From positions 1-52,624 of IMG/VR virus record IMGVR_UViG_3300045738_000739: a stretch of 52,624 nt of DNA; one strand, given 5' to 3'. The position numbers and the translations under genes were made by a program. Below the pieces are notes generated by a model that saw only the letters and a list, made by a program, of their open reading frames with translations, did not search any database and had not been told where the DNA came from. Shown here in pieces: positions 1 through 52,624 of this stretch; positions within the stretch are counted from its first letter, which is position 1, and every line of letters begins with the position of its first letter. This DNA comes from a virus. Its lineage: Duplodnaviria > Caudoviricetes.

Positions 1-122
1 CGAAGACGCTCAAGAATCGGCGACAATTCAGGTGGGCAACACGACGCATTGAGAATCATGTTGCAGGTCACCCGCCGCGCGTGCGCGTTTGCGGGTAGGT
101 TGTTGATCGTTGCTAGTGCCAT
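1..122 (-). CDS. hypothetical protein, N-terminal part (runs off window)
   Basis: ATG at 122 preceded by GGAG RBS; open to the window edge (MALATINNLPANAHARRVTCNMILNASCCPPELSPILERL...). Confidence 0.5.
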   Translation of the reverse strand, partial: MALATINNLPANAHARRVTCNMILNASCCPPELSPILERL

Positions 123-178
123 TGTTTTAACTCCGTTTGCTTGGTTGCTTGGTCGGTCAATTGTCGTCGCTAACTGTG

Positions 179-391
179 CTAGTCAGCGTGCCCCGCGAAA
201 GCGCGAAGCCTCTCGGTTTCGAGACAGGCAGGGCAAAGATCCACTGACTCGTGGATCGTGCGCCGGTCGCTCGCCTTCAGACGACGACGAGCCATGCGCG
301 TGGCCCGCTTCTTGGGAGCCTCCTGGCAGCACGAGCAAACGTGCCCGTGCCCACGAAACCCTTTAATCCGCTTCTTGTGTGCGTCCATCAC
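179..391 (-). CDS. small basic Cys-rich protein (CSCC ... CPAC)
   Basis: 70-aa ORF, AGGAG RBS, abuts the upstream ORF; Arg/Lys-rich with Cys pairs. Confidence 0.6.
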   Translation of the reverse strand: MMDAHKKRIKGFRGHGHVCSCCQEAPKKRATRMARRRLKASDRRTIHESVDLCPACLETERLRAFAGHAD

Positions 392-617
392 GATCTCCTT
401 CTTGTGCCCGTAGTTGCTGACGTGACAGCTCGTAGTTTTCGCTGCACATCCAACACGAGCAAGGACGGCAACCTGTAGACGCCCACCTGCCTACACGCGC
501 TGGAGTATCACTCAGCGGGTGTACTACCCAGGATGGCGCGTTCAAGATGCCCAATACCTTGCGCGCGTTACGTTTTGCTCGTTGCTCTTTTGCGAGCCTG
601 TATCCTCGATCTCTCAT
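363..617 (-). CDS. small basic protein with CRPCSCWMC motif
   Basis: 84-aa ORF starting 2 nt after the stop of the upstream gene; CSCWMC motif typical of small phage proteins. Confidence 0.65.
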   Translation of the reverse strand: MRDRGYRLAKEQRAKRNARKVLGILNAPSWVVHPLSDTPARVGRWASTGCRPCSCWMCSENYELSRQQLRAQEGDRDGRTQEAD

Positions 618-618
618 T

Positions 619-1464
619 CTAACCTTTCTTCTGCTTCGGCTTAGGCTTCGCCTTCTTGTTCAAGTTGAAGAACCTGATCAGCGTCATGCGATGCCCTTGT
701 TGCCACTGCCCCGCGTTTCGCGTTCGCCGACCATCGTCGGCGAGCGCATGGCCCATGAGCGAGCGAAACATGTTGCTCGCAGTCGGCCACTCGTCACCCA
801 CTTTCACGTCAGTCCTATTTCCCTTGAATTGGAGCAGTTTGTACCCGCCGCCGGCTACGCACTCGATCTGGTAGAAACATTTCCCCCAGCCTCTTCCGCG
901 ATGGGTTTTGTGAACAGACAAGATGCGACCCTCGGCCCAGCCGGCTACCTGCGTCGGATGTTTGCAGCCTGCACCGACTCGGCGCATCTTGCCCTTTTTG
1001 GTAGCCTTTCTGGTGGCGACAATTGACACCTTGTCGTCTTCTTCGGAAGTCAACTCGGGGTCGATCCCGTCGCCGGTCAAGTCACCCGTCAGCTCGATGC
1101 CAGCCGTCAACTCCTCTTGATCTCCTTCTTCCACCAGCTCTGGCTCGGGCTTCGGTGGCTCAGCAACCGAGATTGTCTCTTTGTCGATCCGCACCAGATC
1201 CATAAACCACGTCAGCCAGTCAACGTCGTCTTCGGATACTGCGACGGTATCGGATTTGACGATGTTGATCGCCTTCGGACGCGCGCACTCCTCCAAGTCT
1301 TCTGCGATGGAACCGCTGCCGTTCTGGAACGACACCTCGTCGTCGGTGCCGTCTTCAAACGACAGCTTGAAACCGCAGATCACGGGATAGCCAGCGTCGT
1401 CAATCAGCTCCTCGCCGCTTTCAGCGCGGCGAGTGAGCAACGTGAACTCAGTCAAAACTCTCAT
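619..1464 (-). CDS. hypothetical protein, acidic N-half and basic C-terminal domain (possibly DUF2924/RAMA-like)
   Basis: long ORF; GGAGG RBS before ATG 1464 (track start 1476); C-terminus GDEWPTASNMFRSLMG...RFFNL. Confidence 0.7.
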   Translation of the reverse strand: MRVLTEFTLLTRRAESGEELIDDAGYPVICGFKLSFEDGTDDEVSFQNGSGSIAEDLEECARPKAINIVKSDTVAVSEDDVDWLTWFMDLVRIDKETISVAEPPKPEPELVEEGDQEELTAGIELTGDLTGDGIDPELTSEEDDKVSIVATRKATKKGKMRRVGAGCKHPTQVAGWAEGRILSVHKTHRGRGWGKCFYQIECVAGGGYKLLQFKGNRTDVKVGDEWPTASNMFRSLMGHALADDGRRTRNAGQWQQGHRMTLIRFFNLNKKAKPKPKQKKG

Positions 1465-1465
1465 A

Positions 1466-1705
1466 TCAGCCTCCATGCTTTTGCTCTGGGTATTGCAGCT
1501 CTTGGGAGTCTTCCCACGAAACCGCGAGCTTTTCGTTGTCCCACCGCACGCAGTAAATCACTGTGCATGGTGGAGCACCTACAGACGCCTGCACCAGAAT
1601 GTCCCCGGCACCTTTGTCCTTGTGTTCACAGGCACCCAACGCTTCCATCGTCGCCGCCTGCTCTGGGATCCCCAGACCCCAATTGTCCTTCTGTTTCTTG
1701 GCCAT
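1466..1705 (-). CDS. hypothetical protein
   Basis: GAGGAGG RBS 6 nt before ATG 1705 (MAKKQKDNWG...); stop lies next to the start of the next gene. Confidence 0.65.
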   Translation of the reverse strand: MAKKQKDNWGLGIPEQAATMEALGACEHKDKGAGDILVQASVGAPPCTVIYCVRWDNEKLAVSWEDSQELQYPEQKHGG

Positions 1706-1976
1706 GATTTTCCTCCTCTTGCTTGGCTTCGTAGCGAGTCTTGAGACTCGCGAATCTTTCCCGACCTGCTTCGGTCTTTGACCACTTCGTGCAGCCGCCA
1801 ACACATAAATCAGTGCCGACTCCCCCCCTCACATACGCCTTCGCCAGCTCTTGTTTGATCTCTCCTCCCAGGAGAGTTGAGTTTAGAAATCATATAGGTC
1901 TCAAACATTTGAGACACCTGGCGAACTTCTCACCGGGAAACTGACTTGCGTTGAACTGATTAGTGAACGGGTTCAT
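1626..1976 (-). pseudogene. ORF interrupted by one in-frame TGA (1892-1890): pseudogene or recoded gene
   Basis: GAGG RBS + ATG 1976; MNPFTNQFNASQFPGEKFARCLKCLRPI*FLNSTLLGGEIKQELAKAYVRGGVGTDLCVGGC... stays open to 1626. Confidence 0.4.
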
Positions 1977-2072
1977 GATCTTCGCCTCTACAGGTCTGTA
2001 TGCGCGAATTGTCGCACTGCTCCTGCACTACTAAAGACGGATACGACCTGGCAGCGAACCGGAACTGCAAGC

Positions 2073-3128
2073 TCAACTTTTATTGATGTATCTCAAACCC
2101 TTTAGATTACTGGACTTCTTGGCAGATTGGAGGGGTTGCACTGCCCCCGAACCGGGGCAGTTAGCCGACAATTCGAGACATGCACTTTTTCCAAGCTCAG
2201 CCGGATCGGTGCCTGACGGACACCGCGCCACGCGCACGGGCAGGAACGACGCGAGCAGCCCCGCTGCCGCCCTTCCGCCTTTGTCCCCGGCATCGTCCCC
2301 GTCGTACATCACGACGACTTCAGACGGACTCAGGGACGACAGGAGGTATGCTTGCGCGAGACTGAGCGAGCTGCCCATCGTCGCCACGAACTGTGGACCG
2401 CACACCACCGCGTCCAGCGGACCCTCGACAAGATAAATTGGCTCACCTGGACGGCACAGATGAAGCCCGACCAGCACCTCATTTCGAGTCGCGCAGCCAG
2501 GCACAATTGTCAGCCCCCACTCGGCGTGTTTGTCGGGTGCCGGTAAATTGATGACTTTGATCTTGCTCGCGCCGGTATCCCGCGCGATCCAATACACGAA
2601 TCTTCGGGTGAGATCCCACACCGGAATGAGTAGCCGCCCGGTCAAAAGCCGGTCAGCTTTTGACCCGCTTCGGTCACCCCGGAGAGACGACAATCCGAAC
2701 AGCCGGCAATTGTCGTCGGAGATCCCACGCTCCCGCGCGTACCGCTCAGCTCGTCCGTCGAGCTGCCAAGTCGTCCCCGGTGGCGCAGCCGCTTCAGGCA
2801 GTAGGCGTTGCATGGCCGCACTCGCCTTCTCACGCTCTAACGGCTCGACGTGGGTGCCAACACCCATCGCTGCCTGCTCGACCACCCTGGCCCCTTCTGC
2901 GGGTCCAGAACCAAGCACCGCTCCGACGAGCACGGCTGGGTGTCGCCCACGAAATCCGCAAACCCAGCACTGGAACGCCATCTTGAGCACATTGACAGCG
3001 AACTTGTCGCGCCCGCATCGCGGACAGTCGCAGATCCATTCGTTGCCGGATTTCGAGTAGCAAGTGATGTGTCGGTCGAGCCATCCCGCAAGATTGAATC
3101 GCCGATCGATAGGCGACAATTGGCTCAT
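2073..3128 (-). CDS. DNA primase (Zn finger + TOPRIM)
   Basis: CPRC...CWVC zinc finger; LVEGPLDAV and YDGDDAG TOPRIM motifs; adjacent to DnaB-like helicase. Confidence 0.92.
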   Translation of the reverse strand: MSQLSPIDRRFNLAGWLDRHITCYSKSGNEWICDCPRCGRDKFAVNVLKMAFQCWVCGFRGRHPAVLVGAVLGSGPAEGARVVEQAAMGVGTHVEPLEREKASAAMQRLLPEAAAPPGTTWQLDGRAERYARERGISDDNCRLFGLSSLRGDRSGSKADRLLTGRLLIPVWDLTRRFVYWIARDTGASKIKVINLPAPDKHAEWGLTIVPGCATRNEVLVGLHLCRPGEPIYLVEGPLDAVVCGPQFVATMGSSLSLAQAYLLSSLSPSEVVVMYDGDDAGDKGGRAAAGLLASFLPVRVARCPSGTDPAELGKSACLELSANCPGSGAVQPLQSAKKSSNLKGLRYINKS

Positions 3129-4483
3129 CGCCCATTAACCGGCGGCGGTGGCGGCGGTGGTTCGCCTTGATACCCTAGATCACTGAACCCGCCGCGCTCG
3201 TAATCTGTCTTCACCCGCACGAGCACGCCATCTTCAGCGTCCCGATACTTGCCGAGATAGACGCGCGCCAGCCTGCTCTGCTGCTCGTCAATCGTCCGGT
3301 TGATCGACAGGATTATGTCGGACACACGAACCTTCTCGTAACAGTCGGCAACGTCGCGCGGGCGCAAGACATGCTCTCTGTTGTCGGCTCCTTTGTCGGG
3401 CCTGACAGCTTGCGTCGGTGAGCACACTGCGTAGCCGCGATGCCCGCGAAACTCGATGCGTTCCGACAGAGCTTTGAGCTGCCGGAAGCTGGTCTTCTGG
3501 CGCATATACTCCGACTCCCCCTCGCTATGCAGAAGGTCACCGTAATCAACGATGATCAAGTCTGGCACCCACCCGTGGTTCAGCCTCAGATCCTTGATCT
3601 CGGATAGCAGATCAGCGTAGCTCGCCTGCCACGCTTCACCGTCGTTGAACCCCCGCGTCACCAGATTCGATCCGAGCACCCGGTATTCGCGCTGCATCGT
3701 CGCCATCATGCTGGAGTCGATGTCGCCGCGCTTGACTCGCGCATACACGGTCTCGGCGAACCGGGCTTCGTAGCGATCTTCAGTCTTGCCCCTGCCACCT
3801 TCCAGCACGAAGTGGAGCACCTTCCGGCGAATACGAGCTGCAACGAATCCACGCTGAACGCACCAAAATGTTTTACCGATGCCGCTGTACGCCATGACGA
3901 CTTCCAGCTCACCGCTCGCGAGCCCGCCGCCCATCGACTTGTCTATCTTGTCGATCCCGCATGGGTTACCAGCTCGATTGTTCTCGTTCGCCATCCGTCT
4001 GAATTGTCGTTCGCCGAACTCGGTAAAGAACCACGAGCGGTCAGCCAGCTCCAACTGGATCGCACCCATCTCTTCGATGCGTGCCATCATTCGGCTCATC
4101 GCTTCGTCCGTGTTCCCGTCGTTCCACGATTGCCGGGCTTCCTCAAACCCTAGATGGAACACTTGTCGCCTCGCCCACTCGACCACCTGATCGCGGACGT
4201 ACTCAGAGTCGCGCCAGTCAACATCGGTTTCAATGATGGAATCCGCGCCGACAATTGCAGGATCGTCAGCCATCAGCCGCAGTCGTTCAGTCTTGAGCTT
4301 CAGCATCGATGGATTGTCGTCTACCGAAACGATCTGCCAGGCCCACAGGCTAGCCGGGTCGGTCCAGCCCAATTGACCCGCCCGCATGAACCGCTCGACA
4401 AGAACACGGAGCCCATGATCGTCCATCATCGCTCTGATCAATTGCCGCTGGAATGCGACTCCAAACTCATCAGCCCCCTGCAT
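3125..4483 (-). CDS. replicative DNA helicase, DnaB/T4 gp41-like
   Basis: Walker A AYSGIGKT, VLHFVLE, LIIVDYGDLL Walker B, SPTQ, K-Y-R motif. Confidence 0.92.
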   Translation of the reverse strand: MQGADEFGVAFQRQLIRAMMDDHGLRVLVERFMRAGQLGWTDPASLWAWQIVSVDDNPSMLKLKTERLRLMADDPAIVGADSIIETDVDWRDSEYVRDQVVEWARRQVFHLGFEEARQSWNDGNTDEAMSRMMARIEEMGAIQLELADRSWFFTEFGERQFRRMANENNRAGNPCGIDKIDKSMGGGLASGELEVVMAYSGIGKTFWCVQRGFVAARIRRKVLHFVLEGGRGKTEDRYEARFAETVYARVKRGDIDSSMMATMQREYRVLGSNLVTRGFNDGEAWQASYADLLSEIKDLRLNHGWVPDLIIVDYGDLLHSEGESEYMRQKTSFRQLKALSERIEFRGHRGYAVCSPTQAVRPDKGADNREHVLRPRDVADCYEKVRVSDIILSINRTIDEQQSRLARVYLGKYRDAEDGVLVRVKTDYERGGFSDLGYQGEPPPPPPPVNGR

Positions 4484-4994
4484 GCCTGACCTTCCTGATC
4501 TGCAACGGTAGAGCAGTTTTGCAGTCTACTGCCAGCGCACATGCTCGGCACCATACACTCTGCGGATGCCAGCCCAGCGTGATGTCGTGGGACGCTAGGC
4601 AAACTTCGGGAGTCGCCGCAAATTCAGCCTTCGCTGACTCGGACAAAACCGTGAGTGTGATGTCGCGATCCGTGTCCTCGACCACAGCATCCGACAGCTT
4701 TTCATCGAGCTGCGTGCTCGCCTGTTTGCCATCGCCGAACTCACGGAACTTCGCAAGGAACCCCGGCTGCACTTGGTACAGTCGAGCAAGCGGCACTCGG
4801 AAGCGCCAACCCGTCGCATCGTGACGCGAACGGATGAAACGATCAGGGTCGATGCTGTTGGAGCCGCAGAATTTGAGAAAGCCTTCGCACTGTGCAAGTG
4901 CATTCGTTGTGACTTTGCGAGGAAAGACGCGCAGCCCGTCGCAGAAGCGTGCGGTCAGTCGGTTATACAGACGAAGGCATTCTCTTGCGTTCAT
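4470..4994 (-). CDS. hypothetical replication-module protein, C-terminal Cys/His cluster
   Basis: ATGA overlap with upstream stop at 4991-4994; WHPQSVWCRACALAVDC. Confidence 0.65.
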   Translation of the reverse strand: MNARECLRLYNRLTARFCDGLRVFPRKVTTNALAQCEGFLKFCGSNSIDPDRFIRSRHDATGWRFRVPLARLYQVQPGFLAKFREFGDGKQASTQLDEKLSDAVVEDTDRDITLTVLSESAKAEFAATPEVCLASHDITLGWHPQSVWCRACALAVDCKTALPLQIRKVRHAGG

Positions 4995-5458
4995 TCCTCG
5001 CGCATGCCCGCAACAAATTTCTGTGCATCGAGACATCCGCTTGTCGCGTTCTCGCCGCCGACCACAATGTCGTAGTCGAGCCATTCCGGCACAGCTTCGA
5101 TGCCGTCGCTCTTGCACTGCTCTTCGTACTGAGCGAACACCTCTTGAAGACGCGCCGCAAGCGGACCCGCGCAGCCGCGCAGCAATTGATCGACCCGCAG
5201 CATAAACCAGCGATGCCCCTTCTCCTGATAAAACGACAGCAGCCCCTCGCTCGTGAGCACTGGGATGCCTTGGGAGTCAGGCGACTTCCACAGCACAGCC
5301 GTGCCTTCGGGATTGATGACAGGCGCGATCTCAGGACCACGCCAGCCAAGCTCGTACAGCTTGGTCAGGATGTTCGCCACGTCGTCAGCGTCGTGCTCCA
5401 CCGTCAAAAAGCTCCAGCCAGATTTACCGATTCGTTTGTTCCAACCATTGGGTTGCAT
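4991..5458 (-). CDS. hypothetical protein
   Basis: AGGAGG RBS before ATG 5458 (MQPNGWNK...); translationally coupled to the next gene. Confidence 0.65.
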   Translation of the reverse strand: MQPNGWNKRIGKSGWSFLTVEHDADDVANILTKLYELGWRGPEIAPVINPEGTAVLWKSPDSQGIPVLTSEGLLSFYQEKGHRWFMLRVDQLLRGCAGPLAARLQEVFAQYEEQCKSDGIEAVPEWLDYDIVVGGENATSGCLDAQKFVAGMREE

Positions 5459-5507
5459 ATTATTCTGTCCTCCTGTTCTCCTGTATGGGTCTACCCGCAC
5501 AAGAATC

Positions 5508-7052
5508 CTATTGTCGTCCAAGCCACTGCTTGAAGCTCGGCACATCCAGAACGCTCGACTCGAAACAATCCTCTTCGCGGTAAAGCATCATGCGATGAAC
5601 ACTGTGCTCAAGAAGTTTCGGATGATGCAAATCAACCACGTCCACGATGATCCCAGTTCGCTTGCCACGGCTCTCGGTCAAGACTCGAAAATAGTCTTGC
5701 TTGACCTTCACTCTCGACTTCCCCCCTGCCGCATACACCAGGGCATCTGCGGCAGGCACGTCCCGACCCTCGCCGATTACGGATGTGCCTACCACGGCTG
5801 GGACCACGCCAGACGACAATTGCCGAAGCCGCTCATCGACCACTTCGTTGTCGCGACCATCGACTTCGACTGCGCCTGGAATCATCCCGGCAAGCACTTC
5901 CGCATGCCCGATCTGCTTCGTCAGCACGAGCACCCGACAACCTGCTTCGATCAAAGTAGTGGCGGCAGACGCCAGGATCGCGTTGCGCTCTCCGTTCTCC
6001 ACGACTCCGATCCGATAGCTCGTCTTATTGTCGGCTATCGTTGAGCCGGGACAACGGAGCATCGCGATCCGCGCCGGCACCAGTCTTCCAAGCTCGACCA
6101 TCTCCGAAACCGAACGACTAAACGCCGACCGGCCCAACACGCCGGCCATCTCCATGTCGCGACCGTCTGCCCGATAATGCGTGCCCGTCAGACCTAGCCG
6201 CCAATACGCGCCCGTGAGCTTTTCACTGACCGCCTGCCAAGTCGCGGCAGCCGCATGGTGAAACTCGTCAAGGACGAGTAGCTGCCGCGCGTGAAGATTC
6301 GGCAGTGTGATCGCTGTTTGGGGTGTGGCCACCCAAACGAGCGCATTAAGCAATTGTCGCCTTTCTTTCGCGTTGGGTTTCCCGCGCTGGCCGAACACAC
6401 TTCGATCAGGAAAGAACTCGCGAAACGCTGCAACTGTTTGAGTGACGAGACCGACCGCTGGCGTGACGTAAAGCGTGGGCACGCCTAGCTGGGCGACAAT
6501 TGCCATCGCGATGCGCGTTTTACCGGAACGCGGTGGAAGATCGATAACGCCACGACCCGCTTGAACGAATGCCTCAACCGCTTCGCGCTGGTAAGCGTAG
6601 AGGTCGGGGGTTGGCAGTGGAGTGCCACAAGGTGGATCTCCACGATTGTCGTCTAATGCGAAAGGGGTCTCACACCGAATCCGCAACTGCCTTCTGACCA
6701 AGGCGAGCAAGCCAGTCGGAAATGAGCCGTCGCCCTTTACCATCCTCACCCACCCGTCCCAGATCCCACGCTGCCGCAGTACACGCTCCAGCATCGCAGG
6801 CGTGAGCACGGATTGAGCCAGATCAGCATCCGTGAGAGCTTGAGACACCGTGCTGTCGGCCCAGAGCCGTCGCAGGTCGGTCACCGACCCGTAGCGGCGA
6901 CTTCGGCTGAAAAAGGCTTTGATGGTCCGCTGCGCGTCGAGCGTCGGCATCACCTGTTCCTGGTAGGCAACTCCGTGACGCACGATGCGCAGATGGTCAG
7001 TCGAAATATCTTCGATCTTCGACCACACGTTCCCGACGACAATTCGCGTCAT
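5508..7052 (-). CDS. superfamily 2 DNA helicase (UvsW/XPB-like)
   Basis: LYAYQREAV Q-motif, PPRSGKT, VLDEFHH, LGLTGT, VIGEGRDVP. Confidence 0.93.
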   Translation of the reverse strand: MTRIVVGNVWSKIEDISTDHLRIVRHGVAYQEQVMPTLDAQRTIKAFFSRSRRYGSVTDLRRLWADSTVSQALTDADLAQSVLTPAMLERVLRQRGIWDGWVRMVKGDGSFPTGLLALVRRQLRIRCETPFALDDNRGDPPCGTPLPTPDLYAYQREAVEAFVQAGRGVIDLPPRSGKTRIAMAIVAQLGVPTLYVTPAVGLVTQTVAAFREFFPDRSVFGQRGKPNAKERRQLLNALVWVATPQTAITLPNLHARQLLVLDEFHHAAAATWQAVSEKLTGAYWRLGLTGTHYRADGRDMEMAGVLGRSAFSRSVSEMVELGRLVPARIAMLRCPGSTIADNKTSYRIGVVENGERNAILASAATTLIEAGCRVLVLTKQIGHAEVLAGMIPGAVEVDGRDNEVVDERLRQLSSGVVPAVVGTSVIGEGRDVPAADALVYAAGGKSRVKVKQDYFRVLTESRGKRTGIIVDVVDLHHPKLLEHSVHRMMLYREEDCFESSVLDVPSFKQWLGRQ

Positions 7053-7408
7053 AGGATCGTGTAGAGGTTAACTTTGCGAGCCGATGAAAAGAATCGCTTC
7101 GACCGCTCGATGAATGCAGCCGACTCCAGCGTAGCCAGCGCACGGAACACCGTGGCTCGACTGAACCCGGTGATCCTGCACAGCGTCTTGACTTTGGGGT
7201 AGCACTTGCCCGTGTATCGCCCGGCGAACAGGCACAGGCTAACGTAGACGCAACGCTGCGCTGGCGTCAGTCGGCGGTAACGGTTGCTGTCAACGTCCGA
7301 CATGCGGACGACCCCGAACGAGTCTTTCCGCTTGTCCTCGACAGCAAATTCGTCTGTGGACGTGGCAGCCATACACACGAGTATGTGTGTGGCGTGGCCA
7401 CCATCCAC
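7049..7408 (-). CDS. winged helix-turn-helix DNA-binding protein (HTH_36 / replication-initiator N-terminal type)
   Basis: VYVSLCLFA..CYPKVKTLCRITGFSRATVFRALATLESAAFIER...NLYTIL; start codon uncertain. Confidence 0.85.
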   Translation of the reverse strand: MDGGHATHILVCMAATSTDEFAVEDKRKDSFGVVRMSDVDSNRYRRLTPAQRCVYVSLCLFAGRYTGKCYPKVKTLCRITGFSRATVFRALATLESAAFIERSKRFFSSARKVNLYTIL

Positions 7409-7423
7409 GTCCGTGTCACGAGG

Positions 7424-7654
7424 CTATTCCTCTTCTTCTTCCTCTTCCTCTTCTTCCTCGACTCCGTTGTCACGCAGCCCAAGAGGACGATAGGTGTCGA
7501 GCCCAGCCGTCGCCAGCAAGAGACCTTCGATGGTCATCAATGTCTCCATGGAAATACTGAGCCCGTAGTGCTCACTAACTTCCCGCAACACTGCGATGCC
7601 GATGCCGATGACCAAAAGCCACAGCCTTGTCGATTGTTTTCTATTCTGCTCCAT
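7424..7654 (-). CDS. small membrane protein, holin-like, with poly-Glu tail
   Basis: GGAGG RBS before ATG 7654; STRLWLLVIGIGIAVL plus a second hydrophobic stretch; lies at the end of the tail module. Confidence 0.55.
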   Translation of the reverse strand: MEQNRKQSTRLWLLVIGIGIAVLREVSEHYGLSISMETLMTIEGLLLATAGLDTYRPLGLRDNGVEEEEEEEEEEE

Positions 7655-7735
7655 GTGAAACACCTCCGACTGAGTTATACTCCAATTGTCGCCTAATTGC
7701 GCGGCACCCCCATCATCTTGTGTTGTTCTTCCACA

Positions 7736-10700
7736 TCACGGATGATGGGCAAAGACCTCGAAATCGAGTTCGATACCCGCGAAGGGGGCTAGGTTGCTAC
7801 CTCCCCCTCCTTGTGCCGCTGGGGCGGCCACAATCAGCATTAGCTTACCGTACTCATGGGCTCGCTGATCGTCCTCTGGAATCGGGTTTGCTCCGCTGTC
7901 AAAATCCCAATTGTAGAAACCATTATCCATGGTCAGTCCGGTTGTCACATGGTTCAAGTTTTGGACTCTGCCGCTAAGACCGTCGAAACTATTACCCGCT
8001 GTGAGTTGGGCAATAGTGACGAACCCGGTCCCATGAAAAGCCGTTGGTGTGGTCGTGGCGTGCGGGTAATTCTCGCCGACAATTACATCTTGGTAGGACA
8101 CGAGAGTCAGCGACGGCAGTAGGTCTGCCGGTGCCAAAGCGGTGCCAACACCCATATACACCCGAATCGCCTTCAACAGCACGCGCGGCATTTGAGTGAA
8201 AAGCCCTCCTCCAGATGCCGCGTTTCCTGCATACTCGTTCAGATGGAGTAGGAGGAAAGGCGGGATGCTGCTCCCGCCTACAATCTGCGGCTGCACATAA
8301 CCGAGTGTCAGGTGGAGTTGGGGCGTGATTACGGTAGACGGGTTGATCAACTGGTAATTCCATGATTGGAATGCCGCTGGTCCGACGAACCGTCGCACCC
8401 GGTGTCCTTGCGGGTCACCAGTCGTATTGCTGCGGAACATGATGACGTGCGGATCAAAGCCGGGGAGGAAGTTGAAATTGCCAGTCAACGAAAGGTTCGC
8501 GAGCATGTTTCGCCCAAGCGCACCGTTGAAGATGATTGATTGGTTGTCACCAGTACCAACTGCGGTGAGATTGGCGGGTGAACCCCCAGGTATGCTGTCT
8601 ATTTCGACATTCCCAAAAAGCCTGACAAGGGGCTCTGCGCCGACCTGGACCCCTTGTTGCCGACCAATGTAGACGCCATCGACAGCCGCCGATCCTGGGC
8701 TCGGCACACCGGAGGATAGGACGACAGAATCCCATCCGATATTCGCATTTCTGCGGACATGAAGATCGCCTGGTCCGACTTGTGCGGCTCCCGGTGTTTG
8801 CACGCCACCGCCGTGTTCAACAAGCTCTGGCGAGTTGAAGAACAGGTCGTGCTCGATGTTGAATCCACCTTTGAATAAAACATCCAAAGTCTCACCAGCT
8901 AGGTTAGGGCCCGATGTGCCATGCCTCGTCGCACGCATCGCGCCAAGCTGAAGCTCGCCAGTGCGGTCGTCGCTAGCCCCCTGCTGGGGAACGGGGAAGT
9001 TGGTGTTGATAGCAGTGAGCAGCATCACGTTGCCCCACACATTCACTTCACGAGGCTGGATGGATAGCGGGTAGGATAGGCCCACCGTAACTTTCGTCGG
9101 GACTCCACCGAAATCTTCATTGTAAGACAAATGCGTGTTGTTGAAGACTCGGAAATGATCTTGGTGGAGCGTGCTACCGTGTGGATTGTAGTTGTGATCG
9201 ATGTGATCACGCAGGATCAGCATGCTTACAGGCGTGCCACCGGGTATGGGACCATCAATATCGATATTCGCCGGATTGAGCGGATCTCTGTATCCACTCG
9301 TCGTCGGCATCGGGCTGTACCAGCCCTTGGTGTAAGTCGCTTCTCGGAGCGATTCGTCCAAGCCGAGAAGCGTATTGATCGTGCTCGCAGCGACGGGGGC
9401 TACTTGCAGTTGGCCACAGTCCGACATCTGAAAATTGAGGATCGCAGCCGGGTTGTAGACTTTGGTGCGTGTTAAGACTAAGCCGTTGTTTGGCCCAAGC
9501 GTTGCCGTGACCCCATGGTCATCAGCCGGATTTCTGTAGGCGGCATTGATAGAGGCTAGCAGCGCGTCCGCATCAGCCTCATTGTTCGCAGTCCATTGAG
9601 CTGTCCAAGACAAAATAGCGTCAATGGTGACGATCAATGTCTCGTTGGTGATCGCCGGAAAATTGTTGACTAGATCGATGGTTCCTTCGATGGTCACCGC
9701 ATCCGAAACCGTGTCCCCACCGGGTGCAGGATTGTTAACCCCTTGGATGCCGTTCTGAACCGACTGACCTCCGATCAAGTCGGACAATTGTCGCCGGATT
9801 GCACCATAAAATTCGGCTGTCGATTGCACACCCCAAGTGAGTCGGTCTGGACTTCGGTCACTCAGCGGAATTAAACGGTCAGACCTCGCAGGCTCGGCCA
9901 TGCCTTGAACACCCAAACGACCAGCATCTCCCCACGTTCGACTCTTCGCCACAAACTCTGGCTCTGTCGGTGATGGTGTCCAATTGATGCTGGCCCAGTT
10001 CGTCGGGCGAAGGGGCTGGCCAGCCAATTTGATGTTGTGCAACACGCCTTCAAACAGCGAGTTGGTAAGCTCTGAAATGGTACTCGTGGCCCAGTCTGCC
10101 CCGTCCCAGACAGCGAACCCGACCATCGCCCAACCATCTTCGGCTACGGCTGGATTGGCGTTTTGTGGGTCCATGCTCGTAAGGTCGATGGACTTGAGAT
10201 GGACATTCCACGAAGCCGACTGCCGTGTGGTCACAGTCTGCGACAATTCAGATGCAGTCGAGTTATTCCAAAACACACGGGCTCCGGGTGCTGCATCGTC
10301 CCAGACAGCAGAGACCCAGATACCGTAAGGTCCAGCAGCAAGCCCGCTTGTGTCGATAGTGATCGACGTGTCGCCTTCCAAGCCGATGACAACTCCAAAC
10401 TCGCTGACAGTGTTTGGATCTGGATCCGTAACCCCGACTGCGCCGACTCCCGCTACGACAGTCAACGACTGTAGCGTTCCAGTAACTCGGAACGGGCTGT
10501 AGAAGATGCACTTGTCGTAGCCAGTCAGGCTGTCAACGAAGTAAGTGCCGACCCCGATGAGTCCTAAATTCTCCTCGCCAGGCTGACCTGTAACCGTCGC
10601 AGCATACTGGTGCCAGAAGGCCAGCTCCCACTCTGCACCCGATGGCGACGTATTGTCGTAAGTCGGAGTGTGGATCTGAGCTTCGGTGTGCTCTCCACGG

Positions 10701-10837
10701 TCGTAGTCGCCCGTCACACACATCGCCTGAAGAACTTCACGAGTTTCCGAACGACAATTGGCCTGGACTGCCGTGAAGTCCGGCAAATCGATCCGCTCGT
10801 TGGGGTGAACCTTTACTAAGTCTTTCTTGCCAGCCAT
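7736..10837 (-). CDS. large baseplate / tail-fibre protein (1033 aa)
   Basis: follows the wedge gene (TAATG overlap); Gly/Thr/Asn-rich, beta-rich sequence. Confidence 0.7.
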   Translation of the reverse strand: MAGKKDLVKVHPNERIDLPDFTAVQANCRSETREVLQAMCVTGDYDRGEHTEAQIHTPTYDNTSPSGAEWELAFWHQYAATVTGQPGEENLGLIGVGTYFVDSLTGYDKCIFYSPFRVTGTLQSLTVVAGVGAVGVTDPDPNTVSEFGVVIGLEGDTSITIDTSGLAAGPYGIWVSAVWDDAAPGARVFWNNSTASELSQTVTTRQSASWNVHLKSIDLTSMDPQNANPAVAEDGWAMVGFAVWDGADWATSTISELTNSLFEGVLHNIKLAGQPLRPTNWASINWTPSPTEPEFVAKSRTWGDAGRLGVQGMAEPARSDRLIPLSDRSPDRLTWGVQSTAEFYGAIRRQLSDLIGGQSVQNGIQGVNNPAPGGDTVSDAVTIEGTIDLVNNFPAITNETLIVTIDAILSWTAQWTANNEADADALLASINAAYRNPADDHGVTATLGPNNGLVLTRTKVYNPAAILNFQMSDCGQLQVAPVAASTINTLLGLDESLREATYTKGWYSPMPTTSGYRDPLNPANIDIDGPIPGGTPVSMLILRDHIDHNYNPHGSTLHQDHFRVFNNTHLSYNEDFGGVPTKVTVGLSYPLSIQPREVNVWGNVMLLTAINTNFPVPQQGASDDRTGELQLGAMRATRHGTSGPNLAGETLDVLFKGGFNIEHDLFFNSPELVEHGGGVQTPGAAQVGPGDLHVRRNANIGWDSVVLSSGVPSPGSAAVDGVYIGRQQGVQVGAEPLVRLFGNVEIDSIPGGSPANLTAVGTGDNQSIIFNGALGRNMLANLSLTGNFNFLPGFDPHVIMFRSNTTGDPQGHRVRRFVGPAAFQSWNYQLINPSTVITPQLHLTLGYVQPQIVGGSSIPPFLLLHLNEYAGNAASGGGLFTQMPRVLLKAIRVYMGVGTALAPADLLPSLTLVSYQDVIVGENYPHATTTPTAFHGTGFVTIAQLTAGNSFDGLSGRVQNLNHVTTGLTMDNGFYNWDFDSGANPIPEDDQRAHEYGKLMLIVAAPAAQGGGGSNLAPFAGIELDFEVFAHHP

Positions 10838-12813
10838 TACAATTCCTCCAACTCAATTAGCGATGGGATCACGCCAGCCGCAGTGATCACGTCTAACAGC
10901 CCTTTGATCGTCGCGTGCTCGTCCCATAAATAAAACGGATACTGGTCGTTCCCATCCTGAGTCCAAGCCGCCTTGAGCTGCGAACTAGGAATTGTCGTGT
11001 AGTCTAAGAACACTCCCAACGGATCCGGCAGAGTCCCGCCAACCATCGGATCGGGACAGGTAACAGTGAGATTCGGATTGTCGAGGACCGACCGATCCAT
11101 GAACAGATTGACGGCTGCAACATTCCCGAAGTTGGGCATCACTCGAAAGCTGACGCCACCGTTGTCGCTCGTAAACGGGACGACATTATCGAGGAAGATG
11201 ACGTTGTTGTTGTAGTAGCCAACGATGTTGAAAACGCCCCAGTTGTTTGGGTTGACGCTGTCGGTGATCTGGAGTCGGTGCCCAACCATCCAACTCTCAA
11301 ACGACGGGAAAGGCGTGTAGAGCCGTTGAGGATATGCCGACACCAGAACTCCACCGCCTTGGATGGCTTTGCCGAGAATAATCGCAGTCCCACCGATGAC
11401 TGCTTGGATCGTCCAATAGTCGTTCCTGTTTTCAAACCGGAGACCCTTGCCAACGTCAGTCGGCACAAATACTGGATTCATCGAATCCGCGCGATCAGGA
11501 TTAGCGGCAACAGTGCTCACTGGGAATTTCGCCTCAAGAAAGTTGATGCCTTCGCGGTTAGGATCATCATGCGCCCACATGCCGTAGGCGAGAGCCATCT
11601 CTTCTGGAATGACGACGACGCTTCCAGCGATGTCAGCAGGATCGATCTCCACGCGATTGGACATGAATGCCTTGCCCTTGTAGCTGTCAGTGAGCGAGGA
11701 GATGACGCCAACGAAAACCTCGTTATGGTGGGTCCACTCTTCCTCCCATATCTTGTAGAACTCCTTACCCTTCAAGACATCCATGATCTTCTCGATTGAG
11801 TAGATCGTGGATGCGTCAAGAGCGATCATCACTTTCAGCAATTCTCGAAAGAGCAAATCCGACAATCCGAACGGACGTTCGAGTCCGTAGTTGCGCGCGA
11901 TCTGATCGAGATCAGCACCCTCGGCAGTGTCAACAAAGAAGGTAAACTTGAACTTGTCGAAATCCGTCTGCGGAGTGGCGTCGTCACCTTGCGACGGGTC
12001 AGACGACAATAGGAGAATTACGTCGGTTTCCTTGACCATCACGGACAAGCCGTCAGCAGTTCCAAGCAAGCCCACGCACTCCACGTCGTTGATCGCCCAA
12101 TTGTCGCCTGTCGAAACGCTATAGCTGTCCTGCACCCAGCGGATCATGATCTCACCCGCAAAGTTGAGATCAACCTTCTCGGTTTGCCACCCGATCAAAT
12201 CACCCCAGTTGGCGTCGTCGGGCACATGGGTCGCAACAACGATCCAGTTCGCACCCGCGTCAAGGCTGTACTCGAAACGTAAGTTTTCGAGCGGAGCAAG
12301 TTCAGGCTTGTCCATGTCGAGCCCCGCAGCGTTGCCGTCTTGGAACTCACCTTGCGCGTAGCCGTACTCAACAGAAACAGGACCGATGATCTCACGACTC
12401 AGGTAGCGCTCTTCGGGCGAGTTGCCTCCGCTCAACACGTAGGCTTTGTTAGCTGGAGCCGCCATCCACTCGTCGCGCACCTCGCCGGGTGCATTCGGGT
12501 TCGTGAGCCAGTCACCGATCCCGCCAGTGAAGTCATCCGAATAAACGACCTGATCGAAGAACGGGTTGTAGTTGGTCTCGACATCGTAGAGATGCGTCGT
12601 GTCGATCCCGTTGTAGAAATGCCGCGCACCGTTGACGACGATAACCCCGTGGTCTGGCCACCGATGCGTGCCCTCGACCTCCAGCGTGCGCTCCCCGATC
12701 TGGTGCAGCTTGGTCGAACGGATCAGAAGGTATCCAGATTGCGAATACAGCTCGTCGCCAAACGTCGTGCTGATCGCGTTCCAGATTCCCGGTCGGCTAT
12801 TCTCTATGCCCAT
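10837..12813 (-). CDS. baseplate wedge protein (P2 gpI-like) with inserted beta-sandwich domain
   Basis: FFVDTAEGADLDQIARNYGLERPFGLSDLLFRELLK matches the gpI-type motif. Confidence 0.75.
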   Translation of the reverse strand: MGIENSRPGIWNAISTTFGDELYSQSGYLLIRSTKLHQIGERTLEVEGTHRWPDHGVIVVNGARHFYNGIDTTHLYDVETNYNPFFDQVVYSDDFTGGIGDWLTNPNAPGEVRDEWMAAPANKAYVLSGGNSPEERYLSREIIGPVSVEYGYAQGEFQDGNAAGLDMDKPELAPLENLRFEYSLDAGANWIVVATHVPDDANWGDLIGWQTEKVDLNFAGEIMIRWVQDSYSVSTGDNWAINDVECVGLLGTADGLSVMVKETDVILLLSSDPSQGDDATPQTDFDKFKFTFFVDTAEGADLDQIARNYGLERPFGLSDLLFRELLKVMIALDASTIYSIEKIMDVLKGKEFYKIWEEEWTHHNEVFVGVISSLTDSYKGKAFMSNRVEIDPADIAGSVVVIPEEMALAYGMWAHDDPNREGINFLEAKFPVSTVAANPDRADSMNPVFVPTDVGKGLRFENRNDYWTIQAVIGGTAIILGKAIQGGGVLVSAYPQRLYTPFPSFESWMVGHRLQITDSVNPNNWGVFNIVGYYNNNVIFLDNVVPFTSDNGGVSFRVMPNFGNVAAVNLFMDRSVLDNPNLTVTCPDPMVGGTLPDPLGVFLDYTTIPSSQLKAAWTQDGNDQYPFYLWDEHATIKGLLDVITAAGVIPSLIELEEL

Positions 12814-12816
12814 CGA

Positions 12817-13305
12817 TCAATCCTCATCTGAAATCTCGTAGGGTCCGACATCGCGCGGCGGTGGCCAGTGCTCGCGCAAACGATAAAGATTCGTGACGAA
12901 CGACCTGTGGATTACCTCCAACTCATCGAACAGCGCATCTTCAAGAAGCCCATCCGTAGAGTAAACATGAATATCGTAATTGTCGTCTATTGGCAGCGGA
13001 GGAACCCAGCAACGCATCTGCGTCATCGAATCCGGCTTGCAAATGTCGGCTCGACCGACGATGCCGGAATAACACCGCTGCGGCTCAAAGTCGGGATCCT
13101 CTTGGCGGTAGATGTCAACGAAGTAGTCTTTTGTCGTCGGAATCGAACCCGTCAACTCGATCTCCCAACCACCGTCATCACCGACGACAATTGGATTCAC
13201 GAGTGCAATCTTGAGAACGATTGCACCCGACGAAAACATCCCGTCACTCGATGTCGCAGTAGAGTTGCCGGCGATTCCGGTTTCAGCAAGATCCTTCGAG
13301 AACAC
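12817..13305 (-). CDS. hypothetical virion protein
   Basis: 162-aa ORF, AGGAGG RBS + GTG, inside the tail operon. Confidence 0.65.
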   Translation of the reverse strand: MFSKDLAETGIAGNSTATSSDGMFSSGAIVLKIALVNPIVVGDDGGWEIELTGSIPTTKDYFVDIYRQEDPDFEPQRCYSGIVGRADICKPDSMTQMRCWVPPLPIDDNYDIHVYSTDGLLEDALFDELEVIHRSFVTNLYRLREHWPPPRDVGPYEISDED

Positions 13306-13315
13306 CAGTTTCCTC

Positions 13316-15121
13316 CTACGTTACTTTGACCGTCCTGTAGGTCGAGGGTGACAGGTCATTCGGGTCGAATGTCGCATCGAACGCATACGAACCGATCGAC
13401 AATGCACCCGTCGTGTTTGTGTCGGCTGCGCAGTCTGCGGCATTCGCGTAAATGTAGATGACTCCGCTTTCTGGAATGCCGGCTGAATTGTGTGTCAGAT
13501 ACCTGATCCGCATGTTGTGCTGACGAAGACCCAACATCCTGATCAGTGCATCTCCGAACGTGCCTGGATTGTCGTGATCCACAAGCAGTGCATCAAAGAA
13601 GGCTGCTGGATTCAGCTCGGAGGCTTTGTAGCCCCACACAAACAGCTTATCCATCATGTTGATCGTGATGTTCTCTGTCTCGTCGCTGATCCGTTCGAGC
13701 TGGAAGAACCCATCGCCATCGTCTTCGACAGAGACAATCTTGACCGGGGTGCTTTCATTGGTGGCGTCAGAAACCACCATGCCGCTCAACGTGGCGAACT
13801 CGGTGTTCTCAGCAGGCGGCGGCGTAGTCGCGCCGCCGTAGAAGTGGCCAATCGCACTCATCTGAGCGGCAACCCACATGTTCTGGCCCGTCGTCGTTGC
13901 CTTCTTCAGCAGCACCGCAGTCAAAGCCGCGACACGCGCGCCCATCGTCTGTGGGTTGGTGATGTCTTCGTGGTCTGTTGCCAGCCGATCCCAAACGTGA
14001 TCTGCGATCTCCTCGGCAGCCAAGCTGCCCAGCTCCATCGCGTCGATGGCGGCAGTCGCAATCGCGTCCGCGTCGATCGCATCCGTAGCAATCGCCGAAG
14101 CGTCAATCGCACCCGCCGCAATAGCGTCTGCGTCGATAGCGTCCGTAGCGATAGCAGCCGCATCAATCGCGCCAGCAGCAAACGTGGTGTTCGTGATGGC
14201 ACCGGCAGCAAACTTAGTGTTCGTGATGGCACCGTCCGCAAGCTCGTCAGATCCGATGGCATCTGTCGCGATGGCGTCGGCATCGATAGCGTCGGTAGCA
14301 ATGGCGGCAGCATCGATAGCTCCAGCCGCAAACTTCATGTTGGTGATGGCACCGTCCGCGATCTCAGAAGATCCGATGGCGTTTGCAGCGATGGCGTCGG
14401 CATCGATAGCGTCGGTAGCGATGGCATTGGCATCGATTGCCCCCGCAGCGAAAGTAGCCGCGTCAATCGCAGCGTTCGCAATGGCAGCCGCGTCAATCGC
14501 TCCGGGCGCGAACTTCGAAGTGTCAATCGCTTGATCCGTCAGTCGGACACCCTCACCGAAAGTATCGAAAGTTCCAGATCCAATATGAGCAGAGAGGTAC
14601 TCATCCCAAGGCGCATCCATGATGATCTGCGTGCTGTGGGAATAGGATTTGATCATCCCCCCGATAGGCCCGACTGTAACCGTTCCGGTGTAAGCATCCA
14701 GAAAACCGAGATCCACCACAGTGAACACAAATCCTTTGCGAATTTCTTGATTTGTCATTCCTGAAGCTGTCAGCTGAATGTCCTGATAGTAGACACCAGG
14801 AACCCCCCAATAAATTGGCCACCCGGAAGGCGAGGACGAGAACAAGCCGTTGGTGTGCCGAACAAAGTCTTGGTCGTACATCCGGGGCCTGAAGGCATCG
14901 AGCCGTCGCGGTGCCCAAGGCCAGGTGGCCATGCCGTTGGCGAGAAACTTGTTATCGCTGTGCCGCTGCAAGGAGAAGGCGAGGCGTGTCAAGAAACTGG
15001 GATGAGTCCTAGTCCTGCCGAAGAGGTCAGTCGCTTGGTAGAGAAGACGGATCGAGATGTCCGCGCCCACTGGGCCTTGCCCGGCATTGTTTGACAAAAT
15101 GTGGAAACCCATGTTCTTCAT
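13316..15121 (-). CDS. fibre-like virion protein with pentapeptide-periodic repeat
   Basis: AIDAA/AIATD/AIDAD/GAITN repeats over about 165 aa. Confidence 0.75.
   Translation of the reverse strand: MKNMGFHILSNNAGQGPVGADISIRLLYQATDLFGRTRTHPSFLTRLAFSLQRHSDNKFLANGMATWPWAPRRLDAFRPRMYDQDFVRHTNGLFSSSPSGWPIYWGVPGVYYQDIQLTASGMTNQEIRKGFVFTVVDLGFLDAYTGTVTVGPIGGMIKSYSHSTQIIMDAPWDEYLSAHIGSGTFDTFGEGVRLTDQAIDTSKFAPGAIDAAAIANAAIDAATFAAGAIDANAIATDAIDADAIAANAIGSSEIADGAITNMKFAAGAIDAAAIATDAIDADAIATDAIGSDELADGAITNTKFAAGAITNTTFAAGAIDAAAIATDAIDADAIAAGAIDASAIATDAIDADAIATAAIDAMELGSLAAEEIADHVWDRLATDHEDITNPQTMGARVAALTAVLLKKATTTGQNMWVAAQMSAIGHFYGGATTPPPAENTEFATLSGMVVSDATNESTPVKIVSVEDDGDGFFQLERISDETENITINMMDKLFVWGYKASELNPAAFFDALLVDHDNPGTFGDALIRMLGLRQHNMRIRYLTHNSAGIPESGVIYIYANAADCAADTNTTGALSIGSYAFDATFDPNDLSPSTYRTVKVT
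14030..14530. repeat. degenerate 15-nt-period coding tandem repeat
   Basis: recurring gcgatggcgtcggcatcgatagcgtcggtagc and ttcgtgatggcacc blocks. Confidence 0.85.
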
Positions 15122-15176
15122 CGTTCTCTCCAGTCAGTCAGCCAGTTGGCCCAATTGTCGCCGACAATTCATCCAC

Positions 15177-15557
15177 TCAAGCTAGGTAAGGGGCCGCCGC
15201 CGCATCAACCGCAGCCTCATCAGCCGCCGCAAGTACGGCATCAATGTGTCCTTGGGCCAGCGCCCTCTCTGCCAATACAGCAACAGAAACAGCAGTCACG
15301 ATCGCCGTCAAATCGGCGCTGTCGGTAATGCCGTAGGCCACGCGCTCGTCAAACGTATAGACAGCGAAAGGGTAAACCACGAGACCGAGCGATTCCATCG
15401 CCACGAGCTTTGACCAATCGGACTGGCTTGAGTCCGAGCACGAGAAGAGGTTGCCAGACGCAGCCGGGTATTCCGCCTGCACCTCGAAACCAAGACGCTG
15501 GCCTCGCTCGTAGATCAGTTGACCTACGATCATGTTCTTGTAGCTATCCAGTGACAT
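15177..15557 (-). CDS. putative tail-fibre assembly chaperone (DUF4376-like)
   Basis: TAATG overlap at 15557; Ala-rich helical C-terminus (IDAVLAAADEAAVDAA) directly after fibre genes. Confidence 0.55.
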   Translation of the reverse strand: MSLDSYKNMIVGQLIYERGQRLGFEVQAEYPAASGNLFSCSDSSQSDWSKLVAMESLGLVVYPFAVYTFDERVAYGITDSADLTAIVTAVSVAVLAERALAQGHIDAVLAAADEAAVDAAAAPYLA

Positions 15558-16267
15558 TATGCCCTCCACCGTAGCTTGAGCCATACGACGGGTTCACGGC
15601 ACCTGTCGTTGTCCACAAACACTTGCAGCATTCCGTTTTGGTTTACATCTACATCAAGCGTCTTGTCTGAATCCCCGACGCGGTTGTTGGGCGAGAACAG
15701 GTCTGCGCCAGTGCTCGATCCGTTGCGGCGAACCTCGAAGGTGGGGTCCGTTGCCTCCTGTCGCCGGGTGTACGCCAGCTCACAGATCGTTGCGTCACGC
15801 GATAGCCAATATCCACGGGACGAGGACAGGGTGACATCCCCCACCTGGAGGTATGAGTTGTCAGCACGGTCGTGGGAAAATACAGGGCACCACACCTCTC
15901 GCGAGAGCCACTTGACCCGTGTGTCGTCGTAGAACATCCACAAGCCGAGCGCAGTGTTGAAGTACGTGTCACCGGGGGCACCGTCTGGCGGGTCGGACGC
16001 CATTGGGCTCACCGTCTCCGCTGCCGAGGCGACGGGTGCGGAGATATTCAGCGATTGCTCCTGCGTCAAGTCGGCGGTTCCGTCGTTGAGAATGACCGTG
16101 CCCGCTTGAATATAATCCTGAAGCTGTCGGTCTGACTGGATAGCGATGACGGTGTTGTAGTCGGTCAGTGTGATCTGACCCCCGGCTGGCAGTTCCGCAT
16201 CTGGAACGGATAGCCCGCTGATCTCCAGACCAGCACCCGACATTTCTTTGACGATGATCGTGCTCAT
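15557..16267 (-). CDS. tail fibre-related protein
   Basis: SDPPDGAPGDTYFNT fibre-knob motif; C-terminal domain paralogous to that of 16264..17559. Confidence 0.7.
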   Translation of the reverse strand: MSTIIVKEMSGAGLEISGLSVPDAELPAGGQITLTDYNTVIAIQSDRQLQDYIQAGTVILNDGTADLTQEQSLNISAPVASAAETVSPMASDPPDGAPGDTYFNTALGLWMFYDDTRVKWLSREVWCPVFSHDRADNSYLQVGDVTLSSSRGYWLSRDATICELAYTRRQEATDPTFEVRRNGSSTGADLFSPNNRVGDSDKTLDVDVNQNGMLQVFVDNDRCREPVVWLKLRWRA

Positions 16268-17559
16268 GTGTCTCTCCAGCGTATTCTCGCCCAGCCCATT
16301 ACGTTAGTCGTCGTCAGAAGCCCAAGGTTGCGAGCCCCAAGAATATCGTTCTGCGAGAAGTCCGCGTCCATAGATACGTTGTGCCCGTTCACGGCTGACG
16401 TTGCGATGTTCCCACCCACGATTGGGCTTCCCGTGGCTGTGATTTGGAAATTGGTTAAGACTCCAGGGAACTGGGAGAAAGTCATGCTGACGAGCGTTCC
16501 GTTCCACTCCGCGTAGCGCCCCCATCGAGAGAAATACGCGAAGCCACCGGGGCCTTTGTAGAACGCCCCGCCAGCGGTAGAGGCGGACCCAAAGAACAGG
16601 TCTTGCTCCGCGATGCTTAGCCACTTGGCGCGGGTTCCGTCGTACATCATCATCATTTTCATGGTGGTGTTGTAATACTGATCACCGTCTTGAGGAGCAG
16701 GCAATAAAGGGTCCGTGCTCTGAGCGTCGTGGGTGTATCTCCAGTGATCAAAGTCGCGGACGATGTTGCCGTTGTTGATGAGCGGATTCCACCTAGTGCT
16801 CTGATCCACAAAGACAGTGGTGTTTGCTGCAACCTCCAACCCTGCTGCGGCGGATCCACGAAGCCAACACCCCTGAAGCCGCACCACCAGGGTGGCACCA
16901 GTCGCGAACAACCCGGCAGAGCTGTTGATCCAACAGTCCCTAAAATTCATTTCCCCGGTGGCGGCAACGGTGACTCCGGTCATTGACCCCGCAAGCTGGT
17001 AGATGGCCACCCGATCAAGCGTAATCCATGCGTTGTTTGAGGAACCCGTGCCCGCAATGGACACCCCAAACATGGGACCGGCAGCCGATGAGGTTATCTT
17101 GAGATCGTGGGCAACGGACGATTCAGATGTGGTGCCTGGAAAGGAGACCGCGAAGGAGATCGCTCCAGAAACCTCCAGGGTGAGGTTGCCCAGTGTGCAA
17201 AAGTCACCCATTTCCACCAACGTGCCGCCACCCGTGTTGCGGATAACGCAGCGGTCTCGCTCGATCCCCTTTAGCGTGACCCCGTTTGAAAGCACCAACG
17301 GAGGTTCGTTGTAGATCCCTGGAAGGACCATGATGGTGGTGCCCCCGCCAGATGCAGCTGCGCCAACCGCAGCCGCTATGGTGAGGAACGGCAAGTCCAA
17401 CCGCCCACCGGCACCCGTTCCGTCGTTGCCGTTGAGAGCGTCAACCCAAATTACGTTGCCAGTGTCAACAGTCCCGCCGCCCCCGGACAAATTCGGGTCG
17501 TAGTTTGTGAACGGAACGTCGCGAACATACGAATAAGTTGAAAACGGAATTGTCGGCAT
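16264..17559 (-). CDS. tailspike-like protein with right-handed beta-helix (pectin-lyase fold)
   Basis: WVDALNGNDGTG...PFLTIAAAV...IMVLPGIYNE..L..GVTLKG is the typical beta-helix cap. Confidence 0.75.
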   Translation of the reverse strand: MPTIPFSTYSYVRDVPFTNYDPNLSGGGGTVDTGNVIWVDALNGNDGTGAGGRLDLPFLTIAAAVGAAASGGGTTIMVLPGIYNEPPLVLSNGVTLKGIERDRCVIRNTGGGTLVEMGDFCTLGNLTLEVSGAISFAVSFPGTTSESSVAHDLKITSSAAGPMFGVSIAGTGSSNNAWITLDRVAIYQLAGSMTGVTVAATGEMNFRDCWINSSAGLFATGATLVVRLQGCWLRGSAAAGLEVAANTTVFVDQSTRWNPLINNGNIVRDFDHWRYTHDAQSTDPLLPAPQDGDQYYNTTMKMMMMYDGTRAKWLSIAEQDLFFGSASTAGGAFYKGPGGFAYFSRWGRYAEWNGTLVSMTFSQFPGVLTNFQITATGSPIVGGNIATSAVNGHNVSMDADFSQNDILGARNLGLLTTTNVMGWARIRWRDT

Positions 17560-17564
17560 GGTTT

Positions 17565-18224
17565 CTACTCCGAACCTGCGCGGTCAATCCAAAGACTGAT
17601 CACCGCCAATGTTTGCAGCACAATATCGGACTTTAAGTACAAGTTCATGTCGGCATCCTCGTCGCACTGATACCAAATCTCGTCTTGGATGACGGCGTTG
17701 AAGTATTCCTGATTGACATCCTCATTGCCGTGAAGAGGGTACAACCCATACATCACAGGAGGCAGTGTGTTAGGACCGCCGGCAACATTGAACCACGCAT
17801 TGTGCGGCTGCACCTCGATCCGCGTAAACATGAGCGGCGACTCAATCCGAGAAACCACCCCCTGTGGATCGCTAATCTCGAAAGCGTCGATAAGAGGGGT
17901 GTGGATCGAAGCCAGCCGAAGTTCGATCTCGGTGGGTGGGGAGGCTTCCCATAATGCGAAATTGGGATCGGCGACCGGATAGCCAGGATAGAGCTTCAAC
18001 GCGATCTTGCGAAGCCACCCAGCCGTAGGAAGCAGCGGTGGATCAGGCGGTAACGGGCCGCCTCCCGCAATACAGTCCTGAACAGCCTGGGGAAGATCGC
18101 CATACGTTGTAAACGTCCGTGGGCCGTCACGCTGAACGACGTTCGTGAAATCTTGAAACTGCCCGGTGACCGAATCAAAGCCGCCGGTCGTCACCAAATC
18201 AAACCGTTGTAAGGTTTTCGACAT
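17565..18224 (-). CDS. hypothetical virion protein
   Basis: AGGAG RBS before ATG 18224 (MSKTLQRF...). Confidence 0.65.
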   Translation of the reverse strand: MSKTLQRFDLVTTGGFDSVTGQFQDFTNVVQRDGPRTFTTYGDLPQAVQDCIAGGGPLPPDPPLLPTAGWLRKIALKLYPGYPVADPNFALWEASPPTEIELRLASIHTPLIDAFEISDPQGVVSRIESPLMFTRIEVQPHNAWFNVAGGPNTLPPVMYGLYPLHGNEDVNQEYFNAVIQDEIWYQCDEDADMNLYLKSDIVLQTLAVISLWIDRAGSE

Positions 18225-18225
18225 A

Positions 18226-19806
18226 TCATGCTCCTGTGAAGATAACGTCAACGGACTTGATTCGGCACAGCTCGCCCTCGCCGATGATCGTGTTGACCAG
18301 AATGATCGGCGAGCCACCAGTCGTGAAAATCACATCATGGACTCCCGACACTGCTTGCATCACAGCTACGATCTCCGTGACGATTACGTCACCATTGATC
18401 GGCAACGCATTGATGTACCCCAGCACAGCCGATCTGCATCCGTCGATAACAGGCTGTTGCTCGAATCCCGCATCAACCTGAATTGTCGCCTCCAAAGTCA
18501 GTTGAATGATCAGCGGGGGTAAACACTGAACCTGCACGCCGGCTGCACGGAATCCGGGGAACTCTTTCCGGTCGTCAACATCGCCTTCGATGATCTTCTG
18601 GGCCAGTGCCAGCAGCCCTTCGTACCACTGATAGCGGATGGTCACCGCATCACCCGGCTGCAAACCCTCGACCTGTCCTGGCACCGTCCCGTCTGGAATC
18701 CCAGACGGACCATTCGAGATGAGCGTGAGCTTCCCAGATCCGCGATTGATCAGAACATCGTAAGTGCCCGGTGCGTCCACATAGGGGTCGCCCACCACGA
18801 GCAACGTATCCACACCCATGAGCCCACCGACCCACCACGTCACCACAAGCTGCCCACCCGGCACATGCGGTCTGTGGATCGTGTATAGCCTCACCTCGCC
18901 ACCCGATGCGCTCGTCACCACGACTTCGGGATTGAGTCCAGTCGGTGCCATCGTCACTGGGTCGAACTCCAGATTATGCCCCTGGATCTCAGCCGACGTG
19001 CCTGTCCCGTCATCGACGTACAGCAGCACCTCGCCCAGCCGTGGCGGCAGCAGCTCCACCACCGAAGCCACCTGTATGCGTCCGTGCAGGGGTAGAGATG
19101 CCCCTAAAACCGCCGACTCCAAGGCGAACGGAGTTGCCCTACTGAGTGACCGGAGATACGTCTTGACCCGCTCACGCAGCGAAGCATCACTCTCTAGGTC
19201 ACTGCCCCCGGTGATCAACGACGTATTCTTCACGCCATCGACCCCAGCAACGGGGGTCACGAACTTGCTGATGCCGGTCGGACCTCCGGTGTCGTACAGT
19301 GGATCCCAGTCGGGTAGGCCAAGATCAGCCGACAATTTGCCAAGGAACAAAATGTTGCCGATGTCGCCCGGTGCCAGCGCACCCACGGGAACCTCGTCTG
19401 AAGATGTCTGCCCATTGGCGATGAACCCCTCGTCGATTGTCGTGTAACTTTCGCCGCCATCAACTCCGAGTTGTACTCCTTCGGGAATGACGATGCTGCC
19501 GACGTTGCTGGCCCGATAAAAAGTGACCTTACCCGTCGCATTCACGGCGGGTGCCCGACTGATTTCATCCGGGTTAACGTCCGCAGCGCGTGAATCCAGA
19601 TCACTGCCAGTTGCCGTGTCGATGTCCCAGATGTCCTGCATTCGGACCATCTGGTAGTGCAGGTCTTCCAATTCGCGGGCAAACGCAGCGATGATCGTGA
19701 GTAGAACACCACCGTCTTCAAGATCGTTGAGCTTCGTGCGGGCGACAATTCGAGCCGCCATGCGGCGCACGAAGTCGGGGAATGTTTTGGGCTCAAACTT
19801 CGCCAT
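18226..19806 (-). CDS. baseplate J-like wedge protein
   Basis: IDTATGSDLD, ATGKVTF, PGDIGNI, ITGGSDLESDASLRERV, RAAGVQV. Confidence 0.93.
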   Translation of the reverse strand: MAKFEPKTFPDFVRRMAARIVARTKLNDLEDGGVLLTIIAAFARELEDLHYQMVRMQDIWDIDTATGSDLDSRAADVNPDEISRAPAVNATGKVTFYRASNVGSIVIPEGVQLGVDGGESYTTIDEGFIANGQTSSDEVPVGALAPGDIGNILFLGKLSADLGLPDWDPLYDTGGPTGISKFVTPVAGVDGVKNTSLITGGSDLESDASLRERVKTYLRSLSRATPFALESAVLGASLPLHGRIQVASVVELLPPRLGEVLLYVDDGTGTSAEIQGHNLEFDPVTMAPTGLNPEVVVTSASGGEVRLYTIHRPHVPGGQLVVTWWVGGLMGVDTLLVVGDPYVDAPGTYDVLINRGSGKLTLISNGPSGIPDGTVPGQVEGLQPGDAVTIRYQWYEGLLALAQKIIEGDVDDRKEFPGFRAAGVQVQCLPPLIIQLTLEATIQVDAGFEQQPVIDGCRSAVLGYINALPINGDVIVTEIVAVMQAVSGVHDVIFTTGGSPIILVNTIIGEGELCRIKSVDVIFTGA

Positions 19807-19813
19807 ACCTACC

Positions 19814-21655
19814 TCAAATCAAGCTCGTCGGGATGCTGATCCCCTCTGAAACGCCGATCGGAAATGCTGTGACATCGATCTCTACCACATCTTTATCAAT
19901 TGTCGTCTTTGTTTGTCCAACCCTAAGAATCCGAGAATCCTCCAGCACCGCAGCTCGCACTGCGAGCTGGATAGACTGGGATTGCCACCACGGCAGATTC
20001 AGCCCAAGCATCCTCGGCAAGCCGTAGCGCGGAAATAGAGGCATCGTCCCCTGCTCTGTCCAAACCCGCATTTGAGTAGCTTGCACAAGGTTCTCTTTTC
20101 CGCCGACAATTGCGATGTCCCGACCTGTCGAGTGATCGATAGGGATGTCCACCACTGGCCTACCTGGCATCGAATCTACCGTTTCGGTGAGTGCGATATT
20201 CACCCCCCACAGAAGCTCTGGAGATTGTCCACTTTGAGCCCCCATAGTTTTGAGACCTAAAGTCGGGTTCTGCTTCTTAGGGACGATGAGCTTGTCGCCT
20301 GGTTTGATTGTCCCGTTGAGCCCAGTCGCAGTGATGTATGGGTTCTTGAGGTTGTTTGCGAGAACGATAACCTTCCACAAGCCCGCATCGCCGAGATACT
20401 TTTCGGCAAGACTCATAAGCGTATCTGTCGCGCCAAGAGCGATGGTCTCCGCACCGTCGTATTCGGGCAACAAAGAAGAAGTTTGGAATGAGGAAAGGCT
20501 CGACTGGATGTCAGGATTTACTAGCTCACTGGCAGCAAAATTCGCCTTTGCTTGAGCATAAGACGCTGAATCGGTGTTGTCGCCACCGTGCATGAGAGCA
20601 AGCTCCACTCCGTCTGTTGCCGCCATCAGAGCTGAATGGGCTACGCCAAGCGGACTTTCCGAACCCCCCAGTGACTCTCCCGGTGGGAATATCTTATGAA
20701 CTTCCCGGTTGAGGTCGTCTTGCGCTTTCAGCAACTTCAGACCCAAGTCCTCGAAAGACCGGCCCAGGCTCTCACCAGCGTCTTTCATGTTCTTAGTTTG
20801 CTCAGCAAACACAGACAGATTGGTGAAGAAGACCTCGACCCCAGCAAGCATACCGCGCACTGACCCCAACACTGCGCTCGCTGTTAGCGCGGCATCGCCG
20901 AGAATCGCTGTTGCCATCTGCAACCCAGCAGTCACATTCGATAGAAACTGCCCAACTTGGCCGATAATGCTGCCATCTATTGACGGCTGTTCGATCTCAT
21001 CGGCCTCGCCAATGACTTTGAAAGAGATGCTGAACGGATACATCAGTCGCGTCGTGATTTCTCTGGCAATGGAGACAGATTCAGGAACGACGACAAAATG
21101 ATTGCTGTCCTTAAAATTGTGCCAAGTCATCACTGTTTGATTTGCCCACCTCGGGTTTGCCTTCAAGTGGGCATACTTGTCGAAAATGTGATGAATCATT
21201 CGCAACGTCCACTGCGGTCCAGAGAACGGCCCATCAATCGTCGGAAGATGACCCTTCGTAAACTTCACATCCAACGGATGTGTGCTGTCTGATCCGTACT
21301 TCGCCTCTAATCCAAAGTTTCCGCTGATCCTCAGATCAAACGGCCCGTAGCCGGCTTCTTCTGTGTAGATTCCACCTAACGTCGGTGTAACCCGCTGACG
21401 GAAAACGCGCGTAAGATCAAGCCCCTGCGGCTGAACTGGGAAGGTGAATACGGCTGTCTCGCCAAACATGCCTGAGAATACGTCAGTCGGCATCTTCAAA
21501 GCGATGACATACGGGAAACAGCCGGTATATCTATCGTCCTGTTGAATCGCTTGCCGAATGTCTTCGGCGGCACGCGCGAGCACCCCCTTGAGGGGGATCC
21601 CCATCAAGTTCCAGAGTTTGGTTTCACCCCCTTGTGATTCGCCGAGCAAAGGCAT
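19814..21655 (-). CDS. baseplate protein: tube-initiator-like N-terminus + LysM + gp25-like domain
   Basis: DTLMSLAEKYLGDAGLWKVIVLANNLKNP..PGDKLIVP (LysM); GKENLVQA..RVWTEQGTMPLFPRYG (gp25-like). Confidence 0.82.
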   Translation of the reverse strand: MPLLGESQGGETKLWNLMGIPLKGVLARAAEDIRQAIQQDDRYTGCFPYVIALKMPTDVFSGMFGETAVFTFPVQPQGLDLTRVFRQRVTPTLGGIYTEEAGYGPFDLRISGNFGLEAKYGSDSTHPLDVKFTKGHLPTIDGPFSGPQWTLRMIHHIFDKYAHLKANPRWANQTVMTWHNFKDSNHFVVVPESVSIAREITTRLMYPFSISFKVIGEADEIEQPSIDGSIIGQVGQFLSNVTAGLQMATAILGDAALTASAVLGSVRGMLAGVEVFFTNLSVFAEQTKNMKDAGESLGRSFEDLGLKLLKAQDDLNREVHKIFPPGESLGGSESPLGVAHSALMAATDGVELALMHGGDNTDSASYAQAKANFAASELVNPDIQSSLSSFQTSSLLPEYDGAETIALGATDTLMSLAEKYLGDAGLWKVIVLANNLKNPYITATGLNGTIKPGDKLIVPKKQNPTLGLKTMGAQSGQSPELLWGVNIALTETVDSMPGRPVVDIPIDHSTGRDIAIVGGKENLVQATQMRVWTEQGTMPLFPRYGLPRMLGLNLPWWQSQSIQLAVRAAVLEDSRILRVGQTKTTIDKDVVEIDVTAFPIGVSEGISIPTSLI

Positions 21656-22015
21656 CTAGGCCACCGTCCCTGTTCCCGAACCCGACAAATACGTTTCAGC
21701 GGGTGAGGCTCCGACTGCCGTATTCACAACGGTTGTCGTAACGATTGCGTTGGCGATAATATGCTCCATGTGCTTGGTCGCAATCGCCGTGACCATCCCA
21801 TCCAGATGCGTCACCACGCTCTTGCCGATGGCTTCAGCAAGGTTGTCCATCGCGTTCGCCATGTCGCCGTCAGTCCATGCAGGCTCGCCGACAATTGCCT
21901 CCAGCTCGGTCAAAAAGTTCGCTTTCAGCTCTTCTTGCCAAGTCGGTAGCGCAGACGCAAAACCACCGACCGCGCCCCTGACTTCTCCGTCCAATCCTGA
22001 TCCGTTCAACGGCAT
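21656..22015 (-). CDS. small baseplate / spike-associated protein
   Basis: 119-aa ORF ending SGSGTGTVA, between the spike and wedge genes. Confidence 0.6.
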   Translation of the reverse strand: MPLNGSGLDGEVRGAVGGFASALPTWQEELKANFLTELEAIVGEPAWTDGDMANAMDNLAEAIGKSVVTHLDGMVTAIATKHMEHIIANAIVTTTVVNTAVGASPAETYLSGSGTGTVA

Positions 22016-22016
22016 G

Positions 22017-23102
22017 TCATGCTCCTCTCAATGCGTCGGTAAGTAGCGCGGCAAGTTCGTTGAGCGGATCACCGGCTGCGCCCCCACTCAGCGCAGCAAT
22101 TGTCGTCGGTGTCTTCACGAGCGGGATGCCGAACAACGCTGCTGCTGCCGTGATGACTGGTGCCCACTCTGTCAACAGCCCTGCAAGATTCTTGAGAGCT
22201 GAGGCTGTCATAAGTTTCTGAAGCGGAGCCACGACTGGAACCGGGTCTCCCAGCTGAATCGAATCGGGACCACCTCCGGTCACCACGAGTTTTGACAAGA
22301 ACGGCAACAGCTCAATTGCCGCCCCTAGCGTGTTGACCGTGAACGTAACGGTCGGAGCCAAAACTTCCAACGTCGGATCGGGCGAAGGGGTCTCGCTGCC
22401 ATCCGGTAGAACAGTCCCGCCAGTTTGATCTTTGATGCTGACGGTGACCTTCCCGCCATCCTCGACTCCGGTCAGATTACCTCGAATCGTGCGCCGCCAT
22501 TTGTAGTCAGGCATGTCCAACATCGTGGCGACAATTGTCGCCTGCGGATGCGGCAGTTGACCGATGATGATCGGATAGCGAAAATTGTTGTCACGCCATG
22601 TCACGAGAACACAGTCACCGTCACAGCTTGACAGATCAGACGGCTCGCCCTTCGACTCATCCAAATTGAGCAAACCGCTCGTAATGTCCACCGTCGCAGC
22701 TCTTGGCTTCCACAATTCGGTATCCGTAACCCCATGCGAACGGGTCATGACCTGCGCGCCGACAATTGGGCCAACCAAAGAACCCGACCCACAGAAGACA
22801 TCACAGAATATGCCCGACCCACCCGAAGCGTGATCTGTGAGACCCTTTGACTTTGGAGAGCCTGGTGCCGAGATGTCGTCGCCAGTATATGTCGCTATCA
22901 CGAACCCCATCACGACCATCCCAGCCGAATTGAGCGCAGTAGTCGGCAGCCCGCCCTCCTTAGCCGTCGTTCCTGTAGCTGTTGAAGCATCGTACCGTGC
23001 GCCTGGAGTTTTGGTTGCGCCTGCGAAAAGTTCAGGCTGCACTTCGGCAAGTCCGAATGCCGTAGAGCCATACCCAAGATTCAACCTGTAAGGCTTGGTC
23101 AT
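22017..23102 (-). CDS. baseplate central spike (gpV/gp5-like OB fold)
   Basis: GDCVLVTWRDNNFRYPIIIGQLPHP OB-fold motif; follows the hub gene. Confidence 0.75.
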   Translation of the reverse strand: MTKPYRLNLGYGSTAFGLAEVQPELFAGATKTPGARYDASTATGTTAKEGGLPTTALNSAGMVVMGFVIATYTGDDISAPGSPKSKGLTDHASGGSGIFCDVFCGSGSLVGPIVGAQVMTRSHGVTDTELWKPRAATVDITSGLLNLDESKGEPSDLSSCDGDCVLVTWRDNNFRYPIIIGQLPHPQATIVATMLDMPDYKWRRTIRGNLTGVEDGGKVTVSIKDQTGGTVLPDGSETPSPDPTLEVLAPTVTFTVNTLGAAIELLPFLSKLVVTGGGPDSIQLGDPVPVVAPLQKLMTASALKNLAGLLTEWAPVITAAAALFGIPLVKTPTTIAALSGGAAGDPLNELAALLTDALRGA

Positions 23103-24832
23103 GAGTCAGACTCCCCATCCATGTTCTTTGCATCCGGCTGCTTTAACTTTTCGAGTGCGGCTTTTGTCTTCACCTCAGTCTTCGCTATCCACTTTTTCCG
23201 CATAGTCATCAAATCGTCAACACGCTTGTCTTCTGGGTAGCCACGTGTGACCTGCAACTGGGTCTCCCCGGAAGGACTGATCCCGGTGTCCCAAGAATGC
23301 TGAACTGCTTCGACGTAAAACGTCATACACGTCCCGCAGTCGAGCCCATCCTTCTCACCGGAAGGGATCAACGGAAAAAGAGGAGACGGTCCCCCCGTGA
23401 TCACAGCCTTCATGCCGACCCGGATGTCAGGACGACCAGTTGCTAGCGTAATCACCCCGGAATAGTAAAACGGATTGAGAACATTCCAGTCCGTAACCAT
23501 GCCGATCCATTCTTGCGACTCCGTAGCCCAATCCGCCATCCCCCCTTTGCCTGTTTTCGTTGTTGCAAGAAAGTTGCTTTGAAACTCAAGTTGTTTCATC
23601 CCATAAACCGACATGTCTTCAAGGTTCACATGTGGAGGCGATAGTGGGAGGGACATCTGCTGCGACCCATTGGGCGGCTGCACGATGATGTGGATGTGAT
23701 TCACACGGTTGTTGCCACGCGACACGCTGATACCCTTGACCTGAACCAGCGGCACGTCCTTCGGGATAAGCTCAAACCAAGGCGAGCTAGTGCCCTCCTC
23801 CCCGTTAACAAATGGGCGTTCACGAAAGAAGAAAGCCAAGTTTGAATTTGCATCGCCCGGATCATCCGTCACATCGAACCAGCATTCATTCAAAGACGGA
23901 TTTTGATACGTCGTCGCCCACTGCCAGATCGATAACGTCTGCGGTGGCTTGAGCACTTGAGGGTCGTATATGTACCCACGTCCTTCGCTGACGAAGGAGT
24001 CCCAGTCGATGACATCGGCCCATTTTTTGGGCTCGTCGCCGAACAGCCCTTTGGGAACTTTCGGAGGCAACCCGTAACCAAGCCCTGTCCCAGTGCCCAC
24101 TTTGAGCAGCTTTGGAACAATGATCCCACCGGGACCGCTGACCACATAGCCTGGATTCATGTCGTCCGCAGTCATGGCTTGCGCAACAAGCATCCCGTGA
24201 AGATTGGAGTTCAACGCAGTGTCATAAGGATTGAAGTAGCAAGGCGTGTCCATAGCCGCTGCACCGATGTCTCGACCTGAAATCACAACGGTGCTTTGTA
24301 TTGTTCCATGGCCATCCACTGACAGCCCCACAGTAATCTTGTCGATCTTGCCGATCATCACCAGAGAAGTGAACCCTGTGTGCCACATCGCCTCGATCCG
24401 CACCCAGTCTCCGTCCCCTAGAATGTTGTCCCAAGTCGCTCCCGCGTAATCACCAACATTGATGAACGGAAACAGTTCCATCTGCCACGTCCCAACAGGA
24501 TCGGTGATCGATTTAGTTGTCGTGAGCGACTTCAACGACGAGACCAGATTTTCACCAGACGCATCGCCGAAAATTCCCATGCGCCCGGATCCATCCTTAC
24601 CGGCTCCTGTCTTGAAATTTGCCCCTGACCCCATCGCGTCAACTTGACCGGAAACAGAAAAGGCGTCAGAAATCTCTCCCGTATTCGCCATCATCGTGTA
24701 CTCGTATTGTCGGCCAAGAAGTTCTTGTTCAAAAGCAAAGAACGTAATGATCGGAACATTACGGGCATGACCAGACAAACCGAGACCACCAAGGTCTGGT
24801 TTCTCTCGTTTTAACTCTTTGCCTTCCGCCAT
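23099..24832 (-). CDS. baseplate hub protein (gp27-like)
   Basis: follows the tape measure; YYSGVITLATGRPDIRVG...FYVEAVQHSW..GETQLQVTRG. Confidence 0.8.
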   Translation of the reverse strand: MAEGKELKREKPDLGGLGLSGHARNVPIITFFAFEQELLGRQYEYTMMANTGEISDAFSVSGQVDAMGSGANFKTGAGKDGSGRMGIFGDASGENLVSSLKSLTTTKSITDPVGTWQMELFPFINVGDYAGATWDNILGDGDWVRIEAMWHTGFTSLVMIGKIDKITVGLSVDGHGTIQSTVVISGRDIGAAAMDTPCYFNPYDTALNSNLHGMLVAQAMTADDMNPGYVVSGPGGIIVPKLLKVGTGTGLGYGLPPKVPKGLFGDEPKKWADVIDWDSFVSEGRGYIYDPQVLKPPQTLSIWQWATTYQNPSLNECWFDVTDDPGDANSNLAFFFRERPFVNGEEGTSSPWFELIPKDVPLVQVKGISVSRGNNRVNHIHIIVQPPNGSQQMSLPLSPPHVNLEDMSVYGMKQLEFQSNFLATTKTGKGGMADWATESQEWIGMVTDWNVLNPFYYSGVITLATGRPDIRVGMKAVITGGPSPLFPLIPSGEKDGLDCGTCMTFYVEAVQHSWDTGISPSGETQLQVTRGYPEDKRVDDLMTMRKKWIAKTEVKTKAALEKLKQPDAKNMDGESDS

Positions 24833-24843
24833 GCTGACTCCGC

Positions 24844-27303
24844 TTACTTGAAAAGTTTGAAGATGTCTTTCAAGCTCATCCCGCCATCAAGTATCTTGTT
24901 GAAAGCAGCAGTCATTTTCTCAATCTTATCCGTAAGTTTGTTGAGTGCCGGTCCTAACACCTTTTGGACAGCGTTTGACAGATTGAGCATTGTCTTCTGA
25001 AGGGCAACAACCTGCCCTTGAGCCTGCCGACCCGCATCGGCTCGTGCCGCATCGAGACCCGCTGCTGTCCTCATTGTGCTGAGTGCGCTTACCGGACGTG
25101 CCGACTTGCGCATACGCGGGATGATGTCACGTCCGACAGTCGAGATCCCAGCCGCATACTGTTCCGCTCCAGGCTCCCCATAACCGAGAGCATGGCCGGC
25201 TTGGGACATGCTGATGTCACCCATCCCCGGAATCCCCTGGAACCCTTGCTGCATGAACATCGATTGCACAAGCGGAGAAAACCCACCGACTTTATGCTGT
25301 GCGATAAACTTAGCCATGATCTCGTCGGAGCCCAATCCGCCGCCTGCCCTTTGTAGCTTTTGCTTGCCAACAGCCATCCCATGCAAGCCCGTCCCAGGCT
25401 CCCAGCCTGTCGAACGCATAAGAGCAAACTCCATCGGGTTGCTGACACCTCCGCGATAGCCAACCTGTGAGACCCCCGCGCCAAACGACAACGACATCCT
25501 AGAGGCAACTTGACCGGCTACACCCGCGCCTGACAGCCTCAACATAGTTCGCATAAAGCCTGTCGGGTCACCCTTCTCCAAACCTAGTGAATACTGCTTC
25601 TGCATCGCGCCCGCCATATCCTTGAGATATTCAGTCGCCTCAGAATCCCTAAGACCAGATACGACGGCAGCATACAAGGCGCGAGCCATGACATGCCGCG
25701 CGTCCTCACGCTTACCGGCAACCTTCTTCCACGACGGATCATCCTTAGACCCCAAATTGGCATAACGTGTGTCTCGCTGTGTCCCCGTAACTCCTTTCAT
25801 GAACATGCCGGTAGTGCCCATCTCGACACCGTAGCCAGTGTTCATCATCTCAGCAAAATCGTATTGAGATTTGTTTGGACGTTTTCCCAAACCCTGGGCC
25901 TGGCCGAATGCCCGTTGGAGAGCTTCAGGGTTGGTGCGACCCCACCTTCGCCCAACAAGCTCAAGATCAGCAGTGCTTTCGTTGTTTCTGTAGTTTGCAG
26001 CCCAGCGAGCTTGCATGGCGGCACGTCGTGCTGCTGCCGCTGCGTTAACTTTCAGATCCTTATCCGACATATTACTCAGGATCGCCTGGACCTCTTCGGT
26101 GCCTGCTCCTCGATCCCTAGCCGCCCGAACTGCTTGGGCTGCTGGGCCGTCAGGGTCCATGCCCTTTGATGTGAAATACAAGTCGGGAATAGCCTTCGTG
26201 TATTTCTCATTCACCATGTTGGGCACTGTCTTTGTTTTGTTGATCCCGGCTGTTGTCCCGAAGCCCGCTTTTTCGGCTGCTTCTGCCGCGCCACCGAAAA
26301 CGTCAGCAACGGCACCACGAGCCCCTGGGATTCTGTCCAAGATGCGGTCGCCGCCGATGGCCGCCATCGCTGGTGGAGTGAACCCGGAATTTACCCCCAT
26401 TTCGGCGGCTTGGAGATCGCGAGCTAAGCCGCCACCGAAAGAGACCCCGGTGCTCACTTCCCTCGTGCCACGTTGGACACTGCGCGTTCCTTGGCCGCCT
26501 ACGGTGCCAGCATCGCCTACCCCGGCAATAATCGCGGCACGTTGTTTCTTGGTCAAACGAGCCTGTATAGCCGCAAGCTGACTAGCACTGATCTTGGCAT
26601 GAGAAGCGGGTGTAACTCCCAACCGGCCAGCAAACCCGCCAGCACCTCTCCCCCCAAGAAGTGCATAAGTGTCGCGTCGAGCACCTTGGTGCTGTACCCA
26701 ATTTCCGTAATTTTGATGAGCGAACATGAGTGCGCCGCCCATAACTCCACCGACAATTGGAATCGTGCTGAACAATTCAGCCATCGCTTGGCCTGAAGGC
26801 GCAGGCATCTGGTAACTGCGAACACCCTTTGTCCGACGAGATGCACGCGCGAGCAATCCCATCTTGGCTGCGCCGCCACCCGCACCACCACGAGAAGCAC
26901 TCTGCCCGGCATGACCACCGCTGCCAGCAGCTCCACCAGCACCACCGCCAAAGCCGCCACCGCCGAAGCCAGCACCGGGTGCGCCCCCGGCACCACCGCC
27001 AGCCTTTGCCAACCGCTCAAGCTCTCGGCGCAGCGCAGCCGCTTCAGTCTTAGCTTCTCTAAGCGTGTTCTTGAGATTCTTGTATTCGCTGACCCCTTTT
27101 TTGGAGCCGACAATTGCCTCGTTGAGCTTTTTGAACTCACGAATGGTGACTTGAACCTGCTTCGTGAGTTCCGCGAGAGCCTTGTTGAAGTCTCTTGTGG
27201 TATCCCGCTTGAACGTCTTCCGCAGCTTTTGGTCGAGCCTGTTCAGTTCTCGCGCATTGACCTTGATGTCTAGCTGCGTAGTGGTGATTCCGGCACTCGC
27301 CAC
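24844..27303 (-). CDS. tape measure protein
   Basis: 819 aa, Ala/Gly-rich, coiled-coil termini, after the chaperone pair. Confidence 0.8.
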   Translation of the reverse strand: MASAGITTTQLDIKVNARELNRLDQKLRKTFKRDTTRDFNKALAELTKQVQVTIREFKKLNEAIVGSKKGVSEYKNLKNTLREAKTEAAALRRELERLAKAGGGAGGAPGAGFGGGGFGGGAGGAAGSGGHAGQSASRGGAGGGAAKMGLLARASRRTKGVRSYQMPAPSGQAMAELFSTIPIVGGVMGGALMFAHQNYGNWVQHQGARRDTYALLGGRGAGGFAGRLGVTPASHAKISASQLAAIQARLTKKQRAAIIAGVGDAGTVGGQGTRSVQRGTREVSTGVSFGGGLARDLQAAEMGVNSGFTPPAMAAIGGDRILDRIPGARGAVADVFGGAAEAAEKAGFGTTAGINKTKTVPNMVNEKYTKAIPDLYFTSKGMDPDGPAAQAVRAARDRGAGTEEVQAILSNMSDKDLKVNAAAAARRAAMQARWAANYRNNESTADLELVGRRWGRTNPEALQRAFGQAQGLGKRPNKSQYDFAEMMNTGYGVEMGTTGMFMKGVTGTQRDTRYANLGSKDDPSWKKVAGKREDARHVMARALYAAVVSGLRDSEATEYLKDMAGAMQKQYSLGLEKGDPTGFMRTMLRLSGAGVAGQVASRMSLSFGAGVSQVGYRGGVSNPMEFALMRSTGWEPGTGLHGMAVGKQKLQRAGGGLGSDEIMAKFIAQHKVGGFSPLVQSMFMQQGFQGIPGMGDISMSQAGHALGYGEPGAEQYAAGISTVGRDIIPRMRKSARPVSALSTMRTAAGLDAARADAGRQAQGQVVALQKTMLNLSNAVQKVLGPALNKLTDKIEKMTAAFNKILDGGMSLKDIFKLFK

Positions 27304-27306
27304 TTG

Positions 27307-27669
27307 CTACTCCAGTACAGGTGTCATTCCTGCGGCTATCTCACGTTCCCATTTATCGATCTGCGGATCCCCCGTTCGTGCCGCCTCGCTCCAAGGCACT
27401 TTCCCAAGTGTCGGCGGACCCCAGCGGCGATTGCGCTCGATAGTGGTTGTTTCTGGATCTGAATTGTCGTCCGCTGATTTGGGATCAGCGATCTCATCCG
27501 TGAAAACCAGAAACGCCAAAAGTTCGACAACCGTGTAATCCTCGAACTCTCTAGGCGGTTTCCCCGTCTTCTTCCACCAAACCCACGATGTCGCCCAAGA
27601 AATGTCATCAGCTTTCCATCTCGCCTTCGCTACCTGTTTCGGATCCTGTGCCCCAAAACGTAGCCTCAT
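27307..27669 (-). CDS. second tail assembly chaperone (gpT-like), own ATG or frameshift product
   Basis: overlaps the upstream chaperone in the +1 frame; TGDPQIDKWEREIAAG; AGGAGG before ATG 27669. Confidence 0.7.
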   Translation of the reverse strand: MRLRFGAQDPKQVAKARWKADDISWATSWVWWKKTGKPPREFEDYTVVELLAFLVFTDEIADPKSADDNSDPETTTIERNRRWGPPTLGKVPWSEAARTGDPQIDKWEREIAAGMTPVLE

Positions 27670-28201
27670 GCGAGACAACCTCCTTGTAGATCGCCGCCAA
27701 CACGCCTACGTCGCGCACCTCATCAAGATTCTCTGCCCACTCAGGTGTGGCCGATAGGCTGACCGCGAGATGCGCCTGCATCTCCAGCAGCATCCCAGTT
27801 GTTTCATCGAGTGCGGCAGCTGCGACACCACCGGCCATCCGGCTGCGCGTAAGGCCGACCGTAGCGCGCTCACGAATCGTCAGAATGTGCGACGTAAAAG
27901 AACCGGACCAGTGGTAGCCACGACCGTCCGTGTAATCGAGAACGAACGTCTTGGTGGCTTCGACTGTACCGTCCGCACTTTTAGCGTCGTTGTCAGGACC
28001 AGACTTTTTGACTTCCTTCGCCGCTTCTCCCGCAGTCGGTGCATCAACCGGCTTGAGTCCGGTCGTTGTCCCGTTGCCCCCGTTCGCCTTGCTCTTGAGC
28101 TTTGGCTTCTTCGGCGGGTTCTTGCGCCTGCGCTCGGCTCCGATCCCATCGACTTCAGCCTGCGCTGTAACTTCCTCTTCGCTGATCATGTTTGCCTCCA
28201 T
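27608..28201 (-). CDS. tail assembly chaperone (gpG-like)
   Basis: between tube and tape measure; AHLAVSLSATPEWAENL...LAAIYKEV. Confidence 0.75.
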   Translation of the reverse strand: MEANMISEEEVTAQAEVDGIGAERRRKNPPKKPKLKSKANGGNGTTTGLKPVDAPTAGEAAKEVKKSGPDNDAKSADGTVEATKTFVLDYTDGRGYHWSGSFTSHILTIRERATVGLTRSRMAGGVAAAALDETTGMLLEMQAHLAVSLSATPEWAENLDEVRDVGVLAAIYKEVVSHEATFWGTGSETGSEGEMES

Positions 28202-28233
28202 GCAACATGGACGATCTCAATTGTCGTCCGGTT

Positions 28234-28683
28234 CTAGGTCATGTCGGATTCGTCCTTGCAACGGATAGCGACCATCGACACGTTGGAGCCGACGACTCCG
28301 CGCGCAACGACATTCATATTCCGCTCCGAGATACGGACACCTTCGATGTTCATGATCACCAGACCACCATTCGCCACGTCTTCGATACTGGCAGTCAGAT
28401 CGCCCGACGCGAGAATGTTGGTAAGGTGATCTTCCGGTGTGGTCCCTTGTTTTGGAAACCAACCCGAACTCTTGATCGTAGAGCCGACAATTCGCACGAA
28501 GTCGGCGGTCATCGACACCTCATAATCGGTGGCAACATGCTCTTGGACTTGGATAGAATCTAAAACTTTAACGGGCTCATAGGTTATCATTTCCCGAACC
28601 GTCACGCCCGTTGCATAGCCTACCTTGACGCCGTCGATTGAAAACTTCGCTCGTGCGCCTGTTACTACATTTCCTGTTGCCAT
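28234..28683 (-). CDS. tail tube protein
   Basis: 149 aa directly after sheath; VVTGARAKFSIDGVKVGYATG..YEPVKVLDSIQVQEHV. Confidence 0.9.
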   Translation of the reverse strand: MATGNVVTGARAKFSIDGVKVGYATGVTVREMITYEPVKVLDSIQVQEHVATDYEVSMTADFVRIVGSTIKSSGWFPKQGTTPEDHLTNILASGDLTASIEDVANGGLVIMNIEGVRISERNMNVVARGVVGSNVSMVAIRCKDESDMT

Positions 28684-28703
28684 CTTTTAGACCTCCATGT
28701 CCT

Positions 28704-31478
28704 CTAAGCACCAGCGGAGAACGACGACGACACAAGGTGAACAGTCGTTTTGATGAAGTTGACTGGGATCACCGGAGCGATCTCCACGTCAATTGTCATC
28801 ACATCGTTGTTCAGCTCAACCGTCAAATTCTGCCAGTTCGTAATTGCGCCGACGTTGATCAACTGACCCAAGACACCAACTGAGATACTAACCGTCGCAG
28901 TAACGGTGCCAGCAAAGCCCTTCTTCCCAATCATCACTTCGAGTGATTGACGGAAGTTGTAGACTGCATAATTGACAGCCTCGTTCACGCTGGCTTCGAT
29001 ATACGCGAGGTTGTTATCGATGAGATGCGTAGTCACGTTGCGAAGCCACCGAAAGCCCTTGTTGGGCACCTTTTCGATCATCGCGAGACCAGCCTGAATC
29101 AGCTCGTGACCGTCGTCCTTGATCGTGTAGCTCGAATCCTCAATTGTCTCCAGAATGTTGAGGTACTTGAACGTGAGCGAAGTCCCAACGCTTGAGCCCG
29201 CCTGCATTCCCGCAGCTACGCACGCAGTGAACGGTGGTTCCATCTGCTCCACTGCGCCCAGTGTGTTGAACCGCTTCACGTCCTGAATATACAGACGAGC
29301 ATGCCGCGTGTTGAGCGCTAGCGAAGCCGACTTCGCATCGTTCAACGTCGTACCGCTCGGTGCCCCAAGCAAACAGTCTCGTTCGCTTCTTCCCGGTCCA
29401 CCCATGTAGTTGCAGTGGCTCACGGTCGCTGCGTGAATCGCTGGACTGTCGGTCAGAACCACAAGCGTGTTGATGCGGAAGTCACGAAGCAGATCGAGAG
29501 CAGCCTGCCAATGGCTGAACATCGTCGTCCCCTCGATCCCACCGCCGAGTGCGATTGGGTTGGGGGTATTCGCGGGTGCCTGCGTGCCGAGAACCTGCGC
29601 AGTGACGTAAGCAGAGCCTCCGTTCAGAGCCTCCGCAATCGCCTCCAGAATCGCTGTCAAGCCCGCCGCGAGTGCGCCTGTGCCCGCCGGTACGCTCGTC
29701 ACCTTGTCCAGATTCGAGACATCGTAACCTGCCGGATTCGGCTCGTCCGTGGACATCGACCAATCGCCAAGCGTGGCGAAGAAGTCTGACCAGTCTTTCA
29801 GCGTGGCATACGTCACCACTGGCAGGCTGTAGAGGTCGGCGGTAAGAACAAGATCGGCTCCGCGTAGGTGGCCCGTCGCCACTCGCTCTAATGAACCCCA
29901 GGTGCTCGCAGTTGTTCCGTTCGCGCCTGTACCAAGATCGACAACTTCCATCTGCGGTGCTCCGCTGGGATCTGTGCCGACGAGCAGCACATCGCTCGTC
30001 GATGCCGTCGCCCAGTCAACCGTGTTGCCTTGGATCGACAGGTCTTGCGCGAACTCTTCAAGTCCTCGCGAAAGCTGCCCCACTGTCAGTGTGAAAGCCA
30101 ACACGGAATCCTGCTGGCCGGAAACGCTGATCGTGCCGTTCGCCGAAGACGACAATAGAACTCCGTACAAGACCGACCACGTTCCAGTCGATGTCGCCGC
30201 AGCCATGCCGGTCAGGACCACATTCTCCGATTGCACTGCGCCGAGATTGTCGAGCCCGTACAGCGTTGCCGTCTGAATATCGAGCGCACTAGCCGAAACA
30301 AGCTCGATCTGGTCACCACTGTTGAGCAAGAGCCCGCTCGCCTGCACCACCTTCGCATCTGCGACCATCCCGGTGCCAATCGACGTGATGGCTGAGTAGC
30401 CCAAAAGCGCATCGACAGGTGTCGTCGCATTCAGGATTACGATCTCAGACTGATCCGCTCCACCGTTGTCCTTGCCGTAGAGCACGACCGCTTGAGTCAC
30501 ACCCGCTTCTGAAGTGAGCGTCACCGTGCTGTTGTTCTCGGCCAGCTCGATTGGACCTGCAAAGTCGTTCAGGCCGAACTGAAGCTGACCTGCCGCAATC
30601 GTGAAGACCACGGTCGCGCTCATGTCCTCGAAATGGACATTTCCGGCTGCGACTCCATCGAGCTGCGCGGCGTAGATGGCTGACCATGTGATCGCCGATG
30701 CCACGGTATTTGTCCCGTTGAGGGCGAGAACTTCACTAGCCAGAAGTCCCGTATTGTCGTCTTTGCCCCACAGTGTGATCGATTGAGTCGTGTCCCCAGC
30801 ATCGGAGCTTTCGACCGTGCCCATATCAGGCAAAGTGCTAACGTCAGACTGACCCACCGACGTGACCACCGTAGTGCCCTGGTACTCTCCGAGAGTTTCG
30901 GGGATCGTCTTCGACGCTTGTGCCGTCAACCCGGTCGCTGGATCGAATGACGCATCAGCCGTCCAGTCGCCCGCATAGTCGAGACTGACCTTATCGTCCG
31001 CACCGATGTCGTCAAAGTCTTCGACCTCGGACTCAAACTCGATGATGAGCCGTTTGCCTGCCACCGTGCCGTCGCTGACCTGCACACGGATCTTCTCGGT
31101 GAACTGCCCCCAATCGCGCGATGTCAGTAGCAACGAATTGCCCGCATTGTCGTCTAACAATGTGAGAGACGATTGGGTCGCCGGGTTGATCTTGACGAAC
31201 TTGACCTCTTGCGCACCACCCGGAATGTCGGGGTCTTTGCTGGGGTCGAATAGAATCTGTCCAGCCTCGCGTACATCGCCCGACCTGAACAGTCGCCCGA
31301 TCTTGCCGGGGTTGCTCACGCTCTGGACAATCGCCGGCTCACCGCCTTCGCACTCGCCAAGACAAGCCACGATTCCAGATGCGCCCAAATTGATTGTCGC
31401 CAGCCCGCTTGCATCGACCTCGGAATAGCTGCCAGGAATGGAGGTCACTCGACCATTGAAGTAAATTGTCGTCGCCAT
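28704..31478 (-). CDS. contractile tail sheath protein (about 924 aa) with inserted repeats
   Basis: AGGAGG RBS + ATG 31478; PGSYSEVDASGL, LTSRDWG, SLTFKYL, EIAPVIPVNFIKTT. Confidence 0.95.
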   Translation of the reverse strand: MATTIYFNGRVTSIPGSYSEVDASGLATINLGASGIVACLGECEGGEPAIVQSVSNPGKIGRLFRSGDVREAGQILFDPSKDPDIPGGAQEVKFVKINPATQSSLTLLDDNAGNSLLLTSRDWGQFTEKIRVQVSDGTVAGKRLIIEFESEVEDFDDIGADDKVSLDYAGDWTADASFDPATGLTAQASKTIPETLGEYQGTTVVTSVGQSDVSTLPDMGTVESSDAGDTTQSITLWGKDDNTGLLASEVLALNGTNTVASAITWSAIYAAQLDGVAAGNVHFEDMSATVVFTIAAGQLQFGLNDFAGPIELAENNSTVTLTSEAGVTQAVVLYGKDNGGADQSEIVILNATTPVDALLGYSAITSIGTGMVADAKVVQASGLLLNSGDQIELVSASALDIQTATLYGLDNLGAVQSENVVLTGMAAATSTGTWSVLYGVLLSSSANGTISVSGQQDSVLAFTLTVGQLSRGLEEFAQDLSIQGNTVDWATASTSDVLLVGTDPSGAPQMEVVDLGTGANGTTASTWGSLERVATGHLRGADLVLTADLYSLPVVTYATLKDWSDFFATLGDWSMSTDEPNPAGYDVSNLDKVTSVPAGTGALAAGLTAILEAIAEALNGGSAYVTAQVLGTQAPANTPNPIALGGGIEGTTMFSHWQAALDLLRDFRINTLVVLTDSPAIHAATVSHCNYMGGPGRSERDCLLGAPSGTTLNDAKSASLALNTRHARLYIQDVKRFNTLGAVEQMEPPFTACVAAGMQAGSSVGTSLTFKYLNILETIEDSSYTIKDDGHELIQAGLAMIEKVPNKGFRWLRNVTTHLIDNNLAYIEASVNEAVNYAVYNFRQSLEVMIGKKGFAGTVTATVSISVGVLGQLINVGAITNWQNLTVELNNDVMTIDVEIAPVIPVNFIKTTVHLVSSSFSAGA

Positions 31479-31488
31479 CGTCTTCCTC

Positions 31489-31869
31489 CTAGCCCAATCG
31501 CTCTGGGCTCGCCTGGTGACTGCCGCCTTCTGGGCCACGACGACAGCCGTAAATCGGTTGTGCCGCGAACTCTGCAAGCAGGGTCGTCCACTCTTCGGCT
31601 GGCCTGTACTGGTTAGTGTTCACACCCTTCGACTTGCAAAAGGCCGCGAACGCATCGCCGCCTTTTGGGAACAGGTCCGACTTGTTGCCAGCATGGGATG
31701 CCGTGATCTTTGGCCCGCCTGTCGAGGCTGCCTTTTTGGTCCCCGTGACGCCGACTCCAGTCGAAGAATCACGTCCTCGCAGGATCGGGGCTGCTACAGC
31801 CGAACTCGACCCAGAATCAGAGGCGACAATTGCCGATTTGGTGGCGGGGGCTCGTCTTTTCCTTGCCAT
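31489..31869 (-). CDS. small protein preceding sheath
   Basis: GAGGAG RBS; 126 aa. Confidence 0.65.
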   Translation of the reverse strand: MARKRRAPATKSAIVASDSGSSSAVAAPILRGRDSSTGVGVTGTKKAASTGGPKITASHAGNKSDLFPKGGDAFAAFCKSKGVNTNQYRPAEEWTTLLAEFAAQPIYGCRRGPEGGSHQASPERLG

Positions 31870-31998
31870 TATTCACTCCTCACTTGTTGCGCGAGTCAAC
31901 AAGAGATCCGATTGTCGTCCTCGCAGAAAACATTACCATGCTCAGCTTTGCTTGCCTACCGGCGAATTGTCGCCGAACAATCTCTAGCCGCTGAAAAT

Positions 31999-32682
31999 TC
32001 ATGAACCTGTCCCGATAATGTGCATACCCGGATGTGAGTTGGGATCGTCCACATCTTCATGCACCATCGGCAGCACGGTGCCTTTCGATTCGGCCAGCCC
32101 GAAAGCCGCAGCCAGCGCATCGTTGTCCACCCACTGCTCCTCGTATTCGACGGCGACAATTAGCCGACGAATGAACAGATGATCGGGTGCGAATTTGGGA
32201 TCGGGTGCAAGCTCTGCCCCCGTAAGCAACGGATCGTAAAGATGATTCTTGATCAGCCACTTGCACCCCACGTTCACGATCCGCCTGACAACCCGGTAGA
32301 ACGCCAGACAGATGTCGGGATGTTCAGCGTAAATATGGATCCCGTACTGCCCGTTGAGCCGTCGCTTATACAGATCGAAGTCGTCAGAGTCGTCGCCGAT
32401 CAGCGGACCCTCGTCAAATTCCTGCCCCAGCCCCACATAGTCCTGTTGAACCGTTTCCGTCATCAGCACGATGGCGATGCAGGGAAACGGGCCAGACATC
32501 CGTGCGTAGCCGCTGACGACGCTGGGGGGGTTAGATGCCCAGTAGTCTTTCACTACTTGGCGATCTTTGACGCTCATGCCGATCAAGATTGGATCGAGCA
32601 AATCAACATCGCCTGAAATCGCACTGACACCCGTCTTCAACAGGGTCGCGATCAATTGCTCTGGGACAGTAACAGCTGGCAT
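31999..32682 (-). CDS. tail terminator / neck protein
   Basis: TAATG overlap at 32682 (MPAVTVPEQ...); position before the sheath as in SPO1/Twort-like phages. Confidence 0.7.
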   Translation of the reverse strand: MPAVTVPEQLIATLLKTGVSAISGDVDLLDPILIGMSVKDRQVVKDYWASNPPSVVSGYARMSGPFPCIAIVLMTETVQQDYVGLGQEFDEGPLIGDDSDDFDLYKRRLNGQYGIHIYAEHPDICLAFYRVVRRIVNVGCKWLIKNHLYDPLLTGAELAPDPKFAPDHLFIRRLIVAVEYEEQWVDNDALAAAFGLAESKGTVLPMVHEDVDDPNSHPGMHIIGTGS

Positions 32683-33545
32683 TAGTCGTGTGCCCCCGTG
32701 TGTACGGCAGTGGCGAACCCTCGGTTTCCACCCTTCATCATGCCCTGGAACATCAGGTTGGTGATAGCCGGGATCTTCCGGGCTGCTTTGTCGAAAAAGT
32801 GATGCGCGGTGATCCCACCGTGAAACCACGAGCCTGGATCTGAATTGTCGCTTACCCGCCGGAAGGTCGAATACTTGTTTTGCGCAGCCGCCCGGTAGGT
32901 TTTCTCCTGACGGACCATCCCGCCATAAATGCTCGACTTGTGCTTGTAGCCGGTATGGCGGTTCTGATGAGTCGGAGCACCCAGGTGAGCTGCTGCGTGG
33001 TGGCTCAGCCGCTCGCCCCACTTAGTCCCGTGATCAGCATGGGATTTCGTTGCCGTCAGCTTCTCAGCCGCCCGGTGAACCTTCTTTCCCAGCATTTCAG
33101 CCTGCGTGCGCGACATCCCCCGTTTGCGCTCTAACCCGCCCATCGGAGTGCCCACGCGCCCGCCCGTCGTTCCGGGTGTACCGTGGCGGAAATGGACGGT
33201 GTTGTACCGGATCCCGGTCTTGCCTACTTTCGCATTCGGACCAGACAAAAGAGCCGGCTTCATGTCGCCGCCTGCCCAGCCATGCTCGATCATGTTTGGC
33301 ATCTGACCCGTAAGGATAATCGACGCAAACGTCTTGGGTGCTCGCTTGAGGTCGGTAGGCGAGACCGCGAATTGCATCAATTGGAGAGACGAAACGTAGT
33401 CCTGCTGCGAACTGTTCAGAGTCCGCGTTGCCTCGGCAACGATCTCAGTCTTCACCGCCTCGGCTATTTCCGGCAGCATCCGCAAGACCAACTCAGGAAT
33501 GATCGACAATCCGGTCGGGATGTGAATCTCTTCGACGTGGATCAT
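32682..33545 (-). CDS. neck / tail-completion protein
   Basis: ATGA overlap at 33545; KYSTFRRVSDNSDPGSW motif as in Herelleviridae-type neck proteins. Confidence 0.7.
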   Translation of the reverse strand: MIHVEEIHIPTGLSIIPELVLRMLPEIAEAVKTEIVAEATRTLNSSQQDYVSSLQLMQFAVSPTDLKRAPKTFASIILTGQMPNMIEHGWAGGDMKPALLSGPNAKVGKTGIRYNTVHFRHGTPGTTGGRVGTPMGGLERKRGMSRTQAEMLGKKVHRAAEKLTATKSHADHGTKWGERLSHHAAAHLGAPTHQNRHTGYKHKSSIYGGMVRQEKTYRAAAQNKYSTFRRVSDNSDPGSWFHGGITAHHFFDKAARKIPAITNLMFQGMMKGGNRGFATAVHTGAHD

Positions 33546-34357
33546 GAGCCCGCCGCCTGTGTCATGTAGTCCAGCCGAACCTTGAACGTCGTCGGCAAAT
33601 TCTGTGGCTCTTTGAGACCCTTCAGCCCTTCCTCCGGTCCTCGTAAACTCTGGATGCCGTAGGTGGCGTCGTCCACAATCCAAGTTGGGCGACAATTGTA
33701 GTGAACCGTGAACAGCTTCCCGACTGTCGGACCTTTGCCGGCAAGAAACTTCATTCGTCGCGGCTCTGCTTTCGTTTCTTCCAGCATCTTGTAATCGGCT
33801 TGAGGAAAGTAGCGGACCTTATCCTCATCTGCGATGAAGTTAACCGACAATGGATGATAACGCATAGCCTCTTTTTGACCCTGCGTGGAGCGGCCCGACT
33901 TGCCAACCGCAATTGTCGTCCCTTGACCGCCAGACTCCAGCAATTCGGTCCACGCCATCTCCTGCTCGATCCCGATGAATCGATCCCGGTAGCTCACGCG
34001 CGCCTCATCCTGAAATGTCATGATCGCATCCGCGAACGTGAATTGCCCGAAGTTCTCGAAGAGACTCGGTTTCAGATTCGCCTGACCAAAGACGCACTTG
34101 ACCTCGATGTAATCGACTGTCGTCGGGAGATGCCGCGTCTCCAGCGAACTGGGGGAGACGTACCACCAGCCGTCACCTCCGCATTCCGGGCAGGTCGGAT
34201 CGAATGTGTCGGTCCCTTCCATGCGGCAAGGACACTCGACAGCTCTCGACCACCGAAACACCAACCCCAGACCTTGAATCGCTTTCGCGAAAAGCCTCGG
34301 GTCAAACGTACCTAGTGGCCCAAACTTGAGTTCTTTATCCGGTGGAGAACCTGCCAT
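33542..34357 (-). CDS. head closure (stopper) protein
   Basis: WSRAVECPC...CPECGGDGWWY motif; follows the adaptor. Confidence 0.75.
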   Translation of the reverse strand: MAGSPPDKELKFGPLGTFDPRLFAKAIQGLGLVFRWSRAVECPCRMEGTDTFDPTCPECGGDGWWYVSPSSLETRHLPTTVDYIEVKCVFGQANLKPSLFENFGQFTFADAIMTFQDEARVSYRDRFIGIEQEMAWTELLESGGQGTTIAVGKSGRSTQGQKEAMRYHPLSVNFIADEDKVRYFPQADYKMLEETKAEPRRMKFLAGKGPTVGKLFTVHYNCRPTWIVDDATYGIQSLRGPEEGLKGLKEPQNLPTTFKVRLDYMTQAAGS

Positions 34358-34369
34358 CAGCCCTCCTTC

Positions 34370-35719
34370 CTACACCACAACCATACGTGTGTTCTTGCCG
34401 TAGTAACGCCGCAAGTTAGGCAGCATTTCCTTGATCTCTTTTTGGTACTCGATTACGCGGGCACCGTAGCCAGAATTGGTCGCGCTCGAAGTCGTACCGA
34501 TGTTCTGGGACAGCCCCGGAATCGAAATGCTCTTCGTGGCGATGCCAGCACCAGCGATCAAGTCGCCAGCGATGTTGAGCACGCCGATGCTCGCCCACAT
34601 CGCGATGATGTGCTTGACATCAGGCGGGACTTTGCTGGGCTCGAATCCGGCACGATAGTCGAAATGCCAGATGCCGGGAATCCTGCCTGTGCGTCCCGAC
34701 CACAGCGGCATGAGCGCACCCGGAATGATCAGCACGTCAGCGATGCTGCCGCGACCGGGAACGATCTGGATAACGCCAGAAGAGCCGCCATCCGTGAGTG
34801 TGACCCATTCGTTGCTGATGATGACCTCTTCTTGCATCGACGGATACTGGAAGGCCACCTTGTCCACGCGAGTGACCGGATAATTCCAGAGCTGGAAATA
34901 CCCCCAGCGTCCCCAGTCTGTCGCGTAGTGGTCTTGAGTCTCCCTCACAAAGTCATGAGCGATCAGATGGATGTCCAGCTCTTTGCTCAGCCAGTCCGCA
35001 CCCGCTTGAATGTAATGCTCGAACATGCGGCGAGGGAAAGGCTCGCCATCATCTTTTGTCAGGTCCGCTCCGAACAGGTAGATCGCCTTCAGCTCATCGA
35101 CCGAGATGAGCAGCGCCTCTTCGTCGTGATCTTCCGTCGCGATGGGCTCGGAATACAGCGACTCGTCAAGCGTGCTGCTATGCAGGTACTTTGCGCGATA
35201 ATAGGATCCGGCTAGCGCACCTTCGTGCGTGTGCTTGTAGAAAATCTTGTCGCTGTGCAGCTCAATTGTCGTCAGTGCGACGTAAGGACCGGCCAGCGCA
35301 AGCGATGACTCCACGACAATTGAATCGTACCGCTGCCGCACAGTCTGAATCGACTGGGACTGGACGACAAGATACGTTCTCCTGATGCCGTCTTCTTCGG
35401 TTCCTTGCGGCGCAGCTTCGACAGCCGGAATCAGCCCAAGCAGGTCAAATCGAATTGTCGCCTGCAAAGGGGCGATGAAGCGTCGCTGATAACCAATCGC
35501 CGGAATGGCCAACTGGTATCGGAAGCCCTGAATCGAATCCAGGCTGAACGCTCCTGCGTTGTCCGTAACAATCTCGACGGGATCCGCAACGACGCCGATC
35601 CCGCCAATCGACTCAGAGGCTCCAACTGACTCTGGCGATGGGGCAAGGCGAACAACGACGTTCTCGACACCGACGCCAGAGGCATCTTGGATGGTGCCGG
35701 TAATCTCCAACGTAGCCAT
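34370..35719 (-). CDS. head-tail adaptor with N-terminal beta-sandwich extensions
   Basis: SVDELKAIYLFG...LSKELDI and IAGAGIATKSISIPGLSQNIGTTSSATNSGYGAR...LRRYYG. Confidence 0.8.
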   Translation of the reverse strand: MATLEITGTIQDASGVGVENVVVRLAPSPESVGASESIGGIGVVADPVEIVTDNAGAFSLDSIQGFRYQLAIPAIGYQRRFIAPLQATIRFDLLGLIPAVEAAPQGTEEDGIRRTYLVVQSQSIQTVRQRYDSIVVESSLALAGPYVALTTIELHSDKIFYKHTHEGALAGSYYRAKYLHSSTLDESLYSEPIATEDHDEEALLISVDELKAIYLFGADLTKDDGEPFPRRMFEHYIQAGADWLSKELDIHLIAHDFVRETQDHYATDWGRWGYFQLWNYPVTRVDKVAFQYPSMQEEVIISNEWVTLTDGGSSGVIQIVPGRGSIADVLIIPGALMPLWSGRTGRIPGIWHFDYRAGFEPSKVPPDVKHIIAMWASIGVLNIAGDLIAGAGIATKSISIPGLSQNIGTTSSATNSGYGARVIEYQKEIKEMLPNLRRYYGKNTRMVVV

Positions 35720-35741
35720 TCACGCCTCCCATCCTTCTGTC

Positions 35742-36308
35742 CTAAGACCCTTCCATTCGCCGAATCCCGAACAAGGTGAATCGCGAGTCGTCAAAGTCCG
35801 CGCCCCCGTCGTCGCCGCCCGGTCGGAATCGCATGTAGTTGCCAGCACAGCGTGTCGTGACTGCGAAGTTGCGATCACCGTTCGCTGCGCCATCCAACGC
35901 TGTCCAAGGTCCGAGAAACGACAGCGAGGGATCCGCACCGACAAGCGGCACGGTGCCAGCACCACCCGTCTGCGTGTGCCAGTGCGTATCGAAAGAAAAC
36001 ACCTGATCGAACCATGGTCCCGCCGGATCCATCGCACTCTGGATCGACAACTCGAAGCCGCCGCCATTGGCCACATCGATATTGCCAGCGATGAAGATCG
36101 CGAACAGATCCATCGAGTCGAAGCCCTGCACGTTGATCGAAGCTGACCACGTACTGTTCGCCGACACATCCATATCGACAGCACTGTATTGGCTATCAAT
36201 ATCGATGCGTCGATCAAGCGGATTCAGGCCGCGAACCTGCGCGACACGGAGCCGTCTGGCCGACTGGCTGCCCGGATCGATCTCTGTAGGGATCGGAGAA
36301 CCCGACAT
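35742..36308 (-). CDS. hypothetical virion protein
   Basis: AGGAGG RBS; 188 aa, in the operon. Confidence 0.7.
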   Translation of the reverse strand: MSGSPIPTEIDPGSQSARRLRVAQVRGLNPLDRRIDIDSQYSAVDMDVSANSTWSASINVQGFDSMDLFAIFIAGNIDVANGGGFELSIQSAMDPAGPWFDQVFSFDTHWHTQTGGAGTVPLVGADPSLSFLGPWTALDGAANGDRNFAVTTRCAGNYMRFRPGGDDGGADFDDSRFTLFGIRRMEGS

Positions 36309-36320
36309 CAGTCAATCCTC

Positions 36321-36679
36321 CTATCGATGATCCACGAGTAAAGTTACGAGACAGGTATCCGCACCGGGATCCTGATCGATGGTGACAGTCACCTCGGTCG
36401 CCGACGTTGCCTCGACGGAAGCGATCCGCTCAGCATCTCCGACAGGGAAGGCCAGATTGCAAAGCAGCTTCGCTGTCTGGGCATCTCCACCCGCGACCGT
36501 GACGACGACAGTTGTGTCACCGTCAGCCACCGTGCCTTGCAGAATCTCGACGGCGTTCTGCTCATCGATCATCGATTGCAACTTAGTCGCCAAATCGACG
36601 TTGCCGTCTGGGCGATTCGACAACGACGGAAGGTAATCCCGCAGTCGCCTGGTCTCTTCGGTTGTGAGTGATGTCAGGC

Positions 36680-36683
<4 letters not shown>
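36321..36683 (-). CDS. hypothetical virion protein (possible decoration protein)
   Basis: ATGA overlap; 120 aa, beta-rich C-terminus. Confidence 0.65.
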
Positions 36684-37183
<500 letters not shown>

Positions 37184-37216
37184 TTGCATCCCTTCAGTCA
37201 GACGACAATTGCACCT

Positions 37217-38740
37217 TTACGCGAACGCACCCGTTTCGAGGTTGCCGATGTTGGTGTAGATGCCGTTCTTGTTTGGAGCCATGATCTGCAACGCTAAATA
37301 CAAGACCTGCATCCAACGTATGCTCGTGTCGATGGTTGCCAGTGGGATCTTGGTAAACGGCGCGAGTTGTTTTATCTTGATGACATCGCTGGTTTGCGTG
37401 AGCATGTACGCCTTGTTCGTTCCCGGTAGGAAACGATTCATGTCAGTTCGCGCCGTGTCTTCGCTTCCCGGCTGTACCGGAATCTTGAAGATCAAGCGTG
37501 CCGTCGAGATGTCCGCGCCAGCGACGGTGCGATAAACCTCGTAGTACGTTGCTGCGTTAGCACCGCCGAACGACGAATCGCGAATCGTGAAATCGACCAC
37601 GTTGTCCGTAGCCGTAACGGTCGCGGCTGCGGCTGCATCGACGGGTGCCGTCTTACCGTGACGGTTGCACGCAACCACACGGTACTCGTACACACCGACT
37701 TCGCTAGTCGTGAAGAACGCGACCTCGCCGGGATTCGCATTGTTGAACGCGCGAGCAGCCGGATCGGACTGCCATGACGGCACACCCGGAATTGCTCCAC
37801 CACCGATGGCTCCGACAGCCGGAAGACCGGAAGTCGGAATGAAGATGTCGCTGTTCAGTGAGATGTCGCCGAACGGAGTAGCGATCCCCTTGATCGCGAT
37901 GCCAGCCAGCCCATTCTTGGGAGCGGGCAGGTCGTAACGCTCTTTCGGGTACAGGATCTTGCTCAGATCCTTCATGGGTGCCGGCGGCAACCACAAGTCG
38001 GAAGGAGCACCGTAGTTTGGCTCGGAGATCAAACGCTCGGTCATGTCAGCAATGTGATCCTCTGAGAGAGGAGCACCACGCATGTCGATCACGTTGTCCG
38101 TCGCATAGCCGCTGTACTGACCGTCTGCCTGACGGACGTTACCGAAGCTGTGTACGAGGGTCTTTTCCAAGCCGTCGAACTGGATACCTACGAGGTCTTC
38201 GTCGCCATCGAAAAGCGAACGCTCCAATTGTCGTAGCAGGAACAGCGTTCCGTTCACGGTCTCGCGAGCGACGACATCGCCGTGTGCGGCTTTGAGCAAG
38301 CTCATGACATGGGTCACGCGCCGCGTAACGCCCATGAACTTGATCCGCGTGTAGTTACGACGGTAAGTGCTGTCGTCCTCGGTCGGCAGTTCGCCTTCCG
38401 CCATGAACGACGCAACACCGGAGCCGTAACCGAGAAGTTGGTTGAACTCCTCGACGGTATTGTATGCGCTATCCTTGTACAGCGCCTTCCAGAATTTGAC
38501 GTCGCTCGCGCGATACGTGACGTTGAACAGCGTCGCGTCGAGACTCTCGACACGGAGCGGGAAACCTTCACCAGCGGCAACAGCCGGGGCGTTGATGTCC
38601 GCGCCAGCCGTCAGTGCCTTATTCAGCTCACTGACATCAGTTGCAGATGCGGTGCCGCCGATGAGTCCACTTTCTGGCGTTCCCATCGAGGCATTCGCAA
38701 GACCTTCGTAATCTCGCCATGAAACAAATTCACCAGCCAT
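37217..38740 (-). CDS. major capsid protein (SPO1/Twort-like type)
   Basis: LNKALTAG...LRVESLD, AYNTVEEFNQ, LLRQLERSLFDGD, QFDGLEK, VIDMRGAPLSE. Confidence 0.93.
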   Translation of the reverse strand: MAGEFVSWRDYEGLANASMGTPESGLIGGTASATDVSELNKALTAGADINAPAVAAGEGFPLRVESLDATLFNVTYRASDVKFWKALYKDSAYNTVEEFNQLLGYGSGVASFMAEGELPTEDDSTYRRNYTRIKFMGVTRRVTHVMSLLKAAHGDVVARETVNGTLFLLRQLERSLFDGDEDLVGIQFDGLEKTLVHSFGNVRQADGQYSGYATDNVIDMRGAPLSEDHIADMTERLISEPNYGAPSDLWLPPAPMKDLSKILYPKERYDLPAPKNGLAGIAIKGIATPFGDISLNSDIFIPTSGLPAVGAIGGGAIPGVPSWQSDPAARAFNNANPGEVAFFTTSEVGVYEYRVVACNRHGKTAPVDAAAAATVTATDNVVDFTIRDSSFGGANAATYYEVYRTVAGADISTARLIFKIPVQPGSEDTARTDMNRFLPGTNKAYMLTQTSDVIKIKQLAPFTKIPLATIDTSIRWMQVLYLALQIMAPNKNGIYTNIGNLETGAFA

Positions 38741-38761
38741 CGTCTTCTCTCCTTAGATAAT

Positions 38762-38779
38762 CAAAGGGCGAGAACGCCC
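38762..38779 (-). promoter_or_regulatory. short GC hairpin upstream of the capsid RBS
   Basis: minus strand GGGCG-TTCT-CGCCC-TTTG in the scaffold-capsid spacer; weak terminator or mRNA-stabilising hairpin. Confidence 0.4.
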
Positions 38780-38789
38780 CTTCTTGGGG

Positions 38790-39821
38790 TCAGGATGCTG
38801 CGCCTACCTGTCGGATTGCAGCCATCACGTTTTGAGGGATGTTTCCAGTTTGCTCGAACAATGCCGTTGCATGCGTGATGCGATCCATCGCAGCGTCGTC
38901 AGTCTGCTCACTCGCGTGAATCATGAGAGTCCGAAGACCACTCTTGATGTCACCTTTAGTCAGGTCATCGTTGCTTTCACCGATCACAGACTTCGCGAGC
39001 TGACGCGAAACGACTTGACCAGTCGAAGTTTGAATTGCGCGTCGCGGAGCCGGCGAACCTTCGACGGTCTCGACACGATCGCCCAGACCCTTGATGATTC
39101 CGTCCTGCTCGGCGATCACGTTGCACAGACCTTTCAGCAGAGAGCCCTGCGCCTTCAGCAGCTCGCGCGTTGCGCGACCGTCGCGACACACCTCAGTCTC
39201 GACCGCATCCATACGCTGGTCGATGCCACCGACAAGCGACTTCAGAAAGTCGCTAGCGTCCACGAGGTTCGACGTGTCTTCGTCTTCTCCGAGAACGTCC
39301 GCAACACTCTTGCTCAGAGCCTCGCTATTGTCGTCTTCGTCTTCGTCAGCCCAGAGGCGTCCCAGCTCTTGCCGTTCGCTCTTGGAAATGGTGCCCGAAT
39401 CGAGCCTCGCCTGGAGAAAGGACTCCCGGCTATTGCCGCTTTCCGACAGTGCCTCTTCGACGGCTGTGTACGCTTCGACAGACTTCATCAAATCTGACAC
39501 GGATACGTCGCCCGACTTCTTCGCCTTCTTCTTCTTCTCCATGTCTTCACCTTCTTCTTCCGACTCGTCGTCGTCGTCCGTGTCTTCCTCTTCGTCGTCG
39601 TCGTCGGGGGAATTGTCGCCTTCTTCGACGGGCAGCGCTTTGAAAGTGTCCTCGTCCAGAAGTTCGTCGTCACCGCCCTTTTCGAGCATGATCTCTGAGT
39701 ATGATTTGTACGTCAGATCCGCTGGGCGCATTCCGCGCGCCAGCACTGACAACGCCCGACCTGCTGGGGTGAGCCCGCCTTCGGGATCCGGCTTTCCGAG
39801 TTTCTGACTTGCTGCTGCCAT
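38790..39821 (-). CDS. scaffold-like acidic protein
   Basis: between protease and capsid genes; D/E tract; about 10 [hydrophobic]-x-K-[SAG] sites. Confidence 0.75.
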   Translation of the reverse strand: MAAASQKLGKPDPEGGLTPAGRALSVLARGMRPADLTYKSYSEIMLEKGGDDELLDEDTFKALPVEEGDNSPDDDDEEEDTDDDDESEEEGEDMEKKKKAKKSGDVSVSDLMKSVEAYTAVEEALSESGNSRESFLQARLDSGTISKSERQELGRLWADEDEDDNSEALSKSVADVLGEDEDTSNLVDASDFLKSLVGGIDQRMDAVETEVCRDGRATRELLKAQGSLLKGLCNVIAEQDGIIKGLGDRVETVEGSPAPRRAIQTSTGQVVSRQLAKSVIGESNDDLTKGDIKSGLRTLMIHASEQTDDAAMDRITHATALFEQTGNIPQNVMAAIRQVGAAS

Positions 39822-39823
39822 CG

Positions 39824-40807
39824 TTATCTCCCGCTGTGGCTGGCCCGGTCCACGATCAGTTCGACCTGTTCAGCCGACAATTGAGGTTTCATGGAGCCGA
39901 CAATAAGTCGAGCCTCAGATTTTGTCATCTCCATTTCGACTGGTTCCTTACTGAACTCTGCCATCGCATCGGCCCAATGGTGGGCGTAGTCAATTGTCGT
40001 CATGACTTCAGGCGTAGCCCGCACTCTGGCCGAATTGTCGCCTTTCGTCAAGTGCGGGTTTTTGCCGGCCACACCGCCTTGATTCGGCTGACCGCCATCT
40101 TCGGACGGAACTGCGCTCAGAAACGAGAGCCCGAACTCTTCTGCGATGGCTTTCTTCTTCTTCTTGCGTTTCTTCGGGGTCTTCTTTTGGTCGTACTGAG
40201 AACCGTCCAGTGATTCTGTTCGTAGCGCGAAACCGCTATCGGTCGCGCCTGCTTCGCTGCCGACCGTATGCCCAGCCGACAATGCCTTGGCAAGCGCAAT
40301 CATCTCGGTCGAGGTATTCACCGGGCAGTGCGTGATCGCCACGTTGCGAACTTCGGCGGCGACAATACGCGAATTGTCGTCTTTGTCGCGACGAAGCACC
40401 TTCCCCTCGATGCTGAAGCCAAGCCGTCGCTCTCCTCCAGTTTTCTGGAGTGCGGCGCACAAGTCGTAAACACGGCGACCTTCGTCGGTGTTCAGCAAAT
40501 AACCCTCTGTCCACCAGCCCTTTTTGTCCGCACGGCGGCCATTTGGCAGCATTGCGCCCTTGGTCACTTGATACGCAGCAGTCGGATAGCCCAGGACATC
40601 AACAGTCTTCTGCCCGTGGTTGTCGTTGAACCAGCCATGCGCCAGGAACGGGCTAAAGTCGAGACCGTCTTGGACGACAACCTCTTGCTGGCGATCGAGG
40701 TCTTGCGTGCTGACGACTCCCCCAACGCGCATCGAACAACCGTCTTCAGCTTCAGACTTCTCCCAAACGCTTAGGGGGATGTGGAATTTGAAAGCTCGGT
40801 CAGACAC
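39824..40807 (-). CDS. prohead protease
   Basis: GGVVSTQDLDRQQEVV, GWFNDNH, RLGFSIEG, NVAITHCPVN. Confidence 0.92.
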   Translation of the reverse strand: MSDRAFKFHIPLSVWEKSEAEDGCSMRVGGVVSTQDLDRQQEVVVQDGLDFSPFLAHGWFNDNHGQKTVDVLGYPTAAYQVTKGAMLPNGRRADKKGWWTEGYLLNTDEGRRVYDLCAALQKTGGERRLGFSIEGKVLRRDKDDNSRIVAAEVRNVAITHCPVNTSTEMIALAKALSAGHTVGSEAGATDSGFALRTESLDGSQYDQKKTPKKRKKKKKAIAEEFGLSFLSAVPSEDGGQPNQGGVAGKNPHLTKGDNSARVRATPEVMTTIDYAHHWADAMAEFSKEPVEMEMTKSEARLIVGSMKPQLSAEQVELIVDRASHSGR

Positions 40808-40899
40808 CTGGGATCCTCATCATCGGAGCACCCCGTTGACGACAATTATCGTCGGGCCTTTCACCGTCCTCCGAAGTTTGTCTTGAATTGTCGCCTTTG

Positions 40900-41130
40900 T
40901 CAACCCCGTCGCACACGCAGAGCTGGGATAACACCGGGCTTGTTGGCTAACAACCCCTTGTTGAGCGCACTCGCTACGGCGACAACAACATCTTGTTTGC
41001 AGCTAGGACACGGGCCATGGATCTCACCGTTGTCGGGGTCCACGAGCACGATGCCCAAGCGGAGCCGAAATCCGCCATCGGTAGCTGCGCCACCAATCGA
41101 CTTGCAGCAATGCGGGCATCGAATCTTCAT
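40900..41130 (-). CDS. small zinc-ribbon protein (Com-like)
   Basis: TGATG overlap at 41130; MKIRCPHC...CPSCKQ. Confidence 0.65.
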   Translation of the reverse strand: MKIRCPHCCKSIGGAATDGGFRLRLGIVLVDPDNGEIHGPCPSCKQDVVVAVASALNKGLLANKPGVIPALRVRRG

Positions 41131-41468
41131 CAGTAAACCTGAAGCCCCAGCACACCCGCAGCCGAAGCTACCCGCGAACCCATGTGGCAGCGGTGAACGG
41201 AGCACGCCTTGGCGACTCCACGAAGCACCCTCTGTAGCCCGTCAGAGCCGTGGTGGCGCATGATGTACGCGCAGGTTGACTGGTGCTCCAGCCAGTCAAC
41301 CAGCCAGTCCAGACGGTTGGAGTCCCCTTCCTCGTAGAGCCGGTCGAATGCCGAGATGTTGGGCAGGGGTAGATCGACCTCGCCGGGCAGCCCGGTCGGT
41401 CCAGCTGACCAGAGAACGTGCTCCAAGCGTAGCCCTCTTGGAAGCTCAAACTGTTTGCTGTGTGGCAT
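41130..41468 (-). CDS. hypothetical protein
   Basis: AAGGAG RBS + ATG 41468 overlapping the end of the giant gene. Confidence 0.65.
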   Translation of the reverse strand: MPHSKQFELPRGLRLEHVLWSAGPTGLPGEVDLPLPNISAFDRLYEEGDSNRLDWLVDWLEHQSTCAYIMRHHGSDGLQRVLRGVAKACSVHRCHMGSRVASAAGVLGLQVY

Positions 41469-44400
41469 CGTCATCTCCTTTCATGAGTTTGCGAGCAAAG
41501 TCGAAAACTAGGCGAATCGCCTTGGTGATAACAGTGCTGCTAGCCTTGGACAGCGACAGTGAATCGACCTGCTCAAAATGGCCCGCGACCGAGAAGTCTG
41601 TACCTTCCTGCACGTTTCGGATGATCTGTTCAAAGCTGATCTTGCGGCTTCTGCCCATCGCTCGGGTGCGCCGCTCAGTCGCAACGGGGTGCTCTTTCTC
41701 GTAGCCGGTAAAAACGCGCTGTGGGTCCGGTTTCTCACCATCCACCTTTTTCGGATGGTGAACATGAACCTGGCCAACATTCCCAGATGTGCCCAGCACT
41801 CGCACGTTGACGAGGTATTTCTTCGTTTTAAGCACCGCTCGATCTTCGGGAGTCAGCATGTCGATGAGGCGATTCTGGACATCGTCGTTGGAAACGATGC
41901 CACCCATCGGGCCAGCCTTCATAGCCTGCTCAACTTCGTCCCGCTTATCCTCCATCCAAGTAAAAATCTCGTCAGCTCGAATCGCGAGGTACACCGCAGC
42001 AGCATCGTGCGAACCCGTGCCCGTCGCGGGGTCGTGCTGAACGAAGCCTGCATCCATGACAGCCTTTCGCTCCGCTTCGGAGAGTTGGTAAATCGTGTCG
42101 CCGACTGTCACCGCTTTGCCGTCTAGCGCGTCACGCACTGCGCTCTCAGCATTGACGCAGTGCATAGGCCCGCCACGCGCTAGCGAGGCGTAAGTGCCTG
42201 ACTCAATCTTTTCGGCGAGGTCTACCATCTCCCCCTGCGGAATCGAGATCACTGTTCCGGTACCGCCAGGGATTTTCCGTTTATTCAGCTCATTTAAGAG
42301 CTGATACTGGGTGTTTGCGCCAAGCGTGGCCGCCGTCGCGCACTTGTTGGCCAATAACGTCCACTCGGCAGCAAGCCGGCGTATCTGGGAGCGCGATTCG
42401 CTGGACGGTGGGGCTCCAGGGCAAAGGCGAGTGCGATAATCCTCAGACACCTCAAGACAGCGTGTGCGGATCAACGACAAGGCACCCTCGAACTGCATAC
42501 TTTTAAGCTGCTCGCCTTCGCGTCCAGCGATAGGCCCATTCAAAGTGAGCTTGCCGATATGGCCGACTGGGCGGTCACGCGGACCCGCCTCAAAGATGGC
42601 AGCTTCCATATTTCTGATCTTGCTGAATGGCCCGCTACCGTCGTACTTGGGCCGACCCTTGTCGTCGTACTCCTGAACCATGAACGGGATCTTCTTGCCG
42701 TTCTCGTCCAACTTCGGTTGATTCTGGTCGTCGGTCTCCCAAACAGATTCACCCTTGTGATTCTTCTTCTGAGACATGATGGCGCGACCCAACAGCTTAC
42801 CTTTGACGGCTGCCGGCAGCATCCGCGCGCACCGGGTCGTCCGCTGATCCTCTGCCATCGGGCTCGCCAACGTGTCGTACTTGAGCATTTCGGTGGCATT
42901 ACCGAGATTCATTCCAACCTGCGCAGCATCGGAACAAACGATGACCTCGCAGTTGTTGAAAACCGTCGTCTGCTTAGACGACAATACAGGCGTGTCAGTC
43001 GCACCCTGTTTTGCCAATGCGGTGTACTCTTCTTTCAACGATTGAAGTTCTCTCTTCGCACCCTTCTGGTCGTCGTCAGCCATCTTGTTCGGATCCCCAA
43101 TCTTGGCGATTCGACTCAAAATAGCAGCAGAGCGTTTCGTCCCGTTAAAAGCACGCTTCTCTGTCGTACCATCGCCTTTGGAAACCAAAACGAACGACTC
43201 CGGTGCTTCGATCTTGAACTGCGCGAAAATCTGACTGCGCTGCTCTGCCGTCCACTGGCTAAGCGCAACGTCGTCGGGAGGCTTGCGGTCACCTGGATAG
43301 AGCATCCAGTTCGATTCGTATTCTTTGCCCTTATCCCCAAACACACCCTTCGCGTCCTTCCACGTACTCGCGGGACGGGGCTCAGTGCATTTATGGACAA
43401 AGAGAGAGACCTCGGAATCGCGCTGTAGTGCATCTTTGACCTTCTGGAAGATCGCGACATTCAGCTCACGATCGCCTGTATAGGTCGCGCCAATATAGGT
43501 GACAAAATACTTGTCGTTGGGACTACCATTCTTGGTCGTCTTGTCCTCGGGATCGTAATGCGGCGAACCTTCGAGAACTTCGTTCACATCCCGAAAGCCC
43601 ATCTGCCGCATCTTCGCTTCCATTGTGCGGCACGAGTCGAGAATGCTGTTACCGAACATAACTAGCTGACGCGCGCCATCCGGTCCTGCCTTCCCACCCT
43701 GGCTATAGAACCGGGTGACGTGATCCTCCAGCTCATCCGCCTTCGCGTTCTGGTGGGTACACGCTATGTCGAACTTGTTGCGCTCAGCACGCATGCCGGG
43801 GTCAAAGATGCTTTTGACGAGTGCCGAAACATCCTTTTCCTTGACGATCAAAACCTCGCCGGTCCCAAGCACGCGAACACCCGCTTGACCCACTGGTGCT
43901 GCGATGTCGGGATCATACCGAAACTGCGGAGGCACCCAGTTCTTACGCGCCTCTTTCGCAGCCTCGCGCTCTTCGGGTTGCAAACCGCGTGGCACTCCCG
44001 GCGGAACGATACCCGCAGCCTTCATCGCGCTAGCCGACAATTGGACTAGAGCACCCGACCTGACTGCCGCGAAACCTTCCTTGCTCAGATCCTTGGGCCT
44101 GTGATTCTTCTCATCCCAGTCTTTCGGCATGAAGACCACATGCTGCGATCCTTTGGGATCCGAAATCCAATTGTCGTCGGTCGTGAGCTGAACCGGATCG
44201 CCGCTGTGGTCGGCTGACCACGACTGCTCAATGATCGTAGGCGAAGGGTGGATCTGGAGCAGCGCTCGACCTTCCTCCAGCGAGATCCCAAGACGGTTGC
44301 AGACGTTCTGGAGACCTTCCTCCCAATCCCCGTCAGGCGGCTCAAGCTGAAGCTCCGTGCGCAGCGCACGCTGAAAGTGCAGCGCTCGGTCGATCTCATC

Positions 44401-47400
44401 GACCCGTGCAGCCCGCTGCCCCAGCAAAGCCTTCTGGGCACTGCCAGAGGACCGCCTGATGCGCTCGTTGATCTCGTCCAGCCAGTTGATCCCGTGACCG
44501 CGAAAACGCACACCCAGCTCACCCGCGTCGGGGTTCTCGATCTTCTTGCCTAGTGGCGCATCCCAGCCAGCATCGACCATGCGCTTCAAAGCTACCTTCG
44601 TCTGTGCTGCCGTGGGCTTGCCTGTGCCCTTGTAACCCGGCATCCCGGTGCCGATCCACTTGCCCGCAAGCTCAGCATACGGCTGCCCCAGAACTTCCTG
44701 GCAGTACAGATCATAGACGGCAGCCTGCTCAGGTCCGATCTCCTCGATGCGCTTAAACTTCCCTTTCGCAGTGCCTCTGGACTTGTCCATCAGTTCCGAA
44801 GGTCGGAACGTGGTGAAGTCAACCCGTGAGTTTGATTCACCACCCGACTTGTTAAAAGTGACCGTCGTCACCCTAATAAACTTCTCGGGATTGCCCGCTT
44901 TATATCCAATACAATTGGTGATCGCCTTGGCTGCCTTCGTCAGCTTACGTGTCTCCTCGTCACTGATGCGGTCGATCTCTTCCGGGTCAAGTCCAGCTCC
45001 ACCCGTATCCGAACCTAGTGACGCCATATACAGGTTGAACAGCGTTTCCTGGATGCCCTTCATCTCTGCGAACTTGCTCTCCTCTGTACGGACACCGGGG
45101 AGAACCTTGCCTCGCACATCCTTCGGTAAAGCTATGTCCATCCACTTCGCGAGAATGGCCGCAAGCTCACCCATCTTTTCCGCCTTAACCGACAGCTTTG
45201 CACCCTTTCCAGATTCGCCAAGCTGCCCAGGAACGGGCGTCTCCTCCAAATACTCGTCAATGAATTTCTTGCTGGTCATGTCGGGCCATTCTTTGCCCTT
45301 CGACAATAACCGCACATACTCAACGAAGTCGGTCGGTGATGTCGTCATCGGAGTGCCGGTCAACAACATCAGCATCTTCATGTCGTCATTCCACTCACGC
45401 ACTACACGATTTCTCTCAGCCGTTTCATTCTTGATGCCCATGTGAACCTCGTCCACGATCAGCCCATCGAATCCACACTGCTTGAGTTTGGCCGCATGCT
45501 TCGTAAAATACTCAGGACCGACGACAACCAGATCGCCGCGCGAACTATCTTTCATCGCAAGAAATTCATCTGCTGAAATATCGCCTGACCCGCGACCGAC
45601 CACTTGCGCTCCCTCATCGAAATCGGCACATGCTTTACGCCACTGCTCAACGGTGTTGAGCGGAGCGACAACCAGCACACGCTTCGGATTACCCGGATTG
45701 CGCCGCGTATTGTCGAAAGGATTATTCTCGTACCAATCTTTGATGTCCTCCGCTGTCATCTTGGCTTTCTCAGCCGATGAGAGCTTCGCGCGAGCAGGAC
45801 GTTCCATCATCATTTTCGCGGCGACAATTGCGGAGACAGTCTTGCCCGTGCCCATATAATGAGCAGCAAGAACTCGACCATCGTTGTCTATCATTTTCTG
45901 AAGCAGCTTTTGCTGATGGCCGCCCAACGTGAACTCTTCGCCCGATGGCAAACGCTTGTTGAGCCCTGCGCCCCAATTGTCGGCGAGATTTGCGGGATCG
46001 ATCTCAGCCAACGACATCTCGTGCGCGTCAGCCGACATCGACTTCTCAGCATCCACAAGATGATCAATGCGCTGCTTCAGATAAGTGTCCACCTCGCCAG
46101 TCAACGAAAGCCCACCAAGCATCTTCCGCAACTCGGGGAAGCGGTCAGCTGGAACCTCGACCGCAGTGATCTCACCCCTCAAACCTGGAACTAGCTCTGG
46201 GCCTTGATCGGCAGCAACCGCTCCTTGGATGGCGAGGATGGAATCGGCGGACACACGTCCGTTCTTCGGTAGCTTGACCCGCAAACTCTTGTGCATCGTC
46301 GCGCCCGTTCTCGGATCGACATCGTGGTGCATGTAGACCAGCACCTCATTTTCGAGAGCTTCTGGCGTGTGTGAGCCCTTTGGCCAGCTCGTTGAAGAAC
46401 GAACTGCGTCCTCACCGTAGCGAATAAAAGTACGACCCGGCGTGCCGCCGCCGACTTCGCCTTTGAAGAGGTAAGCAGTCGGATACGCTTTCGCCTTCTC
46501 CGATTTGTACGTCGATCGGTACGCCGCCATCGCGGGGACGAAGTGGGCATTGAACCACTCTCGATACACGTCGCCGCCATTGTACCACTCGGGAAGAAGA
46601 CCCTGTTTGATGTAGCCCTTCTCAGCCTTGGTGAGCTTCTGCCCATCGGGAACCGGGTGCGACGGCGTCAAGTTTGGGATGTAGTTCCCAGCCAAATCCT
46701 TGGGCATGCGATCCCAACCAGGCTTTGGCGGCGCTTCACCGGCTTTCTTACCCATGATGATCCGCTCAAGACGAGCGACAACCGTCTTGTCCTCAATGAC
46801 CGGATCTGTTTTAGCAGTGGCGTCGATCAGAACACGCGAACCCTTTGTAGGCAGCGCACCCTTTGGCGGCTTTGCAGGCGGGTTGAGTGTGATCTGCTGC
46901 GCACCGATGACAGCGCGTGCGCCTTCACGAAAAGCGAAGATCGGATCGTCCTTCAGCAAGTCGTCGATGCGCGGCTCATCTTTGCCAAGACGACTCGCCC
47001 ATTCCTTGCCCATGATCTTGGGCTGGCCGGAACCATCGTACTCGACCTGCATGTGGTAGACGTGTTCGCAGTCGCCCTTCTTCCCCATCTTCCATTTGCC
47101 GTTAGCCTTCTGAATGCGCTCACGGTCAGTGCGAACAGAGATCCAAGTAGTGCGCTTTTCAGCAGCCGCCTTCTTGCAGAAACGACGCAAATCGTCGGCA
47201 GAGTTGATCGACTCACCATACGGAGTAAGCAACGCTGACCACATTGGATCGGAGACTCGGAAGCCTGTCCCCCTGGGATCGCGATGGCAGTCAATTGTCG
47301 TCGTCGTTCCATCCGGGTTGTCATTCACAAAACGCTTGGAATCGAAAATGGGCTCGACCTTGCCGGTCACATGGTTGACAGCCGTCACCACATCAGCACG

Positions 47401-49629
47401 GGTGAAATGTCCCTTGGCGTTACGCGCCATTTTGATCTTGATTCCAGGCTGCTTTTTGCGCAGCTTGGTCAGCGCAAGACGCTTCTGCTCGTCTGTCTGC
47501 GCGCGTTGCCACGCGCGCATCTCGGACTCGCCCGCCGTGTCCCAACGGTCGTAAGAGAACGTGCCAGACCTCTGACGGAACTCGCGACAGGTAAGCTCGT
47601 GCGGGCGCATAAGCGCAGGCTTTGGCGGTTTGCCGTTAGCGTCGTTGTAAGCCGCCTCCATCTTAGCCAGCTCATCGGCAGTCGCCTTACGTTCTGGCTT
47701 CTTGAGCGTCCACGCTTTGCCGCTCTTGATCGCAACAACACCCTTCTCAAGTGCTTTTTCGAGTAAGGCTTGACCGGCAGTAGTCGTATCGCGCAGAAGG
47801 AATTTTGGACCCATCTTGTCCACCAAGGCTTGGACCTTGGCTGCCTTGGCTGCGGACACTTTAGAACCCGACTTCTTACTCTTGAGACCTGTCGGGAGAT
47901 CGAGAATGTCTTGCAGCGTAACGTCGAGCTTTTTGCCTTTGACAGTAACCTGCGCAATCTTCGCTTTGGGGTCGTCGAACTGGTCCTGCATCAGATGCCA
48001 GTAGATCAAATCCCGATCAAGAGGCTGACGGTTTTCGTCAAATACCTCTTTGATGTCCTCTGCCCTGATCACTGCGTTATTGGACGACTGACTCGGATCA
48101 GACGGATCCCAGTTAGGCTTTCCCATGTCCCCATCAACCGACTGTTTGCCATAACGGAAATAAATCGTCCTACCCCGATAAGACATCTCGAAGAATCGAT
48201 CATGCAGCCGCTTCGTCTGACGACCGATTTTGTCTTCGTCAGGCGGATCCGCGACGTACTGAGTCTCGCTAGTCTGCGGGGGACGCGGAACAGCCTGGAT
48301 CAGCTTGGCCACTGGCTTGACTTCTTTTCCGGCGAACCAGGCCAACCTCTCATCCTCGAAATCCATCTCGTCCAACCCGTCCAACTTGTCGAGTCTCTTT
48401 TGGACGGCAGCCTTGTCGGCTGGGCTCCGCGCTGTATCAAGCTCAGCCTTTAGCTTCTCGATCCCAACCTTGTCGGTCGTGAGCGGAAACATCTCATCGG
48501 CACCGATGAATTGTCGCATCCACTCATACGTCTTCGGGCAGCTCACGGACATCTGCTTCGGGTACAGGATCGAACAGGAAAAGCTCTCAGCGAACCGCTC
48601 CTTCATGTGGACATCACGACCCTTTTGAGTGATCTCAGCGTAAGCCGTGATTCCCGGCTCTTTGCCCTTACCCACGAGGTTCTTCTCGAAGAACGAAACC
48701 CAGTCCTTCCAAAGAGGCCCGTCATAATCCGGCCCCATATCGTTCGGACCTCGCGCACCCATCTTGTTGTGGATCGCGTGCGCCATCTCATGGACCAGAA
48801 TATCTACAGAAGATGTGCCCGCATCGAACTGAGGAAGATGCTCCCCTCTCGGAGCGATCCTAGAACCACCCCAGGCGGGCTGTTTTACCCCTTTCCCCGG
48901 CGTCTTCCCCGACCAAGATCCGTCTGCGCCAGTCAGGTCGAGTCCCAATACGATCTTTGAACCCTGAGTCCCCCAGCCTCCAGCCATGCAATAAGCCGAA
49001 GCAGAACCACGACGGAGATAAGCGTCTTCGTCCTTGGTCGTCACCAGAAGCTCGGAAATAGAGCCGGAAAAATGCTTGCGTATATTCGACGGGATCTGCC
49101 GGAACCCTAAGTCGAGAATCCTGAGAGCGTGGATCTTCTGCCCGTACAATTCGTCGGGCTCACCTCCCAAGTCCGCATAATGTTCCTCGACCGCATCCTT
49201 GAAAACCGACTGCGCTACAGGCGACAATACAATCTCGGGCGGCTTGTCCCACGCTAGAAACTCGGTGACCAGATCCACGGTCAAATCTTTTAACTCGGTA
49301 CGCGCCGCACGCAGCTCCGGGTGATCGCCCTTAAACTCGGAGCGCAGACCACCCTCATGCTCTTCGACAGGAGCCTGCGGGGCTTTGCCTTGCAGCTTCT
49401 TAACCTGCTTCTTCTTGCGCTTGATCTTGCGCGCCTGCGACTCCAAGAACTGCTTCCGACCCTCTTCGTTGTCGTAGTAGTATTTCCACCGGAGCTTGCC
49501 CTGCGACATCGTGCGGACTCGACGCCAGTATTTGTGCCCTGCTTGCGCGCCTCGTGCGAAGCCAACGCCCGCTTTCTCAAGCTCGTCGGGTGTGTACGTG
49601 GGATGATCCAAATTAAGCCCGAACTTCAT
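41446..49629 (-). CDS. giant polyvalent protein: zincin metallopeptidase + SNF2-family ATPase (DarB-like architecture)
   Basis: GGAGG + ATG 49629; HEMAH...ERFAESF...CPKTYEW; HYMGTGKT, IVDEVH, LLTGTP, SDAAQVGMNL, EDQRTTRCAR. Confidence 0.88.
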   Translation of the reverse strand: MKFGLNLDHPTYTPDELEKAGVGFARGAQAGHKYWRRVRTMSQGKLRWKYYYDNEEGRKQFLESQARKIKRKKKQVKKLQGKAPQAPVEEHEGGLRSEFKGDHPELRAARTELKDLTVDLVTEFLAWDKPPEIVLSPVAQSVFKDAVEEHYADLGGEPDELYGQKIHALRILDLGFRQIPSNIRKHFSGSISELLVTTKDEDAYLRRGSASAYCMAGGWGTQGSKIVLGLDLTGADGSWSGKTPGKGVKQPAWGGSRIAPRGEHLPQFDAGTSSVDILVHEMAHAIHNKMGARGPNDMGPDYDGPLWKDWVSFFEKNLVGKGKEPGITAYAEITQKGRDVHMKERFAESFSCSILYPKQMSVSCPKTYEWMRQFIGADEMFPLTTDKVGIEKLKAELDTARSPADKAAVQKRLDKLDGLDEMDFEDERLAWFAGKEVKPVAKLIQAVPRPPQTSETQYVADPPDEDKIGRQTKRLHDRFFEMSYRGRTIYFRYGKQSVDGDMGKPNWDPSDPSQSSNNAVIRAEDIKEVFDENRQPLDRDLIYWHLMQDQFDDPKAKIAQVTVKGKKLDVTLQDILDLPTGLKSKKSGSKVSAAKAAKVQALVDKMGPKFLLRDTTTAGQALLEKALEKGVVAIKSGKAWTLKKPERKATADELAKMEAAYNDANGKPPKPALMRPHELTCREFRQRSGTFSYDRWDTAGESEMRAWQRAQTDEQKRLALTKLRKKQPGIKIKMARNAKGHFTRADVVTAVNHVTGKVEPIFDSKRFVNDNPDGTTTTIDCHRDPRGTGFRVSDPMWSALLTPYGESINSADDLRRFCKKAAAEKRTTWISVRTDRERIQKANGKWKMGKKGDCEHVYHMQVEYDGSGQPKIMGKEWASRLGKDEPRIDDLLKDDPIFAFREGARAVIGAQQITLNPPAKPPKGALPTKGSRVLIDATAKTDPVIEDKTVVARLERIIMGKKAGEAPPKPGWDRMPKDLAGNYIPNLTPSHPVPDGQKLTKAEKGYIKQGLLPEWYNGGDVYREWFNAHFVPAMAAYRSTYKSEKAKAYPTAYLFKGEVGGGTPGRTFIRYGEDAVRSSTSWPKGSHTPEALENEVLVYMHHDVDPRTGATMHKSLRVKLPKNGRVSADSILAIQGAVAADQGPELVPGLRGEITAVEVPADRFPELRKMLGGLSLTGEVDTYLKQRIDHLVDAEKSMSADAHEMSLAEIDPANLADNWGAGLNKRLPSGEEFTLGGHQQKLLQKMIDNDGRVLAAHYMGTGKTVSAIVAAKMMMERPARAKLSSAEKAKMTAEDIKDWYENNPFDNTRRNPGNPKRVLVVAPLNTVEQWRKACADFDEGAQVVGRGSGDISADEFLAMKDSSRGDLVVVGPEYFTKHAAKLKQCGFDGLIVDEVHMGIKNETAERNRVVREWNDDMKMLMLLTGTPMTTSPTDFVEYVRLLSKGKEWPDMTSKKFIDEYLEETPVPGQLGESGKGAKLSVKAEKMGELAAILAKWMDIALPKDVRGKVLPGVRTEESKFAEMKGIQETLFNLYMASLGSDTGGAGLDPEEIDRISDEETRKLTKAAKAITNCIGYKAGNPEKFIRVTTVTFNKSGGESNSRVDFTTFRPSELMDKSRGTAKGKFKRIEEIGPEQAAVYDLYCQEVLGQPYAELAGKWIGTGMPGYKGTGKPTAAQTKVALKRMVDAGWDAPLGKKIENPDAGELGVRFRGHGINWLDEINERIRRSSGSAQKALLGQRAARVDEIDRALHFQRALRTELQLEPPDGDWEEGLQNVCNRLGISLEEGRALLQIHPSPTIIEQSWSADHSGDPVQLTTDDNWISDPKGSQHVVFMPKDWDEKNHRPKDLSKEGFAAVRSGALVQLSASAMKAAGIVPPGVPRGLQPEEREAAKEARKNWVPPQFRYDPDIAAPVGQAGVRVLGTGEVLIVKEKDVSALVKSIFDPGMRAERNKFDIACTHQNAKADELEDHVTRFYSQGGKAGPDGARQLVMFGNSILDSCRTMEAKMRQMGFRDVNEVLEGSPHYDPEDKTTKNGSPNDKYFVTYIGATYTGDRELNVAIFQKVKDALQRDSEVSLFVHKCTEPRPASTWKDAKGVFGDKGKEYESNWMLYPGDRKPPDDVALSQWTAEQRSQIFAQFKIEAPESFVLVSKGDGTTEKRAFNGTKRSAAILSRIAKIGDPNKMADDDQKGAKRELQSLKEEYTALAKQGATDTPVLSSKQTTVFNNCEVIVCSDAAQVGMNLGNATEMLKYDTLASPMAEDQRTTRCARMLPAAVKGKLLGRAIMSQKKNHKGESVWETDDQNQPKLDENGKKIPFMVQEYDDKGRPKYDGSGPFSKIRNMEAAIFEAGPRDRPVGHIGKLTLNGPIAGREGEQLKSMQFEGALSLIRTRCLEVSEDYRTRLCPGAPPSSESRSQIRRLAAEWTLLANKCATAATLGANTQYQLLNELNKRKIPGGTGTVISIPQGEMVDLAEKIESGTYASLARGGPMHCVNAESAVRDALDGKAVTVGDTIYQLSEAERKAVMDAGFVQHDPATGTGSHDAAAVYLAIRADEIFTWMEDKRDEVEQAMKAGPMGGIVSNDDVQNRLIDMLTPEDRAVLKTKKYLVNVRVLGTSGNVGQVHVHHPKKVDGEKPDPQRVFTGYEKEHPVATERRTRAMGRSRKISFEQIIRNVQEGTDFSVAGHFEQVDSLSLSKASSTVITKAIRLVFDFARKLMKGDDDATQQTV

Positions 49630-49970
49630 GCCACGCCTCCTCGCCCAGTTGGGCAAACGCGCGTCAACGGAAACTTGCGAATTGCAGCGCCGAAGTGCTT
49701 GGGGTCGTCAGCCGTCACCACACCAGACATCATCACGTCCATGTTTGGGTCGTCACTCTCCCCCGCCCACCGTGTCCACACCGGCTGATCCATGAAGGTC
49801 GCTAGCTCAGCCCAAAACGAACTGTCGGCTACTTTGGCATCGAACTCGACAACACGGAACCCATGGTCAGCGCTCTCGTCGCGCTCCAGCGAACATGCCC
49901 AGCGGAACTGCGGACGATGCGCGCGGTAGTACCTGTGTAGGTGATAAATGTCTTTCTCTGCATCAGCCAT
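49626..49970 (-). CDS. hypothetical protein
   Basis: AAGGAG RBS + ATG 49970; ATGA overlap with the giant gene. Confidence 0.65.
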   Translation of the reverse strand: MADAEKDIYHLHRYYRAHRPQFRWACSLERDESADHGFRVVEFDAKVADSSFWAELATFMDQPVWTRWAGESDDPNMDVMMSGVVTADDPKHFGAAIRKFPLTRVCPTGRGGVA

Positions 49971-52488
49971 TGTCATCTCCTTGTGACGCTGCTTCTTCTT
50001 TGGTGGGCACTCTGCGCGCCGCACCGGAAAGTTCTGCTCGATAGCGCTGCGCTGCTTTGCGGCCCGCCGCCGAAGCCGGATCAGGCATCGGAACCCGACC
50101 TGTAAATTGCTGGAACCGTGCCGGCGACATCACCTTCGACTCGCCGCCAAACGACGGACCTCTCCACGTCGTCGGATCCGATCCGCGTTTCAGCAGGGCT
50201 TGCATGTAGCCCCGCATCACCTCGTCCGCGTACAACCAGCTCGACTCTGGATCTGAGCCGGTCGGAATGGTCTCCACTTCGTCACTGCCAACGGACCTCG
50301 TTCTGCCGTATCGTAGAAATTCTGACAGCCGCTCTCGATCACGTTGCTCGTGATAAAGCTGACGAACCTCACGCTTCTCGGCAGCCGACGCTTTGCCTGA
50401 CTTTTCCCTCTTCAGAATCTTGCCAACGCGATCACCCCGCCCTGCTCTCACACCAGCCGCGTAAATCCTGACCCGCTCGTGTTCGAGCCCTTCAACATGT
50501 CCTGTCAGCACTGCAATCCTAGACGACAATTGATCCTGATTGTCGTCCTTCGCAGTATCACGCTTGGAACGCAATTGTTCAATCTGCTTTTTCGCGCTTG
50601 CAATAGCTTGTTTGTCAGCACCAAATCGAGCAAACAACTCGCGATAGCTGGGACCGGGCGACTCCTCGGTACCGAAGAACTGGCCCGGAGCACCAGCCTC
50701 GATCCACTTCTGCGCATGCAGTCGCGCCTCCGCACCCTTCTCGTGCGCAACACGCTGAAACATCTCGGTCGCCGCGCTGCGTGCCTGGGCTCCCAGACCC
50801 CTCTTGTGCCGCGCCGAATGCCCCTTTTTGGCGATGCCTAGCCGCTCAGCCAGCTCCTCGTTCGACATCACGACGTTGCCGCTCAATTGTCGCCTACCTT
50901 CGCCGGGTTCAGCGTCCGGTGTGAGGCCAAACAGCAACTCGATGGCTCGCGCATTCTGATGGCCGATCTTCCGCTCGTCGCTTCCCGGCTTCCCCACCTG
51001 TTCCATGTCGCTCAGAATGTCATCGATCTCACGACGCAGATGGAGCTGCGTCCCAACTGGAAAATCGGGATCAGTGTGCGGACCCGCCACCTCGTGCGGG
51101 TTTTGATTCATCCACTCAGAGTCGAGCACCCGGTGACCATCGAGCACCCGGTCGAGCGTGCTGATGAGTCGATCCTTGCCCGGCAGTTCCTTGCCCAGCT
51201 CCTTGCCGTCTGGAGCCCTAACCTGCCACCCGTCGAACGGAACTTCTTCAGTCGCCTGATCGACAACCTTGCCTACGTCGTTGTGGTAGACACCAAGTGT
51301 CGCCGCTCGTCCGGTGAAGGTGTCACGCTTCTGGAGTCTCCACGCTCTCGCGATTGCCTTCTTGGTGGGCTCCTCATCGGTCTTGCGACTGGCTCGGTGC
51401 TTGGCCGCGATGTAGCCGTGCATCAGGCGCATCGTCTGGTGCGGCACAGAGGGACCACCGCCGCCCAGCGCAGACCGTGCCGCATACGACGCATAGGTGT
51501 TGACGTAATCTTGGGCGATCATGGCAAACGGCTTGCCGCCTGAATAGCCACGCAAAGCCATCAAGAATCCAAGATTCGCACCGCTCTTGATCTCCTCGAA
51601 GTCGGGCGACTCGTTGCCATCGGAATCACGCATGTCGATTGCGTGGCTCGCGGCAACTTTACGCGATGCAGAGTGCAGCAGCCCTTTGAACTCCTGCAAC
51701 ATCCCGGCTTGGTCAGCCTTCGGAATGAAGATCCCTTGAGACTTCTTCGCGCGCAGCCCGCGCTCGCGATCCACGAAAGTCGCCAACGGATAATGACCGT
51801 TCTCGACCTTGTGCAAGAACGTACCAGCCTTGGCTCTCGAATCCGCGAACACCTTCGACCGCTCGGCTTCTTCGGAGACAGGATGATCTCCAGAACCCTG
51901 CTTTATGGGCTCTGTAATCGCCCTTCCTGGGGGTAGCTTTCCACCGGGTGTGCCGGCCCGTTTCTTCGGCGGTGGACGCCTGGGGGCTGTCCTACGGGGC
52001 TTCACGGGGGCTTTTGGCTTAGCCTTGCCCTTCATCGGCTGGAGTTTTGACGATCTGACCCGGATAGGCTCGCCAGCCGCCCGACCGTGCTCGGGATCGA
52101 ACGTGGTGACATGCGTGTACTTTCCGTCGTCGTCGGCTGCATCCGGTGTCCAAACGAACAGACCATGCCGACCTTGGATGCTGACGAACTGCCCCGCCTT
52201 GATGTCCGAGATCCCGGTCTTGCCGTAGTCGGCTTCCCAGTCGTGATGATCCCCGTGCTTGTGCTCTGTCGGGTACCAGTAGATCCAGCCTCGGCCCTTG
52301 CGCTTGCGGAACCCCCTATGCTTTGAGTTGGGGATCGAGCTGTAGCCGGCTGGTGGTTTGGTCACGCCGGCTTTGCTCAAGCTATTGTCGGCGACAATTG
52401 CTAGGGTCAGCTTCTTCGGTTTCGCCTTTCGAGCAGACAAGGGTGTTGCAAAAGCTGCCTGTATTTCTCGCACATGTGAAGGGTTCAT
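49963..52488 (-). CDS. sigma70-like protein with long N- and C-terminal extensions
   Basis: region 2-like GLLHSASRKV..DFEEIKSGANLGFLMALRGYSGGKPFA; region 3-like EEPTKKAIA; region 4-like RAIELLFGL..MSNEELAERLGI. Confidence 0.7.
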   Translation of the reverse strand: MNPSHVREIQAAFATPLSARKAKPKKLTLAIVADNSLSKAGVTKPPAGYSSIPNSKHRGFRKRKGRGWIYWYPTEHKHGDHHDWEADYGKTGISDIKAGQFVSIQGRHGLFVWTPDAADDDGKYTHVTTFDPEHGRAAGEPIRVRSSKLQPMKGKAKPKAPVKPRRTAPRRPPPKKRAGTPGGKLPPGRAITEPIKQGSGDHPVSEEAERSKVFADSRAKAGTFLHKVENGHYPLATFVDRERGLRAKKSQGIFIPKADQAGMLQEFKGLLHSASRKVAASHAIDMRDSDGNESPDFEEIKSGANLGFLMALRGYSGGKPFAMIAQDYVNTYASYAARSALGGGGPSVPHQTMRLMHGYIAAKHRASRKTDEEPTKKAIARAWRLQKRDTFTGRAATLGVYHNDVGKVVDQATEEVPFDGWQVRAPDGKELGKELPGKDRLISTLDRVLDGHRVLDSEWMNQNPHEVAGPHTDPDFPVGTQLHLRREIDDILSDMEQVGKPGSDERKIGHQNARAIELLFGLTPDAEPGEGRRQLSGNVVMSNEELAERLGIAKKGHSARHKRGLGAQARSAATEMFQRVAHEKGAEARLHAQKWIEAGAPGQFFGTEESPGPSYRELFARFGADKQAIASAKKQIEQLRSKRDTAKDDNQDQLSSRIAVLTGHVEGLEHERVRIYAAGVRAGRGDRVGKILKREKSGKASAAEKREVRQLYHEQRDRERLSEFLRYGRTRSVGSDEVETIPTGSDPESSWLYADEVMRGYMQALLKRGSDPTTWRGPSFGGESKVMSPARFQQFTGRVPMPDPASAAGRKAAQRYRAELSGAARRVPTKEEAASQGDDNG

Positions 52489-52624
52489 AAGTGTTCGACC
52501 TCCACATACCTGACGGTAAGCTCGTCATGGAGCTTTTCGTCACGAACGGACTTCACGCGCATGCTGCCTGAACTTATCACTTCGTCTTCACCCGAATAGG
52601 CAGACACCCCATCGACGTAGGTTC
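52485..52624 (-). CDS. C-terminus of a probable ADP-ribosyltransferase (partial)
   Basis: translated by hand: TYVDGVSAYSGEDEVISSGSMRVKSV..VRYVEVEHL*; S-x-Y-x-x-E-x-E motif; ATGA overlap with the next gene. Confidence 0.6.
   Translation of the reverse strand, partial: TYVDGVSAYSGEDEVISSGSMRVKSVRDEKLHDELTVRYVEVEHL

What the first reader, a model, noticed from the sequence alone, without database searches (positions are those of the whole stretch)
21..52399. Genome-wide dispersed motif GVCGACAATT, about 70-fold over-represented: candidate undescribed phage DNA-tagging / protein-binding system
Seen: exact CGACAATT on + at 21, 1017, 2166, 3114, 4249, 5814, 6494, 7037, 8077, 10241, 10752, 13185, 15162, 19330, 19743, 20104, 21889, 22529, 22760, 26751, 27108, 28485, 31824, 32154, 33690, 35314, 37203, 39875, 40840, 44035, 45822, 50524, 52392 (33 copies). 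On - (AATTGTCG) at 159, 2007, 2708, 4002, 6352, 7684, 9786, 10990, 12099, 12978, 15153, 17548, 18481, 19898, 22098, 22533, 27462, 28219, 31464, 31965, 32843, 33911, 35264, 35453, 38226, 39611, 39992, 40033, 40372, 40886, 44169, 45975, 47293, 48509, 50885 (35 copies). The count is manual and may be slightly low. About 1 copy is expected at ~59% GC. Flanks are conserved (usually G-[ACG] before, G/C after). Spacing averages ~770 bp with no strand bias although all genes are on one strand. The motif sits in all six frames (RQL, DN, TI, IV, NCR, ELS/QLS peptides), so it is not a codon or peptide artefact. Known comparators: Chi, KOPS and mycobacteriophage stoperators are oriented; uptake sequences (DUS/USS), HIP1 and matS/NBS/SBS are host chromosome signals. 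Inference: a DNA-level signal under selection, such as sites for a phage protein that coats, compacts, shields or self-marks the genome, loading sites for the SNF2 translocase, modification sites, or mimicry of a host uptake/nucleoid signal.
Basis: partly seen in the sequence, partly recalled or inferred. Interest (0 to 1): 0.93.

Follow-up and report, generated by a model that had tools for sequence, protein, structure and literature searches.

The report
Phage clade with evolving genome-wide word
A marine phage genome is peppered on both strands with one short DNA word kept there by selection, its relatives carry slightly different versions of the word, and what reads it is still unknown.

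Summary
CGACAATT occurs 68 times (33 +, 35 -) at exactly the listed places, against 2.2 expected. GVCGACAATT occurs 58 times against 0.45.

The window is 57% of a marine SPO1-like myovirus. The word belongs to a clade, and each lineage has its own dialect:
- CGACAATC in G001 and G002
- CTGACAATC in G003
- GAGACAAW in L344
- TTCCGGAA or TTCTGGAA in more distant members

Eleven of 86 sites are positionally conserved between the window and G001 (0.11 expected). Six of them differ exactly T versus C.

Every dense carrier found in the viral and metagenome collections is a clade member. About 1,440 bacterial genomes of two phyla lack the word. One bacterial clade carries a different dense word, AAGATCGACA.

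No reader was identified. Type IB topoisomerase, winged-helix protein, methyltransferases and HU gave no support. Best guess, at 0.4: a recognition site for a reader inherited with the phage lineage. A host Chi-like signal remains a serious rival.

The parts
21..52399 (+). 33 copies of CGACAATT on the + strand
   Evidence: Starts: 21, 1017, 2166, 3114, 4249, 5814, 6494, 7037, 8077, 10241, 10752, 13185, 15162, 19330, 19743, 20104, 21889, 22529, 22760, 26751, 27108, 28485, 31824, 32154, 33690, 35314, 37203, 39875, 40840, 44035, 45822, 50524, 52392.
159..50892 (-). 35 copies of CGACAATT on the - strand (read AATTGTCG on +)
   Evidence: Starts: 159, 2007, 2708, 4002, 6352, 7684, 9786, 10990, 12099, 12978, 15153, 17548, 18481, 19898, 22098, 22533, 27462, 28219, 31464, 31965, 32843, 33911, 35264, 35453, 38226, 39611, 39992, 40033, 40372, 40886, 44169, 45975, 47293, 48509, 50885.
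22527..22542 (.). Two overlapping copies that form a perfect 16-bp palindrome, GGCGACAATTGTCGCC
15153..15169 (.). Divergent back-to-back pair in the gap between two genes
   Evidence: (non-coding).
2688..2715 (.). Convergent pair with hairpin potential (CGACAATC ... AATTGTCG) inside the primase gene
40360..40379 (.). Convergent pair (CGACAATA ... AATTGTCG)
50524..50545 (.). Convergent pair (CGACAATT ... GATTGTCG)
7049..7408 (-). 119-aa winged-helix protein resembling the DNA-binding domain of phage replication initiators. Tested as a candidate reader, without support.
   Evidence: phrog_270, 4e-11.
5508..7052 (-). SF2 helicase (ResIII/DEAD), used to collect relatives
3125..4483 (-). DnaB-like replicative helicase
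2073..3128 (-). DnaG-type Toprim primase
41446..49656 (-). 2736-aa giant protein with an HExxH motif near the N-terminus and an SNF2 helicase domain, lying in the head-gene module
37217..38740 (-). Major capsid protein, SPO1-like, used to define the clade

Best explanation
CGACAATT, in full G-[not T]-CGACAATT-[G/C], is a DNA-level recognition word kept at high density by selection in a clade of marine SPO1-like myoviruses. I think it most likely is the site of a sequence-specific DNA-handling protein inherited with the phage lineage. Shown: the word is real and survives codon shuffling; it is clade-wide with graded dialects; orthologous sites have switched dialect in place; every dense carrier found is a clade member. 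That second point would fit a helicase-coupled process such as lagging-strand priming or loading, or control of a helicase-nuclease.
For: Selection: 68 copies against 15.4 after synonymous shuffling. Clade and dialects, with 8-mer expectations from a third-order Markov model over whole records: G001 CGACAATC 97 against 9.7; G002 52 against 5.1; G003 CTGACAAT 39 against 2.0; G1020 TTCCGGAA 155 sites, counted 310 on both strands against 17.5; G1022 TTCTGGAA 135 against 8.6. L344 has GAGACAAW 16+13 against 0.2-0.1. At least 16 of 38 helicase-relative loci carry such a word. Dialects follow phage relatedness: helicase identity of 55% or more goes with the GACAA family, and 36% or less with the TTC..GAA family. 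Word position 8 is T in 68 of 99 CGACAAT in the window and in 0 of 137 in G001. Eleven of 86 mapped sites coincide exactly in orthologous genes (0.11 expected), and 6 of the 11 differ T versus C. Carriers: a viral scan for pairs of the window's dialect gave 82 stretches, of which the only one carrying the word dispersed at high density is L070/G002; G002 is a clade member. A viral scan for G001's dialect gave 30 stretches, and all 7 clearly dense ones are clade members; an eighth locus over the cut-off, L404, is borderline. A metagenome scan gave 87 stretches; the 5 clearly dense ones are G001 itself (2 stretches) and 3 contigs with clade genes, while a few loci of intermediate density, L294 highest at 11 copies in 14.7 kb, have no clade homolog and a different top word. 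The same dialect CGACAATC occurs in phages with G+C from 0.54 to 0.63. Orientation: 51 runs against 35.0 (sd 4.1), with none of 10,000 permutations and about 1 of 20,000 reaching 51; same-strand spacing CV 0.72 and 0.69 (P 0.03 and 0.015). For CGACAAT in G001: 83 runs against 68.9, P 0.008.
Against: No reader was found. The winged-helix protein's recognition helix shows no change that goes with dialect (8 sequences). The type IB topoisomerase of G002 also occurs in G006, which has no dispersed word. The giant SNF2 protein also occurs in word-less L098. No PF01555, PF00145 or PF00216 gene occurs in 0 of 5 records. The host is unknown and only two bacterial phyla could be sampled, so a host-encoded reader is not excluded. 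A modest, Chi-like host enrichment would have escaped my counts. Alternation and regular spacing are absent in G002, G003 and G1022 (60 runs against 68.3), and weak for CGACAATC in G001 (P 0.11). A bacterial clade (G312 and relatives) does carry a dense word of the same style with an overlapping core, so cells can own such words.
Confidence: 0.4

Rival explanations
1. The word is a host Chi-like signal. It would be the sequence at which the host's RecBCD or AddAB helicase-nuclease stops degrading DNA and starts recombination. The phage would have accumulated it on both strands because its packaged ends are variable, and each dialect would be the Chi of a different host.
For: This is the only documented case in which the commonest octamer of a phage genome is a functional word. 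Chi is the top octamer in P1 (50 copies, 1 per 1.9 kb), LLS (23, 1 per 1.86 kb) and MD8 (32), with gains and losses among relatives (PMC12315714, sections 6, 15 and 18 read). Chi varies by a few bases between host groups (bioRxiv 10.1101/2020.08.13.249359, part 1 of 3 of the text read). An orientation-sensitive, per-strand pattern in the window fits a signal read directionally. Some clade members have no word or only a weak one (L097, L098, G008), as expected if they carry their own recombination or inhibitor genes. In the known cases host enrichment of Chi is modest, so my host counts could have missed it.
Against: Copies are balanced (33/35) and balanced in all five fifths of the window, whereas LLS and MD8 are strongly one-stranded. 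Density is 2-3 times higher than in those phages. Some dialects are perfect palindromes (TTCCGGAA); no known Chi is a palindrome (recalled). The informative length is about 10-11 positions. The same dialect occurs in phages differing by 9 points of G+C. Whether recombination genes are absent was not tested, and the window is 57% complete.
Confidence: 0.28
2. The word copies a dense host chromosomal word, of the uptake-sequence or nucleoid-protein kind, present at about 1 per kb in the host.
For: Such dense words exist in bacteria of a phylum that holds a distant capsid relative (L172). G312 has AAGATCGACA 625 times in 383 kb (1.63 per kb), on both strands, in all six frames, with 116 of 625 copies non-coding. 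The same word tops the 10-mers in 7 further genomes, with flank dialects. Its core overlaps the phage word (CGACA[A/T]). Convergent close pairs are enriched in the phages (13 against 4.56, P 0.0002), as recalled for Neisseria uptake sequences.
Against: No genome has the phage dialect: 0 of 301 in the order, 0 of 355 in the family and 0 of 381 in the second phylum. In 401 genomes of the first phylum the only outlier, G312, owes its count to a different word. G312's flanks (A at -2, T at -1) are the ones the window avoids. No viral contig carries G312's word densely (38 stretches, 2-5 copies each). No clade capsid gene occurs in that family (2 of 355 genomes with only a partial weak match). No dense cellular contig appeared in the metagenome scan, although that scan has limited power.
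Confidence: 0.12
3. The word has no function. It would be a by-product of a sequence-biased repair or conversion process (molecular drive), as has been proposed for HIP1 in cyanobacteria.
For: The word sits in all frames and on both strands. Site turnover is high (75 of 86 sites not positionally conserved). Amino-acid identity at word codons is close to background (0.455 and 0.521 against 0.498). Spacing is random in G1022.
Against: Alternating orientation and regular same-strand spacing in the window and the excess of convergent pairs are not expected from drive alone. No repair or methylase gene that could drive it was seen. The T/C switch at conserved sites requires the process itself to have changed specificity.
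Confidence: 0.08
4. The word is the target of a phage DNA modification enzyme, or the coating site of an orientation-blind architectural protein.
For: Several dialects contain palindromic cores (CAATTG in 41 of 68 copies; TCCGGA). Giant virion-type proteins of relatives carry ParB-like and PAPS-reductase-like domains or a type IB topoisomerase.
Against: Modification does not explain over-representation. No PF01555, PF00145 or HU/IHF gene in 0 of 5 records. The orientation pattern in the window argues against an orientation-blind reader.
Confidence: 0.07

Closest known systems
Chi sites accumulated in phage genomes (P1, LLS, Pseudomonas phage MD8; PMC12315714)
   Same: The commonest octamer of the phage genome is a short asymmetric word far above chance. 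It lies inside genes, is gained and lost among relatives, and is not explained by codon usage.
   Different: Here the copies are balanced between strands and along the genome. Density is 2-3 times higher. The word is not known from any host. Related phages carry graded dialects, some of them palindromic.
DNA uptake sequences (Neisseria DUS with its dialects, Pasteurellaceae USS; recalled)
   Same: About 10 informative bases, about one per kb, both orientations, inside genes in all frames, dialects among related lineages, and an excess of inverted close pairs.
   Different: Uptake sequences are chromosomal signals of competent bacteria. Here every dense carrier found is a lytic-type phage of one clade and no cell with the word was found. 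The close pairs lie inside genes, not at terminators.
HIP1 (GCGATCGC) of cyanobacteria (recalled)
   Same: A hyper-abundant short word in all frames with unknown function. Some dialects in this clade are palindromes.
   Different: The window's word is asymmetric. No methyltransferase partner was seen. The carrier is a phage clade.
Stoperators of Cluster A mycobacteriophages (recalled)
   Same: Tens of copies of one phage-specific site spread through a phage genome and read by a phage protein.
   Different: Stoperators are oriented with transcription and number 20-35. Here orientation is balanced against one-stranded transcription, and density is higher.
Dense word AAGATCGACA in the bacterial clade around G312 (found here; not found in print)
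   Same: Same style and density, both strands, all frames, flank dialects, and an overlapping core CGACA[A/T].
   Different: The flanks differ. Its typical close arrangement is a tandem pair 15-16 nt apart, not a convergent pair. No phage was found to share it.

Membership tests
Chi-enriched phage | The word is the most frequent octamer of the phage genome, well above chance and not explained by codon usage | tested here: met
Chi-enriched phage | The same word is over-represented and strand-skewed in the host chromosome | tested here: inconclusive
   The host is unknown. About 1,440 genomes of two phyla show no strong enrichment. A modest enrichment would not have been seen, and other phyla could not be reached.
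Chi-enriched phage | Copies are oriented predominantly towards the DNA end at which the nuclease enters | tested here: not met
   33 + against 35 -, balanced in all five fifths of the window and of G001 and G1022. This would be tolerable only if the packaged ends are permuted, which was not tested.
Chi-enriched phage | The phage lacks its own recombination module and nuclease inhibitor | not tested
   The window is 57% complete. Recombinase families were not searched.
Chi-enriched phage | The word is recognised by the host RecBCD or AddAB | not testable with these tools
   Needs the host enzyme.
DNA uptake sequence (DUS/USS) | About one copy per kb throughout the chromosome of a competent bacterium | tested here: inconclusive
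   Not found in 0 of 301, 0 of 355 and 0 of 381 genomes, nor in the metagenome scan. Sampling is limited.
DNA uptake sequence (DUS/USS) | Inverted pairs serve as transcription terminators between genes | tested here: not met
   Convergent pairs are enriched, but those in the window lie inside genes.
Stoperator-type repressor sites | Asymmetric sites oriented with the direction of transcription | tested here: not met
   Genes lie on one strand while copies split 33/35.
HIP1-like palindrome with methyltransferase | A palindromic word with a cognate DNA methyltransferase in the same genome | tested here: not met
   The window's word is asymmetric. PF01555 and PF00145 are absent from 0 of 5 relatives' records. 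PF02086 and Dam-type families were not searched.
Site-specific type IB topoisomerase sites (as vaccinia CCCTT, recalled) | The topoisomerase gene co-occurs with the word | tested here: not met
   The gene is present in G002. It is also present in G006, which has no dispersed word, and was not found in G001 or G003.

The most novel reading that the evidence does not exclude
A clade of marine myoviruses carries a self-encoded 'genome word' system. A phage protein of still unknown family would read a 7-10 bp site that selection keeps at one per 0.5-1.5 kb on each strand, and the protein and its sites would co-evolve. The evidence for co-evolution is that whole genomes have been rewritten from one dialect to the next: T at position 8 in 68 of 99 sites in one phage and in 0 of 137 in its relative, with conserved sites switched in place. 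This would be a phage analogue of Chi or uptake-sequence systems that marks phage DNA as its own for replication, recombination or protection.
Probability: 0.4. Interest if true: 0.88.

Novelty: new variant of a known kind. Interest (0 to 1): 0.8.

Why it matters
Genome-wide functional words (Chi, uptake sequences, KOPS, HIP1) are few, and almost all are known from cells.

This clade offers many natural replicates. The word changes step by step along the phylogeny, and near-complete genomes exist both with a word and without one. That makes the open question of what maintains such words directly testable: by comparative genomics once the host is known, and by binding, priming or nuclease assays with a small set of phage proteins.

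If it is the host's, the word predicts the recombination or uptake signal of uncultured marine bacteria and gives a sequence-only link between phage and host.

Tried and rejected
1. Type IB topoisomerase as reader. G002's 1216-aa protein ends in a TopIB domain similar to the Deinococcus enzyme 2f4q. G006 has the same domain but only a local 12-nt tandem repeat and no dispersed word. G001, G003, G007 and G008 show no TopIB. Rejected.
2. Winged-helix initiator-like protein (7049-7408). It is conserved in the near clade, but its recognition helix does not vary with dialect (8 sequences). No support; too few sequences to exclude.
3. Giant SNF2 protein. It is also present in word-less L098. Not sufficient.
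4. Methyltransferase or HU. 0 of 5 records.
5. Gene-content contrast of three complete word-bearing genomes with G008. Eight shared extra genes came out: a terminase, two giant proteins (one with ParB-like and PAPS-reductase-like domains) and five without a family. Gene calling there was crude, and G008 itself has a weak word (TTGCTGGA 50 against 9.2). Uninformative.
6. T7-type primase site. The word contains GAC, but the primase is DnaG-like, and a 3-base coincidence is expected in roughly one word in five (my estimate). Left as a sub-option only.
7. Host search. tRNA genes: none. Megablast to cultured phages: none. Capsid relatives among cultured phages are at most 36% identical. Sequencing runs that hold the window are marine or seawater metagenomes only. 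Capsid relatives inside MAG chromosomes (Myxococcales, Latescibacterota) and MAG scaffolds (Lentisphaeria, Bacilli) carry no word.
8. L041 from the first viral scan is a local 18-nt tandem repeat, not a dispersed word. L404 is borderline: 7 copies in 6 kb with mixed flanks.
9. A preferred 134-155 bp distance between convergent copies in the window was not seen in G001. Dropped.
Proteobacteria and other phyla could not be reached, because the genome search needs a centre genome and the single genome-contig scan gave centres in only four phyla, two of which were surveyed.
Full report
**Observation**

The window is one whole IMG/VR virus record of 52,624 bases, classed linear and estimated 57% complete. 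Dinucleotide-preserving shuffles give 2.19 (maximum 6). The extended word GVCGACAATT occurs 58 times against 0.45 expected.

The flanks are informative:
- Position -2 is G in 58 of 68 copies.
- Position -1 is never T.
- The base after the word is G or C in 62 of 68 copies.
- 41 copies extend to CAATTG.

G+C is 56.7%.

In 300 shuffles of synonymous codons within each of 39 minus-strand ORFs (94% of the sequence) the mean is 15.4 copies (maximum 24). Eleven of those are non-coding copies that cannot move. In 300 codon-order shuffles the mean is 12.5. The 57 coding copies use all six frames, and 11 copies lie in the 5.8% of non-coding sequence. The word is therefore a DNA-level signal that selection, or some other directed process, keeps in place.

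**What the window is**

Genes run on the minus strand. Pfam finds:
- a tail sheath, a baseplate J protein and a tube initiator;
- an SU10-type capsid protein;
- a DnaG-type primase, a DnaB-like helicase and a ResIII/DEAD helicase;
- a 2736-aa protein with an SNF2 domain, placed among the head genes.

The capsid protein is at most 36% identical to those of SPO1-like phages of Firmicutes, and there is no close cultured relative. No tRNA gene was found. Public runs that hold the sequence are seawater or marine metagenomes.

**The word belongs to a clade and has dialects**

Capsid relatives from the viral collection (57 loci) and helicase relatives (38 loci) show that the nearest phages carry related but different words. 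Whole-record counts, with third-order Markov expectations:

| Record | Length | Word | Count | Expected |
|---|---|---|---|---|
| G001 (syntenic with the window over 45 kb) | 63.5 kb | CGACAATC | 97 | 9.7 |
| G002 | 22.9 kb | CGACAATC | 52 | 5.1 |
| G003 | 24.4 kb | CTGACAAT | 39 | 2.0 |
| G1020 (complete) | 110 kb | TTCCGGAA (palindrome) | 155 sites | counted 310 on both strands against 17.5 |
| G1022 (complete) | 109 kb | TTCTGGAA | 135 | 8.6 |
| G1023 | 110 kb | TCCGGAA | 228 | 26.3 |

Further dialects:
- L344 has GAGACAAW (16 and 13 copies against 0.2 and 0.1).
- L094 has CTGACAA (29 against 1.8).
- L347 has GAGTCCGA.
- L348 and L371 have AAGGCCAAG.
- L118 and L130 have CTTCSGAAG.

At least 16 of the 38 helicase-relative loci have such a word. 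L097 and L098 have none. The complete genome G008 has only a weak one, TTGCTGGA at 50 against 9.2.

Dialects follow phage relatedness. Helicase identity of 55% or more goes with the GACAA family, about 47% with other words, and 36% or less with the TTC..GAA family.

The difference between dialects is sharp. After CGACAAT the window has T 68, A 15, C 12 and G 4. G001 has C 97, G 20, A 20 and T 0.

**Sites turn over, and conserved sites have switched dialect**

I mapped 86 GACAAT sites of the window onto G001 through protein alignments of 31 orthologous gene pairs. Eleven coincide exactly in codon phase and orientation, against 0.11 expected from density. At these 11 sites, six read T in the window and C in G001, two read A and C, and three are identical.

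Amino-acid identity at codons under the word is close to the background: 0.455 and 0.521 against 0.498.

**Arrangement**

In the window the orientation of successive copies alternates far more than chance. There are 51 runs against 35.0 (sd 4.1); none of 10,000 permutations and about 1 of 20,000 reach 51. Same-strand spacing is more even than random (CV 0.72 and 0.69; P 0.03 and 0.015). Same-strand neighbours closer than 150 bp number 0 on + and 1 on -.

This is only partly replicated:
- G001: 83 runs against 68.9 for CGACAAT (P 0.008), but P 0.11 for CGACAATC.
- G002 and G003: no effect.
- G1022: 60 runs against 68.3.

Copies are balanced between strands in every fifth of the window, of G001 and of G1022.

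Over the window, G001 and G002, convergent pairs within 25 nt number 13 against 4.56 expected (P 0.0002). Divergent pairs number 3 against 4.54, and same-strand pairs 6 against 9.9. The convergent pairs form inverted repeats with arms of 9-14 nt. Those in the window lie inside genes.

**Is it the host's word?**

Three kinds of search bear on this.

First, collection scans.
- Pairs of the window's dialect in 2.9 million viral contigs gave 82 stretches. The only one that carries the word dispersed at high density is L070/G002; L041, next by density, is a local tandem repeat. G002 shares genes with clade members G008, L103, L091 and L095.
- Convergent pairs of G001's dialect gave 30 viral stretches. 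All 7 clearly dense ones are clade members, and an eighth locus over the cut-off, L404, is borderline.
- The same search gave 87 metagenome stretches. The 5 clearly dense ones are G001 itself (two stretches) and three contigs with clade replication genes. A few loci of intermediate density remain; the highest, L294 with 11 copies in 14.7 kb, has no clade homolog and a different top word.
- The metagenome scan has limited power. In the one bacterium with a comparable word, convergent close pairs are rare: 2 within 40 nt in 383 kb.

Second, genomes.
None carries a word.
- These gave entry to their phyla. YGACAATY was counted in 401 genomes of the Lentisphaeria MAG's phylum.
- GVCGACAATY was counted in 301 genomes of one order, all 355 of one family and 381 of the Myxococcales MAG's phylum.
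- No genome approaches the phage density. All are below about 65 per Mb, whereas the window has 58 GVCGACAATT alone in 52.6 kb, about 1,100 per Mb.
- The tallies include genomes the tool flags as unpublished (G562, G569, G705, G711, G800, G817, G843, G874-876, G891, G905). No statement here rests on any one of them. G711 is one of the roughly 20-25 genomes counted as elevated.
- Proteobacteria and most other marine phyla could not be reached.
- A modest, Chi-like enrichment would not have shown in these counts.

Third, a lead.
- The one outlier, G312, proved to have its own dense word, AAGATCGACA. It occurs 625 times in 383 kb, on both strands, in all frames, with 116 copies non-coding.
- The same word tops the 10-mers in seven further genomes of its family, with different flanks.
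- About 20-25 of 151 family members show the raised CGACAAT count that goes with it.
- Its core overlaps the phage word, but its flanks (A at -2, T at -1) are those the window avoids.
- Its typical close arrangement is a tandem pair 15-16 nt apart.
- No viral contig carries it densely.
- No clade capsid gene is present in that family.
- It shows that cells can own words of this style. It does not show that the phage's word is a host word.
- I found G312 by looking for the core, so the shared core is partly a consequence of the search.

**Who reads it?**

- G002's giant protein ends in a type IB topoisomerase. The same domain occurs in G006, which has only a local tandem repeat.
- The 119-aa product of 7049-7408 is a winged-helix domain of the replication-initiator type. 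It is conserved in the near clade, but its recognition helix does not track dialect.
- The giant SNF2 protein occurs in word-less L098.
- N6/N4 and C5 methyltransferases and HU/IHF are absent from G001, G1020, G1022, G1023 and G008.
- A gene-content contrast gave no clear candidate.

**Reading**

The closest documented phenomenon is the accumulation of Chi in phages that depend on host RecBCD. Chi is the top octamer of P1, LLS and MD8 (PMC12315714: abstract and sections 6, 15 and 18 read). Against simple membership are four points:
- the strand balance;
- the higher density;
- the palindromic dialects;
- the absence, so far, of any cell with the word.

In favour of a reader inherited with the phage are three points:
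- the restriction of every dense carrier to one clade;
- the graded dialects along the phage tree;
- the same dialect in phages of quite different G+C (0.54 to 0.63).

I therefore put a phage-lineage reader first (0.4), a host Chi-like signal second (0.28) and a dense host word third (0.12). Drive without function and modification or coating come after. These are judgements, not measurements.

Searches of the held literature for the words themselves found only primers. The search for over-represented octamers in phage genomes returned the Chi papers. I saw the paper on polyvalent proteins (PMC5512222) only as a search listing. What I say about DUS/USS, HIP1, stoperators, vaccinia topoisomerase and T7 primase is recalled, not read here. 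Supplementary files were not consulted. The supplementary tables of PMC12315714 may hold Chi orientation data for P1 that bear on the comparison.

Noticed in passing
G312 contigs C1-C9 (loci L174-L193) and relatives G529, G433, G731, G728, G751, G742, G712 (L232-L249): A bacterial clade carries the 10-mer AAGATCGACA at up to 1.63 per kb, on both strands and in all frames. There are 37 same-strand pairs within 40 nt, mostly exactly 15-16 nt apart. A literature search for the word found only primers.
   Followed up: partly
window 41446-49656 (-); L152:1449-5099 (-); L151:255-2726 (-); L410:2849-8785 (+): Giant multi-domain proteins lie in the head-gene region of clade members. The window's has an HExxH motif plus SNF2. 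G002's ends in a type IB topoisomerase. G1020's has ParB-like and PAPS-reductase-like domains. G001, G002 and G003 share a repeated peptide (GGPxIGxRGGKW...). They resemble the 'polyvalent proteins' of phages and conjugative elements; that paper was seen only as a listing.
   Followed up: partly
G006 29644-29860 (locus L160): A tandem array of about 18 units of 12 nt containing GCTGCCGAC. It first looked like a dispersed word but is local.
   Followed up: yes
L136 and L138 (capsid relatives, about 32% identity): Fifteen copies of a longer element with core TTAGGATT and conserved flanks on both sides, 14 of 15 in one orientation. This looks like a promoter or other regulatory repeat and is a different phenomenon from the dispersed word.
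   Followed up: no
L099 (capsid relative, 45% identity): CTGGAAA with conserved upstream A..G occurs 15 times, 13 on one strand. This is an oriented repeat, unlike the balanced words of the other lineages.
   Followed up: no
L170 (CP070713.1, MAG Myxococcales) and L171 (CP070677.1, MAG Latescibacterota): Capsid genes 42-43% identical to the window's lie inside 3.5 and 4.3 Mb MAG chromosomes. They suggest integrated or mis-assembled relatives and hint at the host range of the wider group.
   Followed up: partly
G001 2484-6583 (locus L148): Adjacent genes for a CobT-like VWA protein and an AAA_5 (MoxR/CobS-like) ATPase lie upstream of the replication module. They are absent from the window's sampled part.
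   Followed up: no
window 22760-26751, 28485-31464, 40886-44035: These are the three longest stretches without the word (3-4 kb). They cover tail genes, the sheath gene and the C-terminal part of the giant protein. The longest gap is within what random placement gives.
   Followed up: partly
G1021 (record of L365): IMG/VR classes this 96.8-kb TTCTGGAA-bearing record as a provirus. If that is true, its host flanks would allow a direct test of whether the word continues into host DNA. The flanks are not in the record.
   Followed up: no

What the first reader, a model, noticed from the sequence alone, without database searches (positions are those of the whole stretch)
41446..52624. Probable capsid-packaged effector cluster (ART + sigma-like + peptidase/SNF2) with a shared N-terminal addressing motif
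Seen: three large non-structural-looking genes lie upstream of protease-scaffold-capsid and are translationally coupled into that operon. The two complete ones begin alike: DELEKAGV..GHKYWRRVRTMSQGKLRWKYYYD and NSLSKAGV..KHRGFRKRKGRGWIYWYP. That is L-x-K-A-G-V followed by a basic W-x-Y-[YW]-Y stretch. The same L-x-K-[AS] site occurs in the capsid leader (ELNKALTAG). Established: SPO1/Twort-like capsid proteins mature at a K-S site, and T4 Alt (ART) and P1 DarB (SNF2-containing) are head-packaged, injected proteins. Inference: these are processed by the prohead protease and co-injected as a takeover / anti-defence kit.
Basis: partly seen in the sequence, partly recalled or inferred. Interest (0 to 1): 0.8.

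Follow-up and report, generated by a model that had tools for sequence, protein, structure and literature searches.

The report
Conserved tag on phage head cargo
Two large non-structural proteins encoded beside this phage's capsid genes each begin with a likely capsid-protease cutting site followed by a small basic hairpin, a tag that recurs on about two hundred similar proteins of uncultured phages and may mark proteins carried inside the virus head.

Summary
The window is a whole 52.6-kb fragment of an uncultured myovirus with an SPO1-like capsid. Upstream of protease, scaffold and capsid lie a 44-codon gene end (ART unverified), an 841-aa sigma70-like protein, and a 2,727-aa zincin plus SNF2 polyvalent protein, interleaved with three small conserved ORFs. 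Both complete proteins start with a variable leader, a hydrophobic-x-Lys|Ala site, then a basic/aromatic beta-hairpin. The hairpins are two distinct flavours of one recurrent module, with a third flavour elsewhere. I found 328 copies in 198 proteins, at N-termini and at domain junctions of phage polyvalent proteins. No Pfam or NCBIfam model covers it, and the motif strings gave no relevant hit in the paper library. The same Lys site is conserved in the capsid protein N-terminus (15 of 15 relatives, plus SPO1), after the protease catalytic domain (16 of 17) and four times in the scaffold. It aligns with the residue before the mature N-terminus of a solved staphylococcal phage capsid protein. 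Processing by the prohead protease is therefore well supported in silico. Packaging, injection and any addressing role of the hairpin remain inferred. This is a new variant of a known kind (polyvalent, head-carried effectors).

The parts
52485..52624 (-). 3' end (44 codons plus stop) of the upstream gene, cut by the contig end. It reads ...SAYSGEDEVISSGSMRVKSV... and its stop overlaps the ATG of the next gene (ATGA).
   Evidence: No Pfam hit, no tblastn hit in phages, no homologue. ART is only a motif-level resemblance (recalled ExE pattern). Relatives carry a MuF-like gene here, fused to InPase or holding an intein.
49963..52488 (-). P0002, 841 aa. It comprises a leader (aa 1-39), the site L37-S38-K39|A40, an F1 hairpin, a small beta-barrel (aa 84-154), a Pro/Lys-rich linker, a sigma70-like region and a helical C-terminal part.
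   Evidence: The family profile hits SigA 7l7b_F at E 3.2e-5 in two collinear stretches, regions 2 and 4. The Foldseek list is dominated by sigma factors, best E 4.6e-3. Sigma70_r4 matches 3 of 11 family members and not P0002 itself.
52270..52380 (-). Site plus F1 hairpin module of P0002 (aa 37-73): LSK|AGVTKPPAGYSSIPNSKHRGFRKRKGRGWIYWYP.
   Evidence: F1 profile built without P0002: E 1e-20, the only hit in the window. AF2 strands 60-64 and 67-71, pLDDT about 62-69. The upstream h-x-K-[AGS] is present in 11 of 11 family members by inspection.
49626..49970 (-). orf114a, a small conserved ORF between the sigma-like gene and the polyvalent gene. Function unknown.
   Evidence: Overlaps both neighbours. 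Homologues sit in the same position in L002/L019, L030 and L007/L021. No Pfam or PHROG hit.
41446..49629 (-). P0001, a polyvalent protein of 2,727 aa from the ATG. It comprises a leader, the site L17-E18-K19|A20, an F2 hairpin, a basic helix, a zincin metallopeptidase domain, a long middle region, an SNF2-type helicase and a C-terminal tail behind a second conserved Lys site.
49474..49581 (-). Site plus F2 hairpin module of P0001 (aa 17-52 from the ATG): LEK|AGVGFARGAQAGHKYWRRVRTMSQGKLRWKYYY.
   Evidence: F2 profile built without P0001: E 8e-15. The site is conserved in 14 of 14 orthologues. AF2 strands 36-42 and 45-52 with pLDDT 61-75, and leader 1-31 disordered.
48295..49353 (-). Zincin-like metallopeptidase domain (aa about 93-445 from the ATG), with HEMAH at 280-284.
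   Evidence: H280, E281 and H284 are nearly invariant in 16 sequences, as are E324 and E348. pLDDT is about 90. The Foldseek list is dominated by zincin peptidases (M34-type and Pro-Pro endopeptidases), best E 1.9e-3, prob 0.99.
42820..45918 (-). SNF2-type helicase module (SNF2-related domain through Helicase_C, with a long insert).
   Evidence: Pfam SNF2-rel_dom E 1.1e-16, ResIII 2.2e-6, Helicase_C 5.7e-5. phrog_62 'DNA helicase' 1.2e-30.
41446..41529 (-). C-terminal tail of P0001, starting at the conserved site I-T-K|A-I and followed by ..RLVFDF... A candidate C-terminal propeptide.
   Evidence: The site is conserved as h-x-K-[AGS] in 11 of 14 orthologues. Similar tails occur in L002, L003, L007 and L010.
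41130..41474 (-). orf114b, a small conserved ORF after the polyvalent gene.
   Evidence: Homologues sit in the same position in L002-L007 and L030. No family hit.
40900..41205 (-). Small CxxC...CxxC (zinc-ribbon-like) ORF. The real start is probably the ATG at about 41130.
   Evidence: Homologues in L002-L007, L030 and L022 begin near residue 26. Only sub-threshold zinc-ribbon Pfam hits.
39824..40807 (-). Prohead serine protease. Behind its catalytic domain lie the conserved site A-L-A-K|A-L (aa 171-176), a stretch that mimics the MCP N-terminus (..GFALRTESLD), a poly-Lys patch and a second conserved site T-K|S-E-A.
   Evidence: phrog_1028 E 2.3e-47. Pfam Peptidase_S78 E 0.003, 18.2 bits, below the 21-bit cut-off. 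Alignment of 17 relatives. BLAST of MCP aa 32-80 against the L004 protease tail gives 51% identity, E 5e-8.
38790..39821 (-). Scaffolding protein with a strongly acidic tract and four L-x-K-[AS] sites (aa 111, 169, 221, 275).
   Evidence: phrog_15087. 4 sites against 0.35 expected. L111, K113, K171, L221, A224, L275, K277 and S278 are invariant in 7 relatives.
37217..38740 (-). Major capsid protein of the SPO1-like family. The predicted maturation site is L39-N40-K41|A42.
   Evidence: phrog_752 E 2.2e-79, Pfam SU10_MCP. 33-36% identity to SPO1-group Bacillus phage MCPs. PDB 9vel Gp6.1 E 4.9e-68. The site is conserved in 15 of 15 relatives and in SPO1.

Best explanation
This is the head-morphogenesis operon of an uncultured myovirus with an SPO1-like capsid. 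Besides protease, scaffold and capsid protein it encodes large cargo-type proteins: a sigma70-like protein and a 2,727-aa zincin plus SNF2 polyvalent protein.

Each cargo protein carries a two-part module. The first part is a hydrophobic-x-Lys|Ala/Gly/Ser site of the same form as the conserved sites in the capsid protein, the protease tail and the scaffold. The second part, a few residues later, is a Lys/Arg/Tyr/Trp-rich beta-hairpin. P0002 has flavour F1 and P0001 has flavour F2.

Proposed mechanism. The proteins are built into the prohead. The prohead serine protease cuts after the Lys. This removes a 39-aa leader from P0002, a 19-aa leader from P0001, and probably a tail of about 24 aa from the C-terminus of P0001. 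In relatives the same cut would separate whole upstream domains such as InPase or GNAT, so polyvalent proteins there behave as polyproteins. The hairpin stays at the new N-terminus of each mature piece. It most likely keeps the piece inside the head, bound to DNA or to the assembly core, until it leaves with the DNA.

What is shown: the module, its recurrence, its position, the conservation of the sites and the domain identities. What is inferred: cleavage, packaging, ejection and the role of the hairpin.
For: 1. Site identity.
- MCP N-terminus [LI]-x-K-A in 15 of 15 relatives. Protease post-catalytic site with Lys in 16 of 17 and Arg in 1.
- SPO1 MCP ALNK|ALEAG and SPO1 protease PLDK|SLEAG...FRKESLD. 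Listeria phage DALK|SFTTGYG and Staphylococcus phage AIK|AFTTGYG.
- One staphylococcal phage MCP is deposited both as 463 aa and as 439 aa, offset 24 at the N-terminus. This places the mature N-terminus right after the aligned Lys.
- The scaffold has four conserved sites.

2. Selective conservation. In P0001 only the N-terminal site (14 of 14) and the C-proximal site (11 of 14) are conserved among 18 candidates. The sigma-like family has the site before the hairpin in 11 of 11 members.

3. Site and hairpin are coupled. A site lies within 20 aa upstream of F1 in 58 of 97 cores (17 of the 97 are at the very N-terminus), of F2 in 16 of 18, and of F3 in 17 of 18. F3 was not part of the search profile. 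Background is 11.6%. In 12 separately fetched loci the figure is 35 of 49 against 5.6%.

4. Recurrence on unrelated cargo. 210 representatives at E<=1e-3 among 1.84 billion. 328 copies in 198 proteins, 104 N-terminal and 224 internal. Partner domains include InPase, ART-PolyVal, ddrB-ParB, SAM lyase, topoisomerase IB, C5-methylase and zeta-toxin-like kinase.

5. Location. In the window only P0001 and P0002 hit. In relatives all 6 profile hits and all 5 F3 hits lie in large ORFs upstream of the protease on its strand. In the 12 further loci 48 of 49 cores lie on the strand of the seed match, with 1-4 tagged ORFs per locus. Where the protease gene is in view (4 loci) it lies on that strand too.

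6. Structure. Both hairpins are predicted as two-stranded beta-hairpins after a disordered leader.

7. Precedent.
- Polyvalent proteins are predicted to be virion-carried (PMC5512222, sections 8, 23 and 32 read).
- In SPN3US the prohead protease removes N-terminal propeptides from head proteins and a C-terminal propeptide from itself (PMC10052503, passages).
- In Thermus phage Lalka27a a DarB-like protein and a 1,715-aa helicase protein are virion components (preprint 10.64898/2026.04.20.719267, passages). Its relative Lalka8 has an MCP of this family (H43, 25% identity). In Lalka8 the counterparts carry LLAK|AE near the N-terminus, and a 427-aa protein starts with an F2 hairpin.
Against: - No experimental datum exists for this phage or any close relative. 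tblastn with F1, F2 and F3 segments found no significant match in 50,697 GenBank phage records, so nobody has looked at these proteins in virions.
- L-x-K-A is a common helical tetrapeptide. AF2 puts PDELEKA in a short low-confidence helix, so the site could be a structural part of the module and not a cut site.
- The protein sets were gathered with a profile that included the site, which inflates the coupling for F1 and F2. It does not for F3, and does so less.
- 39 of 97 F1 cores have no site within 20 aa.
- MCP, protease and scaffold have sites but no hairpin, so the hairpin is not needed for cutting and its role is open.
- The sigma-like assignment is remote: E 3.2e-5 by profile, and no Pfam sigma hit for P0002 itself.
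- In Lalka8 the virion helicase gene lies in the tail module, not upstream of the protease.
Confidence: 0.55

Rival explanations
1. The module is a functional unit that is not cut. The h-x-K-[AGS] turn plus basic/aromatic hairpin is a nucleic-acid-binding or RNA-polymerase-binding element that works in the infected cell. Its likeness to the capsid maturation site is coincidental. The proteins may or may not be packaged.
For: The hairpin is rich in Lys, Arg, Tyr and Trp and is followed in P0001 by a long basic helix. 17 of 97 F1 cores sit at the extreme N-terminus with no leader to remove. 39 of 97 F1 cores lack a nearby site. L-x-K-A is a frequent helical motif, and AF2 models it as a short helix.
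Against: Among 18 candidate sites in P0001 only the two terminal ones are conserved. That is the pattern expected for trimming sites, not for helices in general. F3, which is unlike F1 and F2 in sequence, is preceded by the same site in 17 of 18 cases. The site follows the local MCP/protease form in L023 and L024.
Confidence: 0.2
2. The junction sites are cut by the zincin metallopeptidase of the polyvalent protein itself, in cis or in trans, as proposed in general for polyvalent proteins, and not by the prohead protease.
For: P0001 has a well-modelled zincin domain with a nearly invariant HExxH directly behind the tag. Iyer et al. 2017 propose autoprocessing by such domains (PMC5512222, section 8).
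Against: The same site form is conserved in MCP, protease and scaffold, including SPO1-like and Twort-like phages whose head operons in view show no polyvalent gene between portal and protease. In one staphylococcal phage MCP it coincides with the mature N-terminus implied by two PDB depositions. Pfam, which did not detect the zincin of P0001 either, reported no peptidase domain in the 11 tag-bearing proteins scanned.
Confidence: 0.12
3. The proteins are ordinary intracellular phage proteins, namely a late sigma factor and a helicase, that happen to lie in the late operon. They are not carried in the head, and the tag serves something else, such as folding or turnover.
For: SPO1-type phages are known to encode their own sigma factors (recalled, not tested here). 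The promoter and terminator scan is uninformative: 8 promoter-like sites against 5.1 +/- 2.3 expected.
Against: The position between the MuF/portal genes and the protease is conserved across relatives. Junctions overlap with head genes. A sigma factor made only with the head proteins comes too late to switch on its own operon (inference). InPase, the partner domain in relatives, is fused to a solved portal (9b41, E 4.3e-17) and to MuF-like proteins. The Lalka27a large proteins are virion components.
Confidence: 0.13

Closest known systems
Polyvalent proteins of phages and conjugative elements (Iyer, Burroughs, Anand, de Souza, Aravind 2017, PMC5512222)
   Same: Large multidomain proteins that combine unrelated activities (zincin peptidase, SNF2 ATPase, InPase, ART, ParB-like). 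They are encoded among late virion genes and predicted to travel with the DNA. P0001 fits this, and the tag-bearing proteins found here carry that paper's signature Pfam domains.
   Different: In the parts I read (abstract, sections 8, 23, 29 and 32, and term searches) the paper attributes processing to the zincin domains. Those parts do not describe a Lys site plus hairpin junction module. 'Sigma' occurs 0 times in its main text. Its supplementary files could not be seen and may list such a motif.
T4 internal proteins and Alt with the capsid targeting sequence (Mullaney and Black 1996, cited in PMC10052503; details recalled)
   Same: Head-carried, injected proteins with an N-terminal leader removed by the prohead protease.
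   Different: In T4 the conserved targeting part is the leader, which is cut off, and the cut follows Glu (recalled). Here the leader is variable, the conserved hairpin lies after the cut and would be retained, P1 is Lys, and the module also occurs inside proteins.
Head and ejection proteins of giant phages SPN3US / phiKZ processed by the prohead protease (PMC10052503, passages read)
   Same: One prohead protease cuts many head proteins at a short consensus, removes N-terminal propeptides and trims its own C-terminus. The protease here likewise has conserved sites behind its catalytic domain.
   Different: The protease family and the consensus differ: that paper gives a three-position cleavage motif (P3-P2-P1) for gp245, whose residues did not appear in the passages shown. 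No conserved post-cleavage hairpin is reported in the passages read.
Phage P1 DarB and the Dar system
   Same: A very large helicase-containing protein carried in the head, with an anti-restriction role (as summarised in PMC5512222). phrog_62 links P0001 to large phage helicase proteins.
   Different: No methyltransferase domain was detected in P0001. P0001 has an N-terminal zincin domain instead. P1 uses other head proteins for loading (recalled).
SPO1-like / Herelleviridae head maturation
   Same: The MCP is 33-36% identical to SPO1-group Bacillus phage MCPs. The aligned Lys site and the MCP-mimicking protease tail are the same.
   Different: In the stretches of SPO1, Alsa_3 and AG20 that I saw, nothing, or at most one small ORF, lies between portal and protease. 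This phage inserts more than 11 kb of cargo genes there.

Membership tests
Polyvalent protein (sensu Iyer et al. 2017) | Two or more domains of disparate activity in one polypeptide | tested here: met
   P0001 has a zincin peptidase domain and an SNF2-type helicase.
Polyvalent protein (sensu Iyer et al. 2017) | Encoded among late virion genes of a phage | tested here: met
   It lies between the sigma-like gene and the protease-scaffold-MCP genes, with overlapping junctions.
Polyvalent protein (sensu Iyer et al. 2017) | Delivered into the host with the DNA | not testable with these tools
   No virion or infection data exist for this uncultured phage.
P1 DarB-like methylase-helicase | N6-adenine methyltransferase domain coupled to the SNF2 helicase | tested here: not met
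   Pfam at E<=5 reports only SNF2-rel_dom, ResIII, Helicase_C and a chance DUF5320 hit. No PDB sequence match.
Zincin-like metallopeptidase | HExxH helix plus a downstream Glu, in a zincin fold | tested here: met
   H280, E281, H284, E324 and E348 are nearly invariant in 16 sequences. pLDDT is about 90. The Foldseek list is dominated by zincin peptidases, best E 1.9e-3. Catalysis not tested.
Sigma-70 family | Region 2 and region 4 in collinear order | tested here: inconclusive
   The family profile matches SigA in two collinear stretches, E 3.2e-5. The Foldseek list is dominated by sigma factors but with E>=4.6e-3 and low TM. Pfam Sigma70_r4 matches 3 of 11 members and not P0002.
ADP-ribosyltransferase (T4 Alt-like) | Catalytic R-S-E or H-Y-E triad in an ART fold | not testable with these tools
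   Only 44 C-terminal residues lie in the contig. GEDEV resembles an ExE strand (recalled pattern). No Pfam, tblastn or homologue support.
HK97-type (S78) prohead serine protease | Sequence membership and position before scaffold and MCP | tested here: met
   phrog_1028 E 2.3e-47. Pfam S78 is below its cut-off at 18.2 against 21 bits. Gene order. Catalytic residues not examined.
T4-type capsid targeting sequence | The conserved N-terminal peptide is itself removed at the protease site | tested here: not met
   Leaders before the site are variable or are whole domains. Conservation lies after the site.
Site plus hairpin module (defined here) | h-x-K-[AGS] within about 20 aa upstream of an F1, F2 or F3 core | tested here: met
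   P0002 has LSK|A then F1, and P0001 has LEK|A then F2. Family-wide coupling is shown.

The most novel reading that the evidence does not exclude
The Lys site plus basic hairpin is a portable, sequence-readable cargo module of a large clade of uncultured phages with SPO1-like capsids. On this reading their polyvalent proteins are true polyproteins cut by the prohead protease at every such junction. Each released enzyme keeps the hairpin as the element that holds it in the DNA-filled head and lets it leave with the genome. The injected set here would then include a phage sigma70-like factor that reprograms host RNA polymerase from the first moment of infection.
Probability: 0.3. Interest if true: 0.8.

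Novelty: new variant of a known kind. Interest (0 to 1): 0.6.

Why it matters
- If the module marks head cargo, the injected proteome of many uncultured phages could be read from sequence. That proteome includes anti-defence enzymes, nucleotide-metabolism enzymes and possibly a sigma factor.
- It would give a concrete, testable answer to how polyvalent proteins are processed: by the capsid protease at Lys junctions rather than by their own zincin domains.
- It would offer a short tag for loading foreign proteins into SPO1-type capsids.
- A sigma factor delivered with the DNA would be a takeover strategy distinct from the injected RNA polymerases of N4 and the phiKZ-like phages.
- Even on the conservative reading, the module is a recurrent element with no Pfam or NCBIfam model covering it.

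Tried and rejected
- Close relatives of P0002 in viral contigs: none found.
- ART check on the 44-residue fragment: Pfam, tblastn against phages, local BLAST (best E 1.5) and the homologue search were all negative.
- Pfam and NCBIfam on tag segments: only chance hits such as DUF5320.
- Literature strings GPRGGKW, GGYRKR, IGPRGG and PRGGKWAD: 0 occurrences. YWYP gave only unrelated papers among the 15 of 30 listed.
- Printed N-terminal sequencing data for SPO1/Twort-like MCPs: searches and papers PMC10054541, PMC3170307, PMC3185647 and PMC4281155 gave nothing usable. PMC523202 is not held. I therefore used the two PDB depositions.
- Protein Atlas on P0002 30-160: only weak KOW/SH3-like structural neighbours, TM 0.40-0.45.
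- tblastn of F1, F2 and F3 segments against 50,697 phage records: no significant match.
- Genome scan with F1: 1 locus, in a MAG contig.
- Complex prediction of the scaffold with the P0001 N-terminus (residues 1-85): no answer, score 0.00. This is no evidence either way.
- Promoter and terminator scan: nothing above chance.
- Rejected: that F1 and F2 are one motif detectable by sequence.
- Rejected: internal cutting of P0001, since none of the 16 internal candidate sites is conserved.

Full report
WHAT THE WINDOW IS

The window is an entire IMG/VR virus record of 52,624 bases, estimated 57% complete. All substantial ORFs lie on the minus strand. PHROG matches show a contractile-tailed phage: tail sheath, baseplate wedge and tail fibre proteins. 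Primase, DnaB-like helicase and another helicase lie at the low-coordinate end.

The head genes are a prohead protease (phrog_1028, E 2.3e-47), a scaffold (phrog_15087) and a major capsid protein (phrog_752, E 2.2e-79; Pfam SU10_MCP). The MCP is 33-36% identical over more than 90% of its length to the MCPs of the SPO1-group Bacillus phages listed. Its best solved relative is the chain labelled Gp6.1 (9vel, E 4.9e-68).

THE OBSERVATION

Upstream of the protease, in transcription order, lie these genes:
- A 3' gene end of 44 codons cut by the contig end (52485..52624).
- P0002, 841 aa (49963..52488).
- orf114a (49626..49970).
- P0001 (41446..49629 from an ATG preceded by GAGGAGG; 2,727 aa). A 2,727-aa representative, P0083, has the length expected from that ATG.
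- orf114b (41130..41474).
- A small CxxC ORF (40900..about 41130).

The junctions overlap by 4, 8, 4 and 29 nt. The protease and scaffold genes are 2 nt apart. There are gaps of 92 nt before the protease gene and 49 nt before the MCP gene. A simple promoter and terminator scan finds nothing above chance in the region.

The three small ORFs are conserved at the same positions in relatives.

THE TWO N-TERMINI

P0002 reads ...ADNSLSK|AGVTKPPAGYSSIPNSKHRGFRKRKGRGWIYWYP. P0001 reads ...PDELEK|AGVGFARGAQAGHKYWRRVRTMSQGKLRWKYYY.

They are real instances of a recurrent element, but of two flavours:
- A profile of 181 F1 instances from other proteins finds only P0002 among the 735 six-frame ORFs of the window (E 1e-20).
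- A profile of 60 F2 instances finds P0001 (E 8e-15). P0002 is the next best hit at E 0.24.

AlphaFold2 models with family alignments predict a two-stranded hairpin in both:
- P0002: strands 60-64 and 67-71.
- P0001: strands 36-42 and 45-52.

Each hairpin follows a disordered leader, at moderate confidence (pLDDT about 60-75).

THE MODULE ELSEWHERE

The three closest homologues of P0002 carry an InPase domain, and one also a GNAT domain, in front of the same element. There the element is internal.

A profile of eight instances retrieved 77 proteins at E <= 10, 50 of them below 1e-3, from the word-indexed collection. It retrieved 210 representatives at E <= 1e-3 from 1.84 billion cluster representatives. 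In the 198 proteins that match locally there are 328 copies: 104 start within the first 60 residues and 224 are internal. One protein holds up to 6 copies.

Partner domains are those of polyvalent proteins: InPase, ART-PolyVal, ddrB-ParB, SAM lyase, topoisomerase IB, C5-methylase, zeta-toxin-like kinase, SNF2 and Rho_N.

A third flavour, GP[YF]IGP[RK]GGxW.DP.H (F3), occupies the same junction positions.

No Pfam or NCBIfam model covers any flavour. The motif strings do not occur in relevant papers of the searchable library.

Single-sequence tblastn finds no significant match in 50,697 GenBank phage records. A scan of one genome per prokaryotic species found one MAG contig. The module therefore belongs essentially to uncultured phages. 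The one cultured carrier I found, by profile, is Thermus phage Lalka8. Its protein 4 begins MAKAPQGQHIRPGHKYIRRWWDAKAGRWRYEYY (E 3e-4).

THE LYS SITE

A hydrophobic-x-K-[AGS] tetrapeptide lies within 20 residues upstream of the core in these proportions:
- F1: 58 of 97 (17 of the 97 sit at the very N-terminus).
- F2: 16 of 18.
- F3: 17 of 18.
- Random positions of the same proteins: 11.6%.

The protein set was gathered with a profile that included the site, which biases the F1 and F2 figures. F3 was not in the profile.

In 12 further viral loci fetched by core patterns only, 35 of 49 cores have the site against 5.6% background. 48 of 49 cores lie on the strand of the seed match, with 1 to 4 tagged ORFs per locus.

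The same site form is the conserved feature of the head proteins:
- MCP N-terminus [LI]-x-K-A-L-x-A-G...G-F-P-L-R-x-E-S-L-[DE] in 15 of 15 relatives.
- The stretch right behind the protease catalytic domain in 17 of 17 relatives, with Lys in 16 and Arg in 1. It is followed by an MCP-like G-F-x-L-R-x-E-S-L-D and a poly-Lys patch.
- Four nearly invariant sites in the scaffold.

SPO1 has ALNK|ALEAG in its MCP and PLDK|SLEAG...FRKESLD in its protease. A Listeria phage has DALK|SFTTGYG. A Twort-like staphylococcal phage has AIK|AFTTGYG, and its protease has FMK|YLTTGHG.

One staphylococcal phage MCP is deposited in the PDB both as 463 residues and as 439 residues, with the same C-terminus and an N-terminal offset of 24. 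The shorter chain starts 17 residues before ALRRE. That is the residue immediately after the Lys which aligns with K41 of this MCP. This is my evidence that the Lys is P1 of the maturation cut in this capsid lineage.

WHICH SITES MATTER IN THE CARGO PROTEINS

In an alignment of 14 orthologues of P0001, only two of 18 h-x-K-[AGS] matches are conserved. One is L-E-K|A at residue 17 (14 of 14). The other is I-T-K|A, 26 residues from the C-terminus (11 of 14). The remaining 16 are conserved in at most 5 of 14, and that best case lies inside an SNF2 motif. The prediction is trimming at both ends and no internal cutting.

In the sigma-like family, all 11 members show the site 4-10 residues before the PPxG of F1.

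In the window as a whole, L-x-K-[AS] occurs 14 times in the five head-operon proteins. Shuffles expect 4.05 +/- 1.96, and 0 of 2,000 shuffles reach 14 (binomial P 2e-4). The 37 other ORFs hold 7 against 5.7 expected.

DOMAIN IDENTITIES

P0001:
- Behind the tag and a basic helix lies a zincin-like metallopeptidase domain. HEMAH and two downstream Glu are nearly invariant. pLDDT is about 90. The Foldseek list is dominated by zincin peptidases, best E 1.9e-3.
- Further on lies an SNF2-type helicase. No methyltransferase was detected, so P0001 is not a DarB-type methylase-helicase.

P0002:
- It has a small beta-barrel after the hairpin.
- It has a region that matches sigma factors. The family profile matches SigA at E 3.2e-5 in two collinear stretches, regions 2 and 4.
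- The Foldseek list is dominated by sigma factors, at E >= 4.6e-3.
- Pfam Sigma70_r4 matches 3 of 11 members and not P0002 itself.

The sigma assignment is probable but remote. Iyer et al. 2017 do not mention sigma (0 occurrences in the main text).

The ART call rests on SAYSGEDEV in 44 residues. Every check was negative or impossible. Relatives have a MuF-like gene at that position, fused to InPase in two loci and holding an intein in one.

HOW IT MOST LIKELY WORKS

The cargo proteins are made with the head proteins and enter the prohead. The prohead protease then cuts after Lys at the conserved sites. It degrades the scaffold, matures the MCP, releases its own tail, and removes the leaders (and probably the C-terminal tail) of the cargo. 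In relatives it would separate whole domains at each junction, which makes those polyvalent proteins polyproteins.

The hairpin lies after the cut and would stay on the mature protein. Sites without hairpins occur in MCP, protease and scaffold. Hairpins without leaders occur at some N-termini. So the hairpin is probably not a protease recognition element. It more likely has its own role, and retention on DNA or on the assembly core is my best guess.

A fold of the scaffold with the P0001 N-terminus gave no answer. That is no evidence either way.

Precedents:
- Polyvalent proteins are predicted to be virion cargo (PMC5512222).
- In SPN3US the prohead protease processes head proteins (PMC10052503).
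- In Thermus phage Lalka27a a DarB-like protein and a 1,715-aa helicase protein are virion components (preprint). Its sibling Lalka8 has an MCP of this family (H43, 25% identity). In Lalka8 the counterparts carry LLAK|AE near their N-termini.

VERDICT

The sequence observation is real and far from chance. The reading 'processed by the prohead protease' is well supported by comparative evidence.

'Packaged and co-injected' is plausible by context and precedent but unshown. 'N-terminal addressing motif' needs revision. The element is a junction or N-terminal module whose conserved part is retained, not removed. It comes in three flavours and is widespread on polyvalent proteins of uncultured phages.

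It is a new variant of a known kind. My confidence that the sites are cut by the prohead protease is about 0.6. My confidence that the proteins are head cargo is about 0.65. My confidence that the hairpin is the loading or retention element is about 0.3.

Noticed in passing
window 39824..40807 (protease), aa about 170-215 and 290-300: The protease tail copies the MCP N-terminus (LAK|ALSAG...GFALRTESLD against LNK|ALTAG...GFPLRVESLD). It then has a poly-Lys patch and a second conserved site, h-T-K|S-E-A, before a small C-terminal helical part. The same mimicry is seen in SPO1 and in a Twort-like phage.
   Followed up: partly
window 52369..52488 (P0002 leader): In the family alignment the leader residues SHVREIQAA align with the last helix of the InPase domain of the relatives (TTVRAIRE..). 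The leader may be the remnant of a lost InPase domain.
   Followed up: no
window 38790..39821 (scaffold), aa about 60-95: A strongly acidic tract (DDDDEEEDTDDDDESEEEGED) is followed by KKKKAKK. It is opposite in charge to the basic hairpins and to the poly-Lys patch of the protease.
   Followed up: no
window 24844..27303: An 819-aa tail-region protein with no PHROG match carries LERLAK|AGGGAGG at residue 98. It is one of the seven L-x-K-[AS] matches in the 37 ORFs outside the five head-operon proteins.
   Followed up: no
L019 (G001) 7256..9727 and 9730..10494, minus strand: Upstream of the portal of the closest relative lie an 823-aa His-rich protein with an F1 and an F3 module and a 254-aa protein with DLVK|G followed by ..GGHVIGHTSSGKAIY, possibly a further flavour.
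   Followed up: no
L012 6565..9507: The MuF-like head protein of this relative holds an intein (Intein_splicing E 3e-9, Hint_2 E 1.9e-7).
   Followed up: no
PDB 9b41 chain L: The InPase domain of the sigma-like family matches the C-terminal part (residues 624-732) of a solved phage portal protein (E 4.3e-17). This is a direct structural link between that domain and the head interior.
   Followed up: no
L006 3..3425, aa 722 and 854: An orthologue of P0001 carries two extra modules (F3, then an F1-like one) and additional domains after the helicase. The same gene is therefore extended by junction modules in a relative.
   Followed up: partly
window 2073..7052: Replication genes (primase, DnaB-like helicase, SF2 helicase) follow the tail module on the same strand. 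There is no strand switch in the whole 52.6 kb.
   Followed up: no

Follow-up and report, generated by a model that had tools for sequence, protein, structure and literature searches.

A highly divergent sigma70-family protein encoded among phage head genes and its possible delivery to the host RNA polymerase

P0001 is a protein of 841 amino acids whose gene stands with the head genes of an uncultured phage. It is almost certainly a homologue of the sigma70 family and very probably belongs to a family of head-module, polyvalent-type phage proteins. The window analysed here is the whole stretch of 52,624 nucleotides of viral DNA (IMG/VR record IMGVR_UViG_3300045738_000739). We hypothesize that P0001 is a highly divergent sigma70-family protein that is packaged in the capsid, ejected and acts on the host RNA polymerase, and we give this reading as a whole about an even chance. 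Its parts differ in weight: packaging and ejection are probable, an action on host RNA polymerase is reasonably likely, and a function as a true promoter-specificity factor is proposed only tentatively. An earlier note on this DNA had called the open reading frame and had read it as a divergent sigma70-like protein inside an oversized head-module protein; the frame call stands, and profile, curated-model and fold evidence all back the sigma-like reading. The features of the locus are as follows.

49963..52488, minus strand: whole open reading frame of P0001, sigma-like head-module protein; ATG start, 841 aa
52372..52488, minus strand: N-terminal leader, aa 1-39; low confidence; ends L-S-K39, followed by A40
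52024..52359, minus strand: motif PPxG..IP..K.GG.RK...G.xYWYP and small beta-rich domain, aa 44-155; pLDDT 81-96
51877..52023, minus strand: basic Pro-rich linker, aa 156-204; 24.5% Pro, pI 12.0
51727..51876, minus strand: conserved pre-sigma-2 segment, aa 205-254; S217, A219, E229, G231; structural alignment with sigma region 1.2
51454..51726, minus strand: sigma-2-like domain (regions 2.1-2.4), aa 255-345; profile and fold
51313..51453, minus strand: sigma region 3.0/3.1-like helices, aa 346-392; profile stretch with SigA ~210-245 ('RIPVHM...EPTPEEIA')
51058..51312, minus strand: family-specific insert, aa 393-477; beta strands and two helices at the position of the sigma 3.2 linker
50689..51057, minus strand: sigma-4-like domain, aa 478-600; 4.1 'LLFGL'; 4.2 helix-turn-helix with lengthened turn
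49966..50688, minus strand: helical C-terminal domain and poorly ordered tail, aa 601-841; long hairpin 613-730 (model)
52485..52624, minus strand: 3' end of the upstream gene, running off the record; its stop overlaps the P0001 start (ATGA)
49626..49976, minus strand: conserved small ORF, ~105-117 aa; overlaps the 3' end of the P0001 gene
41446..49656, minus strand: 2736-aa giant neighbour, polyvalent-type; HExxH peptidase-like region and SNF2 ATPase

Sequence and predicted structure of P0001

P0001 alone matched nothing in Pfam, PHROGs, NCBIfam or a phmmer search of the PDB, and six-frame searches with the Pfam region 2 and region 4 models detected the sigma-like genes in none of five viral records and found nothing in the present window. 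Because no curated family model reaches it, P0001 is filed as a divergent homologue and not as an annotated member, and since its sigma core escapes Pfam, the family is probably annotated as hypothetical across metagenomic catalogues. The resemblance comes into view with the family profile A2, built from 44 sequences of P0001 relatives, which aligned with Bacillus subtilis SigA (7ckq_F) in two collinear stretches (whole-sequence E 4.8e-11, bias 0.0-0.1). A2 439-524, about P0001 297-382, pairs with SigA 160-245 (regions 2.1-3.1), and A2 623-681, about P0001 482-563, pairs with SigA 297-351 (region 4). Sigma factors make up 58 of the 60 best PDB sequences for A2; the remaining two match the pyrophosphatase (InPase) part of the family. 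A shallower profile of 10 sequences also reached SigA (E 1.5e-4), and the profile of a more remote 12-member subgroup gave borderline matches only, to FliA (E 0.0099). TIGR02937 was matched by 20 of the 44 relatives, all 22 NCBIfam families matched were sigma factors, and the Pfam matches among the relatives were Sigma70_r4 in six, r2 in two, r4_2 in one and r3 in just one. At the level of the family, the sigma resemblance is above chance.

The segments that had been likened to sigma regions 2 (nt 51480-51700), 3 (51340-51450) and 4 (50820-51040) correspond to aa 263-336, 346-383 and 483-556, in agreement with the stretches located by the computational comparisons. In the sigma-2-like domain, the G-x3-A-x3-[FY] signature of region 2.2 is conserved in the P0001 family. 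The A2 alignment places 'FSTYATWWIRQ' of SigA opposite 'FAMIAQDYVNT' of P0001 with only the last aromatic kept, the group-1 residues for -10 reading and melting (region 2.3/2.4) are mostly absent from P0001, and the loop before 'FAMIAQDY' is two residues shorter than in SigA. These residues define sigma groups 1-3, not the whole sigma70 family; as they are mostly lost, P0001 may be either a sigma factor or a sigma mimic. The region-2 stretch of A2 continues through SigA ~210-245, over the region 3.0/3.1-like helices, where A361, A362, A366, A380, W383 and K387 are nearly invariant. The insert at aa 393-477, for which no sigma counterpart was found, is strongly conserved as well (Q411, P417, W421, G428, G432, G437, K438). 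Further on, the 'FGL' of region 4.1 is conserved in the family, and the recognition helix, which lies after the lengthened turn, is poorly conserved, the region being basic in the closer relatives. The latter keep the collinear order of sigma-2, a putative 3.0-3.1 and sigma-4.

The AlphaFold model of P0001 built from 70 sequences had a pLDDT of 81.1 and a pTM of 0.66; with two sequences the pLDDT was 45. The sigma-2 fold is located at aa 255-342 of the model, where the rmsd is 2.0 A both to sigma-28 (77 residues) and to the sigma-70 fragment 1sig (70 residues); the sigma-2 fits overall gave 2.0-2.6 A over 77-90 residues. Sigma factors fill 46 of the 50 rows of a second fold comparison, Sigma-B ranked first among 48,161 chains, and whole-chain sigma alignments extend to model residues 579-591. 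Foldseek with the whole model returned nothing from PDB and BFVD at E <= 1e-3; the second-ranked BFVD entry was a Vibrio phage sigma factor (E 2.4e-3, prob 0.89). A co-fold of aa 215-390 with E. coli beta-prime 220-334 scored 0.24 (mark 0.32) in a run without controls, which speaks neither for nor against.

Both terminal parts agree with their earlier description, which gave P0001 a basic, Pro-rich N-terminus of ~260 aa and a partly coiled-coil C-terminus. Residues 1-260 have a pI of 10.3, 19.2% K+R and 9.6% Pro. They do not form a single disordered tail, as aa 44-155 are modelled confidently (pLDDT 81-96, given in blocks of ten residues), and the pLDDT is below 50 over aa 20-41 in the leader region and aa 161-191 in the linker. 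The position of the leader is occupied by an InPase domain in 29 of the 44 relatives. In 46 of 48 instances the tetrapeptide L-x-K-[AS], which in P0001 spans the end of the leader, stands 26-35 aa (in one case 43 aa) ahead of the GWxYWYP motif (controls 13%). The capsid protein has ELNK|AL at aa 38-41, a candidate prohead protease site of the same type. The PPxG...YWYP motif is found also in polyvalent proteins adjoining portal genes, there in 3-4 repeats, and the beta-rich domain that carries it has a weak KOW/NGN-like resemblance in the ESM Atlas (TM 0.43-0.47, below the Atlas bar). At the other end, aa 613-730 are modelled as long helices, whose matches are generic coiled coils only, and the ESM Atlas held nothing usable for the C-terminal domain. 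Residues ~641-660 have a counterpart in hardly any relative (on average 2.4 of 70 rows occupied), and aa 671-730 are present in 50 of 150 listed representatives.

Head-module neighbourhood and the P0001 family

Every gene of the window lies on the minus strand. The protease, scaffold and major capsid genes follow the P0001 gene downstream in the same orientation, and the earlier placement of P0001 in the head operon was correct. The order in the window is P0001 gene, small ORF, 2736-aa SNF2 protein, 114-aa ORF, prohead protease (39824-40807), scaffold and capsid protein, the last being SPO1-like (~34-36% identity). The conserved slot runs from the portal gene through several small ORFs to the P0001 gene, an ORF of ~105 aa, the giant with peptidase and SNF2 parts and the prohead protease. 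Related viral loci have an ORF of ~585 aa upstream and giant ORFs downstream; of the loci tested by Pfam and PHROG searches, both of two had a portal upstream, all of four an SNF2 giant downstream and the single one a protease. The giant neighbour in the window has the Pfam domains SNF2-rel_dom, ResIII and Helicase_C, with HEMAH read in its translation, and its homologue in one related locus comes just short of the Peptidase_M90 cut-off (E 7.5e-6, 26.1 bits against 26.2).

The relatives of P0001 are characterized by fusions. InPase is fused to the core in 29 of the 44 relatives, including 20 of the 23 long members, among which S-AdoMet lyase (5), Topoisom_I (topoisomerase IB; 4) and ART-PolyVal, DarA_C, ddrB-ParB and LPD1 (1 each) are also found; SAP DNA-binding domains occur in 3 of the 44. 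P0001 itself has no enzyme or polyvalent hallmark domain in Pfam. The InPase part of the family matches the C-terminus of the solved portal 9b41_L (E 4e-30), and in cultured phages it belongs to genes with the annotation minor head protein or portal protein. In Iyer et al. 2017 (PMC5512222), InPase is described as a phage-polyvalent domain, likely virion-packaged and sometimes fused to the portal, it is proposed to clear pyrophosphate and so to favour early transcription or replication, and T4 Alt, N4 virion RNA polymerase and P1 DarB are cited. Domains characteristic of presumed injected proteins are fused to the core in its relatives, so that P0001 may enter the host together with the DNA and act at once on transcription there. 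The virion delivery suggested in the earlier note thus gains indirect support, both from these polyvalent domains and from the conserved slot between portal and prohead protease.

The family is not small: the sigma-2 part is present in 82 of the best 150 representative clusters, and a detectable sigma-4 part in just 37 of these 150. Searches of 50,697 GenBank phage records with three queries gave no match to the core, and the one with P0001 (tblastn) hence none to known phage sigma genes. A word-indexed search of 5.8 billion proteins yielded one relative with P0001 and four proteins, none named, with the family profile, and two narrow peptide patterns found no prophage copies in 185,579 species genomes. 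On these searches the family is without a cultured member; as a module, it recurs in phage proteins of the polyvalent type that head modules encode. A literature search for a packaged or injected phage sigma factor found none, the exact phrase yielding just reovirus sigma proteins, and the main text of the paper by Iyer et al. 2017 (PMC5512222) does not contain the word 'sigma'. As far as we have found, the P0001 family is undescribed in print.

Proposed role, competing explanations and known systems

According to our hypothesis, the sigma part of P0001 would begin with a segment like region 1.2 and run on through sigma-2 and region 3.0/3.1 to sigma-4, the insert standing where a sigma factor has the 3.2 linker. 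P0001 would be made late alongside the head proteins, perhaps trimmed at the conserved L-x-K/[AS] site, packaged in the capsid and then ejected with the DNA. Once inside the new host, it would dock by way of sigma-2 and sigma-4 on the host core RNA polymerase and direct this enzyme to phage DNA before the expression of any phage gene. We also suggest, with due hesitation, that widespread uncultured SPO1-like myoviruses eject an early-transcription kit, in which a sigma-like factor stands beside a giant SNF2 ATPase, with relatives fused to pyrophosphatase, topoisomerase IB, SAM lyase or ADP-ribosyltransferase; the host core RNA polymerase would be reprogrammed at DNA entry, in what might be the bacterial-virus counterpart of the poxvirus strategy.

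The promoters that such a factor would use are a separate matter. We find no support for the suggestion of the earlier note that P0001 is a candidate reader of the motif CGACAATT. With 68 copies where 2.19 are expected, this motif is greatly in excess, and its copies are split 33/35 between the strands, though all genes are on the minus strand, with 57 of the 68 inside ORFs in all three frames. The even strand split and the mostly intragenic position argue against a promoter-like element. A sigma70-type promoter scan of 40000-52624 found sites not above shuffles (6 against 4.1). A phage RNA polymerase was not detected in the five partial records; the search for a single-subunit polymerase is uninformative, its control having matched nowhere. 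At 16-68% completeness these viral records are fragments, and a phage polymerase or early promoters could be encoded beyond them. In the present phage, ~43% of the genome is missing, which is where the early genes would be expected.

Among the competing explanations, the best supported is that P0001 is an RNA-polymerase docking module or decoy with no promoter recognition of its own, which could silence the transcription of host genes by displacing the host sigma, or tether enzymes (InPase, ART, GNAT, topoisomerase IB, SNF2) to the transcribing polymerase. We regard this as unlikely, yet as an alternative to be reckoned with. It would agree with the loss of most -10 reading residues of region 2.3, with the low conservation of the sigma-4 part, which escapes detection in many relatives (seen in 37 of the 150 listed, sigma-2 in 82), with an enzyme domain nearly always fused to the core (InPase in 29/44 and 20/23) and with the pyrophosphate-clearing role of polyvalent InPase proposed by Iyer et al. 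2017 (PMC5512222). However, P0001 is without an enzyme domain, and the closer relatives keep the collinear sigma-2, putative 3.0-3.1 and sigma-4 parts and the basic recognition-helix region. ECF-type sigmas, moreover, are functional despite missing the group-1 melting residues.

It is improbable that P0001 is an ordinary phage sigma made after infection, e.g., for late genes, and encoded by chance in the head cluster without being packaged. Phages often encode sigma factors, and SPO1-like phages work with them; the capsid protein is SPO1-like at the identity given above, and the packaging of P0001 is a prediction. Against this, a protein whose gene is transcribed together with the late head genes could not be in time to activate them, the position between portal and prohead protease is retained at the loci examined, the fusions to InPase, DarA_C, ddrB-ParB, ART-PolyVal, LPD1 and SAM lyase fit entry-acting proteins, and tblastn found no match in the 50,697 GenBank phage records. 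A head-internal structural or DNA-handling protein (e.g., pilot, DNA-end-binding or assembly factor) that has put a helical fold of sigma origin to a use unconnected with RNA polymerase has in our view a low probability. The head-module position, the very basic character of the whole protein (pI 9.8), the SAP domains in 3/44 relatives and the strongest conservation lying partly in the family-specific insert without a sigma counterpart would all suit such a protein, but both polymerase-facing sigma domains are present in order, with G-x3-A-x3-[FY] (2.2) and 'FGL' (4.1) conserved, which is hard to explain without an ancestral partner. Chance similarity among helical, Ala-rich segments is extremely improbable in view of the two collinear profile stretches (E 4.8e-11, bias 0.0-0.1), TIGR02937 in 20/44 relatives with every matched NCBIfam family being a sigma, and Sigma-B as first of 48,161 chains.

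With bacterial sigma70 factors (SigA/RpoD, RpoS, SigB, FliA/sigma-28), the P0001 family shares collinear regions 2.1-2.4 and 4.1/4.2, with a putative 3.0/3.1 between them, in its profile, the sigma-2 fold and two conserved sequence features, a G/A/aromatic pattern in region 2.2 and 'FGL' in 4.1. Unlike them, P0001 has 841 aa with ~250 extra residues at each end, is the product of a phage head-module gene, carries a beta-containing insert for the 3.2 linker and a lengthened 4.2 turn, and has mostly lost the -10 aromatics. The phage sigma factors SPO1 gp28/gp34, T4 gp55 and others are small and are encoded among early or middle genes; like them, P0001 is phage-encoded, of sigma70 type and a presumed user of the host core polymerase, whereas it is 3-4 times larger than these factors, lies between portal and prohead protease and has polyvalent-fused relatives. 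The polyvalent, virion-delivered proteins treated by Iyer et al. 2017 (PMC5512222) resemble P0001 in head-module location, fusions in relatives, a peptidase and SNF2 neighbour and a predicted role at DNA entry, but P0001 is without an enzymatic domain and a sigma-like module goes unmentioned in the main text of that paper.

The proposed kit bears an analogy to the early-transcription machinery of the poxvirus virion. Poxviruses package their own polymerase, initiation factors, a type IB topoisomerase and an SNF2-family ATPase; on the phage side, Topoisom_I is fused in 4 of the 23 long relatives and the SNF2 giant is a conserved neighbour. Unlike in poxviruses, no polymerase gene was found in the partial phage records, so that the host enzyme would be used. 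To our knowledge, phages have four routes to transcription at entry, i.e., the host sigma, an injected polymerase-modifying enzyme (T4 Alt), an injected polymerase (N4, phiKZ, crAss-like) and a new sigma made after infection. A capsid-delivered sigma-like factor, if true, would be a fifth; it would explain early transcription from promoters invisible to the host holoenzyme and would extend what polyvalent proteins can carry by a module for transcription initiation.

Start signals and flanking frames

Read directly from the sequence, a GGAGG ribosome-binding site lies ~9-13 nt 5' of the ATG of the P0001 gene, and the start overlaps the stop of the open upstream frame in ATGA. This partial frame was considered as a split-off InPase domain and rejected, as it had no match to the family profile, InPase included; it had no similarity to the 340-aa ORF upstream of the P0001 homologue in another locus (L008). 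The L008 ORF has an H-P-x-C-x-C motif that we take to resemble MuF, and its assignment as MuF-like was given up, as Pfam gave no support in 5 of 5 members. The small ORF that overlaps the 3' end of the P0001 gene matched no Pfam family; its likely start is M17 or M19 of the listed 132-aa frame. A homologue is found at the equivalent position in all six other loci compared, and 10 columns are invariant.

Sigma homology and domain layout of P0001

The minus strand carries every gene of note in the window, a linear viral record of 52.6 kb with an estimated completeness of 57%, and the ORF of the sigma-like protein P0001 (49963-52488, minus strand, ATG start, 841 aa) lies exactly where the earlier note had placed it. 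The ATG is preceded by GGAGG and overlaps, in an ATGA, the stop codon of a frame that lies upstream and continues beyond the record end. P0001 alone had no match in Pfam, PHROGs, PDB sequences or NCBIfam, nor by tblastn in 50,697 phage records, and a word-indexed protein library held a single relative, P0002 (44% identity), with InPase and GNAT domains N-terminal to the common body. The two-sequence profile, searched against 1.84 billion representatives, found 77 proteins at E <= 1e-30 and 3295 at E <= 1e-3, the latter count being too high owing to the InPase and GNAT columns that P0002 contributes. Among the best 150 of the 3295, 95 matched P0001 directly; the sigma-2 part was covered in 82, the region-3 part in 85, the sigma-4 part in 37, and sigma-2 and sigma-4 together in 30.

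When a profile of 44 family members was compared with all PDB sequences, sigma factors made up 58 of the best 60 matches, the other two falling on InPase columns. The top match was B. subtilis SigA (E 4.8e-11) in two collinear stretches, regions 2.1 through 3.1 at P0001 ~297-382 and regions 4.1-4.2 at ~482-563, both inside the nucleotide ranges in which the earlier note had seen sigma-like segments. A shallower 10-member profile still found SigA (E 1.5e-4), and a profile of a remote 12-member subgroup found FliA alone (E 0.0099). Scanned singly, 20 of the 44 members matched TIGR02937 (sigma-70 family), all 22 NCBIfam families matched by the members were sigma factors, and Pfam gave Sigma70_r4 in 6/44, r2 in 2/44, r4_2 in 1/44 and r3 in 1/44. 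AlphaFold reached pLDDT 81.1 and pTM 0.66 with 70 aligned sequences (pLDDT 45 with two). Foldseek found nothing significant for the whole model, chains of sigma-S, SigB and SigA appearing at E 0.07-0.4 amid noise. Five sigma entries, including SigI6, WhiG and an RpoS fragment (region 1.2+2), stood among the 50 rows listed in a fold comparison, the remainder being coiled-coil matches at residues 613-700. Residues ~641-660 are present in almost no relative.

Domain layout of P0001
aa 1-39, poorly ordered leader
aa 44-155, conserved '...GG.RK...G.xYWYP' motif and well-modelled beta-rich domain
aa 156-204, basic, proline-rich linker (24.5% Pro)
aa 205-254, conserved segment aligning with sigma region 1.2
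aa 255-345, sigma-2
aa 346-392, region 3.0/3.1
aa 393-477, strongly conserved insert at the place of the 3.2 linker (W421, G428, G432, P436-G437-K438)
aa 478-600, sigma-4 with lengthened turn
aa 601-841, helical C-terminal domain

Promoter recognition and the repeated 8-mer

In the profile alignment, the SigA segment FSTYATWW, which holds the -10 reading and melting aromatics, pairs with FAMIAQDY in P0001, where the loop ahead of it has two residues fewer, and the sigma-4 recognition helix shows little conservation across the family. If P0001 recognises promoters at all, it cannot do so in the manner of housekeeping sigmas. The earlier note had named P0001 as a candidate reader of the 8-mer CGACAATT, present in 68 copies in the window versus 2.19 expected (for example at 21-28, 15153-15169, 22529-22540 and 40840-40893), with the extended consensus G-N-CGACAATT-[G/C] and G at -2 in 58/68. 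The copies are split 33/35 between the strands and lie inside ORFs in 57/68 cases, in all frames, a distribution that does not fit promoter elements recognised by a sigma factor. The motif looks like a striking DNA-level signal (modification, nicking, packaging or recombination site). The observation of a sigma-like protein holds and its interpretation is partly supported; the proposed role as reader of the 8-mer is not supported.

Gene neighbourhood and relatives

Gene order downstream of P0001
49626-50024 as listed, small ORF
41446-49656, minus strand, 2736-aa protein with HExxH site and SNF2 ATPase
114-aa ORF
prohead protease (phrog_1028)
scaffold-like protein
major capsid protein (phrog_752, SU10_MCP)
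sheath, baseplate and fibres
replication genes

The capsid protein shares 34-36% identity with its counterparts in SPO1-like Bacillus phages. The 2736-aa giant, with a HEMAH zincin-type site near aa 290, SNF2 ATPase at aa 1247-1546 and Helicase_C at 2233-2279, is a polyvalent, DarB-like protein kept directly downstream of the sigma-like gene in relatives. True homologues of P0001 occur in ten viral loci (31-46% identity over the core), and ORF maps of nine showed the same layout wherever the contig was long enough: first a ~585-aa ORF, then three small ORFs and one of ~340 aa, next the sigma-like gene (750-1651 aa), and after it a 105-125-aa ORF followed by one of 2400-2850 aa. Family scans identified the portal in both loci tested (L008, L016), the SNF2 giant in all four (L008, L014, L016, L017) and a prohead protease after it in the one tested (L014). 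The small ORF that overlaps the sigma-like gene at its end (window 49626-49976) is conserved in the same position in 7/7 loci compared, with 10 invariant columns and the motif HLWR.Y...PFRR.A; no family matched it, and its product is a candidate for a partner, chaperone or anti-sigma acting with the sigma-like protein.

The ~340-aa ORF just 5' of the sigma-like gene (L008 6544-7566; homologues in L009, L011, L012 and L013) has invariant C252, C255, H295-P296, C298 and C300, a pattern reminiscent of minor head proteins of the MuF/SPP1 gp7 kind; this reading had no Pfam support in 5/5 members, and the window's own partial upstream ORF does not resemble it. Overlapping chaperone ORFs ahead of the tape measure are the usual layout of a chaperone frameshift pair. 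By this layout, a tail-assembly-chaperone-like ORF (27608-28201, phrog_25000/1038) and the overlapping 27307-27678 form a putative pair, directly followed in tape-measure position by an 819-aa ORF (24844-27303) that matched no tape-measure family.

Polyvalent partners and proposed delivery

InPase is fused to the core in 29/44 members and in 20 of the 23 long ones, which also carry S-AdoMet lyase (5), type IB topoisomerase (4), TMEM65 (2), DUF5661 (2), and ART-PolyVal, DarA_C, ddrB-ParB and LPD1 (1 each). A solved portal (9b41 chain L, 'gp19 Portal', 765 aa) matches the InPase columns with its C-terminus (E 4e-30); the polyvalent-type InPase domain at its residues 636-759 is the one found at the N-terminus of most relatives. 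Among cultured phages, the InPase columns hit genes that carry the annotation minor head or portal protein, consistent with the InPase-portal fusions noted by Iyer et al. 2017 (PMC5512222). That paper counts InPase, DdrB-ParB, ART, the zincin-like peptidase and SWI2/SNF2 ATPases among the building blocks of phage polyvalent proteins, for which it predicts packaging in the head followed by injection; the word 'sigma' is absent from its main text.

P0001 would be made together with head proteins, packaged and ejected, and would then engage host core polymerase via sigma-2 and sigma-4. Gene position, architecture and timing suggest packaging, since a sigma made with late head genes comes too late for the current cycle but would be ready for the next. 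The five partial records showed no gene for a phage RNA polymerase. In the chief competing reading, the protein is a docking module or decoy for the polymerase, bringing fused enzymes to it or blocking host sigma; the loss of the -10 residues and the near-constant fusion to InPase both speak for this. No description of a packaged phage sigma factor, or of a sigma-like module within phage proteins of the head-associated or polyvalent type, was found in the literature searched, including PMC7824862, PMC5512222 and PMC12282133. Fold and protein class are each known already; what is new is their combination, together with the delivery route that it implies.

HK97-type proteases cleave after Lys. 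A cassette L-x-K-[AS] ... PPxG[FW]..IP..K.GG[YF]RK...G[WY]xYWYP occurs at window 52270-52386 (P0001 aa 35-73), L002 2800-6516 and L005 9875-15481, with 3-4 copies inside polyvalent proteins adjoining portal genes. L-x-K-[AS] precedes YWYP by 26-35 aa (one case 43) in 46/48 instances (control 13%), and ELNK|AL stands at aa 38-41 of the window's capsid protein; the sequence may be a cleavage cassette for the prohead protease. The type IB topoisomerase (eukaryotic-type) is fused to the core in P0026, P0034, P0041 and P0093, and L016 1-1650 encodes such a domain 5' of the portal. In L017, the ORF upstream of the sigma-like gene (1585-3567) and the SNF2 giant (6606-15137) have intein matches (Hint / Intein_splicing), and an over-cut-off Sigma70_r4 match on the opposite strand (3193-3294), within the stretch covered by the ORF that bears the intein, may represent the HTH of a homing endonuclease.
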